From: Candidatus Sungiibacteriota bacterium | GTDB lineage: Bacteria > Patescibacteriota > Minisyncoccia > Sungbacterales > HO2-52-23 | Assembly: GCA_016432465.1 (NCBI GenBank) | Contig: CP066690.1 | Span: forward strand, 590,823 to 654,822 | Direction of reading: 5' to 3' | DNA length: 64,000 nt | Shown: positions 1 through 64,000 of the stretch, piece by piece | Numbering within the stretch: position 1 is the stretch's first letter | How the letters are laid out: the number at the start of each line of letters is the position of its first letter | Translations under genes and position numbers: made by a program | The notes under the pieces: model-generated | Seen by the model: only the letters and a program-made list of their open reading frames with translations | What the model was told of the DNA's origin: nothing | Databases searched by the model: none

Positions 1-611
1 ACATTCTTACCACCGATCACCTCTTGCTTCCATACCCAGCCATGATTCGCGACGCCAAAATTGTGGTTTATCACGGCAGTAGAGCATTAAAGGCTAAAGT
101 CTTGGTTCATAGCTACGTATATCGCCTTGCTATTTTGACGCTGGTTGATTCAGATTATGATGCGATCCCGGTAACGATTTCCAGCGAGCCGACAATCAAG
201 GGCTCAGAGGTATATATTGTAGGTAGCAGCCCTCTTGCTCAGCGCTATCAAAGGCCCGGAATTTTTTCCCTTGAACCGTCTATCTTAAAAAGAGTGGTGA
301 ACATGAGTGTTCCGTCTATGCTTAAAAAAGAGATTAATGGAAGTGTGACCTACTTGCCGGGGTACATGGCATTGATTGGAGGTGCAGAGTTTGGTTTTTC
401 CGGCGGTCCGGGCTTGGATGAGAATGGCAGACTGCAGAGTATAACAGAAGCTCTTAGCACCAACAATAGATTCACCTTTGTTATAGGCGGCACCGCTGTC
501 CTTGATTTTATAGAAGACGTTGCTCGTGAGTTAAGGAGTTCCGATACTGACAGTGAAGACGCCGCGTTTCTTGAAGACGCGCTGCTGAGTGCCTTGGAGC
601 AAGGAAGATAA
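1..611 (+). CDS. trypsin-like serine protease, 5'-partial (reading frame is open to the window start; listed ORF 24..611)
   Basis: GFSGGPG motif resembling the GDSGGP serine-protease active-site box; paralogous to the next gene; frame has no stop back to position 3. Confidence 0.5.
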   Translation, partial: ILTTDHLLLPYPAMIRDAKIVVYHGSRALKAKVLVHSYVYRLAILTLVDSDYDAIPVTISSEPTIKGSEVYIVGSSPLAQRYQRPGIFSLEPSILKRVVNMSVPSMLKKEINGSVTYLPGYMALIGGAEFGFSGGPGLDENGRLQSITEALSTNNRFTFVIGGTAVLDFIEDVARELRSSDTDSEDAAFLEDALLSALEQGR

Positions 612-837
612 GGCGGACCAATGTCCGCTATTTTTATTTTTTGTTTCCACAATTAGTTATGGAAACAAAAAATAACCCCTCACCAATTTTGCCTATGTAT
701 AGATGTCATATATCTTTATTGGGTATGTGTATGAAAACACTTCACGAAGCGCGTGGCCGAATAGGCCAACCCTCAAGGGACGAAGCGCTTCGCCGCCTGC
801 CCTCCCGCAAAATTGGTGATGGGGTATTCCACTAGAC

Positions 838-865
838 TTGACAGTCTTGGCGGCAGTGCTATACT
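838..865 (+). promoter_or_regulatory. sigma70-like promoter (TTGACA-16nt-TATACT) upstream of the protease gene
   Basis: near-consensus -35 and -10 hexamers read directly; followed by a structured ~115-nt leader. Confidence 0.5.
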
Positions 866-980
866 GGAGATAACCTATAGAAAGAAAAGGGCAAGGGTGA
901 AAACCCCCAGTCTATTCCTAGTAGGGATGGATTTTGGGTGTCGCTCTTGCTTTTTTTGTTCCTTGAAAAAGGAGAAAAAG

Positions 981-1799
981 ATGAAACTAGGACGGGCAGG
1001 GCCAAGAGGTTTTGTCATATCGGTATTTATGCTTTTCATGCTCTCCGGATGCGCTACCATTTCTTTGCCGCGTGATAACGAGCCTATGGGGTATGACTAC
1101 ACTAACGTCCTGATAAATCGTAGTAATTTTTCTCTTGAGCGCATGGCCGATTCCATAATTTCTTTGAGGACAGTGGCGGAGTTTAAAAAGGGAAACGGCG
1201 AGATCGTAAAACGGGAGAGTTTTGGATCGGGGATTGCTGTTTTGGATAAGTATATCATTACTTTGCATCATGTTGCCTTTATCAAGGCCTTAGAGTACAA
1301 CACGCCGTTTGGTGTATTAACTGAACCAGCCGAGAAGGTTTCAGAAAACTTGGTCTTAATAATTAATGGAAAGGAGTGGCCGTTGCAAAGGGCAATAATT
1401 TCCGAGAAAGAAGACGTCGCAATCTTTCTCTTGCCGCACGGAGTCAGTGTGCCGCAGTTTCCGCAACGGATTGGAAATAGTGATGACTTACGGATGGGCA
1501 ACTTTATTTACCTCATAGGAAATCCAATGAACGGTGGTATAAATGTGCGTGAAGGTATCGTGTCGGGTTTAAAACCCCCTGAAGCTTTGAAAGATGTGGC
1601 GCAACTTGAGAATATTTTTATGGTTTCTAACGGTCTTAATCCGGGGGACTCGGGCACGCCAATTATCGCTCTGCGTGATGGCAGCCCCGAGATTGTTGGC
1701 CTTGCACAGGGTACGGTTATGAATTCTCAGCGTATCGGATGGGCCATAAAGATTAATGTAATTAAAAAACTGATCAGAGAGTACGAAAATAAAAAATAA
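981..1799 (+). CDS. trypsin-like (S1/DegP-type) serine protease lipoprotein
   Basis: GGAG RBS 8 nt upstream of ATG at 981; N-terminal lipobox LSGC; NPGDSGTPII active-site Ser motif. Confidence 0.7.
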   Translation: MKLGRAGPRGFVISVFMLFMLSGCATISLPRDNEPMGYDYTNVLINRSNFSLERMADSIISLRTVAEFKKGNGEIVKRESFGSGIAVLDKYIITLHHVAFIKALEYNTPFGVLTEPAEKVSENLVLIINGKEWPLQRAIISEKEDVAIFLLPHGVSVPQFPQRIGNSDDLRMGNFIYLIGNPMNGGINVREGIVSGLKPPEALKDVAQLENIFMVSNGLNPGDSGTPIIALRDGSPEIVGLAQGTVMNSQRIGWAIKINVIKKLIREYENKK

Positions 1800-1802
1800 G
1801 TT

Positions 1803-3860
1803 TCAGTTCGGTACGGCCGCGTGAGCGGCCGATTTTTCTTGCTCAACTGACTCGGCAAGCATCTGGCAGTAAAGATTAAGGCCAACTTTATTAATGGCGC
1901 CCGACTGTTCACGTCCAAGAATATTGCCAGCCCCCCTGATCTCTAAATCCTTTAAAGCGATCTCATAACCAGCTCCAAGTTCGGAATATTCTTTTAGCGC
2001 CTCCAGCCGCTCGGCCGCTTTTTCAGTCCCTAGGCTTTCAGCCGGGATCCCGGCCCCGTTGGGCTTAGGGGTAAGGTGACGCGCCCGGTAAAGAAAATAG
2101 GCATAGGCTTTAGTGTCGCTCCTGCCTATTCTGCCCCGCAGCTGGTGCGCTTCGGCAAGGCCGAGGCGCGTGGCGTCATCCACTATAAGAGTGTTGGCTG
2201 AAGAGATATCCAGACCGTTTTCAATGATGGTTGTTGCGAGTAAAATAAGGATTTCTTTGTTTCTAAATTTATCCATCACACGCATAATTTCTTTTTCTTT
2301 CAGACGGCCGTGTACAACCCCGATTAGGGCGTCATTCTTACCTTTAAAGGCGATGCCCCGACGACAACTTGATGACAGAAGCCGTTTCAGTCTATCTCTG
2401 ACCACGTTGATCGTTTCTATTCTATTATGAAGAAAATACACCTGTCCTCCGCGGCCCAGTTCAAATTCAATTGCTCTTTTGATTGGGTTTTTAGAGTAAG
2501 GGAGGACAAACGTTTCAACCGGCAGACGCTCGGGCGGCGGTGTTGCAATTAGCGAAAGATCGCGGAGTTTAGCCAGTGCGAGAGAGAGCGTCCGTGGGAT
2601 GGGAGTTGCGGAAAGCGATAATATATCTACTTCGGCGCGAAGTTCTTTGAAGCGTTCTTTTTGTTTTACACCAAAGCGCTGCTCCTCGTCTATAATTACC
2701 AGCCCCAAATTTTTAAATACCGTGTCTTTGGAAAGAATTCGGTGGGTACCTATAACACAATCAACCCGCCCCTCTTTAACTTCCTGCAAAATTTTTTTCT
2801 CGTCACAGCTTGGCGTTATTCTGGATAGCATTTCACACTCAACAGCCAGATCTTTAAACCGTTCACAGAAAGTTTTTTTGTGCTGTGCTGCCAACACAGT
2901 GGTAGGCGCAAGAAGCGCCACCTGTTTGCCGGAGCAGACTACGCGCAGTGCTGCGCGCAGCGCAAGTTCTGTTTTTCCAAAACCAACATCTCCGCACAAA
3001 ATTCTGTCCATGGGCCGTGATTTTTCAAGGTCATGCAGAATTTCTCCCTCTGCTTTTAGTTGATCTTCTGTTTCTTGATAGGGAAAGGTGTATTTTAGTT
3101 CTTTTTCAAGCAGCGGATCGCCATAATAAGGGGGTCGCTCGGCGTGTTGGCGCGTGGTGTAGAGCTTCAAAAGTTCCTGTGCAAGTTTTTGGGCGTCCTC
3201 CCGGGCCTTGCGTTTGGTGGTCTCCCACAGCGTTCCACCCAGACGGTGTATGCGGGGTGTTTCAAAACCAACGTAAGGCGAAAGGCGGTTTTTTTGATCC
3301 ACGGATACCAGCAAACGGTCTGGTGCAGACCTCATAGAAGGAGGGGCGTACTCTATTACAAAAAATTTTTCAGCGCCTTCCTCTTGGATTCCTTGAAAAA
3401 TTCCAATGCCGTGGTCAACATGCACCACAAAGTTTCCCGGCAGTAATTTTTCTAGGGATCTTGAAGCTGAAAACCTCGGTTTAATTTTTTCTTGCGATTC
3501 TTCCCGCTCCTTGAGGGCGGTGATGCAGTTTCCGTGAAATTCCACGAGATATGGTTTGTTGGTATTGACCGGCCAAATTTCAATAACACCTCCGCGCACC
3601 GCAAATAAACCTCTGCCTGCCACCGAGGCGCTGCGCTCGTACCCAAAATTAGCCACTTGTCTTATAAATTCTCCCGGACGGAGTACAAGATCTTTCTCTA
3701 AAATTACAGCATTTTCACGCCACCACGGATTTATCAGGCGCGCTTTTTTTATGGCCGCGAAGTTTTCTTCAAACCACAAAGCGCCCCGTTCCAAATTCAG
3801 GGGGGTAAGGGAAACGATCAAAAGTTCTTCAGCGTTCTTTTCGGTGCGGTCGTTTGACAT
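1803..3860 (-). CDS. mfd: transcription-repair coupling factor Mfd (short form)
   Basis: [10 protein letters not shown] Walker [22 protein letters not shown]-interaction-like [10 protein letters not shown] and C-terminal [17 protein letters not shown] motif; N-terminal RGGVIEIWP UvrB-homology-like segment. Confidence 0.7.
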
Positions 3861-3914
3861 TTTGTATATAAAAATAATACTCTAATTCCAGAGATCTTTT
3901 CAAGGGACCAAAGG

Positions 3915-4228
3915 GTGGACACCAAAAAGCCGGGTAAGGAAATTTATATTTCGATTGATGTGGAAACCGCCGGCAGAATTCCGCCTGATTTTAGTATGTT
4001 GTCGCTTGGAGCCTGCGTGGTTTACGAAACCTCAAAAATTTTTATAGAGAGCTTGCGCCGTTGAATAATAATTACGTGCCCGAGGCTTTGGCTGTCTGCG
4101 GCCTTGATTTTGCAAAATTAAAAGCAACAGGGCAGGATCCTTGTTGGGCAATGTTCGCTGCCATTGAGCAGGCCCAGCTTTTTGCCGCTCTGCTGGAGTT
4201 TCAGAAAAAAATCCGCGCCAAAGATTGA
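3915..4228 (+). pseudogene. frameshifted remnant of a DEDD (DnaQ-like) 3'-5' exonuclease
   Basis: frame A encodes [27 protein letters not shown] (exo motif I D-x-E-T-x-G) then stops at 4056; a second frame continues with YVPEALAVCGLDFAKL...; possible GTG start at 3915 with AAGGGA RBS. Confidence 0.35.
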
Positions 4229-4232
4229 ATCG

Positions 4233-4261
4233 TTGACAAAGTCCACCAGTAATCTTATACT
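4233..4261 (+). promoter_or_regulatory. sigma70-like promoter TTGACA-17nt-TATACT
   Basis: consensus hexamers 40 nt upstream of the 4301 start. Confidence 0.5.
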
Positions 4262-4300
4262 GCCTTTACACCCTAAAGAAGGGTAAGGAGGACAGGCCAA

Positions 4301-4660
4301 GTGAAAAAATGGGCAGGTGTGGCATTCTTAACTTTGATAATTGCTCTTTTCGCAGCTGGCGCGTATGCGTCTGGCCCACCACTACCGGATTATGAGAATT
4401 GGCCGAGCGCAAATATGGTCGTAGTCGCCGAAGATCCGGTAGTCATAGGCATTTTCTATTATGATAGTTTTGATAAAGCTTTACTGAAAAATCTTATTTT
4501 TGAGGTTCAGGCAGAAAAAGACGATCAACCCTTCGTCATTGGGTGGCTTGAGATTCTTGAGAAAGACGGAAAGGGAGAACCAACCGTTGGTGTTATACGA
4601 CAATACTGGTTGAGGGATGGGGACTATGTTCTTGAAGAAGAAAGGTTTGTCAGTTGGTAA
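4301..4660 (+). CDS. small secreted hypothetical protein (signal peptide)
   Basis: GGAGG RBS; N-terminal hydrophobic signal MKKWAGVAFLTLIIALFAAGAYA. Confidence 0.6.
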   Translation: MKKWAGVAFLTLIIALFAAGAYASGPPLPDYENWPSANMVVVAEDPVVIGIFYYDSFDKALLKNLIFEVQAEKDDQPFVIGWLEILEKDGKGEPTVGVIRQYWLRDGDYVLEEERFVSW

Positions 4661-4669
4661 TAAGATAAG

Positions 4670-4693
4670 TCCGCTCACCAGAGCGGATTTTAT
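4670..4693. terminator. rho-independent terminator hairpin (TCCGCTC...GAGCGGA + TTTTAT) between convergent genes
   Basis: 7-bp GC stem followed by T-run. Confidence 0.55.
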
Positions 4694-4713
4694 AATTTTA
4701 AGCACCTAATTTG

Positions 4714-5265
4714 TTAGTGGTTATAATTATTCATGGCCTGCTCCGGCCCTCTTGTCAGAGCCTCTTCCAAAGCGCTGGCCGTCTTTTTTATAATTTTTCT
4801 GACCAGCCGCACCTCCTCCGGCGCCCATTTTTTTAAAACCAGTTTTTCCGCCGGGATATCGCGTCTAGCCGCAATGCCGATTCTAAAACGCCAAAAATCG
4901 CGGGTTTTGAGAACGCGCATCACGGATTCTACACCTTTATGTCCGGCCGAATGTTTTCCGAAAGAAAGTTTGGCATGTCCCAGAGGCAAATCCGCATCGT
5001 CATGCACCACGAAAATCTGTTTTGTTTTTACTTTAAAAAGTCTGGCGGCCGGCCCAACTGCGTTTCCGGACTTATTCATAAAAGTTTCAGGAAGCAGCAG
5101 GACCGCTTTTTTATTTTTGGAGACAAGCGCCTTAAATTTTTTGTTTAATTCAAAATCAGCCAGACCCGCCTTTTTCTGCCAGTCCGCTACAATTTCGCGT
5201 CCAACATTATGGCGCGTGTTTTTAAATTGTTCTCCCGGGTTTCCGAGACCAACAATAAGAATCAT
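4714..5265 (-). CDS. pth: peptidyl-tRNA hydrolase
   Basis: MILIVGLGNPG...NRHNVG...FRIGI signature. Confidence 0.9.
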   Translation of the reverse strand: MILIVGLGNPGEQFKNTRHNVGREIVADWQKKAGLADFELNKKFKALVSKNKKAVLLLPETFMNKSGNAVGPAARLFKVKTKQIFVVHDDADLPLGHAKLSFGKHSAGHKGVESVMRVLKTRDFWRFRIGIAARRDIPAEKLVLKKWAPEEVRLVRKIIKKTASALEEALTRGPEQAMNNYNH

Positions 5266-5303
5266 GTGCTTGCCAAACGCTTAAAAATAACTATAATATA
5301 TGT

Positions 5304-5885
5304 ATGACCGAAACACAAGAAAACCCTAACAACCGTTGGGGACGTGAAATTTTGGAAATTATTAAGGTGCTCGTGATTTCGCTTGCGATTGTCCTACCCA
5401 TCCGTTACTACATTGCCCAGCCCTTTATTGTGCGCGGCGCCTCCATGGAGCCGAATTTCCACGACAAGGAATATCTGATAGTTGACGAAGTGTCCTATCT
5501 TCTGCAAGAACCAAAACGCGGAGAAGCCATAGTATTTCGTTATCCTCTGGGCCCAAGACAGTTTTTCATTAAAAGAATCATCGGTCTTCCCGGAGAAGGG
5601 GTAGATATTAAAAACGGCAGGGTAAGGGTTATAAATAATGCTTACCCCGAGGGATTTGTGCTGGAGGAACCGTATCTGACACCACCGGGTCGGGCGACGC
5701 GGCCTGATTTGCGTATAAAACTTGCCCAAGGGGAGTATTTTGTTATGGGAGACAACCGCGACTTCAGTTCTGACTCCCGAGTGTGGGGAACTCTAAACAA
5801 AAAATTTATTGTGGGGCGTGCCCTCTTCCGCGCCCTGCCCGTTACGAGTCTTGGGTTTGTTGCTAACTACGCGGTTGATTACTAA
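5304..5885 (+). CDS. lepB: signal peptidase I
   Basis: N-terminal TM helix, GASMEP Ser box, GDNRDFSSDSR box. Confidence 0.9.
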   Translation: MTETQENPNNRWGREILEIIKVLVISLAIVLPIRYYIAQPFIVRGASMEPNFHDKEYLIVDEVSYLLQEPKRGEAIVFRYPLGPRQFFIKRIIGLPGEGVDIKNGRVRVINNAYPEGFVLEEPYLTPPGRATRPDLRIKLAQGEYFVMGDNRDFSSDSRVWGTLNKKFIVGRALFRALPVTSLGFVANYAVDY

Positions 5886-5897
5886 AGATATTTAAAT

Positions 5898-7205
5898 ATG
5901 CCCAAAACAAAACTGGTTCTAAAAGAATTAATAGCCAACCTTGATAGCGTTCCGCAGTATGAACAGTTTCTGGAAAAGTTGCGCAAGTCTCTCCGGTCCT
6001 TGGCTGAATTTTACGGATTTGAGCCCATGGCCACTGCCCCGTTTGAGGATGTGCGGGTTTTTTATCCTCTGATGAAGGCCGGTTTTTTTGAGGAACGTAT
6101 CCCGGTAATTTGTAAAATGCGTACCGGATCGGAGGTTTTACTGCGCCCCTCCGGGGCGTTGGGCGCTGTCCGCGCCTATACCACCCATAAACTATCAGAA
6201 CTACCCAGTCCTTTAAAAGTTAGTTTTTCCGGTGATAGTTTTTTTCAAGCACAGAAGCGTGACGAAAAAATAACCAGTTTAAAGGAGTGCGGATTAGTTA
6301 TGATTGGCGAGGAGGGACCCGTAGCCGAGGCCGAAATAATACAAGTAATTTGGAAATCTTTGGGGGGTATAGGTATGGACATGAAAAATCTTCAGGTCCG
6401 GCTTAATGCCACGGGTTGTCAGATCTGCCGGCCCTATTTCCGCTCTGCCTTTGGGACATACTTTCGGAGCCGGGCCCAGCGTCTTTGTAAAAACTGTAAG
6501 CGTTTTTTCAAAAGAACGCCAACCAAAATTCTTGTTTGTGAAGACGAGAAATGCAAAATAGTTTCGCGCAGCGCTCCGCCGGTACTTGATTTTCTGTGTG
6601 CTTTGTGCAAAAAACACCTGAAGGGGCTTCTGGAGTTCTTGGATGAAGTTAGTGTTCCATATTTCCTTGACCCCAAGTTATTTAGGGAGGGATCGTGGTT
6701 TAACTCTTTTATTTTTGAGGTGGTGGCGGTTAAAGACCTGAACGAATTAAATAAAAACGGAGGTGATGCGGGGTGGGTGTTGGCTGAAGGGGGGCTGCTG
6801 TCGCGTGCAGCCGAAGCACTTTCTGGTAAAAAACTTGATGTCGCAGCAGGAGTCATTAGTCTTGAGGCTGTTTACGGGTTACTTTCTGCCGAATCCGGTC
6901 TGGTTGGCATAGAAAAGCCAAAAGTTTTTCTTGCGCACTTGGGAGAGCTTGCTAAACGACGGGGTCTGTTTCTGCTTGAGGGATTGCGGGCCGGAGGTAT
7001 TGAGGTTCGCGAGTCGCTGGGACGAGACGCCATAAAATCACAACTGAAAGTTGCTGAACGTCTGGAGGCAGAGATTGCTTTAATTCTTGGACAAAAGGAA
7101 GCTTTAGACAACACTATTATTGTGCGTGAGGTTGCTTCTGGGGCCCAGGAGACAATCCCACAAGAGAAACTTGTAGAGTTTTTGAAAAAGAAGTTAAAGA
7201 AGTGA
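5898..7205 (+). CDS. hisS: histidyl-tRNA synthetase-like class II aaRS with a 4xCxxC zinc-ribbon insertion
   Basis: LRPSGALGAVRAY (HisRS LRPEGTA-like), C-terminal anticodon-binding domain-like; catalytic motif 2/3 arginines look degenerate. Confidence 0.55.
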   Translation: MPKTKLVLKELIANLDSVPQYEQFLEKLRKSLRSLAEFYGFEPMATAPFEDVRVFYPLMKAGFFEERIPVICKMRTGSEVLLRPSGALGAVRAYTTHKLSELPSPLKVSFSGDSFFQAQKRDEKITSLKECGLVMIGEEGPVAEAEIIQVIWKSLGGIGMDMKNLQVRLNATGCQICRPYFRSAFGTYFRSRAQRLCKNCKRFFKRTPTKILVCEDEKCKIVSRSAPPVLDFLCALCKKHLKGLLEFLDEVSVPYFLDPKLFREGSWFNSFIFEVVAVKDLNELNKNGGDAGWVLAEGGLLSRAAEALSGKKLDVAAGVISLEAVYGLLSAESGLVGIEKPKVFLAHLGELAKRRGLFLLEGLRAGGIEVRESLGRDAIKSQLKVAERLEAEIALILGQKEALDNTIIVREVASGAQETIPQEKLVEFLKKKLKK

Positions 7206-7211
7206 ACCCGT

Positions 7212-7559
7212 ATGGACTGTATCTTTTGTAAAATCTCAAAAGGTGAAGTAAGCTCCGAAGTTGTCTTTGAGGATGACGATGTTAAGGTTTTTAAAGATAT
7301 TCATCCCAAGGCTCCGGTGCATCTTTTGGTCATCCCCAAAATTCATATCCAGTCCATCGCGCATCTTGAGGCAGACCACAGTGACGTAATTACGAAGTTG
7401 ATATATACTGCCAAAAAAATTGCCGGAGACCTGGGTCTTAAGGGGTATAAACTGATTTTTAATGTGGGGCGCGAGGGCGGGCAGGTAGTTGACCATCTGC
7501 ACCTGCATATTTTGGGTGGCTGGTCGAACATAGAAGACCCGGATAAGTTTAGAGTTTAA
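7212..7559 (+). CDS. HIT family hydrolase
   Basis: histidine triad HLHLHILGG. Confidence 0.85.
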   Translation: MDCIFCKISKGEVSSEVVFEDDDVKVFKDIHPKAPVHLLVIPKIHIQSIAHLEADHSDVITKLIYTAKKIAGDLGLKGYKLIFNVGREGGQVVDHLHLHILGGWSNIEDPDKFRV

Positions 7560-7576
7560 AGTTAAATTAACAGGTT

Positions 7577-7804
7577 ATGGTAGAAGTCAGAAAAAGAGAA
7601 CACGAAACCACCGGAGCAATGCTCCGAAGATTCACCCGAAGGGTACAGCGCTCGGGGGTTTTGATAAATGCCCGTAAGACAAGATTTTATGTGCCCAAGC
7701 CCAAGAGGCGTTTTATTAGAGAACGGGCCCTCCGGCGCATACAGACCGCAAAAGAGCGCGAGCGTTTGGAGAAATTAGGAAAGTTAAAAGAAGGAGAGAG
7801 GTAA
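7577..7804 (+). CDS. rpsU: ribosomal protein S21
   Basis: RKREHE...MLRRF...KTRFYVPKPKRR pattern. Confidence 0.85.
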   Translation: MVEVRKREHETTGAMLRRFTRRVQRSGVLINARKTRFYVPKPKRRFIRERALRRIQTAKERERLEKLGKLKEGER

Positions 7805-7859
7805 GATGACGTGGCCTCCCGTCTACGGGCAGGCCTCGCTAATATAATTTGGTCTCGTC

Positions 7860-8330
7860 ATGAATCTCAAGCAAAAAATTGAACAGGATATAAAAGAGGC
7901 TATGCGTTCCAAAGACGAGCTTCGTTTATCGGTTTTACGGATGCTATCCTCCGCGATTCACAATAAAGAGCTTGAAAAGCGCGCGAAAAGCGGAAAAGTA
8001 GAAGAGTTGATGGAAGAGGAAGTCGTGGCGGTTTTGCGCTCCGAAGTTAAAAAACGGCGTGATGCCATAAGCGAGTTTGAAAAAGGCGGCCGGAAAGATT
8101 TGGTTGAAAAAGAAACTGCTGAATTAAAAATTTTGGAGGAATATTTGCCCTCCGAACTTCCCGACGAGGAAATAGAAAAAATTGTAAAAGAGGTAATTGC
8201 GGGAATTGGCGAGGTTGCTCCAAAAGATTTCGGCCGCGTAATGGGAGAGGTAATGAAGAGAGTTAAGGGTCAGGCGAGCGGGGAGCGAGTAAGCGAGGCC
8301 GTCCGTCAACTACTCGGTATCCAACCTTGA
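7860..8330 (+). CDS. GatB/YqeY domain protein
   Basis: MNLKQKI..DIKEAMRSKDELRLSVLR typical YqeY start. Confidence 0.8.
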   Translation: MNLKQKIEQDIKEAMRSKDELRLSVLRMLSSAIHNKELEKRAKSGKVEELMEEEVVAVLRSEVKKRRDAISEFEKGGRKDLVEKETAELKILEEYLPSELPDEEIEKIVKEVIAGIGEVAPKDFGRVMGEVMKRVKGQASGERVSEAVRQLLGIQP

Positions 8331-8361
8331 ATTATATGTAAGGATATGCTATCTTTGAGCT

Positions 8362-8586
8362 ATGAGCGTAATTACTATTCCCAAAAAAGAATATCGGATA
8401 CTGCTTGACGCGAAGTTAAGATATGAGTATTTGCGGCAGGTTATGGAAAAGGATATTTTTTCGCCTCCACCGACTAAAAAAATAACGGAAGTATTGGGGG
8501 CGTTTCGCGCGACCAAGAAATACAACCAGAAGTTTTTGAAGAGCTTGGGGCGAGGACTCCGGCGTTCCTCATATTTTAGAACATGA
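8362..8586 (+). CDS. putative antitoxin of a type II TA pair
   Basis: small ORF with 4-bp ATGA start/stop overlap with the downstream RelE/ParE-like toxin. Confidence 0.4.
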   Translation: MSVITIPKKEYRILLDAKLRYEYLRQVMEKDIFSPPPTKKITEVLGAFRATKKYNQKFLKSLGRGLRRSSYFRT

Positions 8587-8831
8587 ATATTCTCCAAATT
8601 CATCAGGGGATTTTGGAGTATGTGAGAAAGAGGGGGTTTGAAGCGAAGTTTCGAAAACAGTGCTTGATATTTGCGCAAAATCCCTTTCATCCGGGCCTTG
8701 ATACTAAACTGCTGGAGCCGTCCAAGATGCGGATTTGGAGTTTCCGAATTGACCGGAAGTACCGGGCAATTTTTATTTTCCGGGGAAAAGATACGATTGA
8801 GATTATTGATGTAAATAATCACTATCAATAA
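8583..8831 (+). CDS. RelE/ParE-family toxin
   Basis: C-terminal RIWSFRIDRKYRAIFIFRGKDTIEIIDVNNH matches the RelE/ParE fold signature. Confidence 0.6.
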   Translation: MNILQIHQGILEYVRKRGFEAKFRKQCLIFAQNPFHPGLDTKLLEPSKMRIWSFRIDRKYRAIFIFRGKDTIEIIDVNNHYQ

Positions 8832-8835
8832 GGTA

Positions 8836-8861
8836 GAAATAAAAAAGTGCGCAGAGCGCAC
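8836..8861 (-). terminator. rho-independent terminator for the 8870..9268 minus gene
   Basis: GTGCGC-aga-GCGCAC stem followed by T-run on minus strand. Confidence 0.5.
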
Positions 8862-8869
8862 GACGATGT

Positions 8870-9268
8870 TTATCCGCAAGGAAAGTAATTAATAAAACTG
8901 CTTGAACCCCGGATGACGACAGATAGGGTTTGAACTTTGGTTTTTCCTCCGTCGCATAATACCTGCGTAGCGCGAATTCTCCATTTTCCTGGAGGCACGA
9001 GGCGCTTAAAATAGATTTTGCCGCTTCTGTCGGTAACGTACTGTATCGACGTGGTGCCATCTTCTGTCTCAAGCCTGATGCTTTCCCTGGAGATAGGAAC
9101 TGGAGGATTGTCGGAGCTTAGAACCTGAATTGTTACTTTTTCTGCAACACGTTCTTCTGTTTTAAATAACGAGTTAATAACGATTGGGCCAAAAGCGGCT
9201 ATAATAAGAAACCCCAGGATCCATATAAAAACCCGAGCCATGTCTTTCATTTGTCCACCTTTGTCCAA
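8870..9268 (-). CDS. membrane-anchored hypothetical protein (start possibly at internal Met 9250)
   Basis: single N-terminal TM helix, no recognisable domain. Confidence 0.5.
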   Translation of the reverse strand: MDKGGQMKDMARVFIWILGFLIIAAFGPIVINSLFKTEERVAEKVTIQVLSSDNPPVPISRESIRLETEDGTTSIQYVTDRSGKIYFKRLVPPGKWRIRATQVLCDGGKTKVQTLSVVIRGSSSFINYFPCG

Positions 9269-9280
9269 TGAGCCAAATTT

Positions 9281-9658
9281 ATGGTAGTTTTATTTAGAAA
9301 ATTTGTCAACCTACTACCAGAATCTATTCGTGGGAAGTTGCCAAGAAAGGTAGTTGTTGAAGAGATTTCATTGCAGGAGGCGCAGAGGCTTAATCGTTTA
9401 TACCGCCGGAAAAACAAGCCCGCCAACGTCCTTTCTTTTCGTTACGCCGACGATTATGGTGAAATCCTCGTATGTTCTGCGGTTATTCGCCGCGAGGCCA
9501 AAAAGCAAGGGAATTCCTATAAATACCAGATGACATGGATGATAGTTCATGGTATGTTACATTTGGCGGGGTTGCATCACGAAAAGTCAAAGATCATTGC
9601 TGAGAGAACGAAGGCGCTTGAAGAAAAAATCTTGAAGAAAGTATGGCTAGAAACCTAA
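9281..9658 (+). CDS. ybeY: rRNA maturation endoribonuclease YbeY
   Basis: HGMLHLAGLHHE metal-binding motif. Confidence 0.85.
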   Translation: MVVLFRKFVNLLPESIRGKLPRKVVVEEISLQEAQRLNRLYRRKNKPANVLSFRYADDYGEILVCSAVIRREAKKQGNSYKYQMTWMIVHGMLHLAGLHHEKSKIIAERTKALEEKILKKVWLET

Positions 9659-10878
9659 TCGCGGCTTTAGATGTCGGCACCTCCACGGTTCAGACCGTAG
9701 TGGCCGAAAAGAAAAAAGGAGAAGAAACCCTCCGTATTTTAGGTATAGGAATGGTCCCATCAGTCGGCATCAGACGCGGGGTGGTGGTTGATCTTGAGGA
9801 TGCTGCCTCTTCCATCCGAAAATCCGTGGCCGAAGCCCAGCGGGCCGCTGGTGTTCCTGTCAGGTCGGTTTGGCTAAATGTGGGCGGCTCCCACATTTCT
9901 GTATCATCTTCACGCGGGGTGGTGGCAGTATCGCGGGCTGACGGCGAAATTTCTCCGGAAGATGTTAGACGGGCCATTGCCGCTGCGGAAACCTTTATCC
10001 CCAAAAATCCCAATAAAGAGATTTTGCATATGATTCCCCGTGATTTTAAAGTTGATCACGAAGCAGGGATTAAGGATCCGGTGGGCATGCATGGAGTGCG
10101 CTTGGAAGTGGACACTCTGATTATTGAATGTTCGGCCCCATTTTTAAAAAATCTTTTCAAATGTGTAGAAGGAGCGGGTCTGCGGGTAGAGGATTACGTG
10201 TTTTCACCCTTGGCCGCGGCTGACGCCGTTCTAACTAAAAGGCAGAAAGAGTTGGGGGTTATGCTTCTTGATTTGGGGGGCGGCACGGCAAGTTTTATGA
10301 TCTTTGAAGAAGGAGTGCCTATTCATGCCGGGGTGATTCCTATCGGAGGAAACCACATTACCAACGACGTTGCCATTGGTTTTAGAACACATGTAGACGT
10401 TGCAGAAAGAATTAAAACTACTCATGGATCTTGTTTGCCGTCAGAACTTCCCAAACGGGATACTATTCGTTTGGCCGAATTTATACCCGATGAAGCCGGT
10501 CAGTATTCACGCAAAGAACTCGCCGAAATAATAGAGGCCCGACTAAGAGACATTTTTGAACTCTTACAAAAAGAATTAAAAAAAGTTGACAGAGCCCAAC
10601 TTTTACCTGCCGGTATAGTTTTAGTTGGCGGTTCGGTCCTTATGCCGGGCATTGTGGAATTAACCAAACGGGAACTTAAACTACCGACAGAAATAGGGTG
10701 TCCCGAGGAGTTTCTAAATTCTATTGACGACAAGGTGGCGCCTGCTTTTGTTCCGGTTCTGGGTCTGGCTAAATGGGCAGGTACAAGGGTTGCGGAGTCT
10801 CGCTCTATTTTAGGAGGGCACAGATCGTCTGGCGGCGAGGGGACTTTTATCCGTTGGCTGCGGTCGCTTCTGCCCTAA
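9643..10878 (+). CDS. ftsA: cell division protein FtsA
   Basis: actin-fold ATPase, ALDVGTS...GGGT motifs, ftsA-ftsZ synteny. Confidence 0.9.
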   Translation: MARNLIAALDVGTSTVQTVVAEKKKGEETLRILGIGMVPSVGIRRGVVVDLEDAASSIRKSVAEAQRAAGVPVRSVWLNVGGSHISVSSSRGVVAVSRADGEISPEDVRRAIAAAETFIPKNPNKEILHMIPRDFKVDHEAGIKDPVGMHGVRLEVDTLIIECSAPFLKNLFKCVEGAGLRVEDYVFSPLAAADAVLTKRQKELGVMLLDLGGGTASFMIFEEGVPIHAGVIPIGGNHITNDVAIGFRTHVDVAERIKTTHGSCLPSELPKRDTIRLAEFIPDEAGQYSRKELAEIIEARLRDIFELLQKELKKVDRAQLLPAGIVLVGGSVLMPGIVELTKRELKLPTEIGCPEEFLNSIDDKVAPAFVPVLGLAKWAGTRVAESRSILGGHRSSGGEGTFIRWLRSLLP

Positions 10879-10890
10879 GATCCAAGCCTA

Positions 10891-11030
10891 CCCGCGCACC
10901 AGAGGGCCATGGGCTTTACCCGTGGGTGAATGACCCTCGGTGCGGGGTTCCGCCCCACGCGCGAGCGTGGGAGGAACCCCGTAACACGGGGTGCCACGCG
11001 CTCTGCGCGTGGGGCTCCACAAATTTTTTG
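10891..11030 (+). repeat. GC-rich nested hairpin element ending in a T-run (ftsA-ftsZ intergenic)
   Basis: CCCGCGCACC..GGTGCGGGG, GGGGTTCCGCCCCACGCGCGAGCGTGGGAGGAACCCC, CCACGCGCtctGCGCGTGG then TTTTTTG. Confidence 0.5.
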
Positions 11031-11166
11031 GCGCCTTCCTTCAAGTGCTACACTTTGTCCCATAGAATAAACTGTGGGTTTTTTGTGAATAACCGGTGGA
11101 GAGAAAAACTATTGCATTACCAGAGGCTACGTGCTACATATACCATTGCGAAAGAAGGTTATTATT

Positions 11167-12258
11167 ATGCCCCAGCTTAAACCAGACATTGAAACATACG
11201 CACGGATTAAGGTGGTGGGAATCGGCGGAGGCGGCGGCAAGGCAGTAACTCGCATGATTGACCATAAAATAAATGGGGTTGATTTTATTACTATAAATAC
11301 AGATGCGCAGGATCTTCATTTCACCAAGGCCCGCCAAAAAATTCATATAGGAAAAAATTTGACCAAAGGACTTGGCGCCGGTATGAATCCGGAGATCGGT
11401 AGACAGGCGGCAGAAGAAAATCGCGATGAAATTCACGAGGCGCTGAAGGGTGCGGACATGGTATTTTTAACTTGCGGTCTTGGCGGAGGTACGGGATCCG
11501 GTGCCTCTCCGATCATTGCTGAAGTTGCCAGAGATTCCGGGGCGCTTACCATTGGTGTTATTACCAAACCGTTTACTTTTGAGGGTGCACAGAGGGCTCG
11601 TATTGCGGAAGAGGCTTGGTTTCAGTTGAAAGACAGAGTGGACGCACTGATCACAATTCAAAATGATCGTTTACTCAACGTGATTACCAAGGATACATCC
11701 TTGTTGCAGGCTTTCACTATTTGCGACGACGTTTTAAGGCAGGCAGTTCAGGGCATCTCGGATTTAATTATTACTCCCGGCATAATCAATGTAGATTTTG
11801 CCGATGTTCGTGCCGTTATGCAAGATGCCGGTTCCGCCCTTATGGGTGTGGGAGTGGGAAGTGGCGAGGATCGAGCCGCGGCCGCGGCTAAAGCCGCCGT
11901 CAGCTCGCCGCTTCTTGATATTTCTGTTGATGGTGCGCGGGGCGTGCTATTTAACGTTTCTGGAGGACCGGATATGACGATGTACGAAATCAACGAGGCG
12001 GCCAAGGTGATTACGGAGTCAATTGATCGTGAGGCCAAGGTTATTTTCGGCGCGGTGCACGACGAGAGGTTAAAGAAGGGCGAATTAAAAATTACAGTGA
12101 TTGCTACCGGCTTTAATTCTACGGGGGGTACGCTTAAGTTGCCTTTAAACAGGGAAGAAAGGCAAGATCCTAAAAAGCAGAGTGATAAGGCAATTGTGGC
12201 TGGTGAGGAGTCCGAGTGGGATTCGGTGCCGGCTTTTCTGCGAAGGAAGGGTAAATAA
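11167..12258 (+). CDS. ftsZ: cell division GTPase FtsZ
   Basis: GIGGGGGKA tubulin signature; AAGAAGG RBS before ATG 11167 (listed ORF starts 11131). Confidence 0.9.
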   Translation: MPQLKPDIETYARIKVVGIGGGGGKAVTRMIDHKINGVDFITINTDAQDLHFTKARQKIHIGKNLTKGLGAGMNPEIGRQAAEENRDEIHEALKGADMVFLTCGLGGGTGSGASPIIAEVARDSGALTIGVITKPFTFEGAQRARIAEEAWFQLKDRVDALITIQNDRLLNVITKDTSLLQAFTICDDVLRQAVQGISDLIITPGIINVDFADVRAVMQDAGSALMGVGVGSGEDRAAAAAKAAVSSPLLDISVDGARGVLFNVSGGPDMTMYEINEAAKVITESIDREAKVIFGAVHDERLKKGELKITVIATGFNSTGGTLKLPLNREERQDPKKQSDKAIVAGEESEWDSVPAFLRRKGK

Positions 12259-12278
12259 GAGCCTCTTACGTAGGTTTC

Positions 12279-12304
12279 AACGGCTTTGGCTAGGCCGTTT
12301 TTTG
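12279..12304 (+). terminator. rho-independent terminator after ftsZ
   Basis: AACGGC...GCCGTT stem + TTTTTT. Confidence 0.5.
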
Positions 12305-12345
12305 TTTCCTTTGTCAATATTTTATTATTTATCCACAGAAAAATT

Positions 12346-12373
12346 TTGATTGGTGCTTTTAAGATGATAATAT
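12346..12373 (+). promoter_or_regulatory. candidate promoter TTGATT-16nt-TAATAT for nrdJ
   Basis: hexamers read directly in AT-rich spacer. Confidence 0.4.
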
Positions 12374-12435
12374 GAAAATACACATTAAAATATTTAATAT
12401 TTTACAAAAGTTCTCTTTCGCCCGGACGGCCTTGT

Positions 12436-12563
12436 CCCCCACCTATTTTGAACTAGCGCCAGCATAGATTAAACCTTCTATTGCCTGCGGCAGTGATCAG
12501 CCCGGGCTGGAAGTTTACTAATTTAGCAATTTACGACTTTGAGTTGTTCAAAATAGGTGGGGG
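12436..12563 (+). promoter_or_regulatory. long-range 18-bp perfect stem (CCCCCACCTATTTTGAAC / GTTCAAAATAGGTGGGGG) enclosing ~92 nt; 3' arm is the nrdJ SD and abuts the start codon
   Basis: exact inverted repeat; 3' arm GGTGGGGG immediately precedes ATG 12564. Confidence 0.5.
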
Positions 12564-15305
12564 ATGAACCGAGGAGGGGTGAAAGAGAATTTTTGTCTCA
12601 AAAATAATATGCCTAAAGCCATCGTGCATCGTGATATTGTTCAGGGTCGCATTCCAACCAAAAAAATTCCGCTCCGGCGTATCTTAACAAAAGAAGGCAC
12701 GCATCCTTTTGCCGAGGTTGAGTGGAAAAAAGTGACCATAACGGTGCGCGGCATAAATGGTCATGTTGAAGAACGGGAACTGGAGTTTCCGGCATTTTGG
12801 TCGGAGAATGCAACCGCCATTGCCGGCTCCAAATATTTTCGCGGCCGTATCGGTTCTCCGGAACGCGAGTCGTCCGCCCGGTCCATGGTTGCACGCGTTG
12901 CTCACACAATTCGGGAGTGGGGCATGCAGTTTGGATATTTTGACGAAGACCAAGAAGCCAACATATTTGAAGACGAACTAACTCATATTTTGTTGCATCA
13001 GAAAGCCGCGTTTAATTCTCCGGTATGGTTTAATGTCGGTGTAGAATCGCCTGCGCAGTGCTCTGCTTGTTTTATACTTTCCGTAGATGACAACATGGAG
13101 TCAATTCTCACCTGGATTTACAACGAAGGCATGATTTTCAAACGCGGCTCCGGAACCGGAGTGAATTTATCACCGTTGCGTTCGTGTCTGGAAACCCTTT
13201 CCAAGGGCGGACATTCTTCGGGCCCCGTTTCTTTCATGCGCGGAGCGGATGCGGTGGCAGGAATGATTGCCTCGGGCGGGTCAACAAGACGAGCCGCCAA
13301 AATGGTGGTTCTAAACATTGACCACCCGGACATAATGAGGTTTATACGCTGCAAGGCGGAAGAAGAAAAAAAGGCGCGAGCCCTGATACAGGCAGGCTAC
13401 AACATGTATGACTTAAATAACGAGGCTTGGCATTCTATCCAGTATCAAAATGCCAATAATTCGGTCCGGGTCACGGACGAATTTATGACTGCGGTGGAAA
13501 ATGACGAGAAGTTTGCCACGCGGCTGGTTCAAACAGGAAAAGTTGCGCAGGAGTACCGAGCGAGAGACCTTATGCAGCAGATCGCGCAGGCCGCATGGGA
13601 ATCTGGAGATCCGGGAATGCAATACGATACCACGATTAATAAATGGCACACTTGTCCTAACAGCGGAAGGATTAATGCCTCTAACCCCTGCGCCGAATAT
13701 ATGCACTTAGACGATTCTGCCTGTAACCTTGCCTCCATTAACGTTTTAAAATATTTGAATTCTGACGGTAGTTTTAATGTACATGATTTTATACATACAG
13801 TTGACGTTGTTATCTTGGCGCAAGATATTATTGTGGGCGCTTCAAGTTATCCGACGGAACGAATCACCAAAAACGCCCACAATTTTCGTCAGCTAGGTCT
13901 GGGGTACGCAAACCTTGGAGCGCTTCTGATGACTTGGGGTTTTCCTTATAGCTCCGACGAAGCGCGGCATAGCGCCGCGGCCATAACTGCACTTATGTGC
14001 GGAGAAGCGTATCGCTATTCGGCTGAGATTGCACGCCGTATGGGTCCCTATGCTGGTTACAAAATCAACAAGGAGTCGCAGATGAATGTGGTTGCCATGC
14101 ACCGCGAAGCCACGAGTCGTGTACGTGAGAGTAAGGTGGCGGATAGAAACATTTATACTGCCGCTAAAAGATCTTGGGACGAGGCCTTGGTTCTTGGAAA
14201 GAAATATGGAGTGCGCAATTCGCAAGTTACGGTCATTGCGCCGACCGGAACCATCGCTTTAATGATGGACTGCGCCACCACGGGGGTGGAGCCGGAATTT
14301 GCGCTGATAAAGACTAAAAATTTGGTAGGCGGCGGCACTATGAAATTTGTAAACACTGCGGTTCCGGAAGCTCTGAAGCGATTGGGGTACAGCGAGGAAG
14401 AAGTACGGGTCATTGTTGAGTATCTGGAGAAGCAGGGGACTATTGAGGGTGCGCCTAGTCTGAAAGAAGAACATCTGGCGGTTTTTGATTGTGCTGTCAA
14501 ACCAACTAACGGTAAAAGATCAATTCCTTGGCAGGGACATGTGAAGATGGTTGCGGCAGTCCAGCCCTTTATTTCCGGCGCGATTTCCAAAACATTTAAT
14601 ATGCCCAACGAAACCACTGCTGAAGAAATCATGCAGGCCTATATTATGGGTTGGAAACTGGGGCTTAAGGCCTTTGCAGTGTATCGCGATGGTTCCAAGG
14701 CGGCCCAACCGTTGATTACCTCAACTTCCGGCGCAAGCAAGAAGCTGGTAAAACCAGTACGTCGTAGGCTTCCCGCAACTCGTCCTTCCGAAACTCACAA
14801 GTTTTCCATTGCCGGACACGAGGGTTACCTGACCTATAGCACTTATGAAAATGGCGACTTGGCAGAAATTTTTATCCGGATGTCAAAACAGGGATCTACC
14901 TTGGCCGGGCTTCTGGACTCTTTTGCTATTTCAATTTCCATTGCGCTTCAGCACGGAGTGCCGCTGAAAACTCTCGCGCGGAAATTTGTGTACGGAAGGT
15001 TTGAGCCGGCAGGATACACGGAAAATCCGGCTATTCAGGTTGCCACCTCCATCACTGATTACATTTTCAGGTACCTTGCGCTCCGCTTTCTTGGACAAGA
15101 TGATCTGGATGAGTTGGGAGTTAAGGCGCCGCCCAAAGAAATGGAAGCTATGACCAAGCAAGTGATTGGCGCCCAGAAGGCCCTGCCCGAGGAAAAAACC
15201 GTGGTCTATGCAGACAGCATGTGTCGCGAATGCGGCGGTATGATGATTCAGACCGGATCCTGCAAAACCTGTTTTCAATGCGGGGCGACTTCAGGGGGAT
15301 GTTAA
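12564..15305 (+). CDS. nrdJ: adenosylcobalamin-dependent (class II) ribonucleotide reductase
   Basis: SNPCAEY active-site box, long monomeric class II architecture, C-terminal CxxC..CxxC zinc ribbon. Confidence 0.8.
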   Translation: MNRGGVKENFCLKNNMPKAIVHRDIVQGRIPTKKIPLRRILTKEGTHPFAEVEWKKVTITVRGINGHVEERELEFPAFWSENATAIAGSKYFRGRIGSPERESSARSMVARVAHTIREWGMQFGYFDEDQEANIFEDELTHILLHQKAAFNSPVWFNVGVESPAQCSACFILSVDDNMESILTWIYNEGMIFKRGSGTGVNLSPLRSCLETLSKGGHSSGPVSFMRGADAVAGMIASGGSTRRAAKMVVLNIDHPDIMRFIRCKAEEEKKARALIQAGYNMYDLNNEAWHSIQYQNANNSVRVTDEFMTAVENDEKFATRLVQTGKVAQEYRARDLMQQIAQAAWESGDPGMQYDTTINKWHTCPNSGRINASNPCAEYMHLDDSACNLASINVLKYLNSDGSFNVHDFIHTVDVVILAQDIIVGASSYPTERITKNAHNFRQLGLGYANLGALLMTWGFPYSSDEARHSAAAITALMCGEAYRYSAEIARRMGPYAGYKINKESQMNVVAMHREATSRVRESKVADRNIYTAAKRSWDEALVLGKKYGVRNSQVTVIAPTGTIALMMDCATTGVEPEFALIKTKNLVGGGTMKFVNTAVPEALKRLGYSEEEVRVIVEYLEKQGTIEGAPSLKEEHLAVFDCAVKPTNGKRSIPWQGHVKMVAAVQPFISGAISKTFNMPNETTAEEIMQAYIMGWKLGLKAFAVYRDGSKAAQPLITSTSGASKKLVKPVRRRLPATRPSETHKFSIAGHEGYLTYSTYENGDLAEIFIRMSKQGSTLAGLLDSFAISISIALQHGVPLKTLARKFVYGRFEPAGYTENPAIQVATSITDYIFRYLALRFLGQDDLDELGVKAPPKEMEAMTKQVIGAQKALPEEKTVVYADSMCRECGGMMIQTGSCKTCFQCGATSGGC

Positions 15306-15316
15306 TTTCGCTTCGG

Positions 15317-15438
15317 AAATATGCTTTGAAAAACTTCGCGCCGCCCCACCGAGGCGGCGCTCATCACGGGTCGGCCTCGCTCGCTCACTTCGTTCGCACC
15401 GTGGCCGCTCGTCCTCCCAGTGTTTTCAAAACATATTT
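15317..15438. mobile_element. miniature inverted-repeat element (family shared with 27961-28091 and 34170-34348)
   Basis: TIR GAAATATGCTTTGAAAAAC / GTTTTCAAAACATATTTC; right sub-terminal CGTCCTCCCAGTGTTTTCAAAA matches the other copies. Confidence 0.55.
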
Positions 15439-15555
15439 CCTCGCTTTACAGTTTTTCCCCACTGTCTCGAAAACGCACAGGCTCGTTTTATAAACCCAAA
15501 TGTTCAAACTTTAAATATTGAAATTTTGCAGCGATCCTTGTTTTTGGATTTGTTT

Positions 15556-15603
15556 TTTTAAAAAAGAAAACCGGCGAAAGGGATAGAACCCTTGATGCCG
15601 GTT
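15556..15603 (-). terminator. rho-independent terminator of the 15618..15806 minus gene
   Basis: AACCGGC...GCCGGTT stem then TTTTCTTTTTTT on minus strand. Confidence 0.55.
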
Positions 15604-15617
15604 CAATTGTTCAGGAT

Positions 15618-15806
15618 CTATTCCTTTATGAGGATTCCTAGGCCTATAACCATACATGCAACCCCTCCCAATGCAGTTGTAAACATGTAGTCTCTCGCCC
15701 ACCAGAAGAGGCTTAGGAAGACTTTATCTCCTGCAGCAAATCCAAACGGCGCTAGAACAAACGCGACCCCGATGCCCAACAATAACGTGACTAGTATCTT
15801 TCTCAT
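15618..15806 (-). CDS. small membrane protein (2 TM)
   Basis: AAGGGGGG RBS, hydrophobic throughout. Confidence 0.5.
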   Translation of the reverse strand: MRKILVTLLLGIGVAFVLAPFGFAAGDKVFLSLFWWARDYMFTTALGGVACMVIGLGILIKE

Positions 15807-15868
15807 ACAGACCCCCTTGGCTCTATGGTTCTATTTATATATTACCATAGATTTAAGTTAAAAGTCAA

Positions 15869-16390
15869 ATGCTCTACATATTCACAGGTAACGGCAAGGG
15901 CAAGACAACGGCGGCTCTCGGACAAGCCATGCGAGCGGTTGGTGAAGGAAAACGAGTACTGATGGTTCAATTTATCAAGGGCCCCTGGAAATCAGGGGAG
16001 GATTTTTTAGCTAAGGGGCTTGAGCCCCATTTTAAGTTGGTGAAGATGGGCAAAGGGTTTGTCGGAATTATGGGTGATAAACTTCCGCGCGAAGAGCATG
16101 AGAAAGCGGCCGAGGAGGCGCTTGAGTATGCGCGAAAAGAAATAGAATCCGGCAACTGGGACATTGTAGTTTTGGATGAAATAAATAATGCAGTTTCACT
16201 AAATTTAATTTCCAAAGAAAAAGTTTTAGAACTCCTACAAGCTATAAGCTATAAGCTACAAGCTATAATTCTAACCGGCCGTGATGCCCCTAAAGAATTT
16301 ATTGATAGAGCCGACCTTGTTACCGAGATGAGGGATATTAAACATCCATACCACAAGGGGGTTAAAGGAAAACGAGGACTTGAGTATTAG
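15869..16390 (+). CDS. cobO: cob(I)alamin adenosyltransferase CobA/CobO/BtuR family
   Basis: MLYIFTGNGKGKTTAALG P-loop start typical of PF02572. Confidence 0.8.
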   Translation: MLYIFTGNGKGKTTAALGQAMRAVGEGKRVLMVQFIKGPWKSGEDFLAKGLEPHFKLVKMGKGFVGIMGDKLPREEHEKAAEEALEYARKEIESGNWDIVVLDEINNAVSLNLISKEKVLELLQAISYKLQAIILTGRDAPKEFIDRADLVTEMRDIKHPYHKGVKGKRGLEY

Positions 16391-16419
16391 TTGACAGGAT
16401 TTATTGAAGGTAATATAAT
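16391..16419 (+). promoter_or_regulatory. perfect-consensus sigma70 promoter TTGACA-17nt-TATAAT
   Basis: read directly; drives the 16456 ORF. Confidence 0.6.
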
Positions 16420-16455
16420 ATATTGCAGTTCTGTACCCTTTAATGGAGATTGGTT

Positions 16456-16950
16456 ATGGCGTGTCACGTAGAGCTCCATGAGGACCTTCCTGCGCCGTTA
16501 TGTTTTGCAAGGCTTGCCAGCAGTGTTCTTTCCGTCCTTCGTGATCTTCCCGAACGTAGATTTGACCTAAAATGGAGCGAGATCCTGACTCTTCAAGCTG
16601 GACAGGAATTTCTTGAGATGGTTTTTGAATATATGTCAGGGAGACGACAGTTGTTTCATGAGCCTCAAGAGGAGCGAGATCGCATTTTATTAGCACATAG
16701 GCTGGTGCTAAAAACACTTGGTGCTAAGGAAGGAGACTCAGCAGACTGTGGTGAATGTGAACGAGCCACCGTTAACTACATAGACGTACTCGTCTCTTAC
16801 TCTCTGCGCCTATATGTTGCTGAGGTGAGAATCATCAGAGAAATGGAGGGTTTTTTCTGGCATGTTAGACAGTTGGCATTAGAAGAGGTGAGTAAAGATA
16901 AAGTAATTGAGCGTGTGCAGATGGAATCGTCAGGCCAGCACCACTGTTAG
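16456..16950 (+). CDS. hypothetical protein, no recognisable domain (Cys/His-containing, acidic)
   Basis: GGAG RBS 8 nt upstream of ATG 16456; codon usage visibly GC-richer than neighbours. Confidence 0.5.
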   Translation: MACHVELHEDLPAPLCFARLASSVLSVLRDLPERRFDLKWSEILTLQAGQEFLEMVFEYMSGRRQLFHEPQEERDRILLAHRLVLKTLGAKEGDSADCGECERATVNYIDVLVSYSLRLYVAEVRIIREMEGFFWHVRQLALEEVSKDKVIERVQMESSGQHHC

Positions 16951-17003
16951 CCGTTCGGCATCAGCCGGCGGTTTTTAAATTATTGTCCGGAACCCCAACC
17001 CCT

Positions 17004-17059
17004 AAAATTTTATCTTAACACTTTTTGACGATCGTCAAAAAGTGTTAAGATAAAATTTT
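17004..17059. repeat. 56-bp perfect palindrome centred on GACGATCGTC
   Basis: AAAATTTTATCTTAACACTTTTTGACGATCGTCAAAAAGTGTTAAGATAAAATTTT is its own reverse complement. Confidence 0.9.
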
Positions 17060-17095
17060 GGTTGAAAGATCTGCCCAATTTGTTAAGGTGCCACC

Positions 17096-18592
17096 ATGAC
17101 CAAATCCCGTATTTTTCTATTTTTGCTGCTGGCGTTCGTTGCGGGGGTTGCCGTCCGATCATTTATTTCCGTTTCAGTTTTTATGATCTGGTTTGGTATA
17201 CTGTTGGCGGTAGTCGTCGTTATTTTGGGAATTTTTAAAAAACAAAAAGCCGCAACCCTGTACGGCTTTTTGTTTTTGGCGTTTCTTGCCGGAATTTTTA
17301 GGTTTATGGCGGCTGAACATTCCCCGCCGGATCTTACGGCTCTTTACGGCAATCCGATAACAATACAAGGAATCGTAGTTGAGGAGCCGGAGCAGAAAGA
17401 AACCACTCAGCATCTGAAAGTTAAGATAGGGTCGTTTGCGCCGAATTTTTATACTCTAGCAACTACCCGAAAATATCCGGAGTACAAAATGGGGGATGAG
17501 CTGAAAATTGCCGGTCTGTTGCAGAAACCAGAGAATTATGACGACTTTGATTATATATCTTATCTTGCCAAAGAAGATATTTATAGCACCATGTCGTTTC
17601 CCCTTATAGAAAAAGTTGGAGAAAGGCGCGGCAACAAATTAAGAATTTCTCTCTCCGAAATTAAAAAATCGTTTGAGGAGAAAATTGATCGGGTGCTACC
17701 CGAACCGCACGCCTCGTTTTTAAAAGGACTTTTGTTGGGAGAACGCGGGTCTTTGCCCAAAGATTTGGTGGAAAATTTTAATCGCACCGGCACTACACAT
17801 ATTGTTGCACTCTCCGGCTACAACATTACTCTGGTGGGCAGGTTTTTTGTTAACCTGCTCTTGTTTCTTACGATTCCTTTCCAGATTTCTTTTTGGGTTG
17901 CTTCAGTTGCCATAATGCTTTTTGTAATTCTTACCGGTGCTTCCCCCAGTGTCGTGCGGGCGGGGATTATGGGAATTTTGGTACTGGTTGCCAACCGTGA
18001 AGGTAGGTCCTATCACATGACTAATGCCCTTGTTTTGGCCGGCGCCGTGATGATTTTTCAAAATCCCAAAATTTTGCGTTTTGACACCGCATTTCAGTTG
18101 TCTTTTCTTGCAACCATCGGATTAGTTTACCTTTCGCCATATGTTGAAAACTATATTGATCGCATACGTTTCAGATTAAGTCAGGCGCGCGCCAGATTTA
18201 TTTTGGAACGTAAAAAGAGCTTCAAGAGTAAACAGATTCTTACAGAGACCCTCTCGGCACAGCTTATGGTACTACCTTTATTAATTTATCTTTTCGGCCG
18301 GGTATCATTTATAAGTCCCATAACTAATGTTTTGATTCTACTCGCGGTTCCTTACTCCATGGCCGTGGGTTTTGCGGCCGGCGCGCTGGGATTTTTGTGG
18401 GAGCCGTTGAGCCTGGTCGCGGGTTATGCGGTATGGTTTTTGCTTGAGTATAAAATTCGCACCATAGAACTTTTTGGATCTCTGCCCTATGCTTCACTAC
18501 AGCTGGGAGAGTGGTTTTTGGTGCCGTTGGTGCTTGGTTACGGCTATGTGGCTTTTAGGCTATGGAAAAAAGCAGCAAAAACGCAAAATTAA
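17096..18592 (+). CDS. comEC: ComEC/Rec2 competence membrane domain (DUF4131 + Competence)
   Basis: multi-TM, GTTHIVALSGYNI(T)L motif. Confidence 0.75.
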   Translation: MTKSRIFLFLLLAFVAGVAVRSFISVSVFMIWFGILLAVVVVILGIFKKQKAATLYGFLFLAFLAGIFRFMAAEHSPPDLTALYGNPITIQGIVVEEPEQKETTQHLKVKIGSFAPNFYTLATTRKYPEYKMGDELKIAGLLQKPENYDDFDYISYLAKEDIYSTMSFPLIEKVGERRGNKLRISLSEIKKSFEEKIDRVLPEPHASFLKGLLLGERGSLPKDLVENFNRTGTTHIVALSGYNITLVGRFFVNLLLFLTIPFQISFWVASVAIMLFVILTGASPSVVRAGIMGILVLVANREGRSYHMTNALVLAGAVMIFQNPKILRFDTAFQLSFLATIGLVYLSPYVENYIDRIRFRLSQARARFILERKKSFKSKQILTETLSAQLMVLPLLIYLFGRVSFISPITNVLILLAVPYSMAVGFAAGALGFLWEPLSLVAGYAVWFLLEYKIRTIELFGSLPYASLQLGEWFLVPLVLGYGYVAFRLWKKAAKTQN

Positions 18593-19422
18593 TATCGTTA
18601 ATAATTCTTGCTACAGTTTCGGTCACGATTTGGTATGCGGTTTTTTACTTTGAAGCGCGCCAAAACCTTATCGTGAACTTTTTTGATGTGGGACAGGGTG
18701 ATGCGATTTTTATAGAGGTTCCTGACGGAAATCAGATTTTAATAGACGGGGGACCAAACGACAAAATCCTTTCCAGGCTTGGCGGTGTTATGCCTTTTTG
18801 GGACCGCGATATTGATCTTCTGGTTTTAACCCACCCGCACGCCGACCACCTAGACGGACTTTTAGAAGTTTTGAAACGTTACAACATAGGTCAGGTGCTG
18901 GAGTCGGGGGCAGAACACTCAATTCCTGAATATCAAGAGTGGCGCGATCTTTTGAGAACAAAAAACGTCCCCGTATTTGTGGCCCAACGCGGGCAAAAAG
19001 TTAAGGCCGGCGGAGCAGTTTTTGTCGTCCTTGCCCCGTTTGAAAATTACGGCGGCAAAACCCTAAAAAATATTCATGACGCCACAGTTATTTTAAAAAT
19101 GAATTACGGTTCAACCACGGCCCTTTTTACGGGAGACGCCGAGAAGCAGCTTGAATATAGACTGTTGTGGAGTAACTCGGATATAAAATCAGATATTCTT
19201 AAGGTTGGTCACCATGGTTCTAAAACTTCAACTTCGGAAGAATTTTTAAAAGCAGTGTCACCGAAATTTGCCGTAGTACAAGTTGGCCGCAAAAATCGTT
19301 ACGGCCATCCGGCGCAGGAGGTACTGGATCGTATAGCCGGCGCGGGCGTAGCCCTTTTTAGGGTTGACCTTGATCGTGATACTGAATTTGTCAGTAATGG
19401 TTTACAGTTTTGGCAAAAATAG
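18562..19422 (+). CDS. ComEC-type metallo-beta-lactamase domain protein (separate ORF, -1 frame relative to the upstream gene, 31-nt overlap)
   Basis: N-terminal TM helix then HxHxDH (THPHADH) MBL motif. Confidence 0.7.
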   Translation: MEKSSKNAKLISLIILATVSVTIWYAVFYFEARQNLIVNFFDVGQGDAIFIEVPDGNQILIDGGPNDKILSRLGGVMPFWDRDIDLLVLTHPHADHLDGLLEVLKRYNIGQVLESGAEHSIPEYQEWRDLLRTKNVPVFVAQRGQKVKAGGAVFVVLAPFENYGGKTLKNIHDATVILKMNYGSTTALFTGDAEKQLEYRLLWSNSDIKSDILKVGHHGSKTSTSEEFLKAVSPKFAVVQVGRKNRYGHPAQEVLDRIAGAGVALFRVDLDRDTEFVSNGLQFWQK

Positions 19423-19436
19423 TTAGGATAGAAATC

Positions 19437-20036
19437 ATGGAAGTAAAAAAACATCCCAAAGAAGAACGGACGTTTCTCTTGATAAAGCCCGATGGCGTAA
19501 AGCGCGGACTGGTTGGTGAGTGTATAAAACGAATTGAGCAACGAGGACTTAAAATTATTGCGTTTAAAATGGTCAGGGCGGGCGAGGAACATGCGCGTAC
19601 CCACTATCCCGGAACTGAAAAGTGGCTGCGGGGAATGGGCGAGAAAACACTTGAGACTTATGCCAAATACGGAAAAGACCCCAAAAACGAATTAGGCACT
19701 GATGACCCGTTTAAAATAGGGGAGCAGATTTATAAATGGAATACGGATTTTCTTACTTCGGGGCCAGTAGTGGCCACGATTATTTCCGGGATCCATGCGA
19801 TTGATATGGTTCGTAAAATAGTGGGTAAAACCGTACCGGCTCTGGCGGAGATGGGAACAATACGAGGCGACTTTTCGGTTGATTCTCCGGTGCTGGCCAA
19901 TGGCGGCAAGCGGGCTATCCACAATGTTGTGCATGCTTCAGGAGATCCGGAGGAGGCGGAGCATGAAATTGAACACTGGTTTTCGCCAGAAGAAATACAC
20001 GACTACAAGAGAGCGGAGGAAGACATAATGTTTTGA
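19437..20036 (+). CDS. ndk: nucleoside diphosphate kinase (long form with insertion)
   Basis: ERTFLLIKPDGV, NVVHASGDPEEAEHEI; AGGA RBS before ATG 19437 (listed ORF begins at TTG 19410). Confidence 0.8.
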   Translation: MEVKKHPKEERTFLLIKPDGVKRGLVGECIKRIEQRGLKIIAFKMVRAGEEHARTHYPGTEKWLRGMGEKTLETYAKYGKDPKNELGTDDPFKIGEQIYKWNTDFLTSGPVVATIISGIHAIDMVRKIVGKTVPALAEMGTIRGDFSVDSPVLANGGKRAIHNVVHASGDPEEAEHEIEHWFSPEEIHDYKRAEEDIMF

Positions 20037-20044
20037 AATCAAAA

Positions 20045-20066
20045 AACCGCGCAGACGCGGTTTTTT
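20045..20066 (+). terminator. rho-independent terminator CCGCG-caga-CGCGG-TTTTTT
   Basis: read directly. Confidence 0.6.
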
Positions 20067-20298
20067 GATACCCCACCGTTTCAAGAACAAAAGGCATTTA
20101 GCATAAATCCAAGTGGGTCGCCGCAACCCTCGGTCCAAAGACCTAGGTACTATAAGCGTCCCAAGTAAAAACAATTGTCCTAAAGCCTAAATTCTTGAGC
20201 AGTGAGGCTAACCTTAATATAACAAATTAAAAACCTGCTTGCTACTAAAATATCCCCAGTCGGGTTATATTATTTGAGTACCTTGAAAAAGGGTTTTT

Positions 20299-21378
20299 AT
20301 GAAAATTCTGGTTGTGGGACTCGGAACTATCGGGGAGCCCTTGGCCCGGCTTTTTCTTAAGGTTAAGGACAGACTGGGCATTGAGGAACTTATGGTGCAT
20401 AAAAACACCCCCGAACTTAAATATCGTGGAATGCTTAGCCGTTTTCGTCAGTTTGGGGCAAAACAGGTTGTCTATGTAGAAAAGAAAGAGGAGTTCTCCA
20501 AGCTTCTGGCGCCGAGCTCTTTTGATGCAGACTATACTTTTGAGGAGGCAATTATGCGGGCCGACGTTATTGTGGATTGTACGGTTAAGGGCGTGGGCCG
20601 GATGCTAAAAGAGAAGTACTATCGTCACTTGCCCAACCCCAAAGTAATTTTTCAGGGGTCGGAAAAGGGCACCGGTAAGCCCTATGCTTTTTCGATTAAC
20701 GACAAGGCCCTGATCCCCAACGAAGATAAGTTTATCCAGGTTGTAAGCTGTAACACCCATCAGATTCTTTGTATTTTGCAGACATTGGTATTTGCCTATG
20801 GCGGGGTGGAGAATCTTGGACAGGCCCGTTTCTATATTGCGCGACGTGCCAACGATATTTCCCAGACCGAATCAACCGTGGGAGTAGAAGTTGAGGGTCC
20901 GGTTCATTCGTGTTTTGGTTCGCATCAGGCCGAAGACGCGGCGCGCGTTTTTGCGACTCTGGGCATTAAGGATTTAGACATTCATGCTGCTGCTGATACT
21001 TTCAACAACCCCTTTATGCATGTGATCCACTTCAATATCACGCTGCGTACAGCAGTAACTTTGGAGGAAGTTGAGCGGCGCTTTCGTCAAAACCCCCTTA
21101 CTGCCGTTACTTATTGGCAGACCAACAATGAAGTTTTTGCCGAAGGGCGCGACTGGGGACATTTTGGAAGAATCCTTAATCAGACCGTAGTTTGTTTGCC
21201 CTCGCTGCAGGTGATTGGTGGTGGCCACGAAGTGGTGGGACGGTGTTTTACACCGCAGGACGGCAACGCCATTTTATCTTCTGTGGCCGCTGCGCTTTGG
21301 TTTCGGGATCCTATAAAGTACCGTGAAGAACTTCAGGAAAACTTTTTTAAGCTCCCCTTTATTTTTGATGAAGTCTAA
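20299..21378 (+). CDS. type II (archaeal-type) glyceraldehyde-3-phosphate dehydrogenase family
   Basis: N-terminal Rossmann GLGTIG, ADVIVDCT..IFQGSEK, catalytic VVSCNTH box aligning with archaeal GAPDH SCNTT. Confidence 0.7.
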   Translation: MKILVVGLGTIGEPLARLFLKVKDRLGIEELMVHKNTPELKYRGMLSRFRQFGAKQVVYVEKKEEFSKLLAPSSFDADYTFEEAIMRADVIVDCTVKGVGRMLKEKYYRHLPNPKVIFQGSEKGTGKPYAFSINDKALIPNEDKFIQVVSCNTHQILCILQTLVFAYGGVENLGQARFYIARRANDISQTESTVGVEVEGPVHSCFGSHQAEDAARVFATLGIKDLDIHAAADTFNNPFMHVIHFNITLRTAVTLEEVERRFRQNPLTAVTYWQTNNEVFAEGRDWGHFGRILNQTVVCLPSLQVIGGGHEVVGRCFTPQDGNAILSSVAAALWFRDPIKYREELQENFFKLPFIFDEV

Positions 21379-21387
21379 AAAACAAAA

Positions 21388-21409
21388 CAGACCGTACGGT
21401 CTGTTTTTA
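21388..21409. terminator. bidirectional terminator CAGACCGTACGGTCTG + T-run (A-run on other side)
   Basis: perfect 16-bp palindrome between convergent genes. Confidence 0.6.
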
Positions 21410-21433
21410 TCTTTCAGGTCGGGTATTTTGATC

Positions 21434-22258
21434 CTAGTATTGATTAATCAATTTGTTTACCAAAATCCGTCTCCGTATTGAGGGAAAATAAACCGGCCGA
21501 CCGTAGAGAGTTGTCTTGGCCTTATGGCCAACTCTTGCTAAAAACTTATCTAAGGACAGCTTTTTAGAATACGGGTTGTAAATAGAGTTTTTTAATCTTT
21601 CATCAAGGTCACGCTCATTTCGAATTTCAGGATTTTTACCAGTGGTCTTTCTTACTACCCCGGTTACATAATCTACAATGGATCCGCAGCCGGGCACAAT
21701 CGCATAAGACTCTTCAAGTCTTGGTAACCCCAATTTTGCAGCCAGCCCCCTTACTTCAAATCTAAGAAGTCCGCCAAGCGGCAAAAAATCGCCAGCAAAT
21801 AAATCCTTGGGGTAAAACCCAGTCAAAATCTCGGCTAAGTCCAGTGTTCCCACAACCAAACCGTGTTTTTCACGAGCTATTTCCCGTAGGACTATATACA
21901 TTAGGGAGTCATTCTGGGTGACATCGAAAGATTTTTCTGCGGGCATAAGTTTAATTTTTGCGATTTCTTTTTTCACAACACTCCTATAGTCTTTCGCCAG
22001 CCGTCTTAAGTCTATTTCAATTAAGCGGGTGCCTAAAAGGTTAGATACCCTCCGTGCGTTTTCAGTTTCTTTTTTTCGAAGCGTGGAGGCGCTGAAATGA
22101 ATTCCTACTGTCCTTGATTTGCCAATTGCGTAAGAAGCAACAGCAAGACAAGTGGAGGAGTCAAGACCCCCACTTAATGGCAGATAAAGATATCTCCCGC
22201 TTGGCACAAGGCTTCTAGTCCACTTTATGATTTTCCAAAAATTTGACTTGTCTTGCAT
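21434..22258 (-). CDS. nadE: NH3-dependent NAD+ synthetase
   Basis: PP-loop LPLSGGLDSS, GTLDLAEILTGFYPKD...LPLGGL. Confidence 0.7.
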   Translation of the reverse strand: MQDKSNFWKIIKWTRSLVPSGRYLYLPLSGGLDSSTCLAVASYAIGKSRTVGIHFSASTLRKKETENARRVSNLLGTRLIEIDLRRLAKDYRSVVKKEIAKIKLMPAEKSFDVTQNDSLMYIVLREIAREKHGLVVGTLDLAEILTGFYPKDLFAGDFLPLGGLLRFEVRGLAAKLGLPRLEESYAIVPGCGSIVDYVTGVVRKTTGKNPEIRNERDLDERLKNSIYNPYSKKLSLDKFLARVGHKAKTTLYGRPVYFPSIRRRILVNKLINQY

Positions 22259-22260
22259 TG

Positions 22261-22331
22261 TCGGGGTACCGAGATTCGAACTCGGACTAAATCCACCCCA
22301 TGGACTCGTGCTGCCGTTACACTATACCCCG
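22261..22331 (-). tRNA. tRNA-Pro (anticodon GGG), 71 nt, no encoded CCA
   Basis: manual cloverleaf: acceptor CGGGGTA/TACCCCG, T-arm CCGAG-TTCGAAT-CTCGG, anticodon loop AT-GGG-GT. Confidence 0.7.
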
Positions 22332-22388
22332 CCTTCGTCCGCCGTAGCGGACTTCGGCGGGTAAAACCCGTTAGTCCGCGAAGGCGGA
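22332..22388 (-). terminator. GC-rich nested hairpins between the hydrolase gene and tRNA-Pro
   Basis: CCGCCTTCG...CGAAGGCGG and GTCCGC-cgta-GCGGAC. Confidence 0.4.
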
Positions 22389-23279
22389 TTACACCTTCTT
22401 TATCCATCTCATAATCGTCCGTGAAAGTTCCTTTTCTTTTTTCTGAAAGCCGTGCTTCGCGCCTTTAATTATAAATCCAGAAAAAGATTTTGTCCCGCGC
22501 GCATTTTTCTCAAAAATTTCAATTAAATTTTTGGCGGGGCGGTCAAGGTGTTCATCGCGAGAGCCGATAATTACGGCTAATGGCACCCGAACGCTTTTTA
22601 ACTCTTTCCACTTGGCGCGTGGATTAAGATAGGGGAACACATCTTCGGGGCTTCCTTGGGTATGCAAACTAAGGTAGCGGCGGGCAGTTATTATTTCCGG
22701 CTTTAGCCCGCGTCTTGTAAAAATCTCCATAGGAAACAGCTGGTCAAGCCGTTTTTTATTGCGGGCTATTTTCTGTACCTCTTTGAGTATTGGCTCAAAC
22801 GCTTTGCCAAGTTTCTTTTTTTCTGCAGCAATGTCGTTAATTCCTCCCAAAAGAAGCAGTCCCCGTACGCGGCGGTCGCGCGCTTTATACATATAGTATA
22901 GAACCTTGTTTGTGCCGGTGGAATGTCCGGCCAGAAAAATATGTTTGTATCCAAATCTCTGTGCCGTGTTGACGATGGCCCGGATGTCGTGGACGCAATC
23001 CTCAAATTTTTCAAAGGCTGAACCGCCAAGTCCGGCAGGCGGGAGCGCCTCATAATTTATAATATCGTGCCCGCGGTTATTAAATTTAAAGTATCCGATT
23101 CCATTTTTTCTGCAGCGCGATGCGAGCTCGTTGACGAGCGTTTGTCCCGAATAAAATCGTGAAGAAAAACCATGTATCCAGACAAGGGCGATTTTTGATT
23201 TCTTTTTTGGCCGGACATAGATGCCGTCCAGCGTAACTCCGTCACGGGTTTTTATTTTGGTGAGAAGAACGGGGATCAA
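22389..23279 (-). CDS. alpha/beta hydrolase
   Basis: GHSTG nucleophile elbow. Confidence 0.7.
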   Translation of the reverse strand: MIPVLLTKIKTRDGVTLDGIYVRPKKKSKIALVWIHGFSSRFYSGQTLVNELASRCRKNGIGYFKFNNRGHDIINYEALPPAGLGGSAFEKFEDCVHDIRAIVNTAQRFGYKHIFLAGHSTGTNKVLYYMYKARDRRVRGLLLLGGINDIAAEKKKLGKAFEPILKEVQKIARNKKRLDQLFPMEIFTRRGLKPEIITARRYLSLHTQGSPEDVFPYLNPRAKWKELKSVRVPLAVIIGSRDEHLDRPAKNLIEIFEKNARGTKSFSGFIIKGAKHGFQKKEKELSRTIMRWIKKV

Positions 23280-23295
23280 GTTAGTTCAATGTTTT

Positions 23296-23398
23296 AGGTT
23301 CCATGTTTACGTTATTCGTTTTAGGTTAAGGTTAACAAAAACTAATAACTTTAAACTTTAACTTACAACTTTTAACTTAAAACTAAGGAGGGGTATTC
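23296..23398 (+). repeat. AT-rich ~90-bp repeat (second copy at 41317-41424) ending in a GGAGG
   Basis: shared GTTTACGTTA...TTAACAAAAACT..AACTTAAAACT blocks. Confidence 0.5.
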
Positions 23399-24958
23399 TT
23401 TTGCCAGCTCCACAATATACCGTACTCCAACACCCGATGCGCCTTTGGCAAGAAACTCCGATTCCGTTGTGGTCATGCGCGGCGCGATATCAAGATGGGC
23501 CCAACGCGTTTTCCCCACAAATTGTTCAAGGAATTTTGCTCCGTGAATTGCTCCGCCCCGGCGATCTCCTTTGCCGATATTGGCAACGTCGCCGAAAGTT
23601 CCCTGGATTTCCGGTAAGTACTCATCCCATAAAGGCAGAGGCCAGACGTAGTCACCCGATATTTTTCCTACTTCTATCAGTTTTTCCTGCAGAGCTTCTC
23701 TATTCGTAAAAAGTGCGGATGCGTAATTCCCCAAGGCAACATGTGCCGAGCCAGTGAGTGTTGCTAAATCAACCATAAGTCCGGGCTGGTAGCGCGTGCC
23801 GTAATGTAGGGCATCAGAGAGAATCACGCGGCCTTCGGCATCAGTATTTAAAACCTCAATTGTTTTTCCGGACATAGTTTTAAGTAAATCTCCGGGGTGA
23901 TAACTTGAGCCGGAGGGCATATTTTCCACTGCCGGAATAAGGCCGATGACATTAATGGGAAGTTTGAGCCGCGCAAGGGCAGCCATTCCGTGTATTACTG
24001 CCGCGCCTCCCGACATATCCATATGCATTTCATAAATAGAGGTTTCCGGTTTTAAGTTTAGTCCACCAGTATCAAATGTTACCCCTTTGCCGACAAGCAC
24101 CAATGGTTTTTGCCGCCCAGCTTTGCTGGGCGAGCCTCGTCCCGCTTTTAGCGAGGCGGGTTCTTTTGACCCGTGCCGATACTCTAAAATAATAAATTTT
24201 GGTTTCTCATCCGACCCTCTGGCAACCCCGAGCACCCCTCCCATTCCGAGCCGCCTCATTTCTTTTTCTTCCAAAATTTTGACTCGCAGGCCGGTTCTTT
24301 TGGCCGTATGTGTAGCAGCTTCGGCGAGTCGGGCAGGCGTCATATCATCCCCGGGAGTATTGGTAAGTTCCCGGGCCGCATTTGTTTCTTCTCCTATAAT
24401 AGTTCCCTCTTTTATGCCTTTTTGAATTTCAGGAAAATCTTTTTTGTCCGCAGCAAGATAAATAGTTTTTACTTCCGGCCATCCGCCCATAGGCCGCTCT
24501 TTATATTTCACAAATTCAAAATTGGCCATGAGAGCGTTCGCCGTAAATACGGCAGCTCCATCTTTTTTATTCGTCCCTAGGTATGAACCGAAAGGAGTGG
24601 TGAATTCCGTTATTCTTTCGCTCCTTGCGTATTGCACATAGCGTCGTGCTACGAGCGGCGTTTTGCGATAATTCCATTTTGCTTGCCCCGCACCGTCGCG
24701 AAGCGTCTGGCGCGGGGATTTTCCCCCGAAACCAAAAAGCACAATTCTCTCCGGGCGCCCTTTAGCAAGCCAGAGCGATTTTGTTTCTTTCTCGTCTGCG
24801 CGGAATTCTTTTTTGGCAAAACCCGACAAAGGTTTCCGCGTTGACTCCGGCAGGTATGAAAAAAACTCCTCTTTGGCGAGAGGCTCTTTTTGAAATAGGC
24901 CCAGAAAAACATTTTTTGTTCGGGCAGCTTCTCTATGGGTTAGGGGCGTGATTTTCAT
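23372..24958 (-). CDS. pepA: leucyl aminopeptidase (M17)
   Basis: NTDAEGRVILSDAL signature; start taken at MKITPL (4-bp overlap with rpmB stop). Confidence 0.85.
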   Translation of the reverse strand: MKITPLTHREAARTKNVFLGLFQKEPLAKEEFFSYLPESTRKPLSGFAKKEFRADEKETKSLWLAKGRPERIVLFGFGGKSPRQTLRDGAGQAKWNYRKTPLVARRYVQYARSERITEFTTPFGSYLGTNKKDGAAVFTANALMANFEFVKYKERPMGGWPEVKTIYLAADKKDFPEIQKGIKEGTIIGEETNAARELTNTPGDDMTPARLAEAATHTAKRTGLRVKILEEKEMRRLGMGGVLGVARGSDEKPKFIILEYRHGSKEPASLKAGRGSPSKAGRQKPLVLVGKGVTFDTGGLNLKPETSIYEMHMDMSGGAAVIHGMAALARLKLPINVIGLIPAVENMPSGSSYHPGDLLKTMSGKTIEVLNTDAEGRVILSDALHYGTRYQPGLMVDLATLTGSAHVALGNYASALFTNREALQEKLIEVGKISGDYVWPLPLWDEYLPEIQGTFGDVANIGKGDRRGGAIHGAKFLEQFVGKTRWAHLDIAPRMTTTESEFLAKGASGVGVRYIVELAKEYPSLVLS

Positions 24959-25137
24959 GTTTTGTGGAGTTTTTTCAGGCAGTCCATGCACACTTTAGCC
25001 CTTTTTCCAGAAGCTAATTTTGCCCACTGCAAATTAGGGTATTTTCGTACGGTTGTTGTTGGGTTATAATGGCTGCGGAGGAAAGAACGTCTGCCTCCTT
25101 TCGCAGACCCTTTGTGACAAATAGCGCACGATCGCAT
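24955..25137 (-). CDS. rpmB: ribosomal protein L28
   Basis: C.IC.K...SH..N.T.R...PNLQ pattern with CxxC..CxxC. Confidence 0.55.
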   Translation of the reverse strand: MRSCAICHKGSAKGGRRSFLRSHYNPTTTVRKYPNLQWAKLASGKRAKVCMDCLKKLHKT

Positions 25138-25160
25138 AAATTAAACTTTAACATTTTTAA

Positions 25161-25808
25161 ATGGAAAACGCAATTGGCGCCATTTTTTATATTGCTGTTC
25201 TTGTATTTTCCGTAGTAATCCATGAGGTATCGCATGGATATACCGCGCGTAGACTTGGGGACCGCACCGCCGAAGACGCAGGACGTCTTACCTTAAATCC
25301 GATTCCACACCTTGATCCCTTTGGGTCAATTTTATTGCCGGCTTTTTTATTGCTTATCGGCAGTCCCATACTAATAGGTTGGGCCAAGCCTGTTCCGTAT
25401 AATCCTTATAATTTACGAAATCAAAAATGGGGGCCGGCGTTGGTGGGCGCGGCAGGGCCGCTTGCCAATATCTCGCTTGCGGTTATCTTCGGGCTTTTGG
25501 TTAGATTTCTGCCAAGTCTTAGCGTCGGCCTCTCCGGCATTTTTATTTTAAACTTCATTACCATTGCAAGCACCATCGCGCTTCTTAACTTGGCGTTGGC
25601 CTTTTTTAATCTTGTTCCCATTCCGCCGCTGGACGGCTCCAAAGTACTTTTTGGAATTTTGCCGTATCAATGGAGGGGAGTTCAATACTTTCTGGAGCAG
25701 TACGGCACTTTTTTGCTTTTGATTTTTATTTTCTTTTTCGCGCGTCTTTTATTTCCGATTGTGCTCTTTTTCTTCAGGTTAATTACTGGCACATCCCCGT
25801 TCTTTTAG
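25161..25808 (+). CDS. M50 / site-2-protease family zinc metalloprotease
   Basis: HEVSH motif in TM helix, LNPIPHLDPFG. Confidence 0.75.
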   Translation: MENAIGAIFYIAVLVFSVVIHEVSHGYTARRLGDRTAEDAGRLTLNPIPHLDPFGSILLPAFLLLIGSPILIGWAKPVPYNPYNLRNQKWGPALVGAAGPLANISLAVIFGLLVRFLPSLSVGLSGIFILNFITIASTIALLNLALAFFNLVPIPPLDGSKVLFGILPYQWRGVQYFLEQYGTFLLLIFIFFFARLLFPIVLFFFRLITGTSPFF

Positions 25809-25877
25809 AGTGCTTGACAAAATACCAGTTTGTCTGGTACTATAATAGCACGAGGCTCTTTACAATGGGGGATAACA

Positions 25878-26834
25878 ATGAAGCGGTTCCTTACGGTCGC
25901 GGCCATTTTTGTTTTACTTTTTGGTTTGACCGCGCTAAGTGAAGCGCAAACAACGACGTGTACTGGAACATCAGTAAACTGTAGCAGTAATGCCGGTGGA
26001 GCTGGTGGTCAAGGTGGTAATGCGACAGGTGGGAATGCGACTGCCACAACCGGGAACCAGACTAACCAGCAGACCAATGACCAAACAAACCAACAGACTA
26101 ACCAGCAGACCAATGACCAAACAAACCAACAGACTAATCAGCAGACAACTACCCAGACCCAGAGTCAGGGTGATCAAAGTCAGTCAAATAAGCAGGAGAC
26201 TAAGGTGAGTACTCCAGTACAACCAGTTCCAGTTCCGTCCCCGAACATCACAATGCCCAATGCCACTCAGCCGATTAAACCCGAGGGTTGGGTCAATAAT
26301 TTTGCATTTAAGCCTTCAAAGATGACGTATGAGCAGGCCGAACGTTGTGCTGGGGGAAATGTGGAGAGTTCTTGGGATGGAGGTAAGGTGAAGATGTCGC
26401 GTAGTATCATACTATTTTGGCTAGACAATATGAAATTTCCTACTGCTGATTCCATGGATAATTACGTTGGAACAGCCAAGGCTTCGGATTACGAGCGATC
26501 TTCAAGTATGGCAGTACTTTGTTCGGCAGCACTAAAAGCAATGAGAAATGGTGCTGAAGTAGGGTTTGTGGACTACGTTCATCGTCCCGAGAATCATACC
26601 TCAAGTCGTGGCATTGGCGGAACATTCGGCTTTTCCGGGGTTCCCGGAGGCGGCGGAAACCCGTATGCTATTGCCGGCGGAGGCGGGCCAATGTTTGGAA
26701 GTTCTGATACCCATGTTCGTGGAAGACTCATCGTGCATATCCAGGGTTTTTGCGGTGACCCCTGCCAGGATCAGACAACAAAGAAAGACCCAGGTGATTA
26801 TAAATTCACGTCGGACCTCTACTCGTCAAACTAA
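25878..26834 (+). CDS. secreted low-complexity repeat protein (TNQQTNDQ repeats)
   Basis: signal peptide MKRFLTVAAIFVLLFGLTALSEA; 36-bp tandem repeats 26050-26150; start taken at 25878 inside listed ORF. Confidence 0.55.
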   Translation: MKRFLTVAAIFVLLFGLTALSEAQTTTCTGTSVNCSSNAGGAGGQGGNATGGNATATTGNQTNQQTNDQTNQQTNQQTNDQTNQQTNQQTTTQTQSQGDQSQSNKQETKVSTPVQPVPVPSPNITMPNATQPIKPEGWVNNFAFKPSKMTYEQAERCAGGNVESSWDGGKVKMSRSIILFWLDNMKFPTADSMDNYVGTAKASDYERSSSMAVLCSAALKAMRNGAEVGFVDYVHRPENHTSSRGIGGTFGFSGVPGGGGNPYAIAGGGGPMFGSSDTHVRGRLIVHIQGFCGDPCQDQTTKKDPGDYKFTSDLYSSN

Positions 26835-26851
26835 AATAGTCAGTAGTGACA

Positions 26852-26886
26852 GCCCATAATCGAGTTCTCGATTATGGGCCTTTTTA
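26852..26886 (+). terminator. rho-independent terminator GCCCATAATCGAG-ttc-TCGATTATGGGC-TTTTT
   Basis: 13-bp perfect stem + T-run. Confidence 0.7.
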
Positions 26887-26896
26887 ATGCGAGCGG

Positions 26897-26925
26897 TTGA
26901 CCGCTAAGCAGTCTTCTGCTAAAAT
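26897..26925 (+). promoter_or_regulatory. promoter TTGACC-17nt-TAAAAT positioned 7 nt upstream of the rpsL ATG (leaderless-type)
   Basis: hexamers read directly; no SD between -10 and ATG. Confidence 0.5.
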
Positions 26926-26932
26926 TTCTTTT

Positions 26933-27346
26933 ATGCCGACTATTACGCAGTTAATTAAACACGGGCGCTCGGCCCGCCGCTATAAAGCAAAAGCGCCTGC
27001 TCTTTTGCGCGGATTTAATGTTTTGAAAAATCGCCCCGAATTTTATCCTTCGCCGTTCAAGCGCGGAGTCTGCATCAAAGTAACAACCGTAACACCAAAG
27101 AAACCAAATTCCGCCCTGCGCAAGGTGGCGCGTGTTAGACTTACGAACGGCATGGAAGTTACGGCCTACATCCCGGGAGAAGGGCATAAACTTCAGGAGC
27201 ATTCGGTGGTTTTAATCCGTGGGGGAAGAGTCAAAGATTTGCCGGGAGTTCGGTATCATATTGTGCGTGGTATACTTGATACCACGGGAGTGGAGGGCAG
27301 AAAACAACAACGTTCCAAATATGGAGCAAAAAGGCCAAAACAATAG
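26933..27346 (+). CDS. rpsL: ribosomal protein S12
   Basis: [12 protein letters not shown] start; listed ORF extended upstream to 26897. Confidence 0.9.
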
Positions 27347-27348
27347 TT

Positions 27349-27816
27349 ATGAGAAGGAAAAAGAAATTTCAACGAGAAATAACCTCCGATCAAAAATACA
27401 GCAACGTACAGGTTGCTAAATTTATTAACTACGTTATGCGTAAGGGGAAAAAATCTACCGCCCAGAGGGTTGTTTATAAAACTTTTGATTTGATTGAAAA
27501 AAAATATAAACAGGATCCGCTTGGTGTATTTACCACGGCAGTGCAAAATGCGGGGCCAACTCTTGAAGTACGTTCGCGCCGCATCGGCGGCGCAACTTAT
27601 CAGGTGCCGCGCGAAGTGAGGGGAGATAGAAGGCAAGCCTTGGCGTTTCGTTGGATTCTGGGTGCAGCGCGTTCCAAAAAAGGAAAACCCATGCACGAGA
27701 AATTAGCCGAAGAGTTGGTGGCCGCCACAAAGAATGAAGGTGTGGCAATAAAGAAAAAACTGGACACCCATCGTATGGCCGAGGCAAACAAAGCATTTGC
27801 GCATTTCGCGTGGTAA
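27349..27816 (+). CDS. rpsG: ribosomal protein S7
   Basis: ends ...[12 protein letters not shown]. Confidence 0.9.
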
Positions 27817-27867
27817 GAACCCGAGAATGCGAAGCGCCAACCTTCAAAATTATATAAAAGGCGCGGA

Positions 27868-27937
27868 GTCCCGCACCGAACGAAGTTCTGGTGCGGGAGC
27901 AGAGGCCAATAAGGCGTTTGCTCACTTCGCGTGGTAG
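27868..27937 (+). pseudogene. hairpin (GTCCCGCACC...GGTGCGGGA) plus a second, synonymous-diverged copy of the rpsG 3' end ([12 protein letters not shown]-stop)
   Basis: gcagaggccaataaggcgtttgctcacttcgcgtggtag re-encodes the last 12 codons of rpsG with 9 synonymous changes. Confidence 0.6.
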
Positions 27938-27960
27938 ATTGCTCGCTAAAGCGGTTCCCT

Positions 27961-28091
27961 CGCCCCGCTCTTTTGTAAACACGCTCGTTTCGCTCCTGCG
28001 GCGAAACTCGCTAATAGTCGGCCGAAGTTTTCTCTGCCTATGGCAGAGAACCAAGCAAACTCCGTCCTCCATTGTTTACAAAAGGGCGGGG
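27961..28091. mobile_element. miniature inverted-repeat element, copy 1
   Basis: TIR CGCCCCGCTCTTTTGTAAAC / GTTTACAAAAGGGCGGGGCTCG; internal GAAGTTTTC and CCGTCCTCCATTGTTT shared with copy at 34170. Confidence 0.6.
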
Positions 28092-28186
28092 CTCGACCGC
28101 TTTACGCTCGCTTATAGAATTTTATTAACGGCCTCGGCCGCATTCTTACTCGCAGTGGGCATTTTTATTTTGTAAAGTATAATTTT

Positions 28187-30316
28187 ATGCCCCGTGACTA
28201 TCCAATAGAAAGAACAAGAGATATAGGTATTATAGCTCATATAGATGCTGGGAAAACGACAGTCACCGAGCGCGTTTTGTTTTACACTGGCGTATCGCAT
28301 AAAATCGGCGAAGTGCATGAGGGAACAACTGTGATGGACTGGATGGAACAGGAGCGGGAACGGGGAATTACTATTACGGCCGCAGCCACCACTTGTTTTT
28401 GGACGCCGACCTATCTCACAACCAACAACCAACAACCAACAACCAACGACGAAAAAAATGAATACCGTATAAACATAATTGATACCCCGGGGCACATTGA
28501 TTTTACGGTGGAGGTTCAGCGCTCATTGCGAGTTTTGGACGGCGCCGTAGTGGTTTTTGACGGCGTGGCCGGAGTGGAGCCGCAATCAGAAACCGTCTGG
28601 CGGCAAGCCGATAAATTTCACGTGCCGCGCATTTGTTTTATCAACAAACTTGACCGCATGGGCGCATCTTTTGAAAAATCTCTTGCTTCAATTTATGAAC
28701 GGCTTACACCCAATGCCGTTGCCGTAACAATTCCGATTGGACACGAGCAAGAGCATGAGGGAGTGATTGATTTGATGCGTATGAGAGCAGTGCGTTTTTT
28801 GGGAGAGCACGGCGAGCAAATAGAGCTTTCCGATATTCCGGAAAATTTAAAATCTTCAGCCGAGGAATGGCGCCACAAAATGGTTGAGAAAATTTCCGAG
28901 TCGGACGAGGCGCTTACGGAAAAATATCTTGAGGGTAAGGAAATTTCCATAGAGGAATTGCGTCGGGCTCTACGTAAAGCAACTCTTGCATATAAACTCG
29001 TTCCGGTTTTCTGCGGCTCGGCCCTAAAAAATAAAGGAGTACAGCTTGTTCTGGACGGTGTTATTGATTATCTGCCTTCACCCCTTGATCTTCCTCCGGT
29101 AAAAGGCATCAATCCCAAAAGCGGCGCGGAAGAGTCACGTGAGGCCAAAGACGATGCCCCTTTTGCCGCGCTTGCTTTTAAACTTCAGTCCGATCCGTAT
29201 GTGGGACAGCTTACTTATTTTCGTGTTTATTCGGGAACGTTGAATGCCGGCTCTTATGTTTTAAATTCTGTGAAAGGAGAGCAAGAACGTGTGGGCAGAA
29301 TTTTGCGGATGCATGCCAACTCCCGCGAAGAGCTAAAAGAAATTAACGCCGGAAATATCGGCGCCATTGTTGGTTTGAAAAATACCCATACCGGAGATAC
29401 CCTCTGCGACCCCGAGCACCCTATTGTGCTGGAAAAAATTATTTTTCCGGAGCCGGTGGTGTCCCTTAAAATTGAACCTAAAACCAAAGCCGATCAGGAA
29501 AAAATGGGGATTGCTCTGCATCGTCTTGGTGAGGAAGACCCCACCTTCCGGATTAAGGGTGATCTGGAAACAGGAGAGACCATTATCTCCGGAATGGGCG
29601 AGCTGCATTTGGAAATTATCGTGGACAGAATGAAGCGTGAGTTTTCGGTTGCGGCCAATGTGGGCCGGCCGCAGGTTGCCTACAAGGAAACAATTAAAAA
29701 ACTGGCCACTGCCGAAGGGAAATATATTCGTCAGTCAGGAGGCCGCGGACAGTACGGACATGTATGGCTTCGGGTGGAGCCGCGGGAGCGCGGCAAGGGC
29801 TTTGAGTTTGTTGATGAAATTAAGGGTGGTATAATTCCCAAAGAGTTTATACCGGCAGTTGAGAAAGGAATTAAGGAAGCAATGGAAAAGGGAGTGCTGG
29901 CAGGATATCCGATGGTGGATATGGAGGTTGCTCTTTATGACGGTTCGTACCACGAAGTTGACTCTTCGGAAGCTGCTTTTAAAATCGCGGGGTCAATTGC
30001 TCTGCAGGAGGCATCTCGCAGAGCAGGGCTTGTGATGCTTGAGCCTATTATGAGAATAGAGGCCGTTCTGCCCGAACAATTTTTGGGAGAGGTGACGGGA
30101 GACTTAAATTCTAAGCGCGGCCGGATTGAGGAAATGTCAGAGCGGGGGCTTGGAATTAAAGTAATTGATGCCAAAGTTCCTTTATCCGAGATGTTTGGAT
30201 ATGTTACGACCCTGCGGTCGTTGACACAGGGAAGGGCCTCCTTCACAATGGAGTTTGATCATTATGAAGAAGTGCCGAACAATATAGCCCAATTGATTAT
30301 TGAAGGAAAAAAGTAA
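28187..30316 (+). CDS. fusA: elongation factor G (with a short [11 protein letters not shown] low-complexity insertion in the G domain)
   Basis: [17 protein letters not shown] etc. Confidence 0.95.
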
Positions 30317-30461
30317 TTTCACAATGTCCCGACGATCGCTTTGCGATGTCGGGATCCCGACTTCCTTATTGATGAATATAAAACGGAGCGTCGGGAGAAT
30401 CTGACCACTATGAGGAGGTGCCGCAGAATATAGCGCAGTTAATTATTGAAGGAAAAAAATA
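30317..30461 (+). pseudogene. hairpin insert followed by a diverged second copy of the fusA 3' end (…[19 protein letters not shown]-stop)
   Basis: TTCACAATG occurs at 30242 and 30318; second copy = first copy + 67-bp insert containing GTCCCGACGATCGCtttGCGATGTCGGGA hairpin. Confidence 0.6.
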
Positions 30462-30479
30462 GGCGCCGTAGGGCGCCAG

Positions 30480-30731
30480 TTAGGACTTTTTTCTCCGACT
30501 TAAGGGGGAAGACATGTGGAGTGTGAACTTTACAACAATACGGGGTCTACCCCTAAGTGTTTCCCCCCGTTGTTTAAAGCGTATAGAAGCCGAAATATAC
30601 GGGTCCGCTTTTCTGATACGCTCGTTTAGCATGTCTAGTAGCACGTCTGTCGTAAGGTGGGGGGAGATTGAGTCGTTGATCAGTTCACGGATTTGTTTCA
30701 AGCTCAGAGTAGCATATGCGTTAATTTTCAT
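30480..30731 (-). CDS. hypothetical small protein
   Basis: GAGGGGTGA SD 4 nt upstream of ATG 30731; no known domain. Confidence 0.5.
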   Translation of the reverse strand: MKINAYATLSLKQIRELINDSISPHLTTDVLLDMLNERIRKADPYISASIRFKQRGETLRGRPRIVVKFTLHMSSPLSRRKKS

Positions 30732-30903
30732 GTAGTCACCCCTCATTTTGCACCACAACCATTAGTAGCAAAACCGGTAAATTTAGTCAAGTACGTTTAT
30801 GAATTTGGATAAAATCAAAAATTTATCAAGGCCTTGATAGCAGGTACTCTATAGAGTAAAATAAGAAGTATAATGCCCACTTTGATAGAAAAAAAATAAA
30901 TTT

Positions 30904-31317
30904 ATGGAGGGACAAGAAAAGATCCCAAAACTAACCAAAGAGGAACTCGCCCGAGATCCTAGGGAGGCTTTTAGAAACTTAGATGCGCATGAGATCTCCC
31001 TTGATTTGTCCAGATTGACCTTAATTGATAAAGGCGTGGAGGAAATCCACCGTTGGTATACAGCTGAGCTGGTAGAGCAAAAACTAGAAGATCCCGAGGG
31101 GTGGTTTAGAAGTCCGAAACACTTCGGTTTATACCACGAGCTTGTAGAAAGGTTAGTTAGGGATACTAAGATTCTTCAAAATGCAACAGGACGGGCTGTC
31201 TTGGAGGAGATGGTTGATAAAATACAAAAGCATGTGGGTGCATATATAGACCCTGTTTCTGCTGTTAACTTCCGGATATTTTTTAAGGAAGCAATAGAGT
31301 TTCTGGGACATAAATAG
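30904..31317 (+). CDS. hypothetical protein
   Basis: 137-aa ORF, no recognisable domain, 10 bp upstream of the next ORF. Confidence 0.45.
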   Translation: MEGQEKIPKLTKEELARDPREAFRNLDAHEISLDLSRLTLIDKGVEEIHRWYTAELVEQKLEDPEGWFRSPKHFGLYHELVERLVRDTKILQNATGRAVLEEMVDKIQKHVGAYIDPVSAVNFRIFFKEAIEFLGHK

Positions 31318-31327
31318 GGTTTTTGAT

Positions 31328-31627
31328 ATGGATTTCTCTAAACTTAAAAACTTAGTAAAGCACAATGGGGATAAATTTGTATTTGTTGAAAATGGGGAGC
31401 CGGAGATGGTGATGATGTCGTTTAAGGAATACGAGAAACTTGCGACCAACGGCAAATATGAAGGGCTGTACCCAACAGATCACGGGTTTCGCCCCCACAA
31501 CGCTGAATTTGCCGACCTTGGGTTTGGGCATTTTAAGGAGACAGAGGTTGTGTTGCCCGGCGGAGGAGAAGGGGCGGGGCTGCCCGTTAGATTAGAAGAT
31601 ATTCGTCTTGAAGATTTGCCTATTTAG
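31328..31627 (+). CDS. Phd/YefM-like antitoxin domain protein with disordered Gly/Pro C-terminal tail
   Basis: N-terminal KFVFVENGEPEMVMMSFKEYEKL resembles YefM ...CVLMSLEEYNSL. Confidence 0.45.
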   Translation: MDFSKLKNLVKHNGDKFVFVENGEPEMVMMSFKEYEKLATNGKYEGLYPTDHGFRPHNAEFADLGFGHFKETEVVLPGGGEGAGLPVRLEDIRLEDLPI

Positions 31628-31740
31628 CATCTTGACTAACCAATTACGTTAAGTTAGGATTAATTTTGTTATCAAAAACATTAAAGTAAGCGAATTTTTC
31701 AAGTTGCATGTCCTCGGGAAATGTAATTTGCGATATATAC

Positions 31741-31761
31741 GCTAAATTTTAGACAAATATG
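31741..31761 (+). promoter_or_regulatory. CTAAATTTTAGACAAAT-ATG motif (also upstream of rpsN at 41107-41127); -10-like TAAATT, no SD
   Basis: near-identical 20-nt blocks directly abutting two start codons. Confidence 0.35.
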
Positions 31762-32952
31762 GCAGAAAAATTTGAGCGAACCAAGCCGCATATAAACGTC
31801 GGAACCATTGGGCACGTTGACCATGGAAAGACGACCCTAACAGCGGCCATAACCAAAATCCTTAGTTTAAAAGGGCTTCCTTCACGCGTAGAGTCAGTGG
31901 ATCAGATTGACAATGCGCCCGAAGAAAAAGCGCGCGGAATTACTATTGCGCTTCATCACTCCGAGTACGAGACCGAGAAGAGGCACTACGCCCACATTGA
32001 CGCTCCGGGACACGCCGACTACATCAAAAATATGATTACTGGCGCAGCCCAGATGGATGGCGCGATTTTGGTTGTTTCCGCATCTGATGGCCCTATGCCG
32101 CAGACTCGGGAGCATATACTTCTGGCGCGGCAAGTCGGGGTACCGGCAGTTGTGGTGTTTTTGAATAAAGTGGATATGGTGGACGATCCGGAGCTAATTG
32201 ACTTAGTGGAAGCAGAAGTGCGGGAGCTCCTTAAAAAGTATGAATTTCCCGGAGACGAAATTCCCGTGATCCGGGGATCAGCCCTCAAGGCGCTTGACGC
32301 CAAATCTGTGGATGACGAATGGGCCAAGAAAATTTTGGAGCTTGTAGGAGCCCTTGATACTTATATTCCCGAACCCGTGCGCGATGTGGACAAGCCTTTC
32401 CTGATGCCTATTGAGGACGTTTTTTCCATTGAGGGCCGAGGTACGGTTGTAACCGGAAGGATTGAAAGAGGTAAAGTAAAACTAAACGATGAGGTTGGGG
32501 TTATTGGCCTTCGCGATACCCAAAAAACTATTGTTACGGGAATTGAGATGTTTAACAAGTCCCTTGATGAAGGAATGGCCGGGGACAATGCGGGTATCCT
32601 TCTACGCGGTCTTAAAAAAGAGGACGTGGAGCGTGGACAGGTAATTGCCAAGCCCGGGTCAGTAACGCCCCATACAGAATTTGAATCAGAGGTTTATATT
32701 CTGACCAAAGAAGAGGGTGGACGCCACACGCCGTTTTTCACCGGCTACAAGCCGCAGTTTTATATCCGCACCACTGATGTGACCGGCGATGTGACGCTTC
32801 CGCAGGGAACGGAAATGGTTATGCCCGGAGACACCATAAAGTTTACGGTAAAACTTATTGTTCCGGTTGCGCTTGAGGAAAAACAGAGGTTTGCAATCAG
32901 AGAGGGGGGTAAAACGGTCGGGGCAGGAGTGGTTACGAAAATTATGAAATAG
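31759..32952 (+). CDS. tuf: elongation factor Tu
   Basis: [21 protein letters not shown]. Confidence 0.95.
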
Positions 32953-33020
32953 CTTATAGCTTATAGCTTATAGCTTATAGAGGCGACTAAAAGCTAAAAG
33001 CTAAAGTCTAAAAGCTAGTA
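32946..33020. repeat. heptamer microsatellite (AGCTTAT)x4.5 followed by (AAAAGCT)-type repeats
   Basis: read directly; same heptamer in opposite orientation at 16240-16270. Confidence 0.8.
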
Positions 33021-33027
33021 TGGTTCT

Positions 33028-33360
33028 TTGGCAGCAAAAAAAGAAGCAGAAATTAAGCCCAAACTGCGCATTAAAGTTCGAGCCTACGACTCGAAGATTA
33101 TTGATAATTCGGTCAAACAGATTGTGGATACGGCAGTACGAAACGGAGCGGAAGTGGTGGGGCCGGTGCCTTTGCCAACAGAAATGCATAAATATACTGT
33201 CAACCGCTCCAGTTTTGTCCACAAAAACGCCCGGGAACAATTTGAGATGCGGGTGCATAAGCGCCTGATTGATATTTTAAATCCAACCCCAAAAACTATT
33301 GATGCGCTGACAAATCTAAATCTGCCGGCGGGAGTAGATATAGAGATTAAAATGATGTGA
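33028..33360 (+). CDS. rpsJ: ribosomal protein S10 (TTG start)
   Basis: [21 protein letters not shown]... Confidence 0.85.
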
Positions 33361-33525
33361 TTTAATTTCGGTGGAGCACTGAATTCTATTTCGTTTATAA
33401 CGCGAGATAGAATTGAGTGATTCAATCACTCATCGGTTGTCATTATGGTAATCAATATTTTTACATTTTAGGAAATAAAAACCCGCCGTGTTTTGCTACG
33501 CCGGGAAACCGGCTTTTTTGTTACC

Positions 33526-34158
33526 ATGAAATTCGTATTAGGAGAAAAATTAGGAATGAGTCAGATTTTTGATAAAGAAGGCAATGTCATTCCGGTGACG
33601 CTTGTTAAGGCAACACCAAATGTAGTTTTGCAAATAAAAACCAAGGAAAAAGACGGGTATGAAGCAATTCAGATTGGGGCAGGAGAGCGGAAAGCCAAAA
33701 ATATAAAAAAGCCGCAGAGGGGGCATTTTTCCGCCGGAGGCGGGTCCGCCTTTGGCGGAAAAAATTTGGGGAATTTTCGCTACGTGCGTGAGTTTAAGAC
33801 AGCAGACAAACCGGAACGAGGTCAAAAAATTGATGTATCAGTTTTTCAAGAGGGCGACAAGGTAAAAGTAAGCGGAATTTCCAAAGGAAAAGGGTTTCAG
33901 GGCGTGGTAAAACGTCACGGATTTCACGGGGCGCCCGCAACGCACGGCACCAAGCACGCCCATCGCCAGCCGGGGTCCATTGGCGCCACTTGGCCGCAAA
34001 GAGTGATAAAAGGAATGCGAATGGCAGGAAGAATGGGTGGCGATAGGGTGAGCGTGAGAAATTTAAAAATAGCGAAGGTGGATTTAGAGAATAATATATT
34101 AGCGATAAAAGGAGCAGTACCGGGGAGACGAGGGACGTTACTTGAGATTAGAGGATAG
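33526..34158 (+). CDS. rplC: ribosomal protein L3
   Basis: MKFVLGEKLGMSQIFD start; preceded by hairpin GCCGGgaaaCCGGC + TTTTTT. Confidence 0.9.
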   Translation: MKFVLGEKLGMSQIFDKEGNVIPVTLVKATPNVVLQIKTKEKDGYEAIQIGAGERKAKNIKKPQRGHFSAGGGSAFGGKNLGNFRYVREFKTADKPERGQKIDVSVFQEGDKVKVSGISKGKGFQGVVKRHGFHGAPATHGTKHAHRQPGSIGATWPQRVIKGMRMAGRMGGDRVSVRNLKIAKVDLENNILAIKGAVPGRRGTLLEIRG

Positions 34159-34169
34159 TGCGGGTTTTC

Positions 34170-34348
34170 TCGGAGATTTCTTTTGTAAACACGATTCGGT
34201 CGCTCCAGTGCCTAGGCCCTTCGGGCCGGCATCCCGGCAGCAAAGCTGCCTAGGGACGGCGACCTCACTAAGGGTCGGACGAAGTTTTCCGCCTTCGGCA
34301 GAAACCAAGCAACTCCGTCCTCCCATTGTTTCCAAAAGAAATCTCCGA
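34170..34348. mobile_element. miniature inverted-repeat element, copy 2 (longer internal segment)
   Basis: TIR CGGAGATTTCTTTTGTAAAC / GTTTCCAAAAGAAATCTCCG. Confidence 0.6.
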
Positions 34349-34426
34349 GGCCCGCGTGGAGATAATAATCTCCACCCATTAGAGAAGAGGGGTGGAATAT
34401 GAAAAGAGCGACCGCGAGGGTCGCAA

Positions 34427-34732
34427 CTACTGGCGGTTGCGAAACAAAATATGAAGTAGTCCTAAGACAATGCAAAATGGTCCTGTGAGGAATAAAAACC
34501 GTACTATCAGGATCGTGTGCCATTGGGGCCCTGTAATATCTTCAATGGTGACAGGTGAGAAGAATAGTCTCACAAACCAGGAACTAATTGACCAAACCAG
34601 AAGCAAGAACACCACACTTAGTACAAGGTTGAGATGTTTACCATGTCGCGAGCGCCAAAAAAATAGACCGCTTGCGCCTATCACGCCATAAACTGTACTT
34701 TCAAGCAAAATAGTCATAAAAAGTGGATCCAT
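34427..34732 (-). CDS. small 3-TM membrane protein encoded antisense inside the rplC-rplD gap
   Basis: GGAGG SD 5 nt upstream of ATG 34732; hydrophobic. Confidence 0.4.
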   Translation of the reverse strand: MDPLFMTILLESTVYGVIGASGLFFWRSRHGKHLNLVLSVVFLLLVWSISSWFVRLFFSPVTIEDITGPQWHTILIVRFLFLTGPFCIVLGLLHILFRNRQ

Positions 34733-34778
34733 CGCAACCTCCGGTTTAGGTGCTAAATCTATTGTATAGGATAATTGC

Positions 34779-35417
34779 ATGATTGTCAATCTCTACAACC
34801 AATCAGCCAAAAAAGTAGGAACGGTAGATTTACCCGAGGCAGTGTTTGGTTTGAAGTGGAATGCTGACTTGGTGCATCAGGTGGTGACTTCACAGGCCGC
34901 GAATCTGCGAAGTCCTGTTGCGCACGCCAAAGGCAGGAGCGAGGTTCGCGGCGGAGGAAGAAAGCCGTGGCGGCAGAAAGGTACGGGTAGAGCGCGGCAC
35001 GGGTCTATCCGATCCCCGCTTTGGAAAGGAGGCGGAGTGACCCACGGTCCGCTGACCGAGAAAAATTACAAAAAGAAAATCAACAAGAAAATGGCGCGGC
35101 GCGCCCTGTATACAGTACTTTCTGCCAAAGCGCGCGATAACGAAATTATAGTTCTTGACGACTTGAAGTTTAAAGAAGCCAAAACCAAATACGCCGCCCA
35201 AATGTTTGCAAAATTTGTAAAAGAAAAAGAGTTTAGCCGCATCACCAAGGGCCGCGGCGTGCTAATTGCGCTTCCGGAAAAAAATGAAATCCTGCGCCGT
35301 GCCATGCGCAATCTTCCTTATATAGAAATTGACGAGGCGCGAAATTTAAATGCGCATGAGGTTTTGCAGTATAAGTTTTTACTGCTGCCTCAAAAGACGC
35401 TTGAAGTGTTTACATAG
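34779..35417 (+). CDS. rplD: ribosomal protein L4
   Basis: GGGRKPWRQKGTGRAR. Confidence 0.9.
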   Translation: MIVNLYNQSAKKVGTVDLPEAVFGLKWNADLVHQVVTSQAANLRSPVAHAKGRSEVRGGGRKPWRQKGTGRARHGSIRSPLWKGGGVTHGPLTEKNYKKKINKKMARRALYTVLSAKARDNEIIVLDDLKFKEAKTKYAAQMFAKFVKEKEFSRITKGRGVLIALPEKNEILRRAMRNLPYIEIDEARNLNAHEVLQYKFLLLPQKTLEVFT

Positions 35418-35420
35418 TCC

Positions 35421-35825
35421 ATGTCCATATTAAACAAAATTTTAAAAAAGAAAGAGTCAGAGAAGAAAGTTGTTGAAAAGGTTGAGAAAAAAGAAACCGT
35501 GATCACAGAAAAGAAACAAGTTTCTGAAAAGAGGCCGCTTCCTCAGGGAAAAATTGTTCTGGGAGTTCTTGTCGCCCCGCACATAACAGAAAAAAGTACG
35601 GCGTTATCAAAATATAACAAGTATATTTTTAAAGTGACGCTAAGGGCCAACAAAATTCTTACTAAACAGGCGGTGGAAGCAAAATATGGTGTTAGGGTTG
35701 AGAGCGTCCGAGTTTTAAACACGTCTGGCAAAGAACGAAGACGCGGCCGCATTATTGGACACAAGCCCGGATTTAAAAAGGCGGTAGTAACCTTGGCGGA
35801 GGGGTACAACATTGAACTTACATGA
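35421..35825 (+). CDS. rplW: ribosomal protein L23 (K/E-rich N-terminal extension)
   Basis: operon position and L23 core. Confidence 0.85.
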   Translation: MSILNKILKKKESEKKVVEKVEKKETVITEKKQVSEKRPLPQGKIVLGVLVAPHITEKSTALSKYNKYIFKVTLRANKILTKQAVEAKYGVRVESVRVLNTSGKERRRGRIIGHKPGFKKAVVTLAEGYNIELT

Positions 35826-36652
35826 AAAAGTTTAAACCAACATCACCAGCGCGGCGCCAGATGGAGATCGTTGACCTGAAAAGTATTGTTGCTAAAACCA
35901 AACCCGAGAGGCAGTTAACCTGGGGTCGGAAACGTCATGTCGGCCGCAACGCTTTTGGCCGTATAACCACTCGCCACAAAGGCGGTGGAGTAAAAAGGTT
36001 ATGGCGTGAGATTGATTTTCGCTACAATAAAAAGGATATTCCTGCAAAAGTAATGTCCTTAGAGTACGATCCCAACCGCACCAGTTTTATTGCCCTTCTT
36101 CAATACCGGGATGGAGAGAAAAGATATGTTCTTGCGCCGCAGCAATTAAGGGTTGGGGTTGAGGTCGTTACATCAGAAAATGCGCCCCTAGAGGTGGGTA
36201 ATCGCCTGCCTTTGAAGAAGATTCCTGTAGGAACAATGGTGTATAATGTAGAGCTTAGTCCGGGCCGGGGCGCGCAATTAGTGCGTTCCGCCGGCGTTGG
36301 AGCAATAGTGCTCGCACAAGAAGGAAGATTTACTAATATCCAGTTGCCTTCCAAAGAGGTTCGTATGGTGCTTTCGGAAAATTGGGCATCCATTGGCGCG
36401 CTTTCCAACCCAGAACATGGTTTTATGACCATTGGTAAAGCGGGTCGGGCGCGGAGGCTTGGCATCAGACCAACGGTACGAGGTACGGCCATGAATCCGG
36501 TAGATCACCCGCATGGCGGCGGCGAAGGGCGCACACTTCTGGGACGAAGACGGGGCCCTTCCACGCCTTGGGGCAAACCGGCGCGCGGCGTGAAAACAAG
36601 GAAGAGAAATAAAAGGTCGGATAAATATATTTTATCCCGACGCCCCATTTAA
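35822..36652 (+). CDS. rplB: ribosomal protein L2
   Basis: GRNAFGRITTRHKGGG, HPHGGGEG. Confidence 0.95.
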   Translation: MKKFKPTSPARRQMEIVDLKSIVAKTKPERQLTWGRKRHVGRNAFGRITTRHKGGGVKRLWREIDFRYNKKDIPAKVMSLEYDPNRTSFIALLQYRDGEKRYVLAPQQLRVGVEVVTSENAPLEVGNRLPLKKIPVGTMVYNVELSPGRGAQLVRSAGVGAIVLAQEGRFTNIQLPSKEVRMVLSENWASIGALSNPEHGFMTIGKAGRARRLGIRPTVRGTAMNPVDHPHGGGEGRTLLGRRRGPSTPWGKPARGVKTRKRNKRSDKYILSRRPI

Positions 36653-36663
36653 TTAGCTTAGTT

Positions 36664-36721
36664 AAGGAAGTCAGGACCCCGATCGCCGACTTTCGGCGCA
36701 TCGGGACAGCTAAGAAATAAA
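36664..36721 (+). repeat. GC-rich hairpin element CCCGATCGCCGActttcGGCGCATCGGG (same family as fusA/lepA inserts)
   Basis: read directly in rplB-rpsS spacer. Confidence 0.5.
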
Positions 36722-36726
36722 TAAAC

Positions 36727-37059
36727 ATGGCGCGCAGTCTTAAAAAAGGTCCCTACGTTCATCCCTCAATATTAAAACACATGTCCCGTATAAGAACGGG
36801 GTCAAAGACCGTGATTAAAACTTGGTCTCGGGATTCTACCATTACGCCGGAGATGATTGGTTATACTTTCGGCGTGCATAACGGAAGGAATTTTATAGAG
36901 ATCAAGGTTATGGAAGATATGGTGGGACATAAACTGGGTGAATTTGCGCCAACGCGTAAATTTGTACGACATGGCGGCAGGATGCAGCGCGAGCTTGAGC
37001 AGAAAACAGAAGGGGCGGCCAAAGAAAAAGAGTCTGCGCCCAAACCAGCCGCTAAATAA
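36727..37059 (+). CDS. rpsS: ribosomal protein S19 (C-terminal extension)
   Basis: [11 protein letters not shown]... Confidence 0.9.
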
Positions 37060-37068
37060 TTTTTACTT

Positions 37069-37581
37069 ATGGAAGTGCGAGCAGAACTTAATTATCTTCA
37101 TATCGCGCCCCGAAAAGTTCGGCTTCTGGCCCGCTTAATTAAAGGCATGGATACAGGACGGGCAGAGTTGGAACTGCGTAATCTGTCCAAGCGAGCCGCG
37201 GGGCCGCTGTTAAAGCTTTTAAAATCAGCCATAGCCAACGCTGCTAATAATTTTCATCTGGAAGAGAAGGGACTTTATATAAAAGATGTCATTGTAAATC
37301 CGGGGCCAGTAGCAAAACGCCAAATGCCCCGTGCTTTGGGCAGGGCCGCGCCAATACGCAAACGCACCAGTCATGTATTACTGGTGTTGGACACCAGAGT
37401 AGCCGTTGCCCCGATAAAGAGACGCATAAAAAAAGAAGGACCCGAGGTGCGCGAAGCAACCCGCGAAGATTTAAAAGAGGGGGCATCTCCAAAATCCAAG
37501 GAGTTTAAACGTGAAGAGAAAAAAACGTATACTAAAACCACTGATTTTGTAAGAAGAGTTTTTAGGAGAAAAGCAATATGA
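37069..37581 (+). CDS. rplV: ribosomal protein L22 (C-terminal extension)
   Basis: operon position, L22 core. Confidence 0.85.
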   Translation: MEVRAELNYLHIAPRKVRLLARLIKGMDTGRAELELRNLSKRAAGPLLKLLKSAIANAANNFHLEEKGLYIKDVIVNPGPVAKRQMPRALGRAAPIRKRTSHVLLVLDTRVAVAPIKRRIKKEGPEVREATREDLKEGASPKSKEFKREEKKTYTKTTDFVRRVFRRKAI

Positions 37582-38264
37582 CCCACAGAGTTCATCCATA
37601 CATTTTTAGACTAGGGCAAATAACCGTTTGGAAATCACGGTGGTTTAACCAAAAAAAATTTCAGGAGTATCTAAGAGAAGACACGCTTCTTAGGGCGTGG
37701 CTGGAGCGTCACCTGCGTCAAAGCCATATTGAGTCTATAGAAGTTGAGCGTTCGCCCAATACCCTGCATATTATTGTTAAAACCTCGCGTCCCGGAATCT
37801 TAATAGGACGTGGGGGGGAGGGGGCGGAGAGGTTGAAAGATGAAATAAAGAAACGTATTATAAAAATTTGGAAACAGCGTGGCAAGCTGCCGGACAAACG
37901 CGAAATTAAACTCACTATAGAAGAGGTACGTTTTCCGGAAACCCACGCTGCGATCGCGGCCCAAATGATTGTTGAAGACATTGAGAGGCGAATATCGTTT
38001 CGCCGCGCCCTGAAGCAAGCCATTGAAAAAATCTCTGCATCCAAAGACGTGAAGGGCGTAAAGATAGCGTTAAAAGGCCGTCTTGACGGGGCGGAGATGG
38101 CACGTTACGAGTGGTTAAAAAGGGGCCGAATCCCCCTGCAGACACTGCGCGCCAATGTTGATTATGCGGAAAAGCGGGCCGAAACTACTTATGGGACTAT
38201 TGGGGTGAAGGTTTGGATTTATAAAGGAGATGTTTTTGAGAAAAAGGAAAGTAAAAAAACATGA
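37578..38264 (+). CDS. rpsC: ribosomal protein S3
   Basis: KH domain GILIGRGG. Confidence 0.9.
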   Translation: MTHRVHPYIFRLGQITVWKSRWFNQKKFQEYLREDTLLRAWLERHLRQSHIESIEVERSPNTLHIIVKTSRPGILIGRGGEGAERLKDEIKKRIIKIWKQRGKLPDKREIKLTIEEVRFPETHAAIAAQMIVEDIERRISFRRALKQAIEKISASKDVKGVKIALKGRLDGAEMARYEWLKRGRIPLQTLRANVDYAEKRAETTYGTIGVKVWIYKGDVFEKKESKKT

Positions 38265-38524
38265 GAACCATAACCAAGAAAACTTGGCCGGAGTATTTTA
38301 AAAAAGTACGGGCGCGAAAAAAGAACGTTGAACTTAGGCTTGCCGACTTCAAAATTTCTAAAGGCGATATATTACTGCTTCAGGAGTGGGACCCAAAGAA
38401 GAAGATTTTTACCGGAAGGAGTGTAAAAAGAAGAGTGGCGGCCGTACATAAGGTCAATATGGCCAAGTTCCATTCGCAAAAAAAGCTAACAAAATACGGT
38501 CTATACGCTATTGAGATGAAATAA
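38261..38524 (+). CDS. DUF3850/ASCH-like small protein inserted between rpsC and rplP
   Basis: WPEYFKKVRARKKNVELRLADFKISKGDILLLQEW resembles DUF3850 (…PEYF..V..G.KTFE.R.ND…VGD.L.L.EW); AAGGAAAG RBS. Confidence 0.5.
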   Translation: MRTITKKTWPEYFKKVRARKKNVELRLADFKISKGDILLLQEWDPKKKIFTGRSVKRRVAAVHKVNMAKFHSQKKLTKYGLYAIEMK

Positions 38525-38526
38525 AT

Positions 38527-38630
38527 CCCCCCACCTTCCCAGCGGGGTATTGGACCCCGCTGGGAAGGATTTCTACGGCGCCCATTCATCCCCGCAGCAA
38601 GCTGCGGAGTATTCTGGGAAGGTGGGGGGA
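38527..38630 (+). repeat. GC-rich nested hairpin element (CCCCCCACCTTCCCAG...CTGGGAAGGTGGGGGG outer; CCTTCCCAGCGGGG/CCCCGCTGGGAAGG inner)
   Basis: read directly. Confidence 0.6.
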
Positions 38631-38645
38631 TAAAAGACATAATTT

Positions 38646-39053
38646 ATGTTACAGCCCAAAAAAGTAAAACACCGCAAGTGGCAAAAAGGACGTCGGGGCG
38701 GCAAGGAAACGCGCGGCACTGAACTTGCCTTTGGCTCCTATGGGTTAAAGGCGCTGGAGGCACGCTGGATTACGGCGCGTCAAGTTGAAGCCGCTCGTCG
38801 GGCGATGACGCATTACGTTCAGCGCGGTGGTAAAATATGGATCCGTATTTTTCCTGATAAACCAGTAACCAAAAAACCGCCTGAAGTGACGCTAGGCGGC
38901 GGTAAGGGGTCAGTAGATCACTATGTGGTTCCGGTAAAACCGGGCAGAATACTTTTTGAAATGGATGGTGTCAGCGAAGAAGTGGCGGAAGAAGCCATGA
39001 GGCTGGCTGGCCATAAACTACCCATTAAGACCAAGTTTGTTAAAAGGTCATGA
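38646..39053 (+). CDS. rplP: ribosomal protein L16
   Basis: [11 protein letters not shown]. Confidence 0.9.
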
Positions 39054-39258
39054 GTCCCGTTAGAGAGGAGGGTCGTCTCTGACGGGGGTTACAATATGTA
39101 TAGGAACCATAGAACCAAGTTAGTTATCAAGATTAACCATAAATCCCGTTAGAGATATGGAACTAAATGCGGTTTGTAGGATATCAATGTATGCGGAACG
39201 CGTCTTACTGCATGTTTCCATACGTAATAAATCTCTAACGGGATAAATCTCTAACGGG
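39054..39258. repeat. cluster of CCCGTTAGAGAT / ATCTCTAACGGG motif copies (2 direct, 2 inverted)
   Basis: same 12-mer forms the TIR of the lepA-5' insert at 58548-58616. Confidence 0.55.
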
Positions 39259-39450
39259 ATGAAAGTTAATGAATTAATAAAAAAATCCCAAGAGGAGCTA
39301 GAGGTACTGCTTGAGGAAAAGAGGCAAAAACAGGAAGAAATGGGGCGGTTGCTTCATCAGAAAAAGATAAAAAATGTAAAGGAGCTCTGGGCTATTAAAA
39401 AAGACATTGCCCGCATATTAACTATTTTAAAATCCTATGAGGCATCTTAA
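39259..39450 (+). CDS. rpmC: ribosomal protein L29
   Basis: operon position, coiled-coil 63 aa. Confidence 0.8.
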   Translation: MKVNELIKKSQEELEVLLEEKRQKQEEMGRLLHQKKIKNVKELWAIKKDIARILTILKSYEAS

Positions 39451-39709
39451 GGGTATTGTAGTTTCAAATAAAATGCAAAAAACGGTCATAGTAAGAGTTG
39501 ACCGTCTTAAAAAGCACCCCCGTTATCATAAGTACTACCGTATCTCTAAGCGTTTCAAAGCGCATGACGAGGCTGGTGAATACAAGACGGGCGACGTTGT
39601 GATTATTGAAGAAACAAGGCCTTATTCTAGAGGTAAACGTTGGACAGTCAAAGGTCTGCTTAAACGCGAAGCGGCGGCGGAGTCTGAGTTGCCGGAGGAA
39701 CAATCATGA
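39437..39709 (+). CDS. rpsQ: ribosomal protein S17
   Basis: [16 protein letters not shown]. Confidence 0.9.
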
Positions 39710-40071
39710 TTCAAACACGTTCCATGTTAAAAGTAGCCGATAACTCCGGGGCAAAACTTCTCCAAGTTATTAAAGTTTTAGGTGGGACAAGGCGCCGCTA
39801 TGCGCGTCTTGGAGATTTGGTGGTAGCTTCGGTAAAGGTTGCCGAGCCGCGCAAGGCCGTAAAGAAAAAGGATGTGGTGCGGGCTGTTATTGTCCGGGAA
39901 CGGGCCCCCTATCGTAGAAAAGACGGCTCTTACGTTCGTTTTGACGATAATGCTGCCGTGGTTGTGGATGGTTTTGATCCCAAGGGTGGTCGTATTTTTG
40001 GGCCGGTGGCGAGGGAGTTAAGAGATCGGGGATATACAAAAATTATTTCATTAGCATCCGAGGTTGTATGA
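39706..40071 (+). CDS. rplN: ribosomal protein L14
   Basis: [16 protein letters not shown]. Confidence 0.95.
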
Positions 40072-40379
40072 TGAAAATAAAAAAAGGCGACCAAGTGCAA
40101 ATTATTTCCGGAAACGATAAAGGGAAAAAAGGAAAGGTTATTGCGGTTTTGCCCCAAGAAAGAAAGATAGTGGTAGAGGGGGTAAATATCAAGAAAAAAC
40201 ATGTAAGGCCGCGCTCTCAGGGCAAAAAGGGGGAGTTAGTCAAGGTGCCTCTCCCGTTTTCCGTATCGCGGGCAATGCTGATCTGCGGAAAGTGCGCAAA
40301 ACCCACACGCGCTGGGTTAAAAATAAACGCGTCCCGTCAAAAAGCAAGAGTCTGTAAAAAATGCGGAGGCGAGTTTTGA
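40068..40379 (+). CDS. rplX: ribosomal protein L24 with C-terminal zinc ribbon
   Basis: [18 protein letters not shown]; CGKC...CKKC. Confidence 0.9.
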
Positions 40380-40380
40380 A

Positions 40381-40917
40381 ATGCCAACACTACAAGAAAA
40401 ATACAAAAAGGAAGTAGTCCCCGCGATGCGGACCAAGTTTGGCTACAAAAACATAATGGCCGTACCCAAAATCACGAAGGTGGTGGTAAATGTAGGGGTG
40501 GGAAAATTGCACGATTCCAAAGAGCGTGAAGAGGTACAGAGATATTTAGCGTTAATCACTGGTCAGAAATCAAGTTCCCGTCCGGCTAAAAAAGCTATTG
40601 CCGCTTTTAAAACAAGAAAAGGGCTGGTTATCGGTTATCGGGTTACGCTTCGCGATAAACGGATGTATGATTTTTTGTCGCGTCTGGTCAACGTTGCTCT
40701 TCCCCGTACCCGTGACTTTCAAGGAATTGACCCAGGGTCGTTTGATCCGGCGGGCAATTTGACTATTGGTGTAAAAGAGCATATGGTATTCCCAGAGATA
40801 ATCGGTGAGGACTACCGATTTTTGTTTGGGCTGGAAGTAACTGTGGTGACTACGGCAAAGAAAAAGGAGGAGGGCATAGAGTTATTGAAGTTGATAGGAT
40901 TCCCCATAAGAAGTTAA
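40381..40917 (+). CDS. rplE: ribosomal protein L5
   Basis: operon position, L5 core. Confidence 0.9.
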   Translation: MPTLQEKYKKEVVPAMRTKFGYKNIMAVPKITKVVVNVGVGKLHDSKEREEVQRYLALITGQKSSSRPAKKAIAAFKTRKGLVIGYRVTLRDKRMYDFLSRLVNVALPRTRDFQGIDPGSFDPAGNLTIGVKEHMVFPEIIGEDYRFLFGLEVTVVTTAKKKEEGIELLKLIGFPIRS

Positions 40918-40923
40918 AAGTAT

Positions 40924-41076
40924 GGCATCCCCCGCCAATTTTGCGGGGTATGACACAAGCGAAACGCTTCGCCCAAAGAGGGACGGCCTATCCGGCCACG
41001 CATTTCGCGAAAGTTACACACGAGCATCAAAATTGGACAGTATACCTGATTCAACGGCAAAATTGGAGGGGGATGC
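40924..41076. mobile_element. IR-bounded ~150-bp element (GGCATCCCCCGCCAATTTTG / CAAAATTGGAGGGGGATGC)
   Basis: 19-bp imperfect terminal inverted repeat in the rplE-rpsN spacer. Confidence 0.45.
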
Positions 41077-41127
41077 TCATGATTGTAACTAAATTTTATT
41101 CGCTTATGCTCTAAAATTTAGACAATC

Positions 41128-41313
41128 ATGGCAAAACAATCCGTTATAGCCAGAGCATTAAAACCACCAAAGTATAAGTCGCGAGTTGTGCGGCGCTGTT
41201 TTCGGTGTGGTAGAAAACGGGGCTATATCCGGGACTTTGATCTCTGCCGTATTTGTTTTAGGGAGCTGGCCAACCGAGGCGAGATACCGGGGATAAAAAA
41301 GTCATCGTGGTAA
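41128..41313 (+). CDS. rpsN: ribosomal protein S14 type Z (zinc)
   Basis: 61 aa, CxxC..CxxC. Confidence 0.9.
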
Positions 41314-41316
41314 ATC

Positions 41317-41424
41317 AGTTTAAGGTTTGGAGTTATAAGTTAAAGTTCGTAGTTATAAGTTTACGTTAAACCTTAACAAAAAACTTAAAACTAAAACTTA
41401 AAACTTTCAACTTAGAACTGGAGT
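41317..41424 (+). repeat. AT-rich repeat, second copy (forms rpsH leader)
   Basis: see 23296-23398. Confidence 0.5.
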
Positions 41425-41808
41425 ATGGATCCAATATCTGACATGTTTATAAGGATTAAAAACGCTAGCCGCGCGGGACACGAGACCGTGCTTCTTCCGT
41501 ATTCTAAATTTAAACATGAGCTTGCGAAGGTGCTGGAGAAGTCGGGTTTTGTTAAAGCGGTTGAGCGAAAAGGCAAGCGGGTGCGAAAATCTCTGGAAGT
41601 TGTGCTGAAGTATGAAAATGATGAGCCGGCCATCCATGAGATTAAACTTATTTCCAAGGCCAGCCGCAGGGTTTATGCGCCCTACCGTAAATTGGGCAGA
41701 CAACGCCATGGCGGTATTATTATTGTTTCGACGCCTAAGGGAGTCATGATGAGTTCAGAAGCAAAGAAACAAAAGGTCGGCGGAGAGTTTATTGCGGAGG
41801 TGTGGTAA
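41425..41808 (+). CDS. rpsH: ribosomal protein S8
   Basis: MDPISDMFIRIKNA. Confidence 0.95.
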   Translation: MDPISDMFIRIKNASRAGHETVLLPYSKFKHELAKVLEKSGFVKAVERKGKRVRKSLEVVLKYENDEPAIHEIKLISKASRRVYAPYRKLGRQRHGGIIIVSTPKGVMMSSEAKKQKVGGEFIAEVW

Positions 41809-41810
41809 AA

Positions 41811-42353
41811 ATGTCACGCATTGGTAAAAAACCAATACCTGTTCCGGTCGGCGTTGCGGTTTCACTTGATGGGTCCAACTTAGTAGTTAAGGGTCCCAAG
41901 GGCGAGCTTACACGACTCCTGCATCCGGATATTGCTATTGAGATAAAGGAAGGAGAAATTTCTGTTACCACACGCCGTCAGACCAAAAAAACGCCGGCCC
42001 TCTGGGGACTTTTCAGGTCGCTAATCGCCAATATGATAGTTGGGGTAACGGCAGGGTATGAAAAAAAACTTGAATTTGAAGGGGTTGGGTATCGCGCAAA
42101 TTTGGAAGGCGACACGTTGATCATGCAGCTTGGTTTTTCTCACCCTGCTCGTCTGGAAGCTCCTTCCGGGATAAAATTTTCTGTTGAGAAAAACTCCATT
42201 ACAATATTGGGTATAGACAAGGAATTGGTAGGCGAGACTGCGGCTCGTTTAAGGTCACTTAAACCAGTTGAACCATATAAAGGCAAGGGCATACGCTACA
42301 AGGGCGAAATTGTTCGTCGCAAGGCAGGCAAAAAAGCCGTGGCTGCGGCATAA
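41811..42353 (+). CDS. rplF: ribosomal protein L6
   Basis: MSRIGKKPIPVP; GAGGTG RBS. Confidence 0.9.
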   Translation: MSRIGKKPIPVPVGVAVSLDGSNLVVKGPKGELTRLLHPDIAIEIKEGEISVTTRRQTKKTPALWGLFRSLIANMIVGVTAGYEKKLEFEGVGYRANLEGDTLIMQLGFSHPARLEAPSGIKFSVEKNSITILGIDKELVGETAARLRSLKPVEPYKGKGIRYKGEIVRRKAGKKAVAAA

Positions 42354-42357
42354 ATAA

Positions 42358-42711
42358 ATGAAAACAAGAAAAGACAAAAGAACACAGCGCCATCGTAGAG
42401 TACGCGCAAGAATTAAGGGAACAGACGAGCGTCCGCGCCTTTCTGCATTCAAGTCAAACAGACATCTTATGCTTCAGCTTATTGACGATATTGTCGGTAA
42501 AACGTTGGTAGCCGCCAACGATACCGAAGTGTCCATAAAAAAGACAAAAGGTTCACTATTGGTACGTGCGGGAAAAGTCGGGGAGTTATTGGCCAAAAGA
42601 GCCCTGGAAAAGAAAATAAAACAGGCGGTTTTTGACCGAGGTGGTTATAAATACCATGGTATAGTCAAGGCAGCGTCCGATGGGGCGCGTAAGGGCGGAC
42701 TTACTTTTTAA
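42358..42711 (+). CDS. rplR: ribosomal protein L18
   Basis: operon position. Confidence 0.85.
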   Translation: MKTRKDKRTQRHRRVRARIKGTDERPRLSAFKSNRHLMLQLIDDIVGKTLVAANDTEVSIKKTKGSLLVRAGKVGELLAKRALEKKIKQAVFDRGGYKYHGIVKAASDGARKGGLTF

Positions 42712-42713
42712 CT

Positions 42714-43241
42714 ATGATCAAACGCGAACGAAAATCTGGTCAGGATTTTGGACGTGAAAGATCTGAATTTGATCAGACTGTTTTGGACGTCCGCAGAACG
42801 GCGCGGGTAGTGGCCGGGGGAAGACGTTTTACTTTTCGCGCCACGGTGGTGATTGGCAATCGTAATGGAAAAGTTGGGTTGGGTATTGGTAAGGGGGCTG
42901 ATGTTGCTTCAGCCGTGGAAAAGGCAGTATATCAGGCAAAGAAAAATGTAATAATAGTTCCTCTGACCAGCTCCTACTCAATTCCTCACGAAGTTTCAGC
43001 GAAATTCTCTTCGGCCCGCATTATTTTAAAGCCGTCGCGTGAGGGCAGGGGACTTGTGGCTGGCGGTCCGGTGCGAACCATTGCTGGTCTTGTGGGTATA
43101 AAAAATCTTACGTCAAAAATTATTTCCCGTACTGTTAATAAACTTAATAATGCGGGTGCGACTATGGAGGCTTTAAAAAAACTGAAACAGCCGTCTAAAA
43201 ATAATCGTTATGCAACTGCATCAGTTGAGGCCGCAAAATAA
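42714..43241 (+). CDS. rpsE: ribosomal protein S5
   Basis: operon position, S5 core. Confidence 0.9.
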   Translation: MIKRERKSGQDFGRERSEFDQTVLDVRRTARVVAGGRRFTFRATVVIGNRNGKVGLGIGKGADVASAVEKAVYQAKKNVIIVPLTSSYSIPHEVSAKFSSARIILKPSREGRGLVAGGPVRTIAGLVGIKNLTSKIISRTVNKLNNAGATMEALKKLKQPSKNNRYATASVEAAK

Positions 43242-43617
43242 AATAAGGCGTTCTCGAAGAATAGGGCGCGGCGGAAAACGCGGCACTTATTCGGGTCGCG
43301 GTATTAAGGGTCAGCGCGCCCGGGCCGGCGCCAAAATTAGGCCGGCCGAGCGCGAAATTTTGAAAAAAATCCCGAAACTCCGCGGCTATAAATTTAAGTC
43401 TTGGCGCAAAAGACCAGTTGTAGTAAATCTCGCGGCGATTAATGAAAAATTTAAGTCGGGCGACACCGTATCGCCGGAAAGTTTGTTAAAAGCCGGACTT
43501 GTGAGTAGAATAAAAGGAAGGATTCCTCCGGTCAAAATTTTAGGCAAGGGAGAACTAAAAAAGAAAATTATTTTTAAGGACGTAAATTTCTCCAAGACGG
43601 CAAAATCCAAGCTCTAA
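43210..43617 (+). CDS. rplO: ribosomal protein L15 (no L30 gene between rpsE and rplO)
   Basis: GRGGKRGTYSGRGIKGQ. Confidence 0.9.
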   Translation: MQLHQLRPQNKIRRSRRIGRGGKRGTYSGRGIKGQRARAGAKIRPAEREILKKIPKLRGYKFKSWRKRPVVVNLAAINEKFKSGDTVSPESLLKAGLVSRIKGRIPPVKILGKGELKKKIIFKDVNFSKTAKSKL

Positions 43618-43622
43618 TAACT

Positions 43623-44894
43623 ATGCTGAAAAAACTGGCCCTGCTTTTCACCATTCCCGACCTGCGCAAAAAGGTATTTTTTATTTTTGCAATACTCGTG
43701 GTTTTTCGTATTGCGGCGGCAATCCCCGTGCCGGGTGTTGATCCGGTGCGTCTTAAAGCGTTTCTTGGCGGCAACCAGTTTTTTGGTCTTTTAAATATTT
43801 TTTCCGGAGGAGTGCTTGATAACTTGTCTATTGTTATGTTGGGTGTCGGGCCCTACATAACCGCAACGATCATCATGCAGCTTTTGACTATGATCGTGCC
43901 GCGCCTCAAAGAAATGTATCAGGAGGAGGGTGAGGCGGGGAGGACACGTTTTAACCAATACTCCCGTCTGCTTACTGTACCTTTAGCCTTGCTTCAGTCT
44001 TACGGGCTTCTCGTGCTTTTAATCCGTCAGCAGGTTATTCCTTCCCCCACAATTTTTGGTTATCTCTCCAACATGATTATTGCTACTGCCGGTACCATGT
44101 TTTTGATGTGGTTGGGCGAGCTGATAACGGAAAAAAATATCGGCAACGGCGTCTCCCTGATTATTTTTGCGGGTATTGTTTCGCGTCTCCCTTTTTCTAT
44201 TCAGCAGGAGCTGTTTACCTTTACTCCAGACCGAGTCCCTACCTATTTTGCTTTTGCGGCGGTGGCGCTCATTGTTATTGCCGGCGTTATTATTATTTCC
44301 GAAGGACAGCGCAACGTGCCGGTCTCTTACGCTAAACGCATCCGCGGGATGCGCATGTATGGAGGGGTTTCCACCCACCTGCCCCTGCGAGTAAATCAGG
44401 CGGGGGTTATTCCTATTATTTTTGCGATTTCCATAATTCTTTTTCCGGGACTTATAGGAAGTTTTCTTGCCGGCGTGCCCAACCAGTTTGTTCAGGAGGC
44501 TTCTCGTTTTCTGATTCAGATTTTTAATAATCGCTGGTTTTACGGTATAATTTACTTTTTGCTTGTTTTTATCTTTACTTATTTTTATACCGCAGTTACT
44601 TTTGATCCCAAGGCCATTTCCGAAAATATTCAAAAGCAGGGCGGGTTTGTTTTGGGTATAAGGCCGGGCAGGCCCACGGCGGAGTTTCTCTACAACATCT
44701 TGAACCGTATCACTCTTGCCGGGGGACTTTTTTTGGGAGCAGTGGCCGTGCTTCCGCTTCTGGTACAGGGCGTTTTTGGAATACGCGCCCTGACCTTGGG
44801 AGGCACCGCGCTTTTAATAGTTGTGTCTGTGGTTCTTGAAACCGTAAAGCAGATTAACGCCCAGTTAGTTATGCGAGAATATGAAAACATATAA
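43623..44894 (+). CDS. secY: preprotein translocase SecY
   Basis: 10-TM, operon position. Confidence 0.95.
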   Translation: MLKKLALLFTIPDLRKKVFFIFAILVVFRIAAAIPVPGVDPVRLKAFLGGNQFFGLLNIFSGGVLDNLSIVMLGVGPYITATIIMQLLTMIVPRLKEMYQEEGEAGRTRFNQYSRLLTVPLALLQSYGLLVLLIRQQVIPSPTIFGYLSNMIIATAGTMFLMWLGELITEKNIGNGVSLIIFAGIVSRLPFSIQQELFTFTPDRVPTYFAFAAVALIVIAGVIIISEGQRNVPVSYAKRIRGMRMYGGVSTHLPLRVNQAGVIPIIFAISIILFPGLIGSFLAGVPNQFVQEASRFLIQIFNNRWFYGIIYFLLVFIFTYFYTAVTFDPKAISENIQKQGGFVLGIRPGRPTAEFLYNILNRITLAGGLFLGAVAVLPLLVQGVFGIRALTLGGTALLIVVSVVLETVKQINAQLVMREYENI

Positions 44895-44967
44895 CCCGAT
44901 GCGAGTTTCTTGGTAATTCGGTCATCTCTTGACTGTTTTGGTAGCGTAAAGAAATATAAGAAACGTC

Positions 44968-45585
44968 ATGAAAAATACGCAATTAAAAAATAAATTAGCT
45001 ACGGTGATTCTGGGCCGTTCTGGTTCTGGAAAAGGGACGCAGGCCAAGTTTATTGTGCAGCGTCTAAAAAAATACGGAGTGCGGCATTTAGAGACAGGGG
45101 AACTTTTGCGGTCTATCGTTAAAACTGACAACCTTACTACACAGATAATCCGGCAGGTTATGAAAACCGGCGGTTTGGTCCCCGGTTGGGTAGCAGCATT
45201 TGCGTGGCTGCGCGAATTGATTGTATATGGACACGCAAACAAGCATTTGGTTTTTGACGGTGCCCCGCGAAGAATTTGGGAAGCAGAGCTTCTGGACGAG
45301 GTAATGCGTTGGCACGGTCGGTCCATGCCCTATTGTCTTTACATTGATGTTGGTGCAAGAGAGGCCACGCGTCGGCTTCTGGCTCGTGGCCGGAGTGACG
45401 ACACGCCGTCGGCGGTTCGTAATCGTATGAAGTTTTTTCAGGACCACGTTCTTACCGTACTTAAATACTACAAGCGTCAAGGACGCCTAATACATATTAA
45501 CGGAGAACAGTCCGTTAAGGCGATTTGGCGTGAGATTGATCGTACTTTGGCAAGAAAACTAGGAAGGAGGTGGCCGAGAAGATGA
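44968..45585 (+). CDS. adk: adenylate kinase
   Basis: GRSGSGKGTQ P-loop. Confidence 0.85.
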   Translation: MKNTQLKNKLATVILGRSGSGKGTQAKFIVQRLKKYGVRHLETGELLRSIVKTDNLTTQIIRQVMKTGGLVPGWVAAFAWLRELIVYGHANKHLVFDGAPRRIWEAELLDEVMRWHGRSMPYCLYIDVGAREATRRLLARGRSDDTPSAVRNRMKFFQDHVLTVLKYYKRQGRLIHINGEQSVKAIWREIDRTLARKLGRRWPRR

Positions 45586-46361
45586 TTACAATAAAAACTT
45601 CAGAAGAAATAAAAACTTTGCGTGAGGGCGGCCGGAGGCTCGCAGAAATTCTTCAAAGGGTTGTTGCGAATGTAAAACAAGGCATCTCGACTTTTGAACT
45701 TGATAGGCTCGCCGAGAGCCTTATTTTAGCTTCCGGTGGCGCACCCGCGTTTAAGGGCTATCGCATCAAAGAGACCCGCAAATCTTATCCCTGCAGTCTT
45801 TGTACTTCGGTTAATGACGAAGTAGTTCATGCGATTCCAAGCCAAGACAGGTTTTTAAAAGCCGGAGACATTATCGGATTAGATATCGGTATGCGGTGGG
45901 GTGGTTTATTTACAGATATGGCCGTGACCGTTGGTATTGGCAAAATTTCTCAAGAAGCAGAGCGTTTGATCCGCATTACTAAAGAGTCTCTCGGGGTTGG
46001 AATACGGGCCGTACGGCCGGGAGCGCGGACCGGAGACGTTGGTTATGCGGTTGAGCAGCACCTAAAAAAAAATAAACTCGGAGTTATTCGTGATCTTGCA
46101 GGGCATGGCGTTGGATATGCAGTTCACGAAGAGCCGTTGATACCCAATTACGGTAAACCCGGCATCGGACCAGAACTTAAAGAGGGTATGGTGCTTGCCA
46201 TAGAACCCATGGCTACGCTTGGGGACTGGCGGGTAGTGTTGGCTGACGATGAATGGACATTTAAAACTATGGACGGAAGTTTAGCCGCGCATTTTGAACA
46301 TACTGTGATGGTGACGAGTGGGGGAGTAGAGGTCTTGACTAAAAATAGTGGTCCATGCTAG
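45570..46361 (+). CDS. map: methionine aminopeptidase type I
   Basis: operon position, pita-bread fold motifs. Confidence 0.9.
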   Translation: MAEKMITIKTSEEIKTLREGGRRLAEILQRVVANVKQGISTFELDRLAESLILASGGAPAFKGYRIKETRKSYPCSLCTSVNDEVVHAIPSQDRFLKAGDIIGLDIGMRWGGLFTDMAVTVGIGKISQEAERLIRITKESLGVGIRAVRPGARTGDVGYAVEQHLKKNKLGVIRDLAGHGVGYAVHEEPLIPNYGKPGIGPELKEGMVLAIEPMATLGDWRVVLADDEWTFKTMDGSLAAHFEHTVMVTSGGVEVLTKNSGPC

Positions 46362-46394
46362 AATAGTTACGGGCCGGAAGAGGAGTGTATAGCC

Positions 46395-46817
46395 ATGTCC
46401 GGTGTGGGTGGGTTGGATTCGAGTAGAACAAGAATTTGCGAGAGCATCGGTGTGTTTACGGGAGCAACGCTTTTTGGTTATTTCTGGGGTCTATGGTTAG
46501 TCGGCTTTCTTTTTGGGTTTTTGTTTGTAGTACATTATTTTGTTGGAAGTGTTCTTTTGCGCGCTAAGAGCAGGTTTATACAGGAGGTCGGTAGTGCCAT
46601 CGCGCTTTTCTTCCTAATTCTTCCCAACGTATCTATTTTCTTGGGTTATGGGCTAAATTTAGGCCAGCAAATCTCTTTCCTGTTGAGTCTTATGCTGGGG
46701 AGCATAGTTTTTGGGGTAACAGGCTGGTTGGTGGGGAAAGCAATAGACTGTAAGAAACAAGAAAGAGAAGCCAAAAAGAGACTTGATCTGTTGATCGGGC
46801 GTAATAAAAACGAGTAG
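46395..46817 (+). CDS. hypothetical 4-TM membrane protein
   Basis: hydrophobic. Confidence 0.5.
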   Translation: MSGVGGLDSSRTRICESIGVFTGATLFGYFWGLWLVGFLFGFLFVVHYFVGSVLLRAKSRFIQEVGSAIALFFLILPNVSIFLGYGLNLGQQISFLLSLMLGSIVFGVTGWLVGKAIDCKKQEREAKKRLDLLIGRNKNE

Positions 46818-46845
46818 AGGCGACCATTGGTCGCTCTTTTTTTTA
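46818..46845 (+). terminator. rho-independent terminator GCGACC-attg-GTCGC + T8
   Basis: read directly. Confidence 0.65.
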
Positions 46846-46950
46846 CTCCAACTCCGCCGCTCTCTAGTTTTCTAATGTCTTTCGGAATTTTAGTAAAATA
46901 TTTTGGATATGCATTTGCGTAGAAATGCACGGGGCAGGTATACTATAGGT

Positions 46951-47340
46951 ATGCGCCACCTTGGTATAGATTATGGGGAAAAAAGAATCGGAATCGCGGT
47001 GTCTGACCCGAACGGCCAGATTGCCTTTCCACGCAAGGTGTTTTTTAATCGGGGGAATCCCCGCTTGTTGTCGGAGCTCGTCACTCTTATTGAAGAGGAA
47101 AAAGTCTCAAAAGTTATTGTTGGGCTGCCCGTAAGTCTTGACGGGAGGGAAACGGGACAAACCAAAGTTGTACGAGAATTTGCCGAAAGTTTGGAAAAAG
47201 AAGTAGCCATACCCGTAGAATTTGAAAACGAAATGCTTACTACCCGCATGGCGGAGCAGGCCGGAATTAAAAAAGAACATACGGACGAGGCCGCAGCGGC
47301 CCTTATTTTGCAGGCGTATTTAGATAGAATAAACAAATAA
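46951..47340 (+). CDS. ruvX: Holliday-junction resolvase-like YqgF/RuvX
   Basis: MRHLGIDYGEKRIGIAVSD. Confidence 0.8.
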   Translation: MRHLGIDYGEKRIGIAVSDPNGQIAFPRKVFFNRGNPRLLSELVTLIEEEKVSKVIVGLPVSLDGRETGQTKVVREFAESLEKEVAIPVEFENEMLTTRMAEQAGIKKEHTDEAAAALILQAYLDRINK

Positions 47341-48071
47341 TGTATTTATCTTGGATCATTCCTGCTTATAACGAAGAGAAGCGGATTGAAAAAACACTGC
47401 GCGAGGTGGATTCTTATTTGCAATCTAAAGGTTTTGCTGGCGGATATGAAATAATCGTGGTTAATGCCGCTTCTCGCGACCGAACAGCTCAAATTGTAAA
47501 CGGTTTGAGGCAGACAGTTCCCAATCTCCAGCTTTTTGACGTTGATAACCGCGGTAAGGGCTGGGCCGTTAAACAGGGGATGCTCACGGCCCAAGGCGAC
47601 CTTAGACTTTTTTCGGACGCCGACAACTCTACTGCACCAAACTATTTTGACAAAATGGAGCCGTTCCTCCGTCAGGGCTATGATGTGGTGATTTCTTCCC
47701 GAAATTCCAAAGACGTTGTCGGCGCCTCGCGTGACGTTAAAGAGCCGTGGTATCGTGAGATTCTCGGCCTCCTGGGTAATTTAATGATCCAAGTATTTGG
47801 AGTGTGGGGCATTTGGGATACGCAAAATGGTTTTAAGGCTTGTAATGCTGGAGCCGCCAAGGAAATTTTTTCGCGCACGCTGATGTACGGATTTTCTTTT
47901 GATATTGAGATGCTGGCTTTAGCCAAACGTCTGAAGTATAAGATCGGCATTATCCCTGTGCGCTGGAGATTTGAGACGGAGAGTAAGGTGACGTTGGCCT
48001 CCTACTTAAAAGTATTTTTTGACGTATTTAGGATCCGTTGGAATTTAGTTATCAATAAGTATCACTTATGA
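47340..48071 (+). CDS. family 2 glycosyltransferase (polyprenyl-phosphate sugar transferase-like)
   Basis: IIPAYNEE..., DAD motif. Confidence 0.8.
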   Translation: MYLSWIIPAYNEEKRIEKTLREVDSYLQSKGFAGGYEIIVVNAASRDRTAQIVNGLRQTVPNLQLFDVDNRGKGWAVKQGMLTAQGDLRLFSDADNSTAPNYFDKMEPFLRQGYDVVISSRNSKDVVGASRDVKEPWYREILGLLGNLMIQVFGVWGIWDTQNGFKACNAGAAKEIFSRTLMYGFSFDIEMLALAKRLKYKIGIIPVRWRFETESKVTLASYLKVFFDVFRIRWNLVINKYHL

Positions 48072-49069
48072 GAAATATATCGGAACTTCGTCAGGATATT
48101 GCATCTCAAGACTGGGTAGTGATTGCTACTGGACGTGCCAAACGTCCGCATGAATTTTTGAAACAAAAACGGGCGCCTTTTGTTCAGCCGCGTAGCCTCT
48201 GTCCCTTTGAGAAGCTTCACTCCGATGCTCTGTCGGTTTATTCCAAAGATGGCGAACGGGGAAAAGAAAATTGGTGGGTGGAAGTAATCCCCAACAAATA
48301 TCCGGCTTTTGGTAAGGGTCTATGCGCTGTTTTTCGTAAAGTGGGACCCTATCAACGGACCGACGGCGTGGGGTTCCACGAGGTAGTAATTACACGGGGG
48401 CACGAACGGTCTCTTGCCCAGATGTCTGACGAAGAAGCTGAACTTATGGTGCGCGCCTATCAGGACCGCTATCTTGCCCTTAAGGATGAGGAATGTGTTG
48501 AGTACATATCTATATTTCATAATCACGGCCTTCTGGCCGGGGCTACCCTTTCTCATCCTCATTCCCAGATAATTGCTATACCGGTTATACCCGGCGACGT
48601 TGAAAGAAGTTTAAGCGGATCAACCCGATACTTTCATACGCATAAGACCTGTTTGGGTTGTGTTGTTATACGCTACGAACTCAAGGCCAGGGACAGGATT
48701 ATTTATGAAAATAACGACTACGTGGTTATCGCGCCCTACGCCTCCAAAACGGCTTTTGAAATACGAATTTCCCCCAAACGCCACAACCCCCATTTTGAAG
48801 TGATGACATCCCAAGAGCGTTTTGGTTTTGCCAACGCCCTGCGAGTGGTTTTGAAGAAGCTACATAAAGGACTGAGAAATCCTGACTATAATTTTTTTCT
48901 ACACACCGCGCCTACGGGGGATTCCAAAGAATTTCGCCACTACCACTGGCATCTTGAGATTTTGCCCAAAACCGCGATCTGGGCGGGATTTGAAATAGGA
49001 ACGGGCATTGAAATATCAACCATTACCCCTGAAACGGCGGCCCAGTTTCTCAAAAAGATAAAAGTATGA
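48068..49069 (+). CDS. galT: galactose-1-phosphate uridylyltransferase-like (HIT superfamily, GalT branch)
   Basis: SHPHSQI histidine motif, CPFE zinc region. Confidence 0.55.
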   Translation: MRNISELRQDIASQDWVVIATGRAKRPHEFLKQKRAPFVQPRSLCPFEKLHSDALSVYSKDGERGKENWWVEVIPNKYPAFGKGLCAVFRKVGPYQRTDGVGFHEVVITRGHERSLAQMSDEEAELMVRAYQDRYLALKDEECVEYISIFHNHGLLAGATLSHPHSQIIAIPVIPGDVERSLSGSTRYFHTHKTCLGCVVIRYELKARDRIIYENNDYVVIAPYASKTAFEIRISPKRHNPHFEVMTSQERFGFANALRVVLKKLHKGLRNPDYNFFLHTAPTGDSKEFRHYHWHLEILPKTAIWAGFEIGTGIEISTITPETAAQFLKKIKV

Positions 49070-49821
49070 GCAAAAAAGTTATTATTGCCAACTGGAAAGT
49101 CAACCCTCCATCCGTAAAAGAGGCGGTTTTGCTTGCGCAAAAAACTGAACGAGAAATTTCTAAATCTCGAAATGTTGAGGTAATCATAGCGCCGCCTTTC
49201 CCGTTTCTCGCCGCAGTCGGGGGGGTCCTAAAAAAGTCAAAGTTGGGCGCACAGGACGCATTTTGGACAGATGGTCCTTATACCGGAGAGGTTTCTCCGA
49301 CACAGCTTAAAAATATTGGCGCAAAGTATATCATTTTAGGCCACTCGGAACGAAAAATACATTTAGGCGAGACCGATAGCCTAATTAACAAAAAAGTTCA
49401 CGCAGTATTGGAAAGCGGCTTGGGGGCTATTCTCTGTGTGGGTGAGCGGGAAAGAGTTGGTAGTGAAATTCCCCAGATTGTCGGGGAACAGCTTAAAAAC
49501 GCCCTTAAGAACACAAAGACCGGTTTAGTAAAAAATTTGGTTGTTGTCTACGAGCCAATTTGGGCCATAAGTACTATGCCGGGCGCAAAATCCGACACCC
49601 CGGATAGTGCCTTTCGTGCCTTGCTGTATATACGCCGTGTTCTCTCTGAACTTTATGGACGCAGGACGGCGGATACGATCCGTATTCTTTATGGCGGTTC
49701 GGTTAATTCCGCTAACGCAGGAGGATTTATACACGAAGGGAAAATGCAGGGGGCGCTGGTTGGCGGAGCCAGTTTAAAGCCTAAAGAGTTTGCCTTGATA
49801 GTTCGTGAGGTTAGTCGTTAG
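49066..49821 (+). CDS. tpiA: triosephosphate isomerase
   Basis: IANWKVN, GHSERK, YEPIWAIST. Confidence 0.85.
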   Translation: MSKKVIIANWKVNPPSVKEAVLLAQKTEREISKSRNVEVIIAPPFPFLAAVGGVLKKSKLGAQDAFWTDGPYTGEVSPTQLKNIGAKYIILGHSERKIHLGETDSLINKKVHAVLESGLGAILCVGERERVGSEIPQIVGEQLKNALKNTKTGLVKNLVVVYEPIWAISTMPGAKSDTPDSAFRALLYIRRVLSELYGRRTADTIRILYGGSVNSANAGGFIHEGKMQGALVGGASLKPKEFALIVREVSR

Positions 49822-51055
49822 AGCGATACAATTTTACTGCCCGTAACCAATGGGCAATGGCCTTTTTTAATGGAAGAATCTTACGAAGATAGTTAAGCTC
49901 CACAAGAATTTTTATAATCCATCCAATAAATCCGGACAGACGGAGGATAACCAGGTCCGCCACGGCATATTTTTTTCCAACGGTCAGAACAAATGGATAT
50001 TTTCGTGAGGGCCGGAAGGCGGTTTTTTTTCGTCCGGATATTTCACGTATGATATTCCGGACGGCAACTTTCGCTTCCGCCTCGGCTACAGGCACGTTCC
50101 AGATAAGCAGTTTACCGGTAGCTGGGTTGATAAACCCGGCGTTATCTCCTATCGCAAACACACGCGGTTCTACCTCAAGGTATTGATTTACGGCAAGCGT
50201 TTCTTTGGGCGTGAGAGGAAGCCCGAGTGTTTTAAAAAGTGAGAGCCCGGTTACGCCACCGGTCCAGATAAAAATATCGTATGCTAACCGCGTATTGTCT
50301 TTGCCAGTAATCTCTTGGGAGGTAACGTTGGCAACAGTAAAGTTAGTTTTTGTTTCAATGCCAAGTTTAGCGAGCCTCTTTCTGACGAGACCAATGGACC
50401 AATTGTCAAATCCCGGCATAATTTCGGGTGAAGCCTCCACCACCAGAAGTCTTACTTGGCAGAGGGCGTGATTTTTAACCAGTTTTTTTTGCAGGCTGCA
50501 GATAAAATTTGAAAGTTCAGCTATAACCTCAATACCCGTTGAACCGGCGCCGCCAACAACGATAGTGATGGGGCGATTTTGTTCAAGCAGGGCCTCAATT
50601 TTATTGCGGATACGCAATGCGTCCCGAAAACCCTTCAGCGGATAGGAGTTTTCTTTAAGACCGGGAATGTTGAAGTAGTTGGTTTCGGACCCGAGCGCCA
50701 CGAGCAAATATTCAAAAGGCACTGCCCCCGCGTTTTTGACAACAACGGCCCGCCGTATCTTATCCAAACCGATGATTTCTCCCTGTATAAATTTTATCTC
50801 CCGGCCGTAGATTATGTCCTCTACAGGTATCACAATGGCGGATTTTAGTTTAAAGCCGTGCGCTTCCTCTTTGGGGATTGCGGAAATCTCATAAAGCGCG
50901 GGGGTGAAAAGGTGATAGTAGTTTTTGTCTACTAGAACTACTTCATATTCCTGATATTTTTTGATGAGACGGGCTAGTTTTAGCGCGGCAGTTATTCCCC
51001 CGAATCCTGCCCCCAAAATAACTATTTTTTGTTTGTTATTTACCATTAGTGACAT
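49811..51055 (-). CDS. ndh: type II NADH dehydrogenase / FAD-dependent pyridine nucleotide-disulfide oxidoreductase
   Basis: two GxGxxG dinucleotide folds. Confidence 0.7.
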   Translation of the reverse strand: MSLMVNNKQKIVILGAGFGGITAALKLARLIKKYQEYEVVLVDKNYYHLFTPALYEISAIPKEEAHGFKLKSAIVIPVEDIIYGREIKFIQGEIIGLDKIRRAVVVKNAGAVPFEYLLVALGSETNYFNIPGLKENSYPLKGFRDALRIRNKIEALLEQNRPITIVVGGAGSTGIEVIAELSNFICSLQKKLVKNHALCQVRLLVVEASPEIMPGFDNWSIGLVRKRLAKLGIETKTNFTVANVTSQEITGKDNTRLAYDIFIWTGGVTGLSLFKTLGLPLTPKETLAVNQYLEVEPRVFAIGDNAGFINPATGKLLIWNVPVAEAEAKVAVRNIIREISGRKKTAFRPSRKYPFVLTVGKKYAVADLVILRLSGFIGWIIKILVELNYLRKILPLKKAIAHWLRAVKLYRSND

Positions 51056-51083
51056 TATACCAAAGTTAGATTAGAATGAAAAA

Positions 51084-51872
51084 ATGTGGTATAGCAACGC
51101 AGAACAGTTTAAGGGTTTAAACGGATACGTAATAAACGGTGTTTGGTATCCGCGTGTAACCAAAATTTTAGACGTTAAAGCCAAACCCGCCTTGGATAAT
51201 TTCTTGCGTGAGATGGAAAACTACGCCTCCGCCGAGGATGTTAAGAACAGATCTGCTGCCGAGGGGTCGTTGGTGCATGATATCATTGAGAAACTGATGG
51301 TGGGCAGTATAGTAGAGGTGCCTCCTGAAATAAAGCCGGCTGTAGAGACATTTCAGCGCTTTAACGAAGAAAGAAAGATTGTTTTCCAACCGGATTTTGT
51401 GGAACGTCAAATTTTATCATTGCAACATCGTTATGCGGGTACGGTGGACGCCTTGGCCCTTGTTGACGGTAAGTTTGGTGTTTTGGACATAAAAACCTCC
51501 ACGGGGTTTTATCCGGAGTACAATCTTCAGACCGCCGCTTACGTCTCGGCGCTTCAAGAGTTTGAAGTAAAGCGAAATTTCATGCTGCCTCGCGATATTG
51601 AGACACGCTGGATTTTAAGAATTAACCAGCACCGTATTTGCAACAGATGCGGCGCAACACTCCGTGAAAAAGGGGGCAGGAGCAAGGTACGGAATGGCAA
51701 AAACAGAAGCGGTTCCTGTCCAGACGAAAATCACGAGTGGGGATCCATGGTGGGAGATGTGGAGCTTCGGGAATTCCCTTATTTTTATAAGGACATTAAG
51801 GCTTTTATGGCGGCCAAAATTCTCTGGGAGTGGGAAAATGATTATTGGCTTAGACAAATTAAGTATATATAA
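51084..51872 (+). CDS. PD-(D/E)xK nuclease (YqaJ/Cas4-like) with C-terminal Cys cluster
   Basis: GTVDALALVDGKFGVLDIKTS (D...D-x-K), QTAAYVSAL, CNRC...C. Confidence 0.5.
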   Translation: MWYSNAEQFKGLNGYVINGVWYPRVTKILDVKAKPALDNFLREMENYASAEDVKNRSAAEGSLVHDIIEKLMVGSIVEVPPEIKPAVETFQRFNEERKIVFQPDFVERQILSLQHRYAGTVDALALVDGKFGVLDIKTSTGFYPEYNLQTAAYVSALQEFEVKRNFMLPRDIETRWILRINQHRICNRCGATLREKGGRSKVRNGKNRSGSCPDENHEWGSMVGDVELREFPYFYKDIKAFMAAKILWEWENDYWLRQIKYI

Positions 51873-51876
51873 GTCA

Positions 51877-52311
51877 ATGGAAAAATTTATCGTTTATACT
51901 GATGGGGGAGCGAGGGGAAATCCGGGGCCAGCCGCTATTGGCGCAGTTATTAAGGATTCTTCCGGCCGGACGCTCAAGAGTTACGGCGAGGCGATTGGAA
52001 AAGCAACTAATAACGAGGCCGAGTACCGGGCGGTTATTTTTGCTCTGCAAAAAATAAAGGCCCTTATTGGTAAAGAGGGCACCAAAAAACTCACGGTTGA
52101 AGTAAATATGGATAGTGAGCTGGTGGCGCGCCAACTGGGCGGCGAATACAAGATAGAGGAGGAACGACTTTTTCCGCACTTCATCAAGGTATGGAATCTT
52201 AAAATTGATTTTGGGAAAATCATTTTTCGTCATGTTCCTCGGGAGAAAAATAAAGAAGCGGACCGATTGGTAAATGAAGCTCTAGACAGGCGACAGAGGC
52301 CACTTTTATAG
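51877..52311 (+). CDS. rnhA: ribonuclease HI
   Basis: YTDGGARGNPGPAAIG, NNEAEYRA. Confidence 0.85.
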   Translation: MEKFIVYTDGGARGNPGPAAIGAVIKDSSGRTLKSYGEAIGKATNNEAEYRAVIFALQKIKALIGKEGTKKLTVEVNMDSELVARQLGGEYKIEEERLFPHFIKVWNLKIDFGKIIFRHVPREKNKEADRLVNEALDRRQRPLL

Positions 52312-52324
52312 CAAAACCCACTCA

Positions 52325-52362
52325 TTGTTAACACATTATTCGATCAAACAGTATGTTAACAA
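52325..52362. promoter_or_regulatory. TTGTTAACA-N17-TGTTAACAA palindromic site abutting the 52363 start codon
   Basis: second, perfect copy of the same site at 52983-53017. Confidence 0.5.
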
Positions 52363-52977
52363 ATGCCCAAAACAGATATGACGTTAAAACCGAACTTTAC
52401 TGAAAAAATACTGGAATTTCTGCAAGAACGGGCGGAAATTTCTGTAGACATGCTTAAAGCGATGTTTTTATCACCGCGTGAACTCTCGCGGGATACCAGA
52501 CGGTTTTTGACTTATGGACCCCGGCCCTTTAAAACGAGCTGGGCTGAACAGTATCGTAAACACAGAGTTTATGCAGCTACTCTGAGCAGGCTTAAACGAC
52601 AAGGTTTAGTGACAAAGAAGAGGCAAAATGGCAGCAGCATGTGGCGTATCACAAAGAAAGGGAGTACTAGGCTAGAAAAGATTAAAAAGAGACACAAAAA
52701 TCCACTCTCACTTACCACGGCCCATTTTAAACCGGCCCGTGAACGTTGTTGGGTGATTATAACTTATGATATTCCCGAAAAAGAGAAGGCAAAACGAGGG
52801 TGGCTACGGGGTTGCTTAAAATCGCTTCAATTCTCTTTTCTCCAGAAAAGTGTGTGGATAGGAAACAGAATGATCCCAGAAGATTTTATCAAGGCCCTCA
52901 AAGAGCGCAACATACTTTCCGGCGTGCATATTTTTCTAATAAAGAAGGGCGGCACGATTGAACAGCTTCCTTCATAG
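52363..52977 (+). CDS. winged-helix DNA-binding protein with C-terminal Cas2/VapD-like beta-alpha-beta segment (possibly PaaX-like)
   Basis: N-terminal wHTH-like; C-terminal VIITYDIPEKEKAKRGWLRGCLKSLQFSFLQKSVWIG resembles Cas2 N-terminal YDV..KRR..L..yG.RvQ.SVF. Confidence 0.4.
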   Translation: MPKTDMTLKPNFTEKILEFLQERAEISVDMLKAMFLSPRELSRDTRRFLTYGPRPFKTSWAEQYRKHRVYAATLSRLKRQGLVTKKRQNGSSMWRITKKGSTRLEKIKKRHKNPLSLTTAHFKPARERCWVIITYDIPEKEKAKRGWLRGCLKSLQFSFLQKSVWIGNRMIPEDFIKALKERNILSGVHIFLIKKGGTIEQLPS

Positions 52978-52982
52978 ATATT

Positions 52983-53017
52983 GTTAACACTACGTTCGAT
53001 CGAACGTAGTGTTAACA
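52983..53017. repeat. 35-bp perfect palindrome TGTTAACACTACGTTCGATCGAACGTAGTGTTAACA
   Basis: read directly. Confidence 0.9.
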
Positions 53018-53059
53018 TGGGGCTGGACAAAAGATAATAGGGTTTGCTATAATACTATT

Positions 53060-53564
53060 GGTTCTTTCCACTGGGTGATCGCGCCGCTTAATATATTGAG
53101 TGGTGAGGAAAGTCCGAGCACCATCCCGCTTTCAGTGGGATAGAGATAGCGGCTAACAGCCGCCATGACCGGGAAACCAAGCACTCAACTTTCAGAGTTG
53201 AGTGCTCGGCCGAGCACTAAAATTTCATTTTAGTGCTTTGGGTGTCACAGAAACCATACCGCCGATCGTCACCATCTTTGGTCTAAAGCCAAAGGCGATG
53301 AAGGAGGCAAGGGTGAAAAGAGTGAGGTAAAAGCTCACAGCGCGCGTTGGCAACAATGCGCGGTGAAAAACTCCTATCCGGTGCAAGAGGATACCGTATT
53401 GTACGGTAACACTCGCTTGACCCCAAGAGTAATCAAGGGGCTAGATAGATGATCACCGCTTGCGCAATCCCCGACGACTAATTACTAATTTCCAATTTTG
53501 GGAGTTCTAAGTTAGAAATTGGCAGTTGCGTTAGCAACAGAACTCGGCTTATAGGTGGAAGGAA
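53060..53564 (+). ncRNA. rnpB: RNase P RNA (bacterial type A) with expansion segments
   Basis: GAGGAAAGTCCGAGCACC, AAGGGTGAAAAGAGTGAGGTAAAAGCTCACAG, CACAGAAACCA, AACAGAACTCGGCTTATAGG; P1 GGTTCTTTCCAC/GTGGAAGGAAC. Confidence 0.8.
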
Positions 53565-53607
53565 CAAAACAAAATAACTCGCACTGCGAGTTATTTTGTT
53601 TTGTTCC
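53559..53607 (+). terminator. perfect 20-bp-arm hairpin terminator after rnpB
   Basis: GGAACAAAACAAAATAACTCGCActgCGAGTTATTTTGTTTTGTTCC. Confidence 0.7.
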
Positions 53608-53622
53608 TTAGTAGACTAATTA

Positions 53623-53844
53623 TTATAGTAGTGAAATATCAATTTTTTTCCCGCCCCTTTTATTTTTTGAATTTTCAATCCTCCGCAAAAAAAGTTCTAT
53701 CTGATCAAGCCGATAGACGCGGTAGTTATTTATCGGATGACGGTATGCGCTAAGATTACCTTTTTTGTCCCAGTTGCGAAGTGTCAAGGGGGTAACCCCT
53801 AAAATTTGGGCTGCTTCTTGTATTGTAAGGTATTTTCGCTCCAT
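53623..53844 (-). CDS. excisionase/MerR-type HTH (HTH_17-like) small DNA-binding protein
   Basis: LTIQEAAQILGVTPLTLRNWDKKGNL. Confidence 0.6.
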   Translation of the reverse strand: MERKYLTIQEAAQILGVTPLTLRNWDKKGNLSAYRHPINNYRVYRLDQIELFLRRIENSKNKRGGKKIDISLL

Positions 53845-53852
53845 TTAATACT

Positions 53853-53900
53853 TTACTAAACCTTAATAACTTAGGCGCCTAAGTTATTAAGGTTTAGTAG
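53853..53900. promoter_or_regulatory. 48-bp perfect palindrome (centre GGCGCC) in divergent promoter region
   Basis: TACTAAACCTTAATAACTTAGGCGCCTAAGTTATTAAGGTTTAGTA. Confidence 0.7.
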
Positions 53901-54060
53901 CTAAGAGTAATCTTTTTTCTGTGCTTTTTTCTCTCTTTCATTTTCGTTCCCAACGAGGTTGGGGTCAATGTGGGTTATCCACAGCATGTTTAAGTAAATA
54001 CTCACAAGTACTGAACCGTAATGGTTTGCCCTTGATGGCAAAACGCGCTATCATACGAGA

Positions 54061-54309
54061 ATGAATACCATTACTATTCCCACAAAGAAAATTAAAAAAG
54101 AAGGGGGGATTGTGGTCCTTTCCTTGGAGGAGTATAGAAAGCTGTCCGAACGAGCAGTGCCGACCTATTATTTAAAAGGGAAAGCAGCTAAGAAGTTTGA
54201 CAGGATGGTGGAGGCGGGACTTAAGGAGTATAGGGAAGGCAAGACAATTAGCGCCCGATCTCTTGGTGAGGCCATGAAAATCTATGCCAAGAAAAATAAG
54301 AGGAGTTAA
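54061..54309 (+). CDS. Phd/YefM-like antitoxin-type small protein (orphan)
   Basis: ITIPTKKIKKEGGIVVLSLEEYRKL. Confidence 0.45.
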   Translation: MNTITIPTKKIKKEGGIVVLSLEEYRKLSERAVPTYYLKGKAAKKFDRMVEAGLKEYREGKTISARSLGEAMKIYAKKNKRS

Positions 54310-54373
54310 ATACTCTTTGAAAAGATGATTCCCCTGCACACCAAGGTTAAACCTTATTGTTACTATTAAATTC

Positions 54374-56764
54374 ATGGACCAACCTATAAACCGTTTTGAG
54401 TACGCGGCTAAAATAGTACTGTATGTTGTGGCGGTGTTACTGCCGCTTTGGGTTTTTCCTATACAAATTTCGGCCGATTTTGGACGGGAGGTTGTTTTGG
54501 GAGCACTGGTTGTAGTTTCCGCAGTTCTGGGGCTAATCTCTATCCTTACTAAGGGAGAGATTTATTACCGACGCTCGCCGATTCTCTGGGCGGCAGCAGC
54601 GCTTCTTTTGGTATTTGGTATAAGCACTATTCTTTCCAGGTCCCCCATGATTTCTCTGCTTTTGGCGGACGCTTCCACCGAAAAGCTTTCCACCCTGATT
54701 TTGGGTGTCCTACTCATGATTCTTTTGGGATCGCTTTTTAGATCACGTTCCGAAGCCGGAGCATTTATACTGCTTCTTGTGTTTTCCTCCGCACTTTTGG
54801 GTGTGCTTACAGTCATTCAATTTTTGTTTGACTTTTCTCTTTACCGCTTAATGTTGCCTGCTGTAGCCAACGGTATTGGTTTTAGTCCCATAGGACCAAC
54901 TAATAGTCTTGCGCTTTACTACGCCGCCTTATTTATTCTTACCGTTGTATTTTTGCTGGCCCCACCCGAAGGTTGGAAGTCATGGGTTCGTTATGTTCTT
55001 ATGCTGGCTGCGGCAGTTTTTCTGTTTAATCTGTTCCTCATACACTATCGTATTGCCTGGATAGTGCTTTTGGGTTCGGGAATTTTTCTGTTTGGACTGC
55101 TGTCAAAAACTCTGGGCATGAAAGACGGGAGAGGGGAGGTTTCGTGGCGCTACTGGTTCGCTTTGGCGCTTTTGGTGCTTTCCATTGTTATGGTTATGAT
55201 ACGCGGTCCAGTTTTTGTTAAAGTGGGATTTCCGGCAGAAGTTGCACCTTCGCTTTCTGGAACTTGGCGCGTGGTTAGTAACGTCTTCAAAGAAGGAGTA
55301 AGGCCGCTACTGCTGGGATCAGGTCCCGGCACTTTTGCCGTAGACTGGCAATTATATAAAGACCCCGCCGTCAACCAGACTATTTTCTGGAACGTACGAT
55401 TTAATCAAGGAAATTCGTTGGTTGCCACGCTTCCCGCAACTGTGGGGATTTTGGGATTGCTGGCCTTTCTCGGGTTTACGGGTGTCTCTATTTTTCTCTT
55501 TTTGCGGTACCTCCTGCTTTCCAAAACAGAAGAGGGCGCTTTACCCCGAAGCACCTTTTTAGCTTTTGTGGCCGCGGTTCTGGCTATATTTCTTTATCCC
55601 GCGAATCTAACCATTATTATTTTACTATTTGTGGCCTTGGGCCTTCTTCACGTTTTAATGAGCGGGGGCGGCAGCGGATTTTGGAGCATTCGTGAAAAAA
55701 CAATTTCTTTTAAAACGCCCGGGTCTCTTTTTAGCTCTTCGCTGATTATTATCTTTTTTCTGGCCCTCGGCATTGCCGTGCTTTACATGCAGGTGGGACG
55801 CATAAGAGCGGCCGTGGCCACCCGGCAGGGCTTTGTGGAACTTAATCGTGGGTCGGTTGAGGAAGCTATTTCTAAGCTGGAGAGCGCCGTATCTTTTGAC
55901 GAACGACACTACGCTTATCATCAAAATTTGGTTATTGCCCGTATGGAAAAAATACGCAGTATCATACAGCGTGCCTCTAAAGGAGAGGATGTTCAGCAGG
56001 AATTTCAAAACACGGTTTCCTCGGCAGTACAAAGTTTGCAGCGGGCCACTGACCTTAATCCGTCAGAAGCATCTCTGTGGAGACAGCAGGGTGCATTTTA
56101 CGAGCTGATCATTCCTTTTATTCAAGGCGCAGAACGGTTTTCTTTTGAGGGGTATAGAAAAGCCGCAGAACTTGACCCCCTGGATCCCTCAATTTGGACC
56201 GAATGGGGACGATCCGGCATTGTTTTTGCCGATCGGATACAGATAGCTATGGATCAAGCCAAGAAAGCAGAACGGGAATCCTTGGGTCAGGCCCGCGTTT
56301 CCGTGCTTCGCGAATCGGAGCAGCTCCTTAAAAAGGCAGTCGGGGTAAAACCAGATTTTGCGCAGGCGCATTTTCTTCTGGCGCAGATCGCTTTGAGGCT
56401 CGGAGACGCCGGCTCTGCCGTAAAAAGCGTTGAAGCGGCAAAGTTAACTGCACCGTTTGATATAGGTATTGCGTTTCAGCTGGGGCTTCTTTACTATCAG
56501 AACAATGACTTTGATCGGGCCGAGGCGGAATTTAAAAGGGCTCTCTCGTTAAATCAGGATTATTCCAATGCCCGTTATTTCCTGGGCCTTATTTATGCTC
56601 GTCGCGGCAACAAAGAGGCGGCCATAAAAGAATTTGAAAGAGTGTTGACGTTTAATCCTAATAATCAGGAGGTACGCAAAATTTTGTCTAACCTGCGAGG
56701 TGGAAAGCGGGCGCTAGAGGGTATTGTGCCGCTTGAAAGTAGAAAAGAGGCGCCCGTGCGCTAG
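54374..56764 (+). CDS. O-antigen ligase-like polytopic membrane protein with C-terminal TPR repeats
   Basis: >10 TM helices then TPR-like AxxYxxLG repeats. Confidence 0.6.
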   Translation: MDQPINRFEYAAKIVLYVVAVLLPLWVFPIQISADFGREVVLGALVVVSAVLGLISILTKGEIYYRRSPILWAAAALLLVFGISTILSRSPMISLLLADASTEKLSTLILGVLLMILLGSLFRSRSEAGAFILLLVFSSALLGVLTVIQFLFDFSLYRLMLPAVANGIGFSPIGPTNSLALYYAALFILTVVFLLAPPEGWKSWVRYVLMLAAAVFLFNLFLIHYRIAWIVLLGSGIFLFGLLSKTLGMKDGRGEVSWRYWFALALLVLSIVMVMIRGPVFVKVGFPAEVAPSLSGTWRVVSNVFKEGVRPLLLGSGPGTFAVDWQLYKDPAVNQTIFWNVRFNQGNSLVATLPATVGILGLLAFLGFTGVSIFLFLRYLLLSKTEEGALPRSTFLAFVAAVLAIFLYPANLTIIILLFVALGLLHVLMSGGGSGFWSIREKTISFKTPGSLFSSSLIIIFFLALGIAVLYMQVGRIRAAVATRQGFVELNRGSVEEAISKLESAVSFDERHYAYHQNLVIARMEKIRSIIQRASKGEDVQQEFQNTVSSAVQSLQRATDLNPSEASLWRQQGAFYELIIPFIQGAERFSFEGYRKAAELDPLDPSIWTEWGRSGIVFADRIQIAMDQAKKAERESLGQARVSVLRESEQLLKKAVGVKPDFAQAHFLLAQIALRLGDAGSAVKSVEAAKLTAPFDIGIAFQLGLLYYQNNDFDRAEAEFKRALSLNQDYSNARYFLGLIYARRGNKEAAIKEFERVLTFNPNNQEVRKILSNLRGGKRALEGIVPLESRKEAPVR

Positions 56765-56787
56765 GTCTTAAGTATTTTGGAATTTTA

Positions 56788-58488
56788 ATGCGTATACTTA
56801 ACGGTGCGGTGCAATCTGTCAATGCCGCGGCGCTATTGCTTGGCGCCGCGGGTTTGTTATCTCGTCTCTTGGGGGTGTTGCGCGACAGGCTTCTCGCGGC
56901 ACGGTTTGGTGCAGGTGGAGAGCTGGACGCTTACTACGCCGCATTTCAGATACCGGATTTTTTGAACGTTGTTTTTTTACTGGGTGCAGCGAGCGCCGCA
57001 GTGTTGCCTATTTTTCAGGAATATCTGGTTAAGGACCGGGAGGAAGCCCGCCGTTTGATTTCTGACCTCGTTACTATTTTTCTTGCAGGTTCCCTTTTAG
57101 TTGCGGCTCTTATTTTTTTTCTCGCCCCGCTAATAGTGCCTTTTATAGCACCGGGTTTTTCTCCAGAAAAGCGTGTTCTCACGGTAACTTTGACTCGTCT
57201 CCTGCTTCTTTCGCCGGTCATTTTTGGAATTTCCAACGTTGTATCTTCCGTCGTGCAGTCTTTTCAGCGTTTCTGGGCATATGCTATTGCACCGGTTCTT
57301 TATAATCTCGGAATTATTTTGGGAATTGTTGTTTTTGTGCCGGTGTTTGGCGTAGCGGGGTTAGCTTTTGGTGTTTTGGCGGGTGCGATTCTGCATCTGG
57401 GCACTCAACTTTTGGCAGTGAGAAGTCTTGGTTTTTCTCCGCGTCTCGGCTGGCAAGGGATAACCGAAGGAGTAAAAAAGGTACTGAAGCTTTCTTTTCC
57501 TCGGGTTCTTTCCGTTTCTCTTTCCCAGCTGACACTGCTTATACTTATTGCCATCGGCTCCACGCTGGTGGAAGGAAGCATTTCCATTTTCCAGCTGGCG
57601 CAGAATTTATACTTCGTGCCTATTGGGATTTTTGGAATAAGCTACTCCGTGGCTATTTTCCCGAGACTGTCCCGTGTTTATATTGGACGAGACGCTCGGG
57701 GGTTTTTCTATGAGTTATTTCTGGGTATTCGTTCCATTATTTTTTGGATGGCGCCGGCCACGGTTCTTTTTATCGTTTTGCGCGCCCATATTGTAAGGGT
57801 GGCGTTGGGCGCCGGAGCATTTTCCTGGGAAGATACAAGGTTAACGGCTGCGGTTCTGGCGGTGTTTTCTCTTTCTCTGTTTGCAGGCGGACTGGTTTCC
57901 CTGTTAATCAAGGGTTTCTATGCCCTAGAAAATACCTGGAGGCCTTTGATTATAAATATTTTTGCTTCGGTTTTCTCCGTCGCCCTAGCCCTTATTTTTT
58001 CTGCGGTTCTTGGAGAGGCGTCCGGTTTTACTCAAGGATTAGCAAATCTGCTTCGCATCCCCGACGTTTTGGACAAAAGGGTGGTTGGTCTTGCGCTTGG
58101 GTTTTCGCTCGGGTCGGCTGTCAATATCTGGCTTCTTTATGGGGCGTTGAAACGTCTTGCCCGGAAGAGTTTTGGTCACGACCAACCCCTTCCGTTAGGA
58201 GAATTTTTGAAAATTATATTGGCGGCATTGGTTTCCGGCCTAGCGGCTTACGGAGTGCGGTTAAGTTTTTCCGAAACTCTTCCTCTTATTACATTTGTCA
58301 GGGTTCTTGTTCAGGGAGCAACAGCCGGCGTGGTTGGTCTTGCGACATATTTTGGAATTTTACTGTTACTGAAAGAAGAAACAGTATTTTCGCTCGTAGG
58401 CACACTTAAGCGTCGTCTCTTTCGTGTTGGTGTTCTCCCGGCCCATTGGGACGGCGAGCTGCACGGTCCGCACCCGCATCAACACTAA
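56788..58488 (+). CDS. murJ: lipid II flippase MurJ
   Basis: N-terminal SRLLGVLRD..FGAG motif, 14 TM. Confidence 0.85.
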   Translation: MRILNGAVQSVNAAALLLGAAGLLSRLLGVLRDRLLAARFGAGGELDAYYAAFQIPDFLNVVFLLGAASAAVLPIFQEYLVKDREEARRLISDLVTIFLAGSLLVAALIFFLAPLIVPFIAPGFSPEKRVLTVTLTRLLLLSPVIFGISNVVSSVVQSFQRFWAYAIAPVLYNLGIILGIVVFVPVFGVAGLAFGVLAGAILHLGTQLLAVRSLGFSPRLGWQGITEGVKKVLKLSFPRVLSVSLSQLTLLILIAIGSTLVEGSISIFQLAQNLYFVPIGIFGISYSVAIFPRLSRVYIGRDARGFFYELFLGIRSIIFWMAPATVLFIVLRAHIVRVALGAGAFSWEDTRLTAAVLAVFSLSLFAGGLVSLLIKGFYALENTWRPLIINIFASVFSVALALIFSAVLGEASGFTQGLANLLRIPDVLDKRVVGLALGFSLGSAVNIWLLYGALKRLARKSFGHDQPLPLGEFLKIILAALVSGLAAYGVRLSFSETLPLITFVRVLVQGATAGVVGLATYFGILLLLKEETVFSLVGTLKRRLFRVGVLPAHWDGELHGPHPHQH

Positions 58489-58505
58489 AATTAAACCGAT
58501 GGCAC

Positions 58506-58547
58506 ATGCAGAACATACGTAATTTTTGTATATTGGCGCACATTGAC
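58506..58547 (+). pseudogene. relic first copy of the lepA 5' end (MQNIRNFCILAHID)
   Basis: encodes a diverged duplicate of lepA residues 1-15, interrupted at TTGAC by the 58548-58616 insert and resuming with CACGGCAAG (HGK). Confidence 0.55.
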
Positions 58548-58616
58548 CCCGTTAGAGATCCGATGCCCAAGGCATCGGCAGTCCCGACGTCGCGTCGGGA
58601 CTTATCTCTAACGGGG
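58548..58616. mobile_element. 69-bp IR element (CCCGTTAGAGAT...ATCTCTAACGGG) flanked by TTGAC direct repeat
   Basis: 12-bp TIR, internal GTCCCGACGTCGCGTCGGGAC hairpin, 5-bp flanking duplication. Confidence 0.6.
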
Positions 58617-58629
58617 TTGACCACGGCAA

Positions 58630-60396
58630 GTGGATAACAATATCAGAAATTTTGTTATTATTGCTCACATAGACCACGGCAAAAGTACCCTTGCTGATCG
58701 TTTTTTGGAACTTACCGGGACAGTGGAGAAACGCAGGATGCGAGAGCAGTTTTTGGATACGATGGCCCTTGAGCGGGAACGGGGCATCACTATAAAAATG
58801 GCGCCGGTGCGGATGGGGTGGCAGGGCTACACATTTAATCTTATTGATACTCCCGGCCACGTGGACTTTACCTACGAAGTTTCCCGCGCCTTGGCCGCAG
58901 TGGAGGGCGCGATTTTGCTGGTGGATGCAACGCAGGGCATTCAGGCCCAAACCCTTGCCAATTTTCAGCTTGCGCAAAAAGAGGGGCTTGTTGTGATTCC
59001 CGCCATAAATAAAATTGATCTTCCTTCAGCAGAGATTGTGAGGACCGAAGCAGAGTTTGTTTCTTTGCTTGGTGCGTTGCCGGAAGACATTTATAAAATT
59101 TCTGCCAAAACCGGTGAGGGCGTTGAGGAACTTTTGAGGGCGGTAATAAAAAAGGTGCCGCCGCCGCAAAATAAAAACGAGGAGATGCTGCGCGCGCTTA
59201 TTTTTGATTCTCACTTTGATCCTTATCAGGGTGTGATTGCTTACGTGCGGATTAGGGAAGGATTCGTCAAAAAAGGAGAACGTATTTTTTTTCTGGCAAC
59301 AAATTCAACGGCAGAAATTTTGGAGACAGGTGTTTTTATGCCCGAGAGGGTCCCTAAAAATATGTTGTCCGCCGGAGAAATTGGTTTCCTAGCCACCGGA
59401 GTCAAAGAGACGGAACGGGTTAGGGTAGGAGATACGATTGCCAAAAATAAATCTGCGGACTCCTTAACCGGATATCGTGAGCCCCAAGCAGTAGTTTTTG
59501 CCTCAATTTTTCCAGAAAACCAGGACGATTATGAACCATTGCGCGAATCGTTAAAAAAATTAAAACTAAACGACGCTGCTTTGACTTTTGAGCCGGAGGA
59601 GTCAGGGGCGCTGGGACGCGGAATGCGTTCTGGGTTTTTGGGCGTACTTCATATGGAAATTGTGGCGGAGCGGTTAAGGCGAGAATACGGACTTAAGGTA
59701 GTATTTACCAATCCATCCGTTGCCTTTCGTGTTAAAACAAAAAGCAGTGAAGACTTTATTTATTCGGCGGCAAAAATGCCGCAGCCTCATGAGATTGAGT
59801 GGGTTAAAGAGCCGTGGGTTAGGGTTGAGGTGATAACACCAAAGGAATACCTTGGAACTTTTGGTTCTTTGGTAAGCGAAAAAAGCGGAAAAATTTCTGA
59901 CACGTCAAATCTGGCCGGAGAACGGCTGCTGTTTAAGTTTGAGGCGCCGCTTCGTGAAATCATTGTTGATTTTTATGATAAATTAAAAAGCGTATCGCAG
60001 GGGTTCGCCTCTATGTCTTACGAGATTATTGATTATCGGCCGGCGGATTTGGTGAGAATGGAGATTTTAGTTGCCGGTCAAAATCAGCCGGCGCTTGCCG
60101 AGATTGTTCCGCGGGGAAAAGTGTATTTTACAGCACGTGAGCGTGTGCAAAAATTAAAAGAGCTTCTGCCGCGCGAACTTTTTGCCGTGGCGATTCAAGC
60201 CGAAGTTGAAGGACGGATTATTGCTCGTGAGACCGTGCCCGCGTTAAAAAAAGACGTTACTGGCTATCTTTACGGAGGCGATCGTACTAGAAAAATGAAA
60301 CTTTGGAAGAAGCAACAGAAAGGGAAAAAGAAATTAAAATCTAGGGGGCGGGTAGAGATTCCACCGGAGATATTTTTGAAGTTATTAAAAAAATGA
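58630..60396 (+). CDS. lepA: elongation factor 4 (GTG start)
   Basis: IIAHIDHGKSTL, DTPGHVDF. Confidence 0.9.
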   Translation: MDNNIRNFVIIAHIDHGKSTLADRFLELTGTVEKRRMREQFLDTMALERERGITIKMAPVRMGWQGYTFNLIDTPGHVDFTYEVSRALAAVEGAILLVDATQGIQAQTLANFQLAQKEGLVVIPAINKIDLPSAEIVRTEAEFVSLLGALPEDIYKISAKTGEGVEELLRAVIKKVPPPQNKNEEMLRALIFDSHFDPYQGVIAYVRIREGFVKKGERIFFLATNSTAEILETGVFMPERVPKNMLSAGEIGFLATGVKETERVRVGDTIAKNKSADSLTGYREPQAVVFASIFPENQDDYEPLRESLKKLKLNDAALTFEPEESGALGRGMRSGFLGVLHMEIVAERLRREYGLKVVFTNPSVAFRVKTKSSEDFIYSAAKMPQPHEIEWVKEPWVRVEVITPKEYLGTFGSLVSEKSGKISDTSNLAGERLLFKFEAPLREIIVDFYDKLKSVSQGFASMSYEIIDYRPADLVRMEILVAGQNQPALAEIVPRGKVYFTARERVQKLKELLPRELFAVAIQAEVEGRIIARETVPALKKDVTGYLYGGDRTRKMKLWKKQQKGKKKLKSRGRVEIPPEIFLKLLKK

Positions 60397-60433
60397 GAAC
60401 CCCCAAGGGGTTCTCTAATAAGAGGTCTTTATC

Positions 60434-61729
60434 TTAGCGACGCAGCTTTCCGGCTTCTACCACGCGGCTTACGGCGTGAATATAGGCCGCAGTTCTCATG
60501 TTTACTTTATATTGTTCGTGTTTGGCAACTACTTGTTTGAAGGCTCGTACCATCTGTTCTTCCAGCTTTTTGAGTACTGTCCCCTCGTCCCAATAATCCT
60601 GCTCTCGGCCTTGTATCCATTCGTAGTAAGAAACTGTTACCCCGCCGGCATTGGCCAGAATATCCGGTATCACGAAAACACCGTTGGCATGAAGTATTTC
60701 GTCAGCGTCAGGAGTAGTGGGGCCGTTGGCTGCCTCGGCAATGATTTTGGCCCGGATCAAAGGCGCATTTTGGGCGGTTATAACATTTTCCAAGGCCGCT
60801 GGGACAAGAATAGCAACCGGTAGCTGCAGAAGTTCTCCGTTGGAAATTCTGTCTGCCTCCTTGTAGTTTATTACTGACCCTGTTTCTGCCTTTACTTTTT
60901 CTACATCAGATATGTTTAAACCCCGAGGATTGTAAATGCCGCCTTGAGAGTCGGATACGGCTTCTACTCTAAAGAGAGCCCTCTGAAAGAGTTTAGCCGT
61001 GATAGATCCGGCATTGCCAAATCCCTGTACAGCTACAGTAAGAGAAGAAATTGGGCGCTTTTCCCCGCAATACTTTAATGCTTCTTGTGCCGTAATGAAG
61101 GTGCCGCGGGCCGTAGCCTCATTGCGTCCCAGAGAACCCCCTAGTACTACCGGTTTTCCAGTAACAACCGCCGGGATTGTGAATCCCTTAAGGCGACTAT
61201 ACTCATCCATGATCCAAGCCATAACCTGCGGATTGGTATTAACGTCAGGCGCCGGGATGTCGCTATCCGGACCAATCAAGGGAGCGATTTTTTCAGTATA
61301 TTTTCTGGTAAGTACCTGTAGTACGTCTCGCGACATATTTTTGGGAAAGTAATTTCTTAGGAAGGCAACGCGCTCCGGGGTCAAGTCCTCGAAATGAGGA
61401 GCGATCCCCCCCTTGCCGCCGCCGTAAGGAAGACCCATTACTGCGCATTTCCACGTCATCCACATGGAAAGCGCAATCACCTCATCTTCGGTGACATCGG
61501 GATGATAGCGGATGCCGCCCTTGGCCGGCCCAAGCCAGGTGTTGTGCTGGGAGCGAAAATAAAGAAAGCTGGCCTCTGACCCGTCATTAATGTCAATTAC
61601 AATCCGCCCCTTGAGGATACGCTCCGGATAGCTTAGTTTAAGGTAAATTTTTTGAGGTATATCAATGTAGGGGCGTACTCGTTCAAGTTGTTTAAGAGCA
61701 ATAAGCCGCGGATTAATGATGGTTTCCAC
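60434..61729 (-). CDS. gdhA: glutamate dehydrogenase
   Basis: LPYGGGKGGI. Confidence 0.85.
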   Translation of the reverse strand: METIINPRLIALKQLERVRPYIDIPQKIYLKLSYPERILKGRIVIDINDGSEASFLYFRSQHNTWLGPAKGGIRYHPDVTEDEVIALSMWMTWKCAVMGLPYGGGKGGIAPHFEDLTPERVAFLRNYFPKNMSRDVLQVLTRKYTEKIAPLIGPDSDIPAPDVNTNPQVMAWIMDEYSRLKGFTIPAVVTGKPVVLGGSLGRNEATARGTFITAQEALKYCGEKRPISSLTVAVQGFGNAGSITAKLFQRALFRVEAVSDSQGGIYNPRGLNISDVEKVKAETGSVINYKEADRISNGELLQLPVAILVPAALENVITAQNAPLIRAKIIAEAANGPTTPDADEILHANGVFVIPDILANAGGVTVSYYEWIQGREQDYWDEGTVLKKLEEQMVRAFKQVVAKHEQYKVNMRTAAYIHAVSRVVEAGKLRR

Positions 61730-62044
61730 GGAACCTCCTTATTTGGGCAACGCCCAAAGGGAAGTTAGGCTTCCCGAAGAGAACATAGCTCCGTTTAAAA
61801 AAGAAGTCAACCAGATGTGTCTTGTATTATGCAGCCATTGTCAAAAACAAACCCTCTACTACCTTCACGTTAAGGAAGAGTTTGGTGTATGGTATACTAT
61901 ATTTGTTTACACGTCAGTAGCCACCTATAAAAAGCGGAATAAGCAGATAAGCAACCATGGATATGACCCCAAGTAAGGTTATACCAATCCATATGATTCT
62001 AAGCTTTTTTGTGTTTCTCATCATCTTTATAAAGATACCATATA

Positions 62045-62410
62045 ATGCCTAACATATCTAACAAGTTAAAAGGTTCTCTGCCTTTTCATCTTTTACTTTT
62101 TGTAATCGCAGGGATTATTGTTTACGGGGTCCTTAAAACGTTGGCGCACACCTTGAGTTTGCGGCAGGAAGCGAGCAATAGTCGGGCAAAAATTGAAGAA
62201 CTTTTACAAAAAAAGGCAGAACTTGAAGCGTATCTGGCAGAGCTTGAAACGCCGCAAGCTTTGGAGCGGGAGGCCAAGGAACGTCTAAACCTGAAAAGAC
62301 GGGGAGAAGAAGTTGTGGTGGTGGTACCCGAAAAAAAGGACGAAGATAAATCAGGGGGAAAAATGTTTTTGGAGAAAATTAAGCATCTTTTAGAGTACAT
62401 ATTTAAATGA
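62045..62410 (+). CDS. FtsB/DivIC-like septum formation initiator
   Basis: TM + coiled coil + EREAKERLNLKRRGEEVVVV. Confidence 0.6.
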   Translation: MPNISNKLKGSLPFHLLLFVIAGIIVYGVLKTLAHTLSLRQEASNSRAKIEELLQKKAELEAYLAELETPQALEREAKERLNLKRRGEEVVVVVPEKKDEDKSGGKMFLEKIKHLLEYIFK

Positions 62411-62970
62411 AAGTAATACTTTTGGTTATCGGTATGGTCGTCGGTTTATTCCTGGTTAGTGTTATGACCGGTTTTTATCCGGTGGCCTTGGTTGACGGCG
62501 CACCGATTTTTTACAGGACGTGGAAGAAAACCGAGGAGGCGGCAAAACATTTTGCCAATACCCAGCTTGTTTCTAGGGGGTCAAAACCAATAGATTTCTC
62601 TGCGCCCCAAAACTCGGAACTCCTGCTGGCTGGCCGCAAAGACACCCTGACCTCTTTGATTGAGGATACGATTTTGCATCAAGGGGGTAAAAAGCTGCAT
62701 AAAGGTTTTGAGCGTTTGGTTGCGGCAAAAGTCAGCACGGCCCTAAAAGATAACGAGGATATAGAGCAGGCGGCCAAACTGGTTTATAATCTTGATCTTG
62801 ACGACTTTAAAGAGCTGGTTTTACTTCCGCAGGCGCAAGGCGAGGTTGTGGCAGAAATTTTAGAAAAGCAAAATCAGGATTTTGAGGGGTGGCTGCGCGA
62901 AGCCAAGAAGCAGAAGAGGGTTTTTTTGATGTTTGTTCCATTCAGTTGGGACGGCGAGCGGATCCAGTGA
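62407..62970 (+). CDS. membrane-anchored hypothetical (SurA-N-like?)
   Basis: N-terminal TM; 3' end overlaps miaA convergently by ~97 nt. Confidence 0.4.
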   Translation: MKVILLVIGMVVGLFLVSVMTGFYPVALVDGAPIFYRTWKKTEEAAKHFANTQLVSRGSKPIDFSAPQNSELLLAGRKDTLTSLIEDTILHQGGKKLHKGFERLVAAKVSTALKDNEDIEQAAKLVYNLDLDDFKELVLLPQAQGEVVAEILEKQNQDFEGWLREAKKQKRVFLMFVPFSWDGERIQ

Positions 62971-63800
62971 ATTTTTGAATTTCTCCGGAACCAGACCATT
63001 TGTCTACGTGCATATTTAAGGGTGTAACGGACAAGATAATATAACAATTCGGAACGTGGGAGTTTTTGTTCCAGTGCAGAAAGTGCTCCGCGATATTCAA
63101 ATCCCAGTTCTTGTATACGTTTTTTACTCATCCCTTGGCGGAGGAGTTTTTTTGTTTCTTTTATGAGACCCTTTTGTATCATTGTCGCCGCACGCGCCTC
63201 AATTTTTCTTCTAAGGACGGTTTTTGACGGACGAAGTCCGAGCCAAAAAACATTATAGGGGGAGTGTTTGACTAATCTGGGCACCTCACCCATTATTTTG
63301 GCAACCTCAATGGCACGAATCAGGCGGCGCGGATTTTTTTGCTCAATGGTTTTGGCCCGCCGGGGGTCAAGTTTTTGTAAAATTTTAAGAAGTTCCGCGG
63401 GGCGTTTCTTTACCAGTTTTTTTCTAAGTCTTGAGTTAGGCGGCACTGTCGGCAAGTTGATGTTATAAATAAGCGCATCAATCCAAAATCCCGTGCCACC
63501 CACGATAATAGGTATTTTCCCCCGGCTCGTGATGCCACGTACTACCTGCCCTGCAAGTCGTCTGAAGCCAACGACAGTTAGTTGTTGCTTGGGTTCCGCG
63601 ACGTTAAGCAGGTGGTGCGGCACGCCGCGCATTTCTTTTTTGGAAATTTTTCCGGTTCCGATGTCCAAACCTCTATAAATCTGTCGTGAGTCAGCAGAAA
63701 TTATTTCGCCATTAAATTTTTTAGCTAGCCTGACCGCTAACTCAGATTTTCCAGAAGCAGTGGGGCCCACAATAACAATGAGTTTCTGACGGCTTGACAT
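62874..63800 (-). CDS. miaA: tRNA dimethylallyltransferase
   Basis: VIVGPTASGKS..., ADSRQIYRGLDIGT. Confidence 0.9.
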   Translation of the reverse strand: MSSRQKLIVIVGPTASGKSELAVRLAKKFNGEIISADSRQIYRGLDIGTGKISKKEMRGVPHHLLNVAEPKQQLTVVGFRRLAGQVVRGITSRGKIPIIVGGTGFWIDALIYNINLPTVPPNSRLRKKLVKKRPAELLKILQKLDPRRAKTIEQKNPRRLIRAIEVAKIMGEVPRLVKHSPYNVFWLGLRPSKTVLRRKIEARAATMIQKGLIKETKKLLRQGMSKKRIQELGFEYRGALSALEQKLPRSELLYYLVRYTLKYARRQMVWFRRNSKIHWIRSPSQLNGTNIKKTLFCFLASRSHPSKS

Positions 63801-64000
63801 GAGTTGATTATATTTATATACTTATTTTGGTTTACTTTTACTTTGGGGAGGCCCCTTATGTTGTTTGTGGTGAGAAATATTAATCCAGAGGAAGTAGAAA
63901 AGAAGCTACGCGCGGCTGGCTACGGCGTACTTTTCGGACATAAATTTGAGTTCAGTATGGACGCAAAAACTGGTGTTTCTGAAGCCCGCCTGTCATATTT

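Follow-up and report, generated by a model that had tools for sequence, protein, structure and literature searches.

The window analysed here, a 64-kb stretch (64,000 nt) of the 923-kb genome of a Candidatus Sungiibacteriota bacterium, contains three copies of a non-coding element bounded by inverted repeats: one behind nrdJ, one between rpsG and fusA, and one between rplC and rplD. Pfam agrees with the gene labels of an earlier note on this DNA, namely class II ribonucleotide reductase (nrdJ), S7, EF-G, L3, and L4. The genes and copies are:

12564–15305, + strand: nrdJ, class II B12-dependent ribonucleotide reductase (Pfam), upstream of copy 1
15315–15440, + strand: copy 1 (subfamily B), recognised by inverted repeats, shared block, fold, and covariance model (66–103 bits); closing helix P1 (15315–15332/15423–15440), P2 hairpin, J2/3 CUCAUCACGGGUCGG, and 3′ block CGUCCUCCCAGUGUUUUCAAAAC
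27349–27816, + strand: rpsG (S7; Pfam), upstream of copy 2
27941–28112, + strand: copy 2, whole extent; fold −81.3 kcal/mol (z = −8.1), covariance model 102–114 bits; GCTCGCT direct repeats (27941–27947 and 28106–28112) and outer helix P0 (27947–27955/28096–28104)
27962–28092, + strand: copy 2 core; P1, J1/2 ACACG, P2 (CGUUUCGCUCCUGCGGCGAAACUCG), J2/3 CUCGCUAAUAGUCGG, P3/P3a, bulge AACCAAGCAA, then UCCUCCAUUGU
28187–30316, + strand: fusA (EF-G; Pfam), downstream of copy 2
33493–34158, + strand: rplC (L3; Pfam), upstream of copy 3
34160–34355, + strand: copy 3, whole extent; fold −89.1 kcal/mol (z = −7.9), covariance model 125–129 bits; outer helix GCGGG/CCCGC (34160–34164/34351–34355) and core (34169–34349)
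34779–35417, + strand: rplD (L4; Pfam), downstream of copy 3

Copy 1 starts 9 nt past the nrdJ stop codon (15303–15305) and has the flank motif CTCGCT at 15440–15445, while copy 3 starts 1 nt past the rplC stop codon (34156–34158) and is separated from rplD by an antisense ORF. A duplicated remnant of the last 12 rpsG codons lies at 27902–27937, 3 nt before the 5′ GCTCGCT of copy 2. The elements are 126–181 nt long in the window and lack an ORF; copy 3 carries a branched P2 expansion of ~49 nt (roughly 34209–34257). The earlier note had reported three related copies, all of which lie on the + strand, and had placed their ends correctly, within 1–2 nt, as far as the core positions are concerned; the elements reach further out, with outer helices in copies 2 and 3 and, in copy 2, an asymmetric internal loop (UCCCUC/UCG) besides P0 and the core.

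The inverted repeats that had been described were recovered in all three copies, at 15315–15332/15423–15440 (18 nt, 94%), 27962–27981/28073–28092 (20 nt, 95%), and 34169–34191/34327–34349 (23 nt, 96%). The window has just two matches to the right sub-terminal block, CGTCCTCC(C)ATTGTTT.CAAAAG, at 28063–28084 and 34316–34338 (shuffles predict 0 matches), and copy 1 carries it as the variant CGTCCTCCCAGTGTTTTCAAAAC at 15410–15432. Copies 2 and 3 share the left block CTTTTGTAAACACG, with exact matches at 27970 and 34180, and also GAAGTTTTC. Each of the three copies folds far better than shuffled sequences (z = −5.4, −7.2, and −7.9). A covariance-model search of the entire window with filters off revealed exactly three copies, at 125, 102, and 66 bits, all other matches being generic hairpins at ≤25 bits.

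The copies share an architecture in which a rod of ~25–35 bp closes a three-way junction; from the outside inwards, the rod consists of helix P0, an asymmetric internal loop that is conserved, and P1. Arm P2, a hairpin, is variable and can accommodate expansions; in arm P3/P3a a bulge of 8 nt, CCAAGCAA, is conserved. The strands of the junction, ACACG, CUCRCUAAGGGUCGG, and UCCUCCCAUUGU, are nearly invariant and, with AACCAAGCAA, make up the conserved unpaired blocks common to all copies. The stems covary very strongly: paired cells amount to 91.7%, versus 44–58% in slid-partner controls; both sides change in 31 of 39 pairs and in all 14 outer P1 pairs; and the covariation score is 0.51, versus 0.136 in shuffles, with 0 of 500 shuffles reaching 0.51. 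Unpaired columns, with a mean pairwise identity of 0.73, are more conserved than paired ones, at 0.58. The element thus has the covariation-supported structure, with loops more conserved than stems, of a generic structured cis RNA, and the outer parts of the repeats, which the earlier note had found to differ between copies, do differ, and they covary.

The stems are almost purely Watson–Crick. Wobble pairs, which a cis RNA would be expected to tolerate on the functional strand only, are not favoured in P1 (13 G·U/U·G versus 24 A·C/C·A, of 844 cells) or in P3 (2 versus 3), and the only conserved strand-specific U·G pair is one in P2, kept in 41 of 48 sequences. Such near-pure Watson–Crick stems are unusual for selection on one RNA strand; they fit pairing at the DNA level, or palindrome repair by template switching.

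A covariance model (R1) built from the three window copies and an orthologue, L004, gave 77 hits, representing 50 distinct sequences, in 72 metagenome loci, in addition to copies in relatives' str/S10 loci. In all, the covariance model and the one metagenome scan yield ~55 distinct copies on Sungbacteria-like contigs. Since the metagenome pattern demanded AACCAAGCAA...TCCTCC.ATTGT, the conservation of these two blocks is to some extent a product of the search, which placed no such demand on the other conserved blocks. Longer contigs carry about one copy per 15–20 kb, and no viral copies were found. Copy 1 represents a separate subfamily, being 81% identical to its nearest relative (L036:8659) versus 46–55% to copies 2 and 3. 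These data confirm that small non-coding elements with inverted repeats at their ends form a dispersed family, best explained as lineage-specific structured intergenic repeats of Candidatus Sungbacteria (CPR), ~125–180 nt in length and previously uncatalogued.

Position and orientation follow the transcription units, again as in a generic structured cis RNA: a crude ORF call assigned an upstream ORF to 45 non-redundant copies, and 38 of these are co-oriented with it. Most co-oriented copies start 3–25 nt past the stop codon, and some lie 43–145 nt away. The upstream genes, mostly named by eye from the C-terminal 50 residues, encode L3 (three genomes), EF-G (two), S7, S9, S10, S11, L2, and L33, as well as RpoA, RRF, DnaK, ClpP, MurA, and FtsW; they are housekeeping genes, many of which we expect to be highly expressed. 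One 43-kb contig carries two copies in opposite orientation (L025 on the + strand, L037 on the − strand), each sense to its own upstream gene, and at another locus (L066) the element lies inside a 3′ UTR, where it follows the ClpP stop codon and precedes a hairpin with a U-run behind it. Two antisense copies in operon spacers, checked by hand, are well formed (L060, 104 bits; L065, 73 bits), indicating that insertion or inversion in either orientation has occurred. The 38:7 sense bias, together with the greater conservation of unpaired than of paired positions, points to constraint on a transcript, not to recent transposition.

Copy 3 has positional orthologues in two relatives:

L004:10577–10704: element behind the rplC stop codon
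L054:3734–3860: element behind the rplC stop codon

The L3 proteins of the three genomes are 77–86% identical. The rplC copies themselves are 70–78% identical (copy 3 versus its orthologues, 70–74%), and their P3 helices differ yet remain complementary: GGACGAAGUU/AACUCCGUCC (9 of 10 positions pair), GGAGCGAUUU/AAAUCGCUCC, and GGAAAAGUUU/AAACUUUUCC. In the L3–L4 spacer, the window, L004, and L054 have the element, L006 retains an internally deleted form of it, and L010 lacks it; at this level of L3 identity the genomes are too distant to date these events. Decayed "core-less rods" are present in L006 and L080. The window copies, at 46–65% pairwise identity (copy 3 versus copy 2, 65%), are old paralogues: copies in the same genome are only this similar, whereas the one behind rplC has closer matches in its positional orthologues, so the copies are ancient. 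They still keep pairing through compensatory changes. The family may have spread long ago by duplication or mobility, and would now be inherited mostly vertically.

Family membership, the covarying structure, gene-relative position and orientation, and positional orthology are established here, and the element resembles a conserved RNA module more than a transposon that is still active. We infer that the elements are transcribed and fold as RNA; to assign them to processing, stability, or protein binding is speculative. The reading that we prefer, tentatively, is that of a co-transcribed 3′-UTR or intercistronic RNA module, serving most likely in one of these roles, that spread long ago. The element would be transcribed with the preceding gene and would act as RNA in cis, as a "punctuation" module. 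Specifically, the long perfect rod could serve as a target for a double-strand-specific nuclease (RNase III type) or as a barrier to exonucleases, and in either capacity would set or protect the mRNA end; folding would bring the stop codon of the preceding gene back next to the start site of the following one, so that operon expression might survive insertion; and the conserved junction may bind a conserved factor. Against the RNA module stand the Watson–Crick stems, the antisense copies, the patchy occupancy, and the CTCGCT repeats, and no RNase site or known protein was matched.

The near-pure Watson–Crick stems, as expected for DNA hairpins without wobble preference, and the few antisense copies make a selfish DNA repeat a serious rival, albeit one that we consider rather unlikely. 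It would be non-autonomous mobile DNA, MITE-, REPIN-, or PATE-like, mobilised in trans by a transposase encoded elsewhere in the genome; for example, a HUH/Y1 enzyme would read the folded single-stranded DNA hairpin, the structure would be kept for mobilisation, and CTCG(CT) would be the target or cleavage motif. The MITE interpretation of the earlier note holds for a small, dispersed, multi-copy, non-coding family bounded by inverted repeats (126–181 nt, three copies in 64 kb, ~55 distinct copies in relatives), and fails for conserved terminal inverted repeats (TIRs) and variable target-site duplications. No TIR sequence common across copies was found, and conserved transposase-binding TIRs were rejected, the arms being a helix whose two strands covary between copies. 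CTCGCT direct repeats flank many copies and could be a site-specific target duplication; no variable duplication was found around the copies. The flanks do not vary from site to site: they read TC...TC in 25 of 49 copies (versus 18.8 expected when flanks are exchanged at random between copies) or else CTCG(CT), and these constant flanks are as frequent in shuffled pairings as in real ones. The CTCG/CTCGCT motif also flanks internal hairpins, an arrangement reminiscent of conserved tetranucleotides that adjoin hairpins. Dispersal in many copies, roughly one per 15–20 kb on longer contigs, the occurrence of both orientations, and orthologous sites that are filled, decayed, or empty also favour mobile DNA. 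The autonomous partner for which the earlier note had proposed to look did not appear in the DNA covered: the 64 kb of the window encode no transposase, integrase, HUH gene, or other mobile-element protein, and ~550 kb of related loci yielded no longer parent element with matching ends. The absence of a GTAG-hairpin (REP-like) family from the window, the compensatory changes in copies only 46–65% identical within a genome, and a sense bias that tracks the gene strand also between copies on a single contig likewise count against mobile DNA.

A further possibility, though a quite improbable one, is a new class of RNA that is catalytic or binds a factor: either a small self-cleaving ribozyme making mRNA 3′ ends behind stop codons, or a site recognised by a dedicated RNA-binding protein or by an antitermination factor. 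The GCUCGCUUUAAGCA motif in the flanks may be reminiscent of boxA (GCUCUUUAACAA). Small ribozymes and protein-binding RNAs look like a conserved junction with covarying stems, and the three-way junction, the near-invariant junction strands and bulge, and the multi-copy occurrence oriented with transcription all suit this possibility, as does absence from Rfam 15, which, ribozymes, riboswitches, and r-protein leaders included, gave no overlap with the element at the gathering threshold and no meaningful one at E ≤ 10 (window and 8 further loci). No Rfam ribozyme is similar even at E ≤ 10, the missing G·U pairs are atypical of RNA families, and antisense copies persist, all of which speaks against this possibility. 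An ordinary signal, such as an intrinsic terminator, an attenuator, or an r-protein autoregulatory leader of the str/S10 operons, is very improbable. Two copies do lie in r-protein operon spacers, and long hairpins behind genes are common in the window; however, P1 and P0 have no U-tract behind them, the 3′ arm running into UCGACC... instead, and a + strand terminator scan of the window did not call the elements, so that an intrinsic terminator was rejected, and no Rfam r-protein leader family matches. The motif also follows nrdJ, DnaK, ClpP, MurA, and FtsW, host genes so unrelated that a specific r-protein binding site is ruled out, and this diversity largely refutes an ordinary regulatory or termination signal.

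Several known systems resemble the element in part. ERIC/IRU sequences of Enterobacteria are non-coding, ~127-bp imperfect palindromes in transcribed intergenic regions and operon spacers, co-transcribed to give a long RNA stem-loop. The element is similar in size, dispersal, stem-loop, and lack of coding capacity (co-transcription being what we propose here); however, the ERIC consensus is conserved including its ends, occurs in both orientations, and forms a simple imperfect hairpin, whereas the element described here has helices that differ in sequence and covary, carries a conserved three-way junction at its tip, and is oriented in the sense of the preceding gene in 85% of copies. Correia/NEMIS elements of Neisseria and RUP/BOX of Streptococcus are small, MITE-like, co-transcribed operon repeats with inverted repeats, the Correia TIR stem being processed by RNase III; they have conserved TIRs, TA or other target duplications, and IS-like ends, none of which was found here. 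RNase III intercistronic hairpins (phage T7 early region, rRNA operon flanks) and mitochondrial tRNA "punctuation" define mRNA ends, the T7 and rRNA hairpins being long helices between cistrons, and by analogy we propose that the element may do the same, although those signals each belong to a single locus, whereas the element occurs as dispersed, homologous copies whose junction is conserved. Integron attC sites, which act as single-stranded DNA, also lie directly 3′ of ORFs in one orientation, with a comparable length of 57–141 nt, variable sequence, and a conserved fold. An attC identity was rejected: the R″/R′ core sites (RYYYAAC...GTTRRRY) are absent, the ends GTT...AAC have the opposite polarity, the hosts are core housekeeping genes and not cassettes, and the window contains no integrase. 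REP/BIME/REPIN sequences, which RAYT (Y1 HUH) transposases mobilise, are likewise dense extragenic palindromes just 3′ of genes, with GTAG at the hairpin foot where the element has CTCG(CT). Unlike REP, a ~35-nt palindrome after a conserved GTAG, the element is 3–4 times longer, branched, and diverged with compensatory changes instead of forming a near-identical cloud, and its window contains neither a GTAG-hairpin family nor a RAYT/Y1 transposase gene. GGTAG-hairpins are present downstream of some metagenome copies.

The three copies described in the earlier note sit where it placed them, with an inverted repeat closing each one:

Copy 1 (after nrdJ), + strand: 15315-15332/15423-15440, 18 nt, 94%
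Copy 2 (rpsG-fusA spacer), + strand: 27962-27981/28073-28092, 20 nt, 95%
Copy 3 (rplC-rplD spacer), + strand: 34169-34191/34327-34349, 23 nt, 96%

Pfam bears out the gene labels: nrdJ (class II RNR), S12, S7, EF-G, S10, L3, and L4. Copy 1 starts 9 nt past the nrdJ stop codon, and the outer helix of copy 3 starts 1 nt past the rplC stop codon. All three copies fold far better than dinucleotide shuffles (z = -5.4, -7.2, and -7.9). Copies 2 and 3 have four blocks in common:

Left side: exact CTTTTGTAAACACG
Internal: GTCGG.CGAAGTTTTC
Internal: AACCAAGCAA
Right side: CTCCGTCCTCC(C)ATTGTTT.CAAAAG

The right-hand block, proposed earlier as shared sub-terminal sequence, is indeed shared by copies 2 and 3 and has 0 matches in shuffled sequence. 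Copy 1 contains CGTCCTCCCAGTGTTTTCAAAAC and GGGTCGGCC, and its AACCAAGCAA region is missing. Chance similarity among the copies is excluded. Covariance model R2 of the element, run with filters off, finds only these three family members in the window.

The earlier note had the sites right and the extent too small: the element is larger than the boundaries drawn for it, with flanks conserved across unrelated loci. Specifically, the 5′ half of the full layout reads CTCGCT, N3-4, an outer helix P0 (often GCGGUU), and (U)CCCUC, leading into the closing helix P1, while the 3′ half runs from P1′ through UCG/UCA, P0′ (AACCGC), and N4-6 to a second CTCGCT. A short form, GCTCG-[core]-GCTCGCT, is also found. 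Copy 2 has the full form:

Copy 2, + strand: GCTCGCT at 27941-27947 and 28106-28112; P0 at 27947-27955/28096-28104

Its 179-nt unit folds at -81.3 kcal/mol (z = -8.1). Copy 3 has P0 as GCGGG/CCCGC and no CTCGCT, and copy 1 has a 3′ CTCGCT at 15440-15445. Every + strand occurrence of GCTCGCT in the window lies within or adjoining an element, indicating that the motif is not a general signal of this genome. The 5′ motif at some loci overlaps the final codons of the upstream gene, as in the DnaK tail ...DSQ*. A search of the 3′ flank for an outward promoter gave one 9/12 match (28093-28120), with inconsistent spacing among the other copies. Past the 3′ CTCGCT of many metagenome copies (L066, L021, L019, L052, L039, and L078), at 15-25 nt, stands a conserved (G)GTAGC with a short G+C hairpin, often followed by a U-run, which is either REP-like (GTAG plus palindrome) or a lineage-specific terminator signature; the window has neither this recurring hairpin nor any association with GTAG-REPs.

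In the str/S10 loci of eight relatives, the ribosomal operons are likewise loosely packed: their spacers measure 60-550 nt, and small additional ORFs occur. A protein of a 'Candidatus Sungiibacteriota' MAG matches the window's L3 at 100% identity, and the L3 proteins of the next relatives, Sungbacteria or metagenome sequences, are at most 84% identical in that search; an exact-protein look-up of the window's EF-Tu gave no record. In one relative, the locus L004 (L3 85.5% identical), a homologous element occupies the identical site, 3 nt past the rplC stop codon, and its helices differ in sequence from those of the window copy with complementarity kept. A covariance model, R1, built from four sequences (the three window copies and the L004 orthologue), also matched after fusA in two relatives (L010 and L014) and after rpsJ in L004. 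One metagenome scan with the pattern AACCAAGCAAN{4,9}TCCTCCN{0,1}AKTGT returned 72 loci, about 6 of which are chance matches within coding sequence; R1 gave 77 hits on the 72 loci, representing 50 distinct sequences. The family occurs in groundwater samples from Rifle and Hainich. Elsewhere, the pattern CGTCCTCC.AKTGTTT.CAAAA matched GTDB representative genomes, a set outside which the window's genome falls, just 3 times, in each case by chance and in an unrelated phylum. Two patterns run on viral contigs gave one chance match without a model match for the first and none for the second, and Rfam gave no relevant match at the gathering threshold or at E ≤ 10. The consensus is a three-way junction:

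P1: closing helix
J1/2 (junction strand): ACACG-AYUCG
P2 (arm): conserved loop GCUCC.GCGGC
J2/3 (junction strand): CUCRCUAAGGGUCGG
P3 and P3a (arm): asymmetric bulge CCAAGCAA
3′ part: UCCUCCCAUUGU, then return into P1

P2 accepts big expansions, of about 49 nt in copy 3 and larger in loci L073 and L039. In two "core-less rods" (L006 10577-10670 and L080 ~8400-8560), the CTCG.T / P0 / CCCTC / P1 framework is kept and a short, simple interior takes the place of the junction. These rods, with the differing outer stems of the window copies, prompted the reading that a core had inserted into a pre-existing hairpin, which was set aside: the CTCGCT flanks and the internal loop recur at unrelated loci, as does P0 (GCGGUU/AACCGC), and all three are therefore parts of the element. 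The L006 rod, at the rplC-rplD site and with the same P0/loop/P1 framework, is an internally deleted derivative, since a remnant of the J2/3 motif persists. At 60 nt downstream of its rod, L080 carries an orphan 3′ core half, and at another locus (L027 2150-2500, - strand) degenerate fragments form an array in which CTCGCT motifs repeat.

The 50 distinct sequences show strong covariation. Standard pairs fill 91.7% of cells, versus 44-58% with partners slid by 1-3 columns; both sides change at 31 of the 39 pairs; and the covariation score is 0.51, a value reached by 0 of 500 shuffles, versus 0.136 in shuffles. Mean pairwise identity is higher in unpaired columns (0.73) than in paired columns (0.58). 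The metagenome pattern itself imposes conservation of AACCAAGCAA and TCCTCC.ATTGT, and not of ACACG, the P2 loop, or CUCRCUAAGGGUCGG. The helices are almost wholly Watson-Crick, with G.U/U.G no commoner than A.C/C.A (13 versus 24 of 844 cells in P1; 2 versus 3 in P3), the exception being one conserved U.G in P2. RNA under selection on one strand normally tolerates G.U and not A.C. The pairing may be read as DNA, single-stranded or cruciform. Alternatively, mismatches in the palindrome may be erased by intra-strand template switching in replication, a known DNA-level route to "compensatory" changes in one step, or a double-strand-specific reader may require perfect helices.

The window copies, judged from sequence, are old paralogues. 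Copies 2 and 3 are 65% identical, copies 1 and 2 are 46% identical, and copies 1 and 3 are 55% identical; copy 3 is 74% and 70% identical to its positional orthologues in L004 and a further relative, L054, which are 78% identical to each other, and the L3 proteins of these three hosts are 77-86% identical. Concerted evolution or recent transposition linking copies 2 and 3, suspected from a shared 14-mer, was rejected, as copy 3 is nearer its positional orthologues. Copy 1 falls in its own subfamily, which other genomes also carry (L036:8659, 81%, and L035:272). At the rplC-rplD site, L010 has no spacer whatever, and other relatives have unrelated AT-rich hairpins.

Orientation follows the genes. 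In non-redundant copies with an upstream ORF callable by a crude ORF call (n = 45), that ORF is co-oriented in 38, with the element mostly 3-25 nt past the stop codon and sometimes 43-145 nt off; the downstream gene is co-oriented in 23 and convergent in 12. Upstream genes, most of them named from the C-terminal 50 residues, encode L3 (three genomes), EF-G (two), S7, S9, S10, S11, L2, L33, RpoA, RRF, DnaK, ClpP, MurA, FtsW, and NrdJ; these are housekeeping genes, and we would expect many of them to be highly expressed. On contig Ga0209542_10002281, two opposed copies (L025, +, and L037, -) are each sense to their own upstream gene, indicating that orientation tracks the strand of the gene rather than one fixed strand of the genome. 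Operon spacers do hold genuine antisense copies, at L060 (104 bits) and L065 (73 bits). The L066 element is flanked by the ClpP stop codon and by a hairpin followed by a U-run, and is thus within a 3′ UTR.

We tentatively read the element as a co-transcribed, cis-acting structured RNA module of 3′ UTRs and intercistronic spacers. Despite the Watson-Crick anomaly, this reading is preferred because orientation is tied to gene strand, because copies stand directly behind stop codons (in at least one locus, L066, upstream of a terminator-like hairpin), because junction nucleotides are conserved more than stems, and because an orthologous intercistronic site has been long retained with compensatory change. 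The long perfect rod would most plausibly serve end-definition or mRNA stability, the conserved junction could be a site for a factor, and folding might re-appose the stop codon with the start that follows, which would preserve expression of the operon. A selfish MITE- or REPIN-like DNA element, read as a hairpin by some enzyme, is a somewhat unlikely alternative that is kept alive by the near-purely Watson-Crick helices. The earlier note read the copies as miniature inverted-repeat elements; TIR sequence is not conserved among the copies, as the arms covary, and no variable target-site duplication was found, the flanks being constant and real flank pairs matching no better than shuffled ones. 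No autonomous partner appears: Pfam gives no transposase or integrase in the 47 window ORFs scanned, and across about 550 kb of loci no ORF is bracketed by separated 5′ and 3′ signatures. An attC-like site is ruled out by core-site polarity.

A new catalytic or dedicated factor-binding RNA is quite unlikely, and an ordinary terminator or leader is very improbable. It is unlikely, too, that the family is a new CPR-specific functional RNA class, whether as mRNA-end "punctuation" behind stop codons, self-cleaving or guiding a nuclease, or as the site where a dedicated RNA-binding or antitermination factor docks, in use at dozens of housekeeping genes in each ~1-Mb genome; if true, this would be an unrecognised layer of operon-level expression control in reduced, uncultured organisms. 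CPR/Patescibacteria make up a large uncultured share of bacterial diversity and have tiny genomes. Our literature search on CPR/Parcubacteria repeats, MITEs, and structured RNAs found nothing relevant, and almost nothing on CPR non-coding RNA or repeats. Copy number is estimated at dozens per ~1-Mb genome; a covariation-backed three-way-junction element at such density is unexpected in streamlined genomes, as is retention of one S10 operon intercistronic site across genomes whose L3 differs by ~20%. Co-transcribed intergenic inverted-repeat families are already known (ERIC, Correia, REP/BIME, RUP, and BOX), with no CPR example found in the literature; unlike these, the Sungbacteria element has covarying arms and a conserved three-way junction, is strongly biased to the sense orientation, and shows positional orthology. 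If RNA-acting, it would be a lineage-specific punctuation or stabilisation of polycistronic messages; if selfish DNA, an unusually old, structurally disciplined repeat. It is a ready candidate for an RNA family entry and may mark Sungbacteria-like genomes.

In the Sungbacteria lineage, the ribosomal super-operon is a hot spot for insertions. The rpsG 3′ end is duplicated (window 27781-27937): the functional gene ends at 27816, and a second end (27902-27937), comprising the last 11 codons and stop with synonymous-site divergence, lies 3 nt before the copy 2 GCTCGCT, the ~85 nt between the two having their own hairpin. This looks like an insertion that carried in a replacement gene end. L004 (11080-11120) has a remnant rplD 5′ end (atgaaagtcaaagtgcataaccaatcagaaaaagaaac) just upstream of the true rplD start codon, which gives these operons two cases of a gene-end duplication adjoining an insertion. 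The rplC-rplD spacer of the window also holds an antisense ORF (34427-34789, - strand; 120 aa, no Pfam match), which has its own promoter-like site close to consensus (34789-34761, TTGACA-17-TACAAT) and, at 34424-34408, a hairpin resembling a terminator; comparable reverse ORFs occupy this spacer in L004 (10781-11035) and L014 (4152-4385). A reverse-strand gene within the S10 operon is unusual. Six relatives (L004, L006, L007, L010, L014, and L015) have extra small ORFs at rpsG-fusA, fusA-tuf, and rpsJ-rplC, including DUF2283, DUF4258, and PhdYeFM antitoxin and several without a Pfam match; in L007, seven ORFs separate S10 from L3.

Four other long-stem elements in the window (671-828, 12435-12564, 38525-38631, and 40925-41076) were considered and rejected as members, because R2 gives ≤18 bits (generic hairpins) or no match. 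Each has a CCCCC.CC-rich left arm and a right arm (GGTGGGGGA or GGAGGGGGA) that coincides with, or lies close to, the Shine-Dalgarno position of the following gene; the left arms at 38525 and 40925 start 0-8 nt past the upstream stop codon, and in 38525-38631 a decoy CTGGGAAGG copy permits alternative pairing. The four resemble hairpins for anti-SD/SD translational coupling or switching. The interiors of 40925-41076 and 671-828 appear to be reverse complements (gcgtggccgaataggcc...gggacgaagcgcttcgc; BLAST 17 nt and 13 nt, E ~0.1), which would make the two a weakly supported second family of small repeats, with members in both orientations.

Perfect palindromes of 36-56 bp with an arm gap of 0-1 nt (17004-17059, 52982-53017, 53559-53609, and 53854-53899) sit just past genes or RNase P RNA, and may represent terminators, core-less rods, or cruciform sites; the one at 17004-17059 has CUUUUUGAC in common with the family's inner P1. 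The RNase P RNA (53063-53567, bacterial class A, 150 bits) covers 505 nt versus a 367-position model, and so holds ~140 nt of insertions. Finally, a hairpin at 41079-41135 (CATGATTGT..CTAAATTTTA ... TAAAATTTAG.ACAATCATG) encloses the start codon of rpsN (S14, zinc type) and is preceded by a 4-codon mini-ORF, itself after a strong GGAGGGGGA.

Follow-up and report, generated by a model that had tools for sequence, protein, structure and literature searches.

Within the 64-kb stretch of DNA analyzed here (the window), from a bacterium of the Candidate Phyla Radiation with a tiny genome, the rpsG 3′ end, the fusA 3′ end and the lepA 5′ end are each present in two copies. The paired gene ends share 73-80% DNA identity and encode almost the same protein, and a hairpin element lies inside or adjoining the silent copy at all three places. 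A fourth, decayed case is found at the rplP 3′ end. The elements are non-coding and sit within the first or last few codons (10-20) of essential, highly conserved translation genes. The gene stays intact because a second, differently spelt copy of its end stands beside the element. As a reasonably probable explanation, we favor that MITE- or REP-like hairpin elements occupy these gene ends alongside an imported, allelic replacement terminus, with the native end left as a remnant.

The rpsG and fusA genes have doubled 3′ ends with double hairpins

The window rpsG product is identical to a protein named S7 of Candidatus Sungiibacteriota. The rpsG site is laid out as follows.

27349..27816, + strand: rpsG (ribosomal protein S7), working gene (ORF list; Pfam Ribosomal_S7)
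27778-27816, + strand: functional copy of the doubled rpsG end, the last 13 codons
27817..27829, + strand: 13-nt stretch GAACCCGAGAATG straight after the rpsG stop
27830..27898, no strand: rpsG double-hairpin element (DNA fold z = -4.3)
27834-27864: hairpin 1 of the element, with an AT-rich loop
27869-27898: hairpin 2 of the element, TCCCGCACC..GGTGCGGGA
27899..27937, + strand: displaced rpsG 3′-end remnant, 12 residues plus stop (8 differences in 39 nt)

The copies at 27778-27816 and 27899-27937 encode the same 12 residues plus stop, and all eight differences between them are synonymous. Judging from the sequence, GAACCCGAGAATG (27817-27829) probably derives, in degenerate form, from the codons (..R M) just ahead of the insertion point; it may alternatively be aligned to the MITE terminal repeat. 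At the same position, the related locus L254 carries ..AAGGATG, matching its own AGG ATG codons. Hairpin 1 is conserved at the L254 rpsG site, and an element of about 110 nt with related termini stands in place of hairpin 2. The rpsG insert aligns with the fusA insert both ways (score 29 as the reverse complement and 22 forward); by this comparison the two inserts appear related, and their relative orientation is ambiguous.

The fusA site shows a comparable arrangement.

28187..30316, + strand: fusA (EF-G), working gene
30251-30316, + strand: functional copy of the doubled fusA end, preceded by TTCACAATG at 30242-30250
30318..30326, + strand: second TTCACAATG copy, one base past the fusA stop
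30327..30396, no strand: fusA 70-nt double-hairpin element (z = -4.3)
30397..30462, + strand: displaced fusA 3′-end remnant, 21 residues plus stop

The fusA element consists of two units, each TCCCGAC..GTCGGGA, and it (30327-30396) bears neither a terminal-repeat nor a target-duplication signature. The copies at 30251-30316 and 30397-30462 show 13 differences in 66 nt, and their translations differ at two residues in 22 (F to S, N to Q). Downstream of the remnant there is a terminator-like hairpin, GGCGCCGTAGGGCGCC, followed by a T run. An element of the same architecture occupies the same fusA codon in L256, where the equivalent 10-mer, TTTTACCATG, matches the L256 upstream sequence. The 10-mer agrees with the host's own sequence at 9/10 positions in the window and 10/10 in L256, which fits poorly with a segment travelling along with the element. 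We also considered whether the window and L256 had exchanged two alleles at fusA; the distance matrix lends such a swap no support. A 7-residue out-of-frame match upstream of fusA (28101 versus 28281) was judged to be a chance match.

A MITE splits the displaced lepA start

At lepA, the duplication affects the 5′ end.

58506..58637, + strand: upstream ORF made of the displaced lepA start (MQNIRNFCILAHID..HGK), element read-through and 13 nt of lepA sequence
58547..58616, no strand: lepA-site MITE, 70 nt, terminal inverted repeats CCCCGTTAGAGAT/ATCTCTAACGGGG, two internal hairpins (z = -12)
58630..60396, + strand: lepA (EF4), working gene, GTG start at 58630
58630-58682, + strand: functional copy of the doubled lepA 5′ end

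On either side of the MITE stands TTGA (58543-58546 and 58617-58620), a duplication of the target, and a perfect 14-nt inverted repeat spans 58546-58559/58604-58617. Between the lepA copies there are 12 differences in 45 nt and two in 15 residues. The upstream ORF begins with an ATG at 58506 and ends with a TAA (58635-58637) that overlaps codons 2-3 of the working lepA. This stop/start geometry is conserved between the window and L261, and translation of lepA is probably kept by termination-reinitiation, with the stop of the upstream ORF overlapping the new start codon. Internal starts have been annotated for several LepA homologues in the database, and in at least two instances (L260/L263 and L262) the gene is intact and was miscalled. 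At both fusA and lepA, 9-13 nt of gene sequence lie between the working copy and the element, and no simple one-step model predicts this.

In summary, the sequence bears out the three tandem gene-end duplications of the original prediction at the places it gave, including the doubling of the first ~15 lepA codons with the upstream copy split by an inverted-repeat element. Two details needed correction. The rpsG copies lie at 27778-27816 and 27899-27937 as claimed, with eight substitutions and not nine. The doubled fusA end also stands, and the insert described as 67 bp is the 70-nt double hairpin at 30327-30396.

The duplications are not assembly artefacts

The original prediction left room for a presence/absence polymorphism collapsed into one contig. 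The window derives from a metagenome-assembled genome and the copies resemble allelic variants, so an assembler might have joined two strain variants of each gene end in tandem. We checked Logan contigs assembled separately from seven SRA runs (SRR12113383, SRR12113384, SRR12113419, SRR12113420, SRR12113424, SRR12113430 and SRR12113431), obtaining fourteen contigs, of which twelve reach a duplicated site. All twelve single-run contigs (L162-L168, L171-L175) span both copies and are 100% identical to the window at every duplicated site. This agreement across seven separately assembled runs argues against an artefact and rules out both the joining of variants and a collapsed polymorphism. A k-mer assembler would not be misled by exact words as short as those shared by the copies (9-17 nt), and the same layout is present in MAGs of unrelated studies. 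We therefore give practically no weight to an assembly origin.

The copies diverged as working gene ends

We compared the copies with a null model in which an equal number of random substitutions was introduced (20,000 trials per case). A protein as little changed as the observed one was obtained in 0/20,000 trials per case, and in ≤1/20,000 for one case from another genome. The near-unchanged protein thus has P ≤ 5e-5 in each of six cases; the cases in other genomes were located via amino-acid identity, which biases the sample toward conserved remnants. Since the changes are almost only synonymous, both copies must have diverged in different lineages, each functioning there as a gene end, which in turn implies that one copy was imported from a different but related lineage. 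The synonymous-only divergence rules out a long simple target-site duplication, in agreement with the original prediction, and likewise an in-place duplication followed by neutral drift. A diversity-generating retroelement was also rejected, since the copy differences are not adenine-specific but mostly transitions of all kinds and synonymous; no reverse transcriptase was found among the window proteins scanned.

An in-place origin could take another form, in which the terminal segment was duplicated in tandem, perhaps through slippage or template switching at the hairpin, and the working copy was later overwritten by allelic recombination. Formally, the layout is a tandem duplication: at 3′ ends the doubled segment begins shortly before the insertion point and ends with the stop, and at 5′ ends it begins with the start and extends slightly beyond the insertion point. 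Short segments adjoining the hairpins are identical to the host's own sequence (TTCACAATG; GACCACGGCAA; TTTTACCATG in L256), and the repeat of L117 (34 nt) is 97% identical. Patescibacteria are also thought capable of DNA uptake. However, such a course needs a later replacement tract that ends within the short working copy every time, and the remnant must meanwhile escape any amino-acid change. It also leaves unexplained why one duplication boundary is the exact start or stop codon in 9/9 cases, the young L117 case included, and why identical codons recur in distant lineages. We consider this course unlikely.

Returning to an imported terminus, we asked which copy is the foreign one. GC3 is lower in the working copy than in the remnant in 6/7 cases. 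From codon style and similarity to relatives, the direction of import is supported in L022 and in part in L025 (5′ site). In L022, the remnant has the GC-rich codon style of the clade and matches relatives at 79-82%, and the working end has a GC3 of 0.30 compared with 0.64 for the genome. Mismatches counted from the sequences show that this working end is ~27% diverged from the close relative L116, and the stretch just upstream ~10%. For the window's own cases, codon usage/codon likelihood and nearest-relative similarity favor neither copy as native.

A decayed rplP end and a MITE family

The fourth case, which is weak, lies between rplP and rpmC.

38646..39053, + strand: rplP (L16), working gene with a functional end
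39055..39088, no strand: short MITE of the CCCGTTAGAG family, one base past the rplP stop, with differing flanks (TGAG/TTAC)
39089..39142, + strand: decayed rplP 3′-end remnant (..RTKLVIKINH-stop), weak case
39144..39259, no strand: 100-nt MITE of the same family with a TAAA target duplication, plus a 16-nt repeat of the MITE right end

The remnant resembles the working end (ACCAAGTT.GTTA..AAG). If the later MITE insertion is set aside, this remnant runs directly up to the rpmC start, as in the native operon. The last A of that insertion (39144-39259) forms part of the rpmC ATG.

Members of the CCCCGTTAGAG MITE family are non-coding, end in terminal inverted repeats of 11-14 nt and are present in many copies across genomes. 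Related terminal repeats occur at 39144-39243 and 39055-39088 in the window and also in L022, L025, L161 and L261. Simple insertions of the family carry perfect 4-bp duplications: TTGA in the window, TTGA in L261, TGGA in L025 (7497) and TCTG in L161. Elements with TCCC-beginning termini at 39144 and 38525 both have a TAAA duplication. In comparison, MITEs standing between a working end and a remnant have unmatched flanks (CACG/TCGC in L022; TGAG/TTAC at 39055 in the window), which would follow if each flank derived from a separate molecule.

Hairpins with TCCCG..CGGGA stems are enriched in the window (9 observed versus 0.4 in shuffles), and the TCCCG(N)AC hairpin type occurs at only three window sites. 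The doubled ends involve at least two kinds of element, the MITE and the REP-like double hairpin. No autonomous partner with the MITE terminal repeats and a transposase was found in the window or the related loci retrieved. Scanning viral contigs for such a partner, we obtained a single additional copy of the MITE and saw no gene enclosed by paired repeats. Searching the window against Rfam, we found only the RNase P RNA and one tRNA, and no known structured RNA at the sites.

The same codons are occupied in distant relatives

We find the same codon occupied in other Sungbacteria, namely in L254 (rpsG), L256 (fusA) and L261 (lepA), each with an element of the same architecture and an intact remnant. 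L256 comes from GCA_049274875.1, and L254 and L261 are Logan contigs. Identity to the window is 92% for S7 of L254, 90% for EF-G of L256 and only 62% for LepA of L261. Analogous fusA 5′ and 3′ cases are present in Lloydbacteria (L025) and Kaiserbacteria (L022) genomes, and 5′-end duplications of a similar kind in L105 and L117. Empty sites, with the un-duplicated arrangement, are found in L081, L082, L255, L257/L258, L259, L262, L263 and L116; target positions are thus occupied in some lineages and empty in close relatives. The presence of this layout at the same codons in related bacteria makes a regular mobile-DNA process likelier than an accident. Together with the synonymous divergence, the recurrence at the same codons and the empty sites uphold the recombination- or homing-like import that the original prediction had proposed. 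Two further apparent repeats were discarded: that of the rpsG end in L039 is an out-of-frame chance match to the fusA start, and that in L082 (1-78 versus 1749-1826) reflects tandem paralogous genes with no terminus duplication.

The inserts encode no enzyme

We searched for an enzyme that could move the elements. Pfam scanning of the window proteins (about a dozen of ~60 genes) revealed no transposase, including the Y1 (HUH) type, no recombinase and no nuclease; a PD-(D/E)XK match at 51084-51872, from the Pfam scan of ten window proteins, is weak, sub-threshold and far from the sites. The inserts (70-300 nt) contain no ORF and hence no gene for a tyrosine/serine recombinase or an endonuclease.

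These results bear on whether the sites could be decayed attL/attR duplications of larger integrative elements or prophages, which brought a replacement terminus and left a hairpin-rich stump. An att-like layout is indeed present: direct repeats of the gene terminus flank the insert, the gene is completed by its nearer copy and the copies differ synonymously, as in the e14 icd/icdC pattern (PMC13626634). L105 and L117 also fit the repeat-insert-repeat layout. However, the inserts are always 70-300 nt long without an integrase or other gene, and no kilobase-scale insert flanked by gene-end repeats occurs in 160 related loci. The inserts belong to multi-copy MITE/hairpin families that are found as simple insertions too, and at the window fusA and lepA sites the hairpin sits inside the remnant rather than at the border of a shared core and the element. 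Such an origin is very unlikely.

Another possibility, which we regard as rather unlikely, is that the empty target is cut by an enzyme whose gene lies elsewhere (Y1/HUH transposase, TnpB/IscB-type RNA-guided nuclease or homing endonuclease) and that repair copies in the element with a recoded end. The recoded end would rescue the gene and make the occupied allele immune to cutting. Capture of the same codon, with intact remnants, in lineages as far apart as 62% LepA identity would be expected, as would the synonymous copy differences. The REP-like hairpins at rpsG and fusA all follow ATG (CAATG, CCATG, GAATG, GGATG) and lack a target duplication, as in IS200/IS605-type elements. In the relative L263, a Y1 transposase gene (PF01797, E = 9e-9) with four flanking 26-nt REP-like palindromes lies exactly at the murJ-lepA junction. 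Yet no such enzyme gene was found among the window proteins scanned or inside any insert, and the L263 palindrome resembles the window hairpins only weakly (12/15 bases, not above chance). The differences between copies are not clearly clustered at the insertion point (28% in the first 18 nt versus 19% in the rest), and the element type varies between sites.

Discussion

Our favored reading remains that hairpin elements and an imported replacement terminus came to occupy the gene ends together. Two kinds of element fill this role: true MITEs, recognizable by CCCCGTTAGAG terminal repeats and a 4-bp target duplication, and REP-like double hairpins. The protein is kept whole by the copy that continues the gene body, and the displaced terminus is silent, interrupted or bordered by the element. 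Spread is probably by homology-dependent, homing-like copying: an occupied allele would be copied into, or recombine with, an empty one, through a crossover within the gene body and a second one at either the element or the displaced terminus. Formally, this route would equal a Campbell-type integration or the homing of an element with its own rescue copy. Such a layout could enter the same codon again in further lineages, and the gene would survive.

Insertions within essential, universally conserved genes are normally lethal. Tiny non-coding elements appear to persist in such genes through their association with an extra gene end in another codon spelling. The codons shared by distant lineages suggest a recurrent, site-specific process. 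If that holds, short pieces of core genes move by this route between Candidate Phyla Radiation lineages, and the ribosomal-protein and elongation-factor genes that serve as phylogenetic markers acquire mosaic ends from it. The doubled ends also yield spurious small ORFs and wrong start-codon calls and can be mistaken for assembly errors.

Comparison with known systems

Our literature search on MITE/REP elements with gene-terminus duplications in Patescibacteria found nothing directly relevant. Like bacterial MITEs, the CCCCGTTAGAG family has terminal inverted repeats, target duplications and no coding capacity. Ordinary MITE insertions duplicate only a few bases, and to our knowledge a 30-75-nt allelic duplicate of the target gene terminus is no described feature of MITEs. 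The double hairpins share short paired palindromic units and the lack of a target duplication with REP/REPIN elements, which RAYT (Y1/HUH) transposases mobilize, and with IS200/IS605-derived palindromic elements. We know of no description of REPINs with duplicated gene termini. REPINs have been described as extragenic (PMC3116915). Relative to the REP/REPIN-RAYT system, the weak match to the L263 palindromes does not establish family membership for the window hairpins.

Many prophages and genomic islands use tRNA 3′ ends as attachment sites. In the case of e14 at E. coli icd, the gene reads into an element-borne terminus and the displaced terminus persists downstream as a pseudogene fragment (PMC13626634). 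The doubled ends resemble e14/phage 21 at icd/icdC in that the displaced native terminus is kept and the two copies differ mostly synonymously. Unlike e14/phage 21, the inserts here are geneless hairpins of 70-300 nt that sit at 5′ as well as 3′ ends, core translation genes are among the targets and the hairpin lies inside the remnant in two cases.

The classic Allomyces atp6 case involves a foreign C-terminus. In fungal mitochondria, homing-endonuclease genes are accompanied by partial C-terminal duplications of atp6, cob or rps3 (PMC6279837). Both there and here, a mobile insert at the 3′ end of a conserved gene comes with a duplicated C-terminal segment and the gene stays whole. Unlike the fungal inserts with their GIY-YIG or LAGLIDADG endonuclease ORFs, the inserts here contain no ORF, so any enzyme must act in trans.

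In the synthetic home-and-rescue (HomeR) drive, the insert in an essential gene brings along a recoded version of the 3′ part, leaving the rest of the native gene downstream without function (PMC7968924). HomeR is engineered, Cas9-driven and eukaryotic, whereas the nuclease here is hypothetical. It is doubtful that these are natural gene-drive-like elements, that is, gene-less hairpins homing into terminal codons of rpsG, fusA, rplP and lepA across Patescibacteria. The doubled gene ends nevertheless follow the same design logic as HomeR, and if the process is recurrent and site-specific, they may be a natural counterpart of engineered rescue-carrying gene drives.

Gene ends are present twice with diverged sequence

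Performing a translated self-comparison of the entire window (GC ~46%), we found strong cases of duplicated gene ends at rpsG (S7), fusA (EF-G) and lepA (EF4/LepA) only. Inspection of the rplP-rpmC spacer showed a fourth, decayed case at the 3′ end of rplP (L16). We call the terminus contiguous with the gene body the working copy, and its silent second copy the remnant or displaced end.

27778-27816, working end of rpsG (12 residues and stop; stop at 27816), with the second copy at 27899-27937
30242-30250, 9-mer TTCACAATG adjoining the fusA working copy, repeated at 30318-30326, 1 base past the stop
30251-30316, working end of fusA (final 22 codons; stop at 30316), with the second copy at 30397-30462
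30327-30396, fusA double hairpin (70 nt), directly after the second TTCACAATG copy
39053, stop of rplP
39055-39088, short MITE in the rplP-rpmC spacer
39089-39142, degenerate L16 C-terminus, a decayed remnant
58506, ATG of the displaced lepA start (first ~16 codons), interrupted by an inverted-repeat element
58547-58616, the lepA inverted-repeat element (MITE, 70 nt)

The rpsG and fusA ends thus occur twice, as originally predicted. The rpsG copies differ at 8 of 39 nt and every change is synonymous, so that the predicted synonymy stands while the predicted count of nine does not. The fusA copies differ at 13 of 66 nt with 2 residues changed; the insert between them exists but measures 70 nt, not 67 bp. 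The prediction that the lepA 5′ end is duplicated, with its upstream copy broken by an inverted repeat, was also confirmed: this copy resumes for 13 nt past the element, and then comes the working GTG start (58630). In both the window and L261, another Sungbacteria locus, an upstream ORF of 43-44 codons runs from the displaced start through the MITE, in frame, and the 13-nt segment, and its TAA occupies +5 to +7 counted from the lepA start. This conserved overlap suggests that lepA may be translated by termination-reinitiation. At rplP, a second MITE follows the L16 remnant and its final base is the A of the rpmC ATG. The MITE before rpmC (39228-39259) carries its right terminal repeat in tandem (TAAATCTCTAACGGGA twice).

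With the observed number of substitutions placed at random, none of 20,000 trials per window case left the protein as little altered as it is, and for the cases from other genomes at most 1 of 20,000 did so. For the rpsG, fusA and lepA elements, folding is far more stable than that of shuffled sequence (z = -4.3, -4.3 and -12, respectively). An assembler artefact, or the presence/absence polymorphism collapsed into one contig that had been proposed originally, could be weighed against an exact-protein look-up. It returned 14 Logan contigs, separate assemblies of seven SRA runs and all 100% identical to the window, 12 of which span a duplicated site (rpsG, L162-L164; fusA, L165-L168; lepA, L171-L175). 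The exact words common to both copies are just 9-17 nt long. The identical per-run contigs and these short words together exclude both explanations as far as the data allow.

The inserts are of two kinds

The inserts comprise a MITE family (small non-coding elements with terminal inverted repeats) and REP-like double hairpins (paired short palindromes). The MITE terminal repeats read (C/T)CCCGTTAGAG(A/G)T, and copies are also present in L022, a Kaiserbacteria MAG. Simple MITE insertions are flanked by exact 4-bp duplications of the target (TTGA at lepA, TGGA in the Lloydbacteria MAG L025, TCTG in the viral contig L161 and TTGA in L261), and a TAAA duplication flanks the MITE at 39144 and also the element at 38525, which is related and has TCCCCCC termini. 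In L025 (7497-7615), the MITE's final G and the TGGA duplication restore a GTG start. In comparison, MITEs between a working end and a remnant have mismatched flanks, as expected if each flank came from a different DNA molecule.

The hairpins at rpsG and fusA have feet TCCCG(N)AC..GT(N)CGGGA and lack terminal repeats and target duplications. They can be aligned with each other in both orientations (scores 29 and 22) and therefore appear related. The lepA MITE has the same small hairpin nested within it. Six further inverted-repeat elements (107-158 nt) directly adjoin start or stop codons, most with C-rich/G-rich termini (e.g. TCCCCC..GGGGGA):

671-828
12435-12564, whose final A plus TG makes the ATG of a 913-residue ORF
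15315-15440
27962-28092
38525-38631
40925-41076

The window also holds perfect loopless palindromes of 36-56 nt (17004-17059, 52982-53017, 53854-53899), intergenic, AT-rich and unlike the hairpin elements at the duplicated gene ends. The RNase P RNA gene (53063-53567; Rfam RF00010, 150 bits) is 505 nt long against a 367-position model, with three large insertions of 74 nt (12 in the model), about 25 nt and about 63 nt, and is followed by a palindrome with perfect 25-nt arms (53559-53609). An ORF at 25830-26834 contains a tandem peptide repeat of QTNQ/QTND units (26058-26147).

The same codons are occupied in other genomes

Our survey covered 160 loci around fusA, taken from public genomes and metagenomes; cases were detected by protein-level identity, which biases toward intact remnants. 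In L022, VAADIIASRK-stop occurs twice at the fusA 3′ end with 70% nucleotide identity and a CCCCGTTAGA MITE in between. L025 has fusA duplicated at both the 5′ and the 3′ end, and 5′-end duplications occur in a small gene of locus L105 and an L28-like gene of locus L117. At least two short repeat families are scattered over the Patescibacteria contig L117 in several copies (about 2759-2794, 3010-3096, 4884-4970, 7212-7244, 9665-9703 and 10854-10892), one of them present in the insert that interrupts the start of the L28-like gene.

Within Sungbacteria, the identical codons are occupied in L254 (rpsG), L256 (fusA) and L261 (lepA). L254, whose S7 is 92% identical to that of the window, continues past the rpsG stop with a short ..AAGGATG segment, a first hairpin homologous to the window's, and an element of ~110 nt with termini related to the window's second rpsG hairpin; next comes GCTGAAGCAAA (A E A ..), and there the contig stops. 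In L256 (EF-G 90% identical), the fusA stop is followed by TTTTACCATG, its own upstream 10-mer, and an 85-nt double hairpin (TCCCGA..TCGGGA); the second fusA end is intact (13 of 66 nt differ, 1 residue changed). L261, with a LepA only 62% identical, has the displaced start MDISRIRNFCILAHID, a same-family MITE at the same TTGA, and 13 nt of lepA sequence before the working start.

Related genomes also supplied the un-duplicated arrangement. The rpsG and fusA sites are empty in L081, L082, L255, L257/L258 and L259, the lepA site in L262 and L263, and the L022 site in its close relative L116. The rpsG-fusA spacer of L081, a close relative (~230 nt before 5001), holds a different long inverted repeat (GTCATTCCCGCGAAAGCGGGAATCCAGG ..) and an extra small ORF.

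Import most likely supplied the working end

In-place duplication followed by drift is ruled out, since both copies keep working-type sequence. We infer that the copies at each site diverged under purifying selection in separate lineages, in agreement with the original view that this is not a simple target-site duplication. Judged by their sequence, the intact remnants cannot be old neutral relics, as they are intact though the lineages differ by at least 15% in genome DNA. Either invasion of the same codon has recurred, or the remnants are being refreshed or kept by selection.

The L022 remnant shares the GC-rich codon preference of its clade (GC3 0.80; genome 0.64) and is 79-82% identical, by our count, to the fusA ends of loci L024 and L035. 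The L022 working end has a GC3 of 0.30 and is ~27% diverged from L116, against ~10% in the 42 nt upstream. GC3 of the working copy is below that of the remnant in 6 of 7 cases, and the codon log-likelihood summed over the seven favours the remnant as native by ~6 units. At rplP it is the remnant that adjoins the rpmC start, the native operon context. These data, mainly from two genomes, make import the most likely origin of the working end, which would leave the remnant as the displaced native end; the direction is not settled for the window's rpsG, fusA and lepA cases.

A copying model and candidate enzymes

In form, the layout matches a terminal segment duplicated in tandem, with the hairpin in the outer copy, and equally the outcome of a single homologous crossover with DNA bearing a gene terminus and a hairpin. 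Another view is homing by a unit that consists of a replacement terminus, a short gene-derived segment and the hairpin. We favour homology-dependent copying from an occupied to an empty allele; of its two junctions, one would fall within the gene body and the second at either the element or the remnant. Such copying would explain the seamless in-frame junction, the imported foreign allele, the mismatched MITE flanks and the same-codon recurrence. The copies would cease to resemble each other right at the start or stop codon, either because the lineages are unalignable beyond it or because a donor MITE abuts the codon. The model does not neatly fit the 9-13 nt of gene sequence between working copy and hairpin (fusA, rpsG, lepA), and does not explain the fusA 10-mer matching each host's own sequence.

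A scan of ten window proteins found no transposase, no integrase and no clear nuclease. A 204-residue protein (52363-52977) has a Cas2-like/PaaX central domain (PF20803, 1.9e-12) and a CRISPR_Cas2 match just under cutoff (6e-5); no CRISPR array was noticed nearby. The 4655-5470 stretch of L263, a related Sungbacteria contig shared with L260, holds a Y1 transposase gene (200 residues; Pfam Y1_Tnp, PF01797, E = 9e-9) between murJ and lepA. This gene sits 8 nt before the lepA ATG and has a 26-nt REP-like palindrome in four copies around it, the classic RAYT/REP arrangement. The rpsG/fusA hairpins are preceded by ATG in all four genomes and, like IS200/IS605-type elements, lack a target duplication. 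The L263 palindrome matches the window hairpins at 12 of 15 bases, not above chance, and the tie is a lead, not a finding. In five Sungbacteria LepA homologues outside the window (P0251, P0265, P0286, P0323, P0355), the GTPase domain is interrupted between ..PVRM.. and ..LNLIDTPGH by a ~165-residue in-frame insertion that contains a PD-(D/E)XK nuclease domain (PF13366) and looks like a mobile nuclease insertion.

Comparison with known systems

Our literature searches turned up no account of gene-terminus duplications linked to MITE or REP elements. The nearest parallel in logic is with integrative elements that supply the target gene with a replacement terminus, as e14 does at icd/icdC (PMC13626634). 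Also near are the endonuclease genes of fungal mitochondria, next to which the C-terminal parts of atp6 and cob are duplicated (PMC6279837), and engineered home-and-rescue drives have the same design (PMC7968924). Unlike these three systems, the window cases are miniature and gene-less, use both 5′ and 3′ termini, and target core translation genes in Patescibacteria.

Follow-up and report, generated by a model that had tools for sequence, protein, structure and literature searches.

The closest described relatives of the protein at the center of this locus are the Phd/YefM antitoxins (PF02604; E. coli YefM, phage P1 Phd), which are small and acidic, have a disordered C-terminal half ending in a conserved module of the partner-binding type, and are mobile and patchy in distribution. 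The N-domain of the characterized Phd/YefM antitoxins binds DNA as a dimer. Orphan (solo) antitoxins, that is, antitoxin homologs that have no linked toxin, are usually strain-variable remnants. They have been proposed to serve as anti-addiction modules that neutralize incoming toxins (PMC7354431, section 4.2). Chromosomal toxin–antitoxin (TA) and defence hotspots are slots bounded by conserved genes, with content that varies between close relatives and, in some, with att sites flanking the cargo. A third kind of system, the tethered-peptide adaptors, includes SspB with its ClpX-binding tail, SSB with its acidic ...DDDIPF tip, and the archaeal/eukaryotic ribosomal P-stalk proteins, whose acidic-hydrophobic C-terminal peptide recruits translation GTPases.

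The window, by which we mean the whole 64,000-nucleotide stretch that was analyzed, comes from Candidatus Sungiibacteriota (CPR/Parcubacteria), an uncultivated groundwater bacterium. ORF calling and tblastn place fusA (EF-G, 709 aa) at 28187..30316 on the + strand, with 80–90% identity to the EF-G of sister loci, and tuf (EF-Tu, 397 aa) follows at 31759..32952 (+ strand); these two genes bound an interval of 1442 bp. The original prediction had described ∼1.4 kb with three ORFs here, and all are found in place: ORF83 (30480..30731, − strand), ORF137 (30904..31317, + strand) and ORF99 (31328..31627, + strand), the last two co-directional and 10 nt apart. It took the three as one accessory insert. 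With somewhat better than even confidence in the explanation as a whole, we read the interval instead as two layers differing in age: a resident ORF99, probably a domesticated solo antitoxin with a putative conserved partner (possibly the translation machinery) contacted through its tail, and, between fusA and ORF99, a variable slot.

Codon usage supports ORF99 as a real gene (score 0.346). The protein falls into a so far unnamed family with at least 79 members (79 full-length homologs). In each of the ∼38 other loci examined, 14 of them on contigs recovered through fusA alone, a homolog lay on this strand between the two genes, and the order fusA → ORF99 homolog → tuf → rpsJ held in 24 of 24 loci, as well as in L111–L113. 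As an unbiased sample we retrieved 80 contigs by the fusA C-terminus alone; 14 carried the family, always on the + strand and right after fusA, and in the 11 of these where tuf was visible ORF99 preceded it every time. No second position for the family appeared within these loci, and a scan of viral contigs and IMG/VR found no member. In compact loci the gene sits 2–18 bp after fusA and 90–320 bp before tuf with no intervening ORF. The family was thus seen only between fusA and tuf, and not in the patchy distribution of a mobile gene. Several contigs with 65–75% fusA identity do lack it; beyond Sungbacteria it is patchy, and hence not universally required.

Selection acts on the protein. Synonymous sites are saturated (pS ∼0.83) and pN/pS is 0.11 for the ORF99 tail and 0.25 for the N-domain, so that the tail is under strong protein-level purifying selection; a DNA or RNA element behind its invariance was rejected because synonymous codons vary freely at these saturated sites. 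ORF99 therefore behaves as a str operon gene does, with constant position and strand and with purifying selection, and ORF137 and ORF83 do not. Sungbacteria and a part of the neighboring Parcubacteria have conserved ORF99 as a resident of the str operon, and it is neither cargo nor the partner of ORF137. The premise that fusA and tuf are normally adjacent accordingly fails within this lineage, and a conserved junction gene, which the original prediction had itself named as grounds against the insert, exists in the form of ORF99 alone. We found no account in the literature of a gene of this kind between fusA and tuf.

The original prediction had recognized a Phd/YefM-like N-terminus in ORF99, and profile comparison bears this out in part. 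The N-terminal domain (aa 1–40; 31328..31447, + strand) is a truncated version, with a helix, a beta-hairpin and a helix, that matches Pfam PhdYeFM_antitox at E = 6.8e–5 over profile positions 12–48 of 74, though at 23 bits, under the 29.8-bit gathering cutoff. PF02604 is matched by 75 of the 79 family members at E ≤ 0.01 (best 4.3e–7), and hhalign against E. coli YefM gave E = 0.0016. The correspondence is with the beta2-beta3-alpha region (..NGEP..V(M/L)S..EYE.L); ORF99 is without the first strand and a portion of helix 1. The N-terminus is thus likely homologous to half of the Phd/YefM domain, on a signal that is partial and sub-threshold. An AF2 model puts strands at residues 16–21 and 24–30, a helix at 32–40 and disorder at 41–85, with the last 10 residues at pLDDT 84. 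Foldseek with this model returned no significant neighbor, the best being a PfiAT antitoxin (E = 1.4). A profile search of the PDB with the family also brought up weak matches to retinol-binding protein (E = 0.0035) and bL28 (E = 0.022), which we set aside as short compositional matches.

Beyond this domain the protein had been described as a Gly/Pro-rich disordered tail, which stands for the linker (disordered, variable, and 35–100 residues long in the family) but not for the end of the protein. Within the C-terminal ∼30 residues lie an E-T-E-F motif and a near-invariant peptide, GLPVRLEDIRLEDLP[IVL]-COOH. In ORF99, the family alignment delimits a 16-residue motif, GLPVRLEDIRLEDLPI (31577..31624, + strand), in which seven positions (R-12, D-9, I-8, L-6, D-4, L-3 and P-2) are 100% invariant among the 79 proteins. 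ORF99 thus shares with Phd/YefM antitoxins its small size, its acidity (family median pI 4.66) and a disordered C-terminal half that closes on a conserved module of the partner-binding type, yet the tail sequence is unlike their YoeB- or Doc-binding regions. Searches with the tail peptide, and with a second subfamily, gave no matches. That subfamily, in neighboring lineages, differs in its middle helix (EELLDKINRDIAIWK) and in its acidic tails. Divergent subfamily members also match PF02604.

ORF99 also differs from Phd/YefM antitoxins in having no adjacent toxin gene, and in its fixed place within the str operon throughout a phylum-level lineage. The first of these it shares with orphan antitoxins; unlike them, it is syntenic, lies between two translation-factor genes and shows strong purifying selection across at least 20 species. 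We infer that it is a domesticated solo antitoxin-type protein, which would dimerize through its N-domain and capture a highly conserved partner with its tethered C-terminal peptide. That partner may be a translation GTPase or the ribosome, as the operon context suggests (2–18 bp after fusA in compact genomes and directly upstream of tuf), or alternatively a conserved toxin encoded elsewhere. The context is guilt by association only; in the window itself, a terminator-like hairpin and the ORF137 cassette lie between fusA and ORF99, so that co-expression with fusA is not assured here. The fairly high AF2 confidence of the tail could also mean that it packs onto its own N-domain, in a structural role.

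The layout recalls SspB, SSB and the P-stalk proteins: a putative oligomerizing N-domain is joined by a long, flexible linker to an extreme C-terminus that is acidic-hydrophobic and invariant (...LEDLPI-COOH). The analogy with the P-stalk extends to the placing of the gene among translation-factor genes; ORF99 has, however, no sequence homology to any of the three. Bacteria already use bL12 for GTPase recruitment. CPR bacteria are known for unusual ribosomes, and a more specific version of the proposal is that the family is an unrecognized translation-associated CPR factor derived from an antitoxin: made alongside EF-G and EF-Tu, a YefM-like dimer would dock its tail on a translational GTPase or the ribosome so as to regulate, protect or recruit it. 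We hold this version to be rather unlikely. The E-T-E-F-V motif upstream of the tail may also take part in the putative docking. It resembles the [QE]-T-D-F-V signature that EF-Ts inserts into EF-Tu; the ORF99 motif is only ∼50–60% conserved. The second subfamily would then represent a variation on this theme. Should ORF99 indeed work on EF-Tu, EF-G or the ribosome, it would clearly exemplify the co-option of an antitoxin scaffold into core translation, and would be a lineage-specific addition to the CPR translation apparatus. Whatever its role, an unnamed small family whose synteny is perfectly fixed and whose 16-residue tail is near-invariant is a concrete, testable target.

The same architecture can be read as that of a working orphan antitoxin, an anti-addiction or guard protein whose C-terminal module neutralizes a toxin encoded elsewhere or borne on mobile elements; made constantly from the str operon, it would shield a lineage whose fusA–tuf junction is repeatedly invaded by TA modules. 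ORF99 does keep the full set of antitoxin parts (the Phd/YefM-like N-domain, the disordered region and, over ∼30 aa at the C-terminus, a conserved module like those that fold onto toxins) and is located in a TA hotspot, and an anti-addiction role has already been proposed for orphan antitoxins (PMC7354431). Set against this, none of the ∼38 loci has an adjacent toxin, fixed synteny with strong purifying selection over at least 20 species is unusual among TA components, and the HicAB, MazEF and VapBC modules found at the junction, none of them a Phd partner, each come with an antitoxin of their own. We searched the 64-kb window for Fic/Doc motifs, finding none, and for SSB-like acidic tails, recovering only ORF99 itself. 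On balance we consider this role doubtful.

Its ancestry might also make ORF99 a DNA-binding autoregulator, with the N-domain on an operator controlling transcription of tuf and the S10 operon, in keeping with the dimeric DNA binding of the Phd/YefM N-domain in characterized antitoxins. The spacer between ORF99 and tuf does contain a promoter-like site (TTGACT-17-TAGGAT, 31632..31660, + strand), as many sister spacers contain such hexamers, and an imperfect palindrome at 31725–31748 directly upstream of tuf. The spacer sequence is otherwise unconserved, however, and a search across loci between ORF99 and tuf for a conserved operator or leader found none, nor any shared palindrome. The protein is also poorly suited to the task: it is acidic, its domain is incomplete, wanting the first strand and some of helix 1, and of the two YefM residues that we take to matter for DNA binding, Arg31 is replaced in the hhalign register by a variable hydrophobic residue and Arg10 precedes the ORF99 start. 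Autoregulation would moreover give no role to the invariant tail, and we judge it very unlikely. An Rfam scan of 25–36 kb (E ≤ 1) gave only chance matches of miRNA type, all outside the fusA–tuf interval.

Where ORF99 is constant, the stretch between it and fusA is a hypervariable recombination hotspot with fast turnover. The spacer ranges among loci from 2 bp to 3.3 kb, and in relatives it is either empty (2–18 bp) or holds HicAB, MazEF (MazF/PemK), a VapBC-type MazE plus PIN pair, or DUF4258/DUF2283 (family matches at E = 2e–22 for MazF, 1.5e–12 for HicB, 2e–15 for HicA and 1e–14 for DUF2283). The closest relative, L111, has a 115-aa ORF with VapBC (MazE plus PIN) in the slot, and the window has two ORFans, ORF83 and ORF137, that are unique to this genome. 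In being bounded by conserved genes (fusA and ORF99/tuf) with content that varies between close relatives, the slot is like chromosomal TA and defence hotspots; it is unlike them in being very small (0–3.3 kb), in lying inside a ribosomal/translation operon and in having no integrase. Its scars, too, are short duplications of flanking gene ends rather than att sites around the cargo. The Sungbacteria fusA–tuf junction is thus a miniature hotspot in a housekeeping operon, gathering TA modules and ORFans and scarred by duplicated gene ends.

Two such scars are present, and a small hairpin element is a further mark of earlier events. DNA and protein alignments identify a relic fusA 3′ end at 30397..30463 (+ strand; 21 residues encoded), of which 30397–30461 is an 82% identical, 65-nt copy of 30251–30315 (protein-level alignment score 97); the insert had correctly been said to adjoin a duplicated or relic fusA end. 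The hairpin element lies between the functional end and the relic (30317..30396, + strand) and has inverted repeats and two adjacent hairpins (z = −3.2); its ends, TTTCACAATGTCCCGA ... TCGGGAGAAT, are conserved by alignment in L111. L111 has the equivalent fusA relic as well, while a search of 18 other sister loci turned up no such relic. The second scar, which had gone unnoticed before, is a relic ORF99-family 5′ end at 30799..30837 (+ strand); it reads ATG AAT TTG GAT AAA ATC AAA AAT TTA ... (MNLDKIKNLSRP*) and is 97% identical over 33 nt to L111 2393–2425 and, over 28 nt, 89% identical to the genuine start of the ORF99 homolog in L003, L004 and L015. As both relics also occur in L111 next to other cargo, the duplications were not what brought in the present genes.

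This bears on the original proposal that the three ORFs are one insert, delivered along with the fusA-end duplication, in which ORF137 and ORF99 form a reversed-order TA pair or a small defence module. The 10-nt spacing, the antitoxin-like homology of ORF99 and the TA cargo taken up by the slot in relatives would all suit it. Yet the fusA relic and hairpin element recur in L111 beside other genes, the fusA-end copies (146 nt apart, start to start) flank only the ∼80-nt hairpin element and leave the ORFs outside, so that direct repeats do not enclose cargo as in a genomic island, and no integrase or recombinase ORF lies within 30317–31758. The label of accessory insert survives for ORF83 and ORF137, which are genome-specific and have no homologs, and falls for ORF99. 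A cognate toxin should be adjacent and co-inherited; ORF137 is absent from all of the ∼38 other loci with the ORF99 family, where ORF99 stands between fusA and tuf without it. Nor does it resemble Doc/Fic, YoeB/RelE, PIN, MazF or HicA in sequence or fold, and PADLOC-DB yielded only ORF99 against Csm3 (E = 0.035, 11 bits), which is not meaningful. The comparative data have already refuted ORF137/ORF99 as a co-inherited module, and the three-gene unit as a whole is barely credible. The two are neighbors by insertion, not a functional TA pair, although a secondary functional link may exist, given the 10-nt spacing and the usual occupation of the slot by TA modules. An antitoxin-like gene beside an ORF of unknown type produced a false TA call here, and comparative synteny settles such cases quickly.

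ORF137 itself encodes an acidic, all-helical ORFan of 137 aa. We scored codon usage against 110 shadow ORFs and chunks of real genes, and its score of 0.236 exceeds those of all 110 shadow ORFs. A promoter-like site (TTGATA-17-TAAAAT, 10/12; 30834..30862, + strand) lies upstream, a consensus match only, such sites being no more numerous than in shuffled sequence. The protein was correctly said to have no recognizable domain: Pfam, NCBIfam, PADLOC and PHROGs gave no match at E ≤ 1 and PDB sequences none, and neither tblastn against phages and plasmids nor an IMG/VR scan returned anything. A word-index search of 5.8e9 proteins and an exhaustive phmmer search of 1.84e9 representatives each recovered only the protein itself. 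The structural check likewise showed no resemblance to a toxin; a low-confidence AF2 model (pLDDT 60) is helical and its best Foldseek matches (E = 0.77) are generic helical repeats. The nine contigs that carry ORF137 are all 100% identical and so give no population signal. We conclude that ORF137 is probably a real gene.

What such a gene does in the slot can be guessed from its setting. ORF137, with or without ORF83, could be cargo of a new selfish or defensive sort (for example an undescribed type of toxin or immunity) lodged independently of ORF99. All identifiable slot cargo in relatives consists of TA modules, ORF137 is gene-like in its codon usage and has a promoter-like site of its own, and ORF83 is divergently oriented, small, basic (pI 11) and regulator-like. 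Against these points, no family of toxins, defence proteins or phage proteins resembles them, no recognizable partner stands in an operon arrangement, and all nine contigs that carry ORF137 are identical. ORFans are moreover very common in CPR genomes, so common that location alone is weak evidence, and we think the idea fairly improbable.

The opposite reading is that ORF83 and, with less likelihood, ORF137 are not genes but ORFs that arose by chance or are decaying, in junk DNA produced by repeated recombination. The region is rich in relics and both ORFs lack homologs. ORF83 (83 aa) is the weaker of the two: its codon-usage score (0.095) falls within the shadow-ORF range, at the 92nd percentile, and at the 10th percentile of real-gene chunks, and it is absent from the NCBI annotation, the word-index search (5.8e9 proteins) finding only a Logan-sourced copy of itself. 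ORF137, by outscoring every shadow ORF and resembling real genes, speaks against this reading, which for the pair we regard as somewhat unlikely though with real weight. For ORF83, searches of Pfam, NCBIfam, PADLOC and PHROGs gave no family match and tblastn against phages gave nothing; a proposed homology to a minus-strand 76-aa ORF of L013 was unsupported (E = 15). Its status as a gene is thus equivocal. In its favor, the strong Shine–Dalgarno signal of the original prediction is present (GAGGGG, 6 nt upstream of the ATG), and a terminator-like hairpin, GGCGCC-CTAC-GGCGCC with a T-run, follows at 30477–30462 (− strand). Alternative starts would lengthen ORF83 to 88 or 92 aa, and the Logan assemblies call the 88-aa form.

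In this Sungbacteria MAG (Parcubacteria group, CPR/Patescibacteria; contig of ~923 kb) the str/S10 operon runs on the plus strand of the window: rpsL (26897-27346), rpsG (27349-27816), fusA (28187-30316), tuf (31759-32952), rpsJ (33028-33360), rplC (33493-34158) and rplD (34779-35417). Our ORF calls and repeat alignment place in the 1442-bp gap between fusA (EF-G) and tuf (EF-Tu), exactly as the original prediction described, a diverged fusA 3' end and three ORFs, namely ORF83 (30480-30731, minus strand), ORF137 (30904-31317, plus strand) and, 10 nt downstream of the latter, ORF99 (31328-31627, plus strand). The most interesting object at this junction is ORF99 itself, not the ORF137/ORF99 pair that had been proposed as a reversed-order toxin-antitoxin (TA) module.

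A search of 5.8 billion proteins recovered 79 full-length ORF99 homologues (77-163 aa), and the order fusA, ORF99 homologue, tuf, rpsJ, all on one strand, was found in every context recovered through ORF99 (two long contigs, 20 species-representative genomes identified with the family profile, and the two closest relatives). Because those loci had been fetched through ORF99 itself, we tested synteny independently by scanning metagenome contigs with the last 150 aa of EF-G as sole query. The family was present in 14 of the 80 loci returned, always on the plus strand directly after fusA, preceding tuf in 11 of the 11 loci where tuf was visible, and nowhere else within these loci. Where fusA C-terminal identity reached ~80% or more (two loci), the gene was present in both; many contigs at 57-75% fusA identity had fusA and tuf 35-320 bp apart and no ORF99-family gene, thus the family is confined to certain lineages, with a patchy distribution beyond Sungbacteria. 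ORF99 is resident at this junction rather than part of its cargo, and a three-gene insert is untenable on that ground; searches of the literature for this gene arrangement returned nothing on it.

Residues 2-38 of ORF99 match positions 12-48 (of 74) of Pfam PhdYeFM_antitox (E = 6.8e-5; 23 bits vs. a cutoff of 29.8), a match seen at E <= 0.01 in 75 of the 79 members and also in several divergent ones. Profile-sequence comparison of the family with E. coli YefM aligned 31 columns (..NGE..V.MS..EY..L, E = 0.0016). From the 79-sequence alignment AF2 predicted a beta-hairpin (16-30) between a short helix and a second one (32-40), then disorder over residues 41-85, with the last ten residues at pLDDT 84; Foldseek returned no significant neighbour, the best being an antitoxin chain (E = 1.4). 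Several features make DNA-binding regulation a less likely function: the proteins are acidic (family median pI 4.66), ORF99 lacks the N-terminal strand, no conserved operator was seen, and the arginines that act in DNA binding in YefM have no counterpart in the register of the YefM alignment.

The family C-terminus reads G-L-P-V-R-L-E-D-I-R-L-E-D-L-P-[IVL], with seven positions invariant in 79 of 79, and 53 of the 79 proteins have an E-T-E-[FLV] motif at a median of 13 residues upstream of this tail. The invariance acts on the protein rather than on DNA or RNA, because tail codons vary freely at synonymous sites (21 loci), Nei-Gojobori pS is saturated (~0.83) and pN/pS is low (0.11 for the tail, 0.25 for the N-domain). 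A purely structural tail, packed on the N-domain, would be compatible with the AF2 confidence, but is less likely given a second subfamily of more distant carriers, whose gene also lies just after fusA (distant CPR-like contigs L035, L037, L038, L043, L045, L047, L067 and L068), and which combines the same N-domain with a distinct, conserved middle helix (EELLDKINRDIAIWK), with a W-x-IP motif and with entirely different, acidic tails (e.g., EEDRQYLEEVIF, DEYYFEPVEDED).

ORF99 is thus conserved, syntenic and under selection, a probable solo homologue of the Phd/YefM N-domain with a tethered invariant C-terminal peptide and no adjacent toxin; its unnamed family represents a novel form of the antitoxin scaffold, with a fixed place between EF-G and EF-Tu. 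It would dimerise like its relatives, with the C-terminal ~30 residues binding a highly conserved partner. Our favoured, though doubtful, candidate for this partner is a component of the translation machinery, because the gene lies 2-18 bp behind fusA in compact genomes and always directly ahead of tuf, and because the architecture resembles that of tethered-peptide adaptors. Its chief competitor is that ORF99 would be a functional orphan antitoxin, countering a toxin that is unlinked or incoming, following the idea of orphan antitoxins as anti-addiction modules (PMC7354431).

The slot between fusA and the ORF99 homologue is a hotspot, ranging from 2 bp (L010), 6 bp (L112) and 14-18 bp (L017, L003) to 2.2 kb (L005) and 3.3 kb (L009) among related loci. 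Its cargo includes MazF/PemK with an upstream small ORF plus HicB/HicA (L005, L009), HicAB (L024), a HicB fragment (L022), MazE-like plus PIN (L111, the closest relative), DUF4258/DUF2283 (L014, L050) and, by our reading of the sequences, RelE/ParE-like pairs (L078). A minus-strand family of Zn-ribbon-like small proteins (115-146 aa, C-x2-C motif) is also recurrent cargo, seen directly behind fusA in several Sungbacteria (L008, 3628-3984; L009, 828-1268 and 1803-2213; L111, 1071-1418); members match one another at E down to 1e-10, and the one member tested had no Pfam match. The expectation of TA-type cargo thus suits the locus, through the HicAB, MazF/PemK and MazE-like/PIN genes of relatives, and fails for ORF137/ORF99.

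ORF137 is not co-inherited with ORF99, and this undoes the proposed pair: neither ORF137 nor ORF83 had a counterpart in any of ~110 related loci (tblastn, blastp, blastn). Each matched only itself in the word-indexed set of 5.8 billion proteins, and an exhaustive phmmer run on 1.84 billion cluster representatives likewise returned ORF137 alone; phage, plasmid and IMG/VR collections contained no counterpart of ORF137, phages none of ORF83, and neither matched any family library tried. By these searches both are unique to this genome, and in this respect the accessory DNA is real; in the synteny comparison the insert held for these two ORFs and not for ORF99. The predicted ORF137 model (all-helical, pLDDT 60) gave generic structural matches. 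On a codon-usage log-odds score for which 47 long window ORFs served as training set, ORF137 (0.236) exceeded all 110 shadow ORFs and fell inside the real-gene range, and ORF83 (0.095) was borderline; ORF137 has a promoter-like site (30834-30862), ORF83 an SD-like site and a terminator hairpin. The nine public contigs bearing ORF137, all from a single groundwater study, are 100% identical to the window and therefore give no selection signal. Groundwater run SRR12113430 holds the window's organism (locus L105, 1.4-kb interval) together with a related Sungbacterium (L004) of compact arrangement (fusA, 18 bp, ORF99 homologue). For the window's organism, every Logan contig is interrupted within fusA and tuf, probably owing to co-occurring relatives with the same conserved sequences.

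Two relics, probable scars of recombination, lie in the interval. The first, at 30397-30461, repeats the terminal 65 nt of fusA in diverged form (82% identity with the functional end). The second is an ORF99-family 5' end (30799-30837) reading MNLDKIKNLSRP then stop; a segment lying 5' of the L111 homologue matches it at 97% identity over 33 nt, and the genuine start of the L003 gene at 89% over 28 nt. A fusA 3' relic occurs in L111 too. There, as in the window, a small hairpin element precedes the relic, and the ends of this element (TTTyACrATGTCCCGA ... TCGGGAGAAT) agree between the two genomes; the window copy folds into two hairpins (z = -3.2). Both loci share the layout fusA, hairpin element, fusA relic, slot A, ORF99 relic, slot B, ORF99, tuf. 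Slot A holds ORF83 in the window and a 115-aa ORF plus VapBC in L111; slot B holds the promoter-like site and ORF137 in the window and ~80 nt in L111. Since the relics are common and the cargo different, the duplications are either older than the present cargo or unconnected with it; moreover the fusA repeats bracket only ~80 nt, with the ORFs outside, so that delivery by the fusA duplication is contradicted. Divergence between gene ends and relics is of synonymous type, which would fit recombination in which related strains supplied the DNA, whether by homology-facilitated illegitimate recombination or by Campbell-type insertion; no integrase is present in the interval.

The rpsG 3' end is duplicated similarly (functional 27778-27815, relic 27899-27936; 38 nt, 82% identity), both copies encoding the same peptide and separated by ~83 nt with two GC hairpins; gene-end duplication by short insertions seems recurrent in this operon. 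An inverted-repeat element occurs in the rpsG-fusA (27962-28092) and rplC-rplD (34169-34349) spacers, with arms (..CTTTTGTAAACA / TGTTTnCAAAAG..) of 20-23 nt, 95-96% complementary, and a common core (..CGAAGTTT..GCC..GGCAGA.AACCAAGCAA..); it had no Rfam match and could represent a MITE or a structured RNA not described before. The rplC-rplD spacer is unusually long (620 bp) and contains another lineage-specific insertion, a 120-aa minus-strand ORF (34427-34789), hydrophobic and membrane-like, that overlaps the rplD start. Sister Sungbacteria have extra unannotated small genes in the operon (L001, 2624-3214 and 8344-8598; L003, 8066-8569), encoding 196 aa between rpsG and fusA and 84 or 167 aa after rpsJ. 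The whole str/S10 operon of this lineage is unusually permissive to insertions. EF-G itself has a Thr/Asn/Gln-rich G-domain loop between two conserved segments, the first being TTCFW (residues ~72-95; 28400-28480), which we take to be longer than in typical EF-G. Just upstream of rpsL, a 334-aa protein (25830-26834) with a hydrophobic N-terminus and a Thr/Asn/Gln-rich region derived from 12-nt tandem repeats (26058-26165) is probably a repeat protein that is secreted or located at the cell surface.
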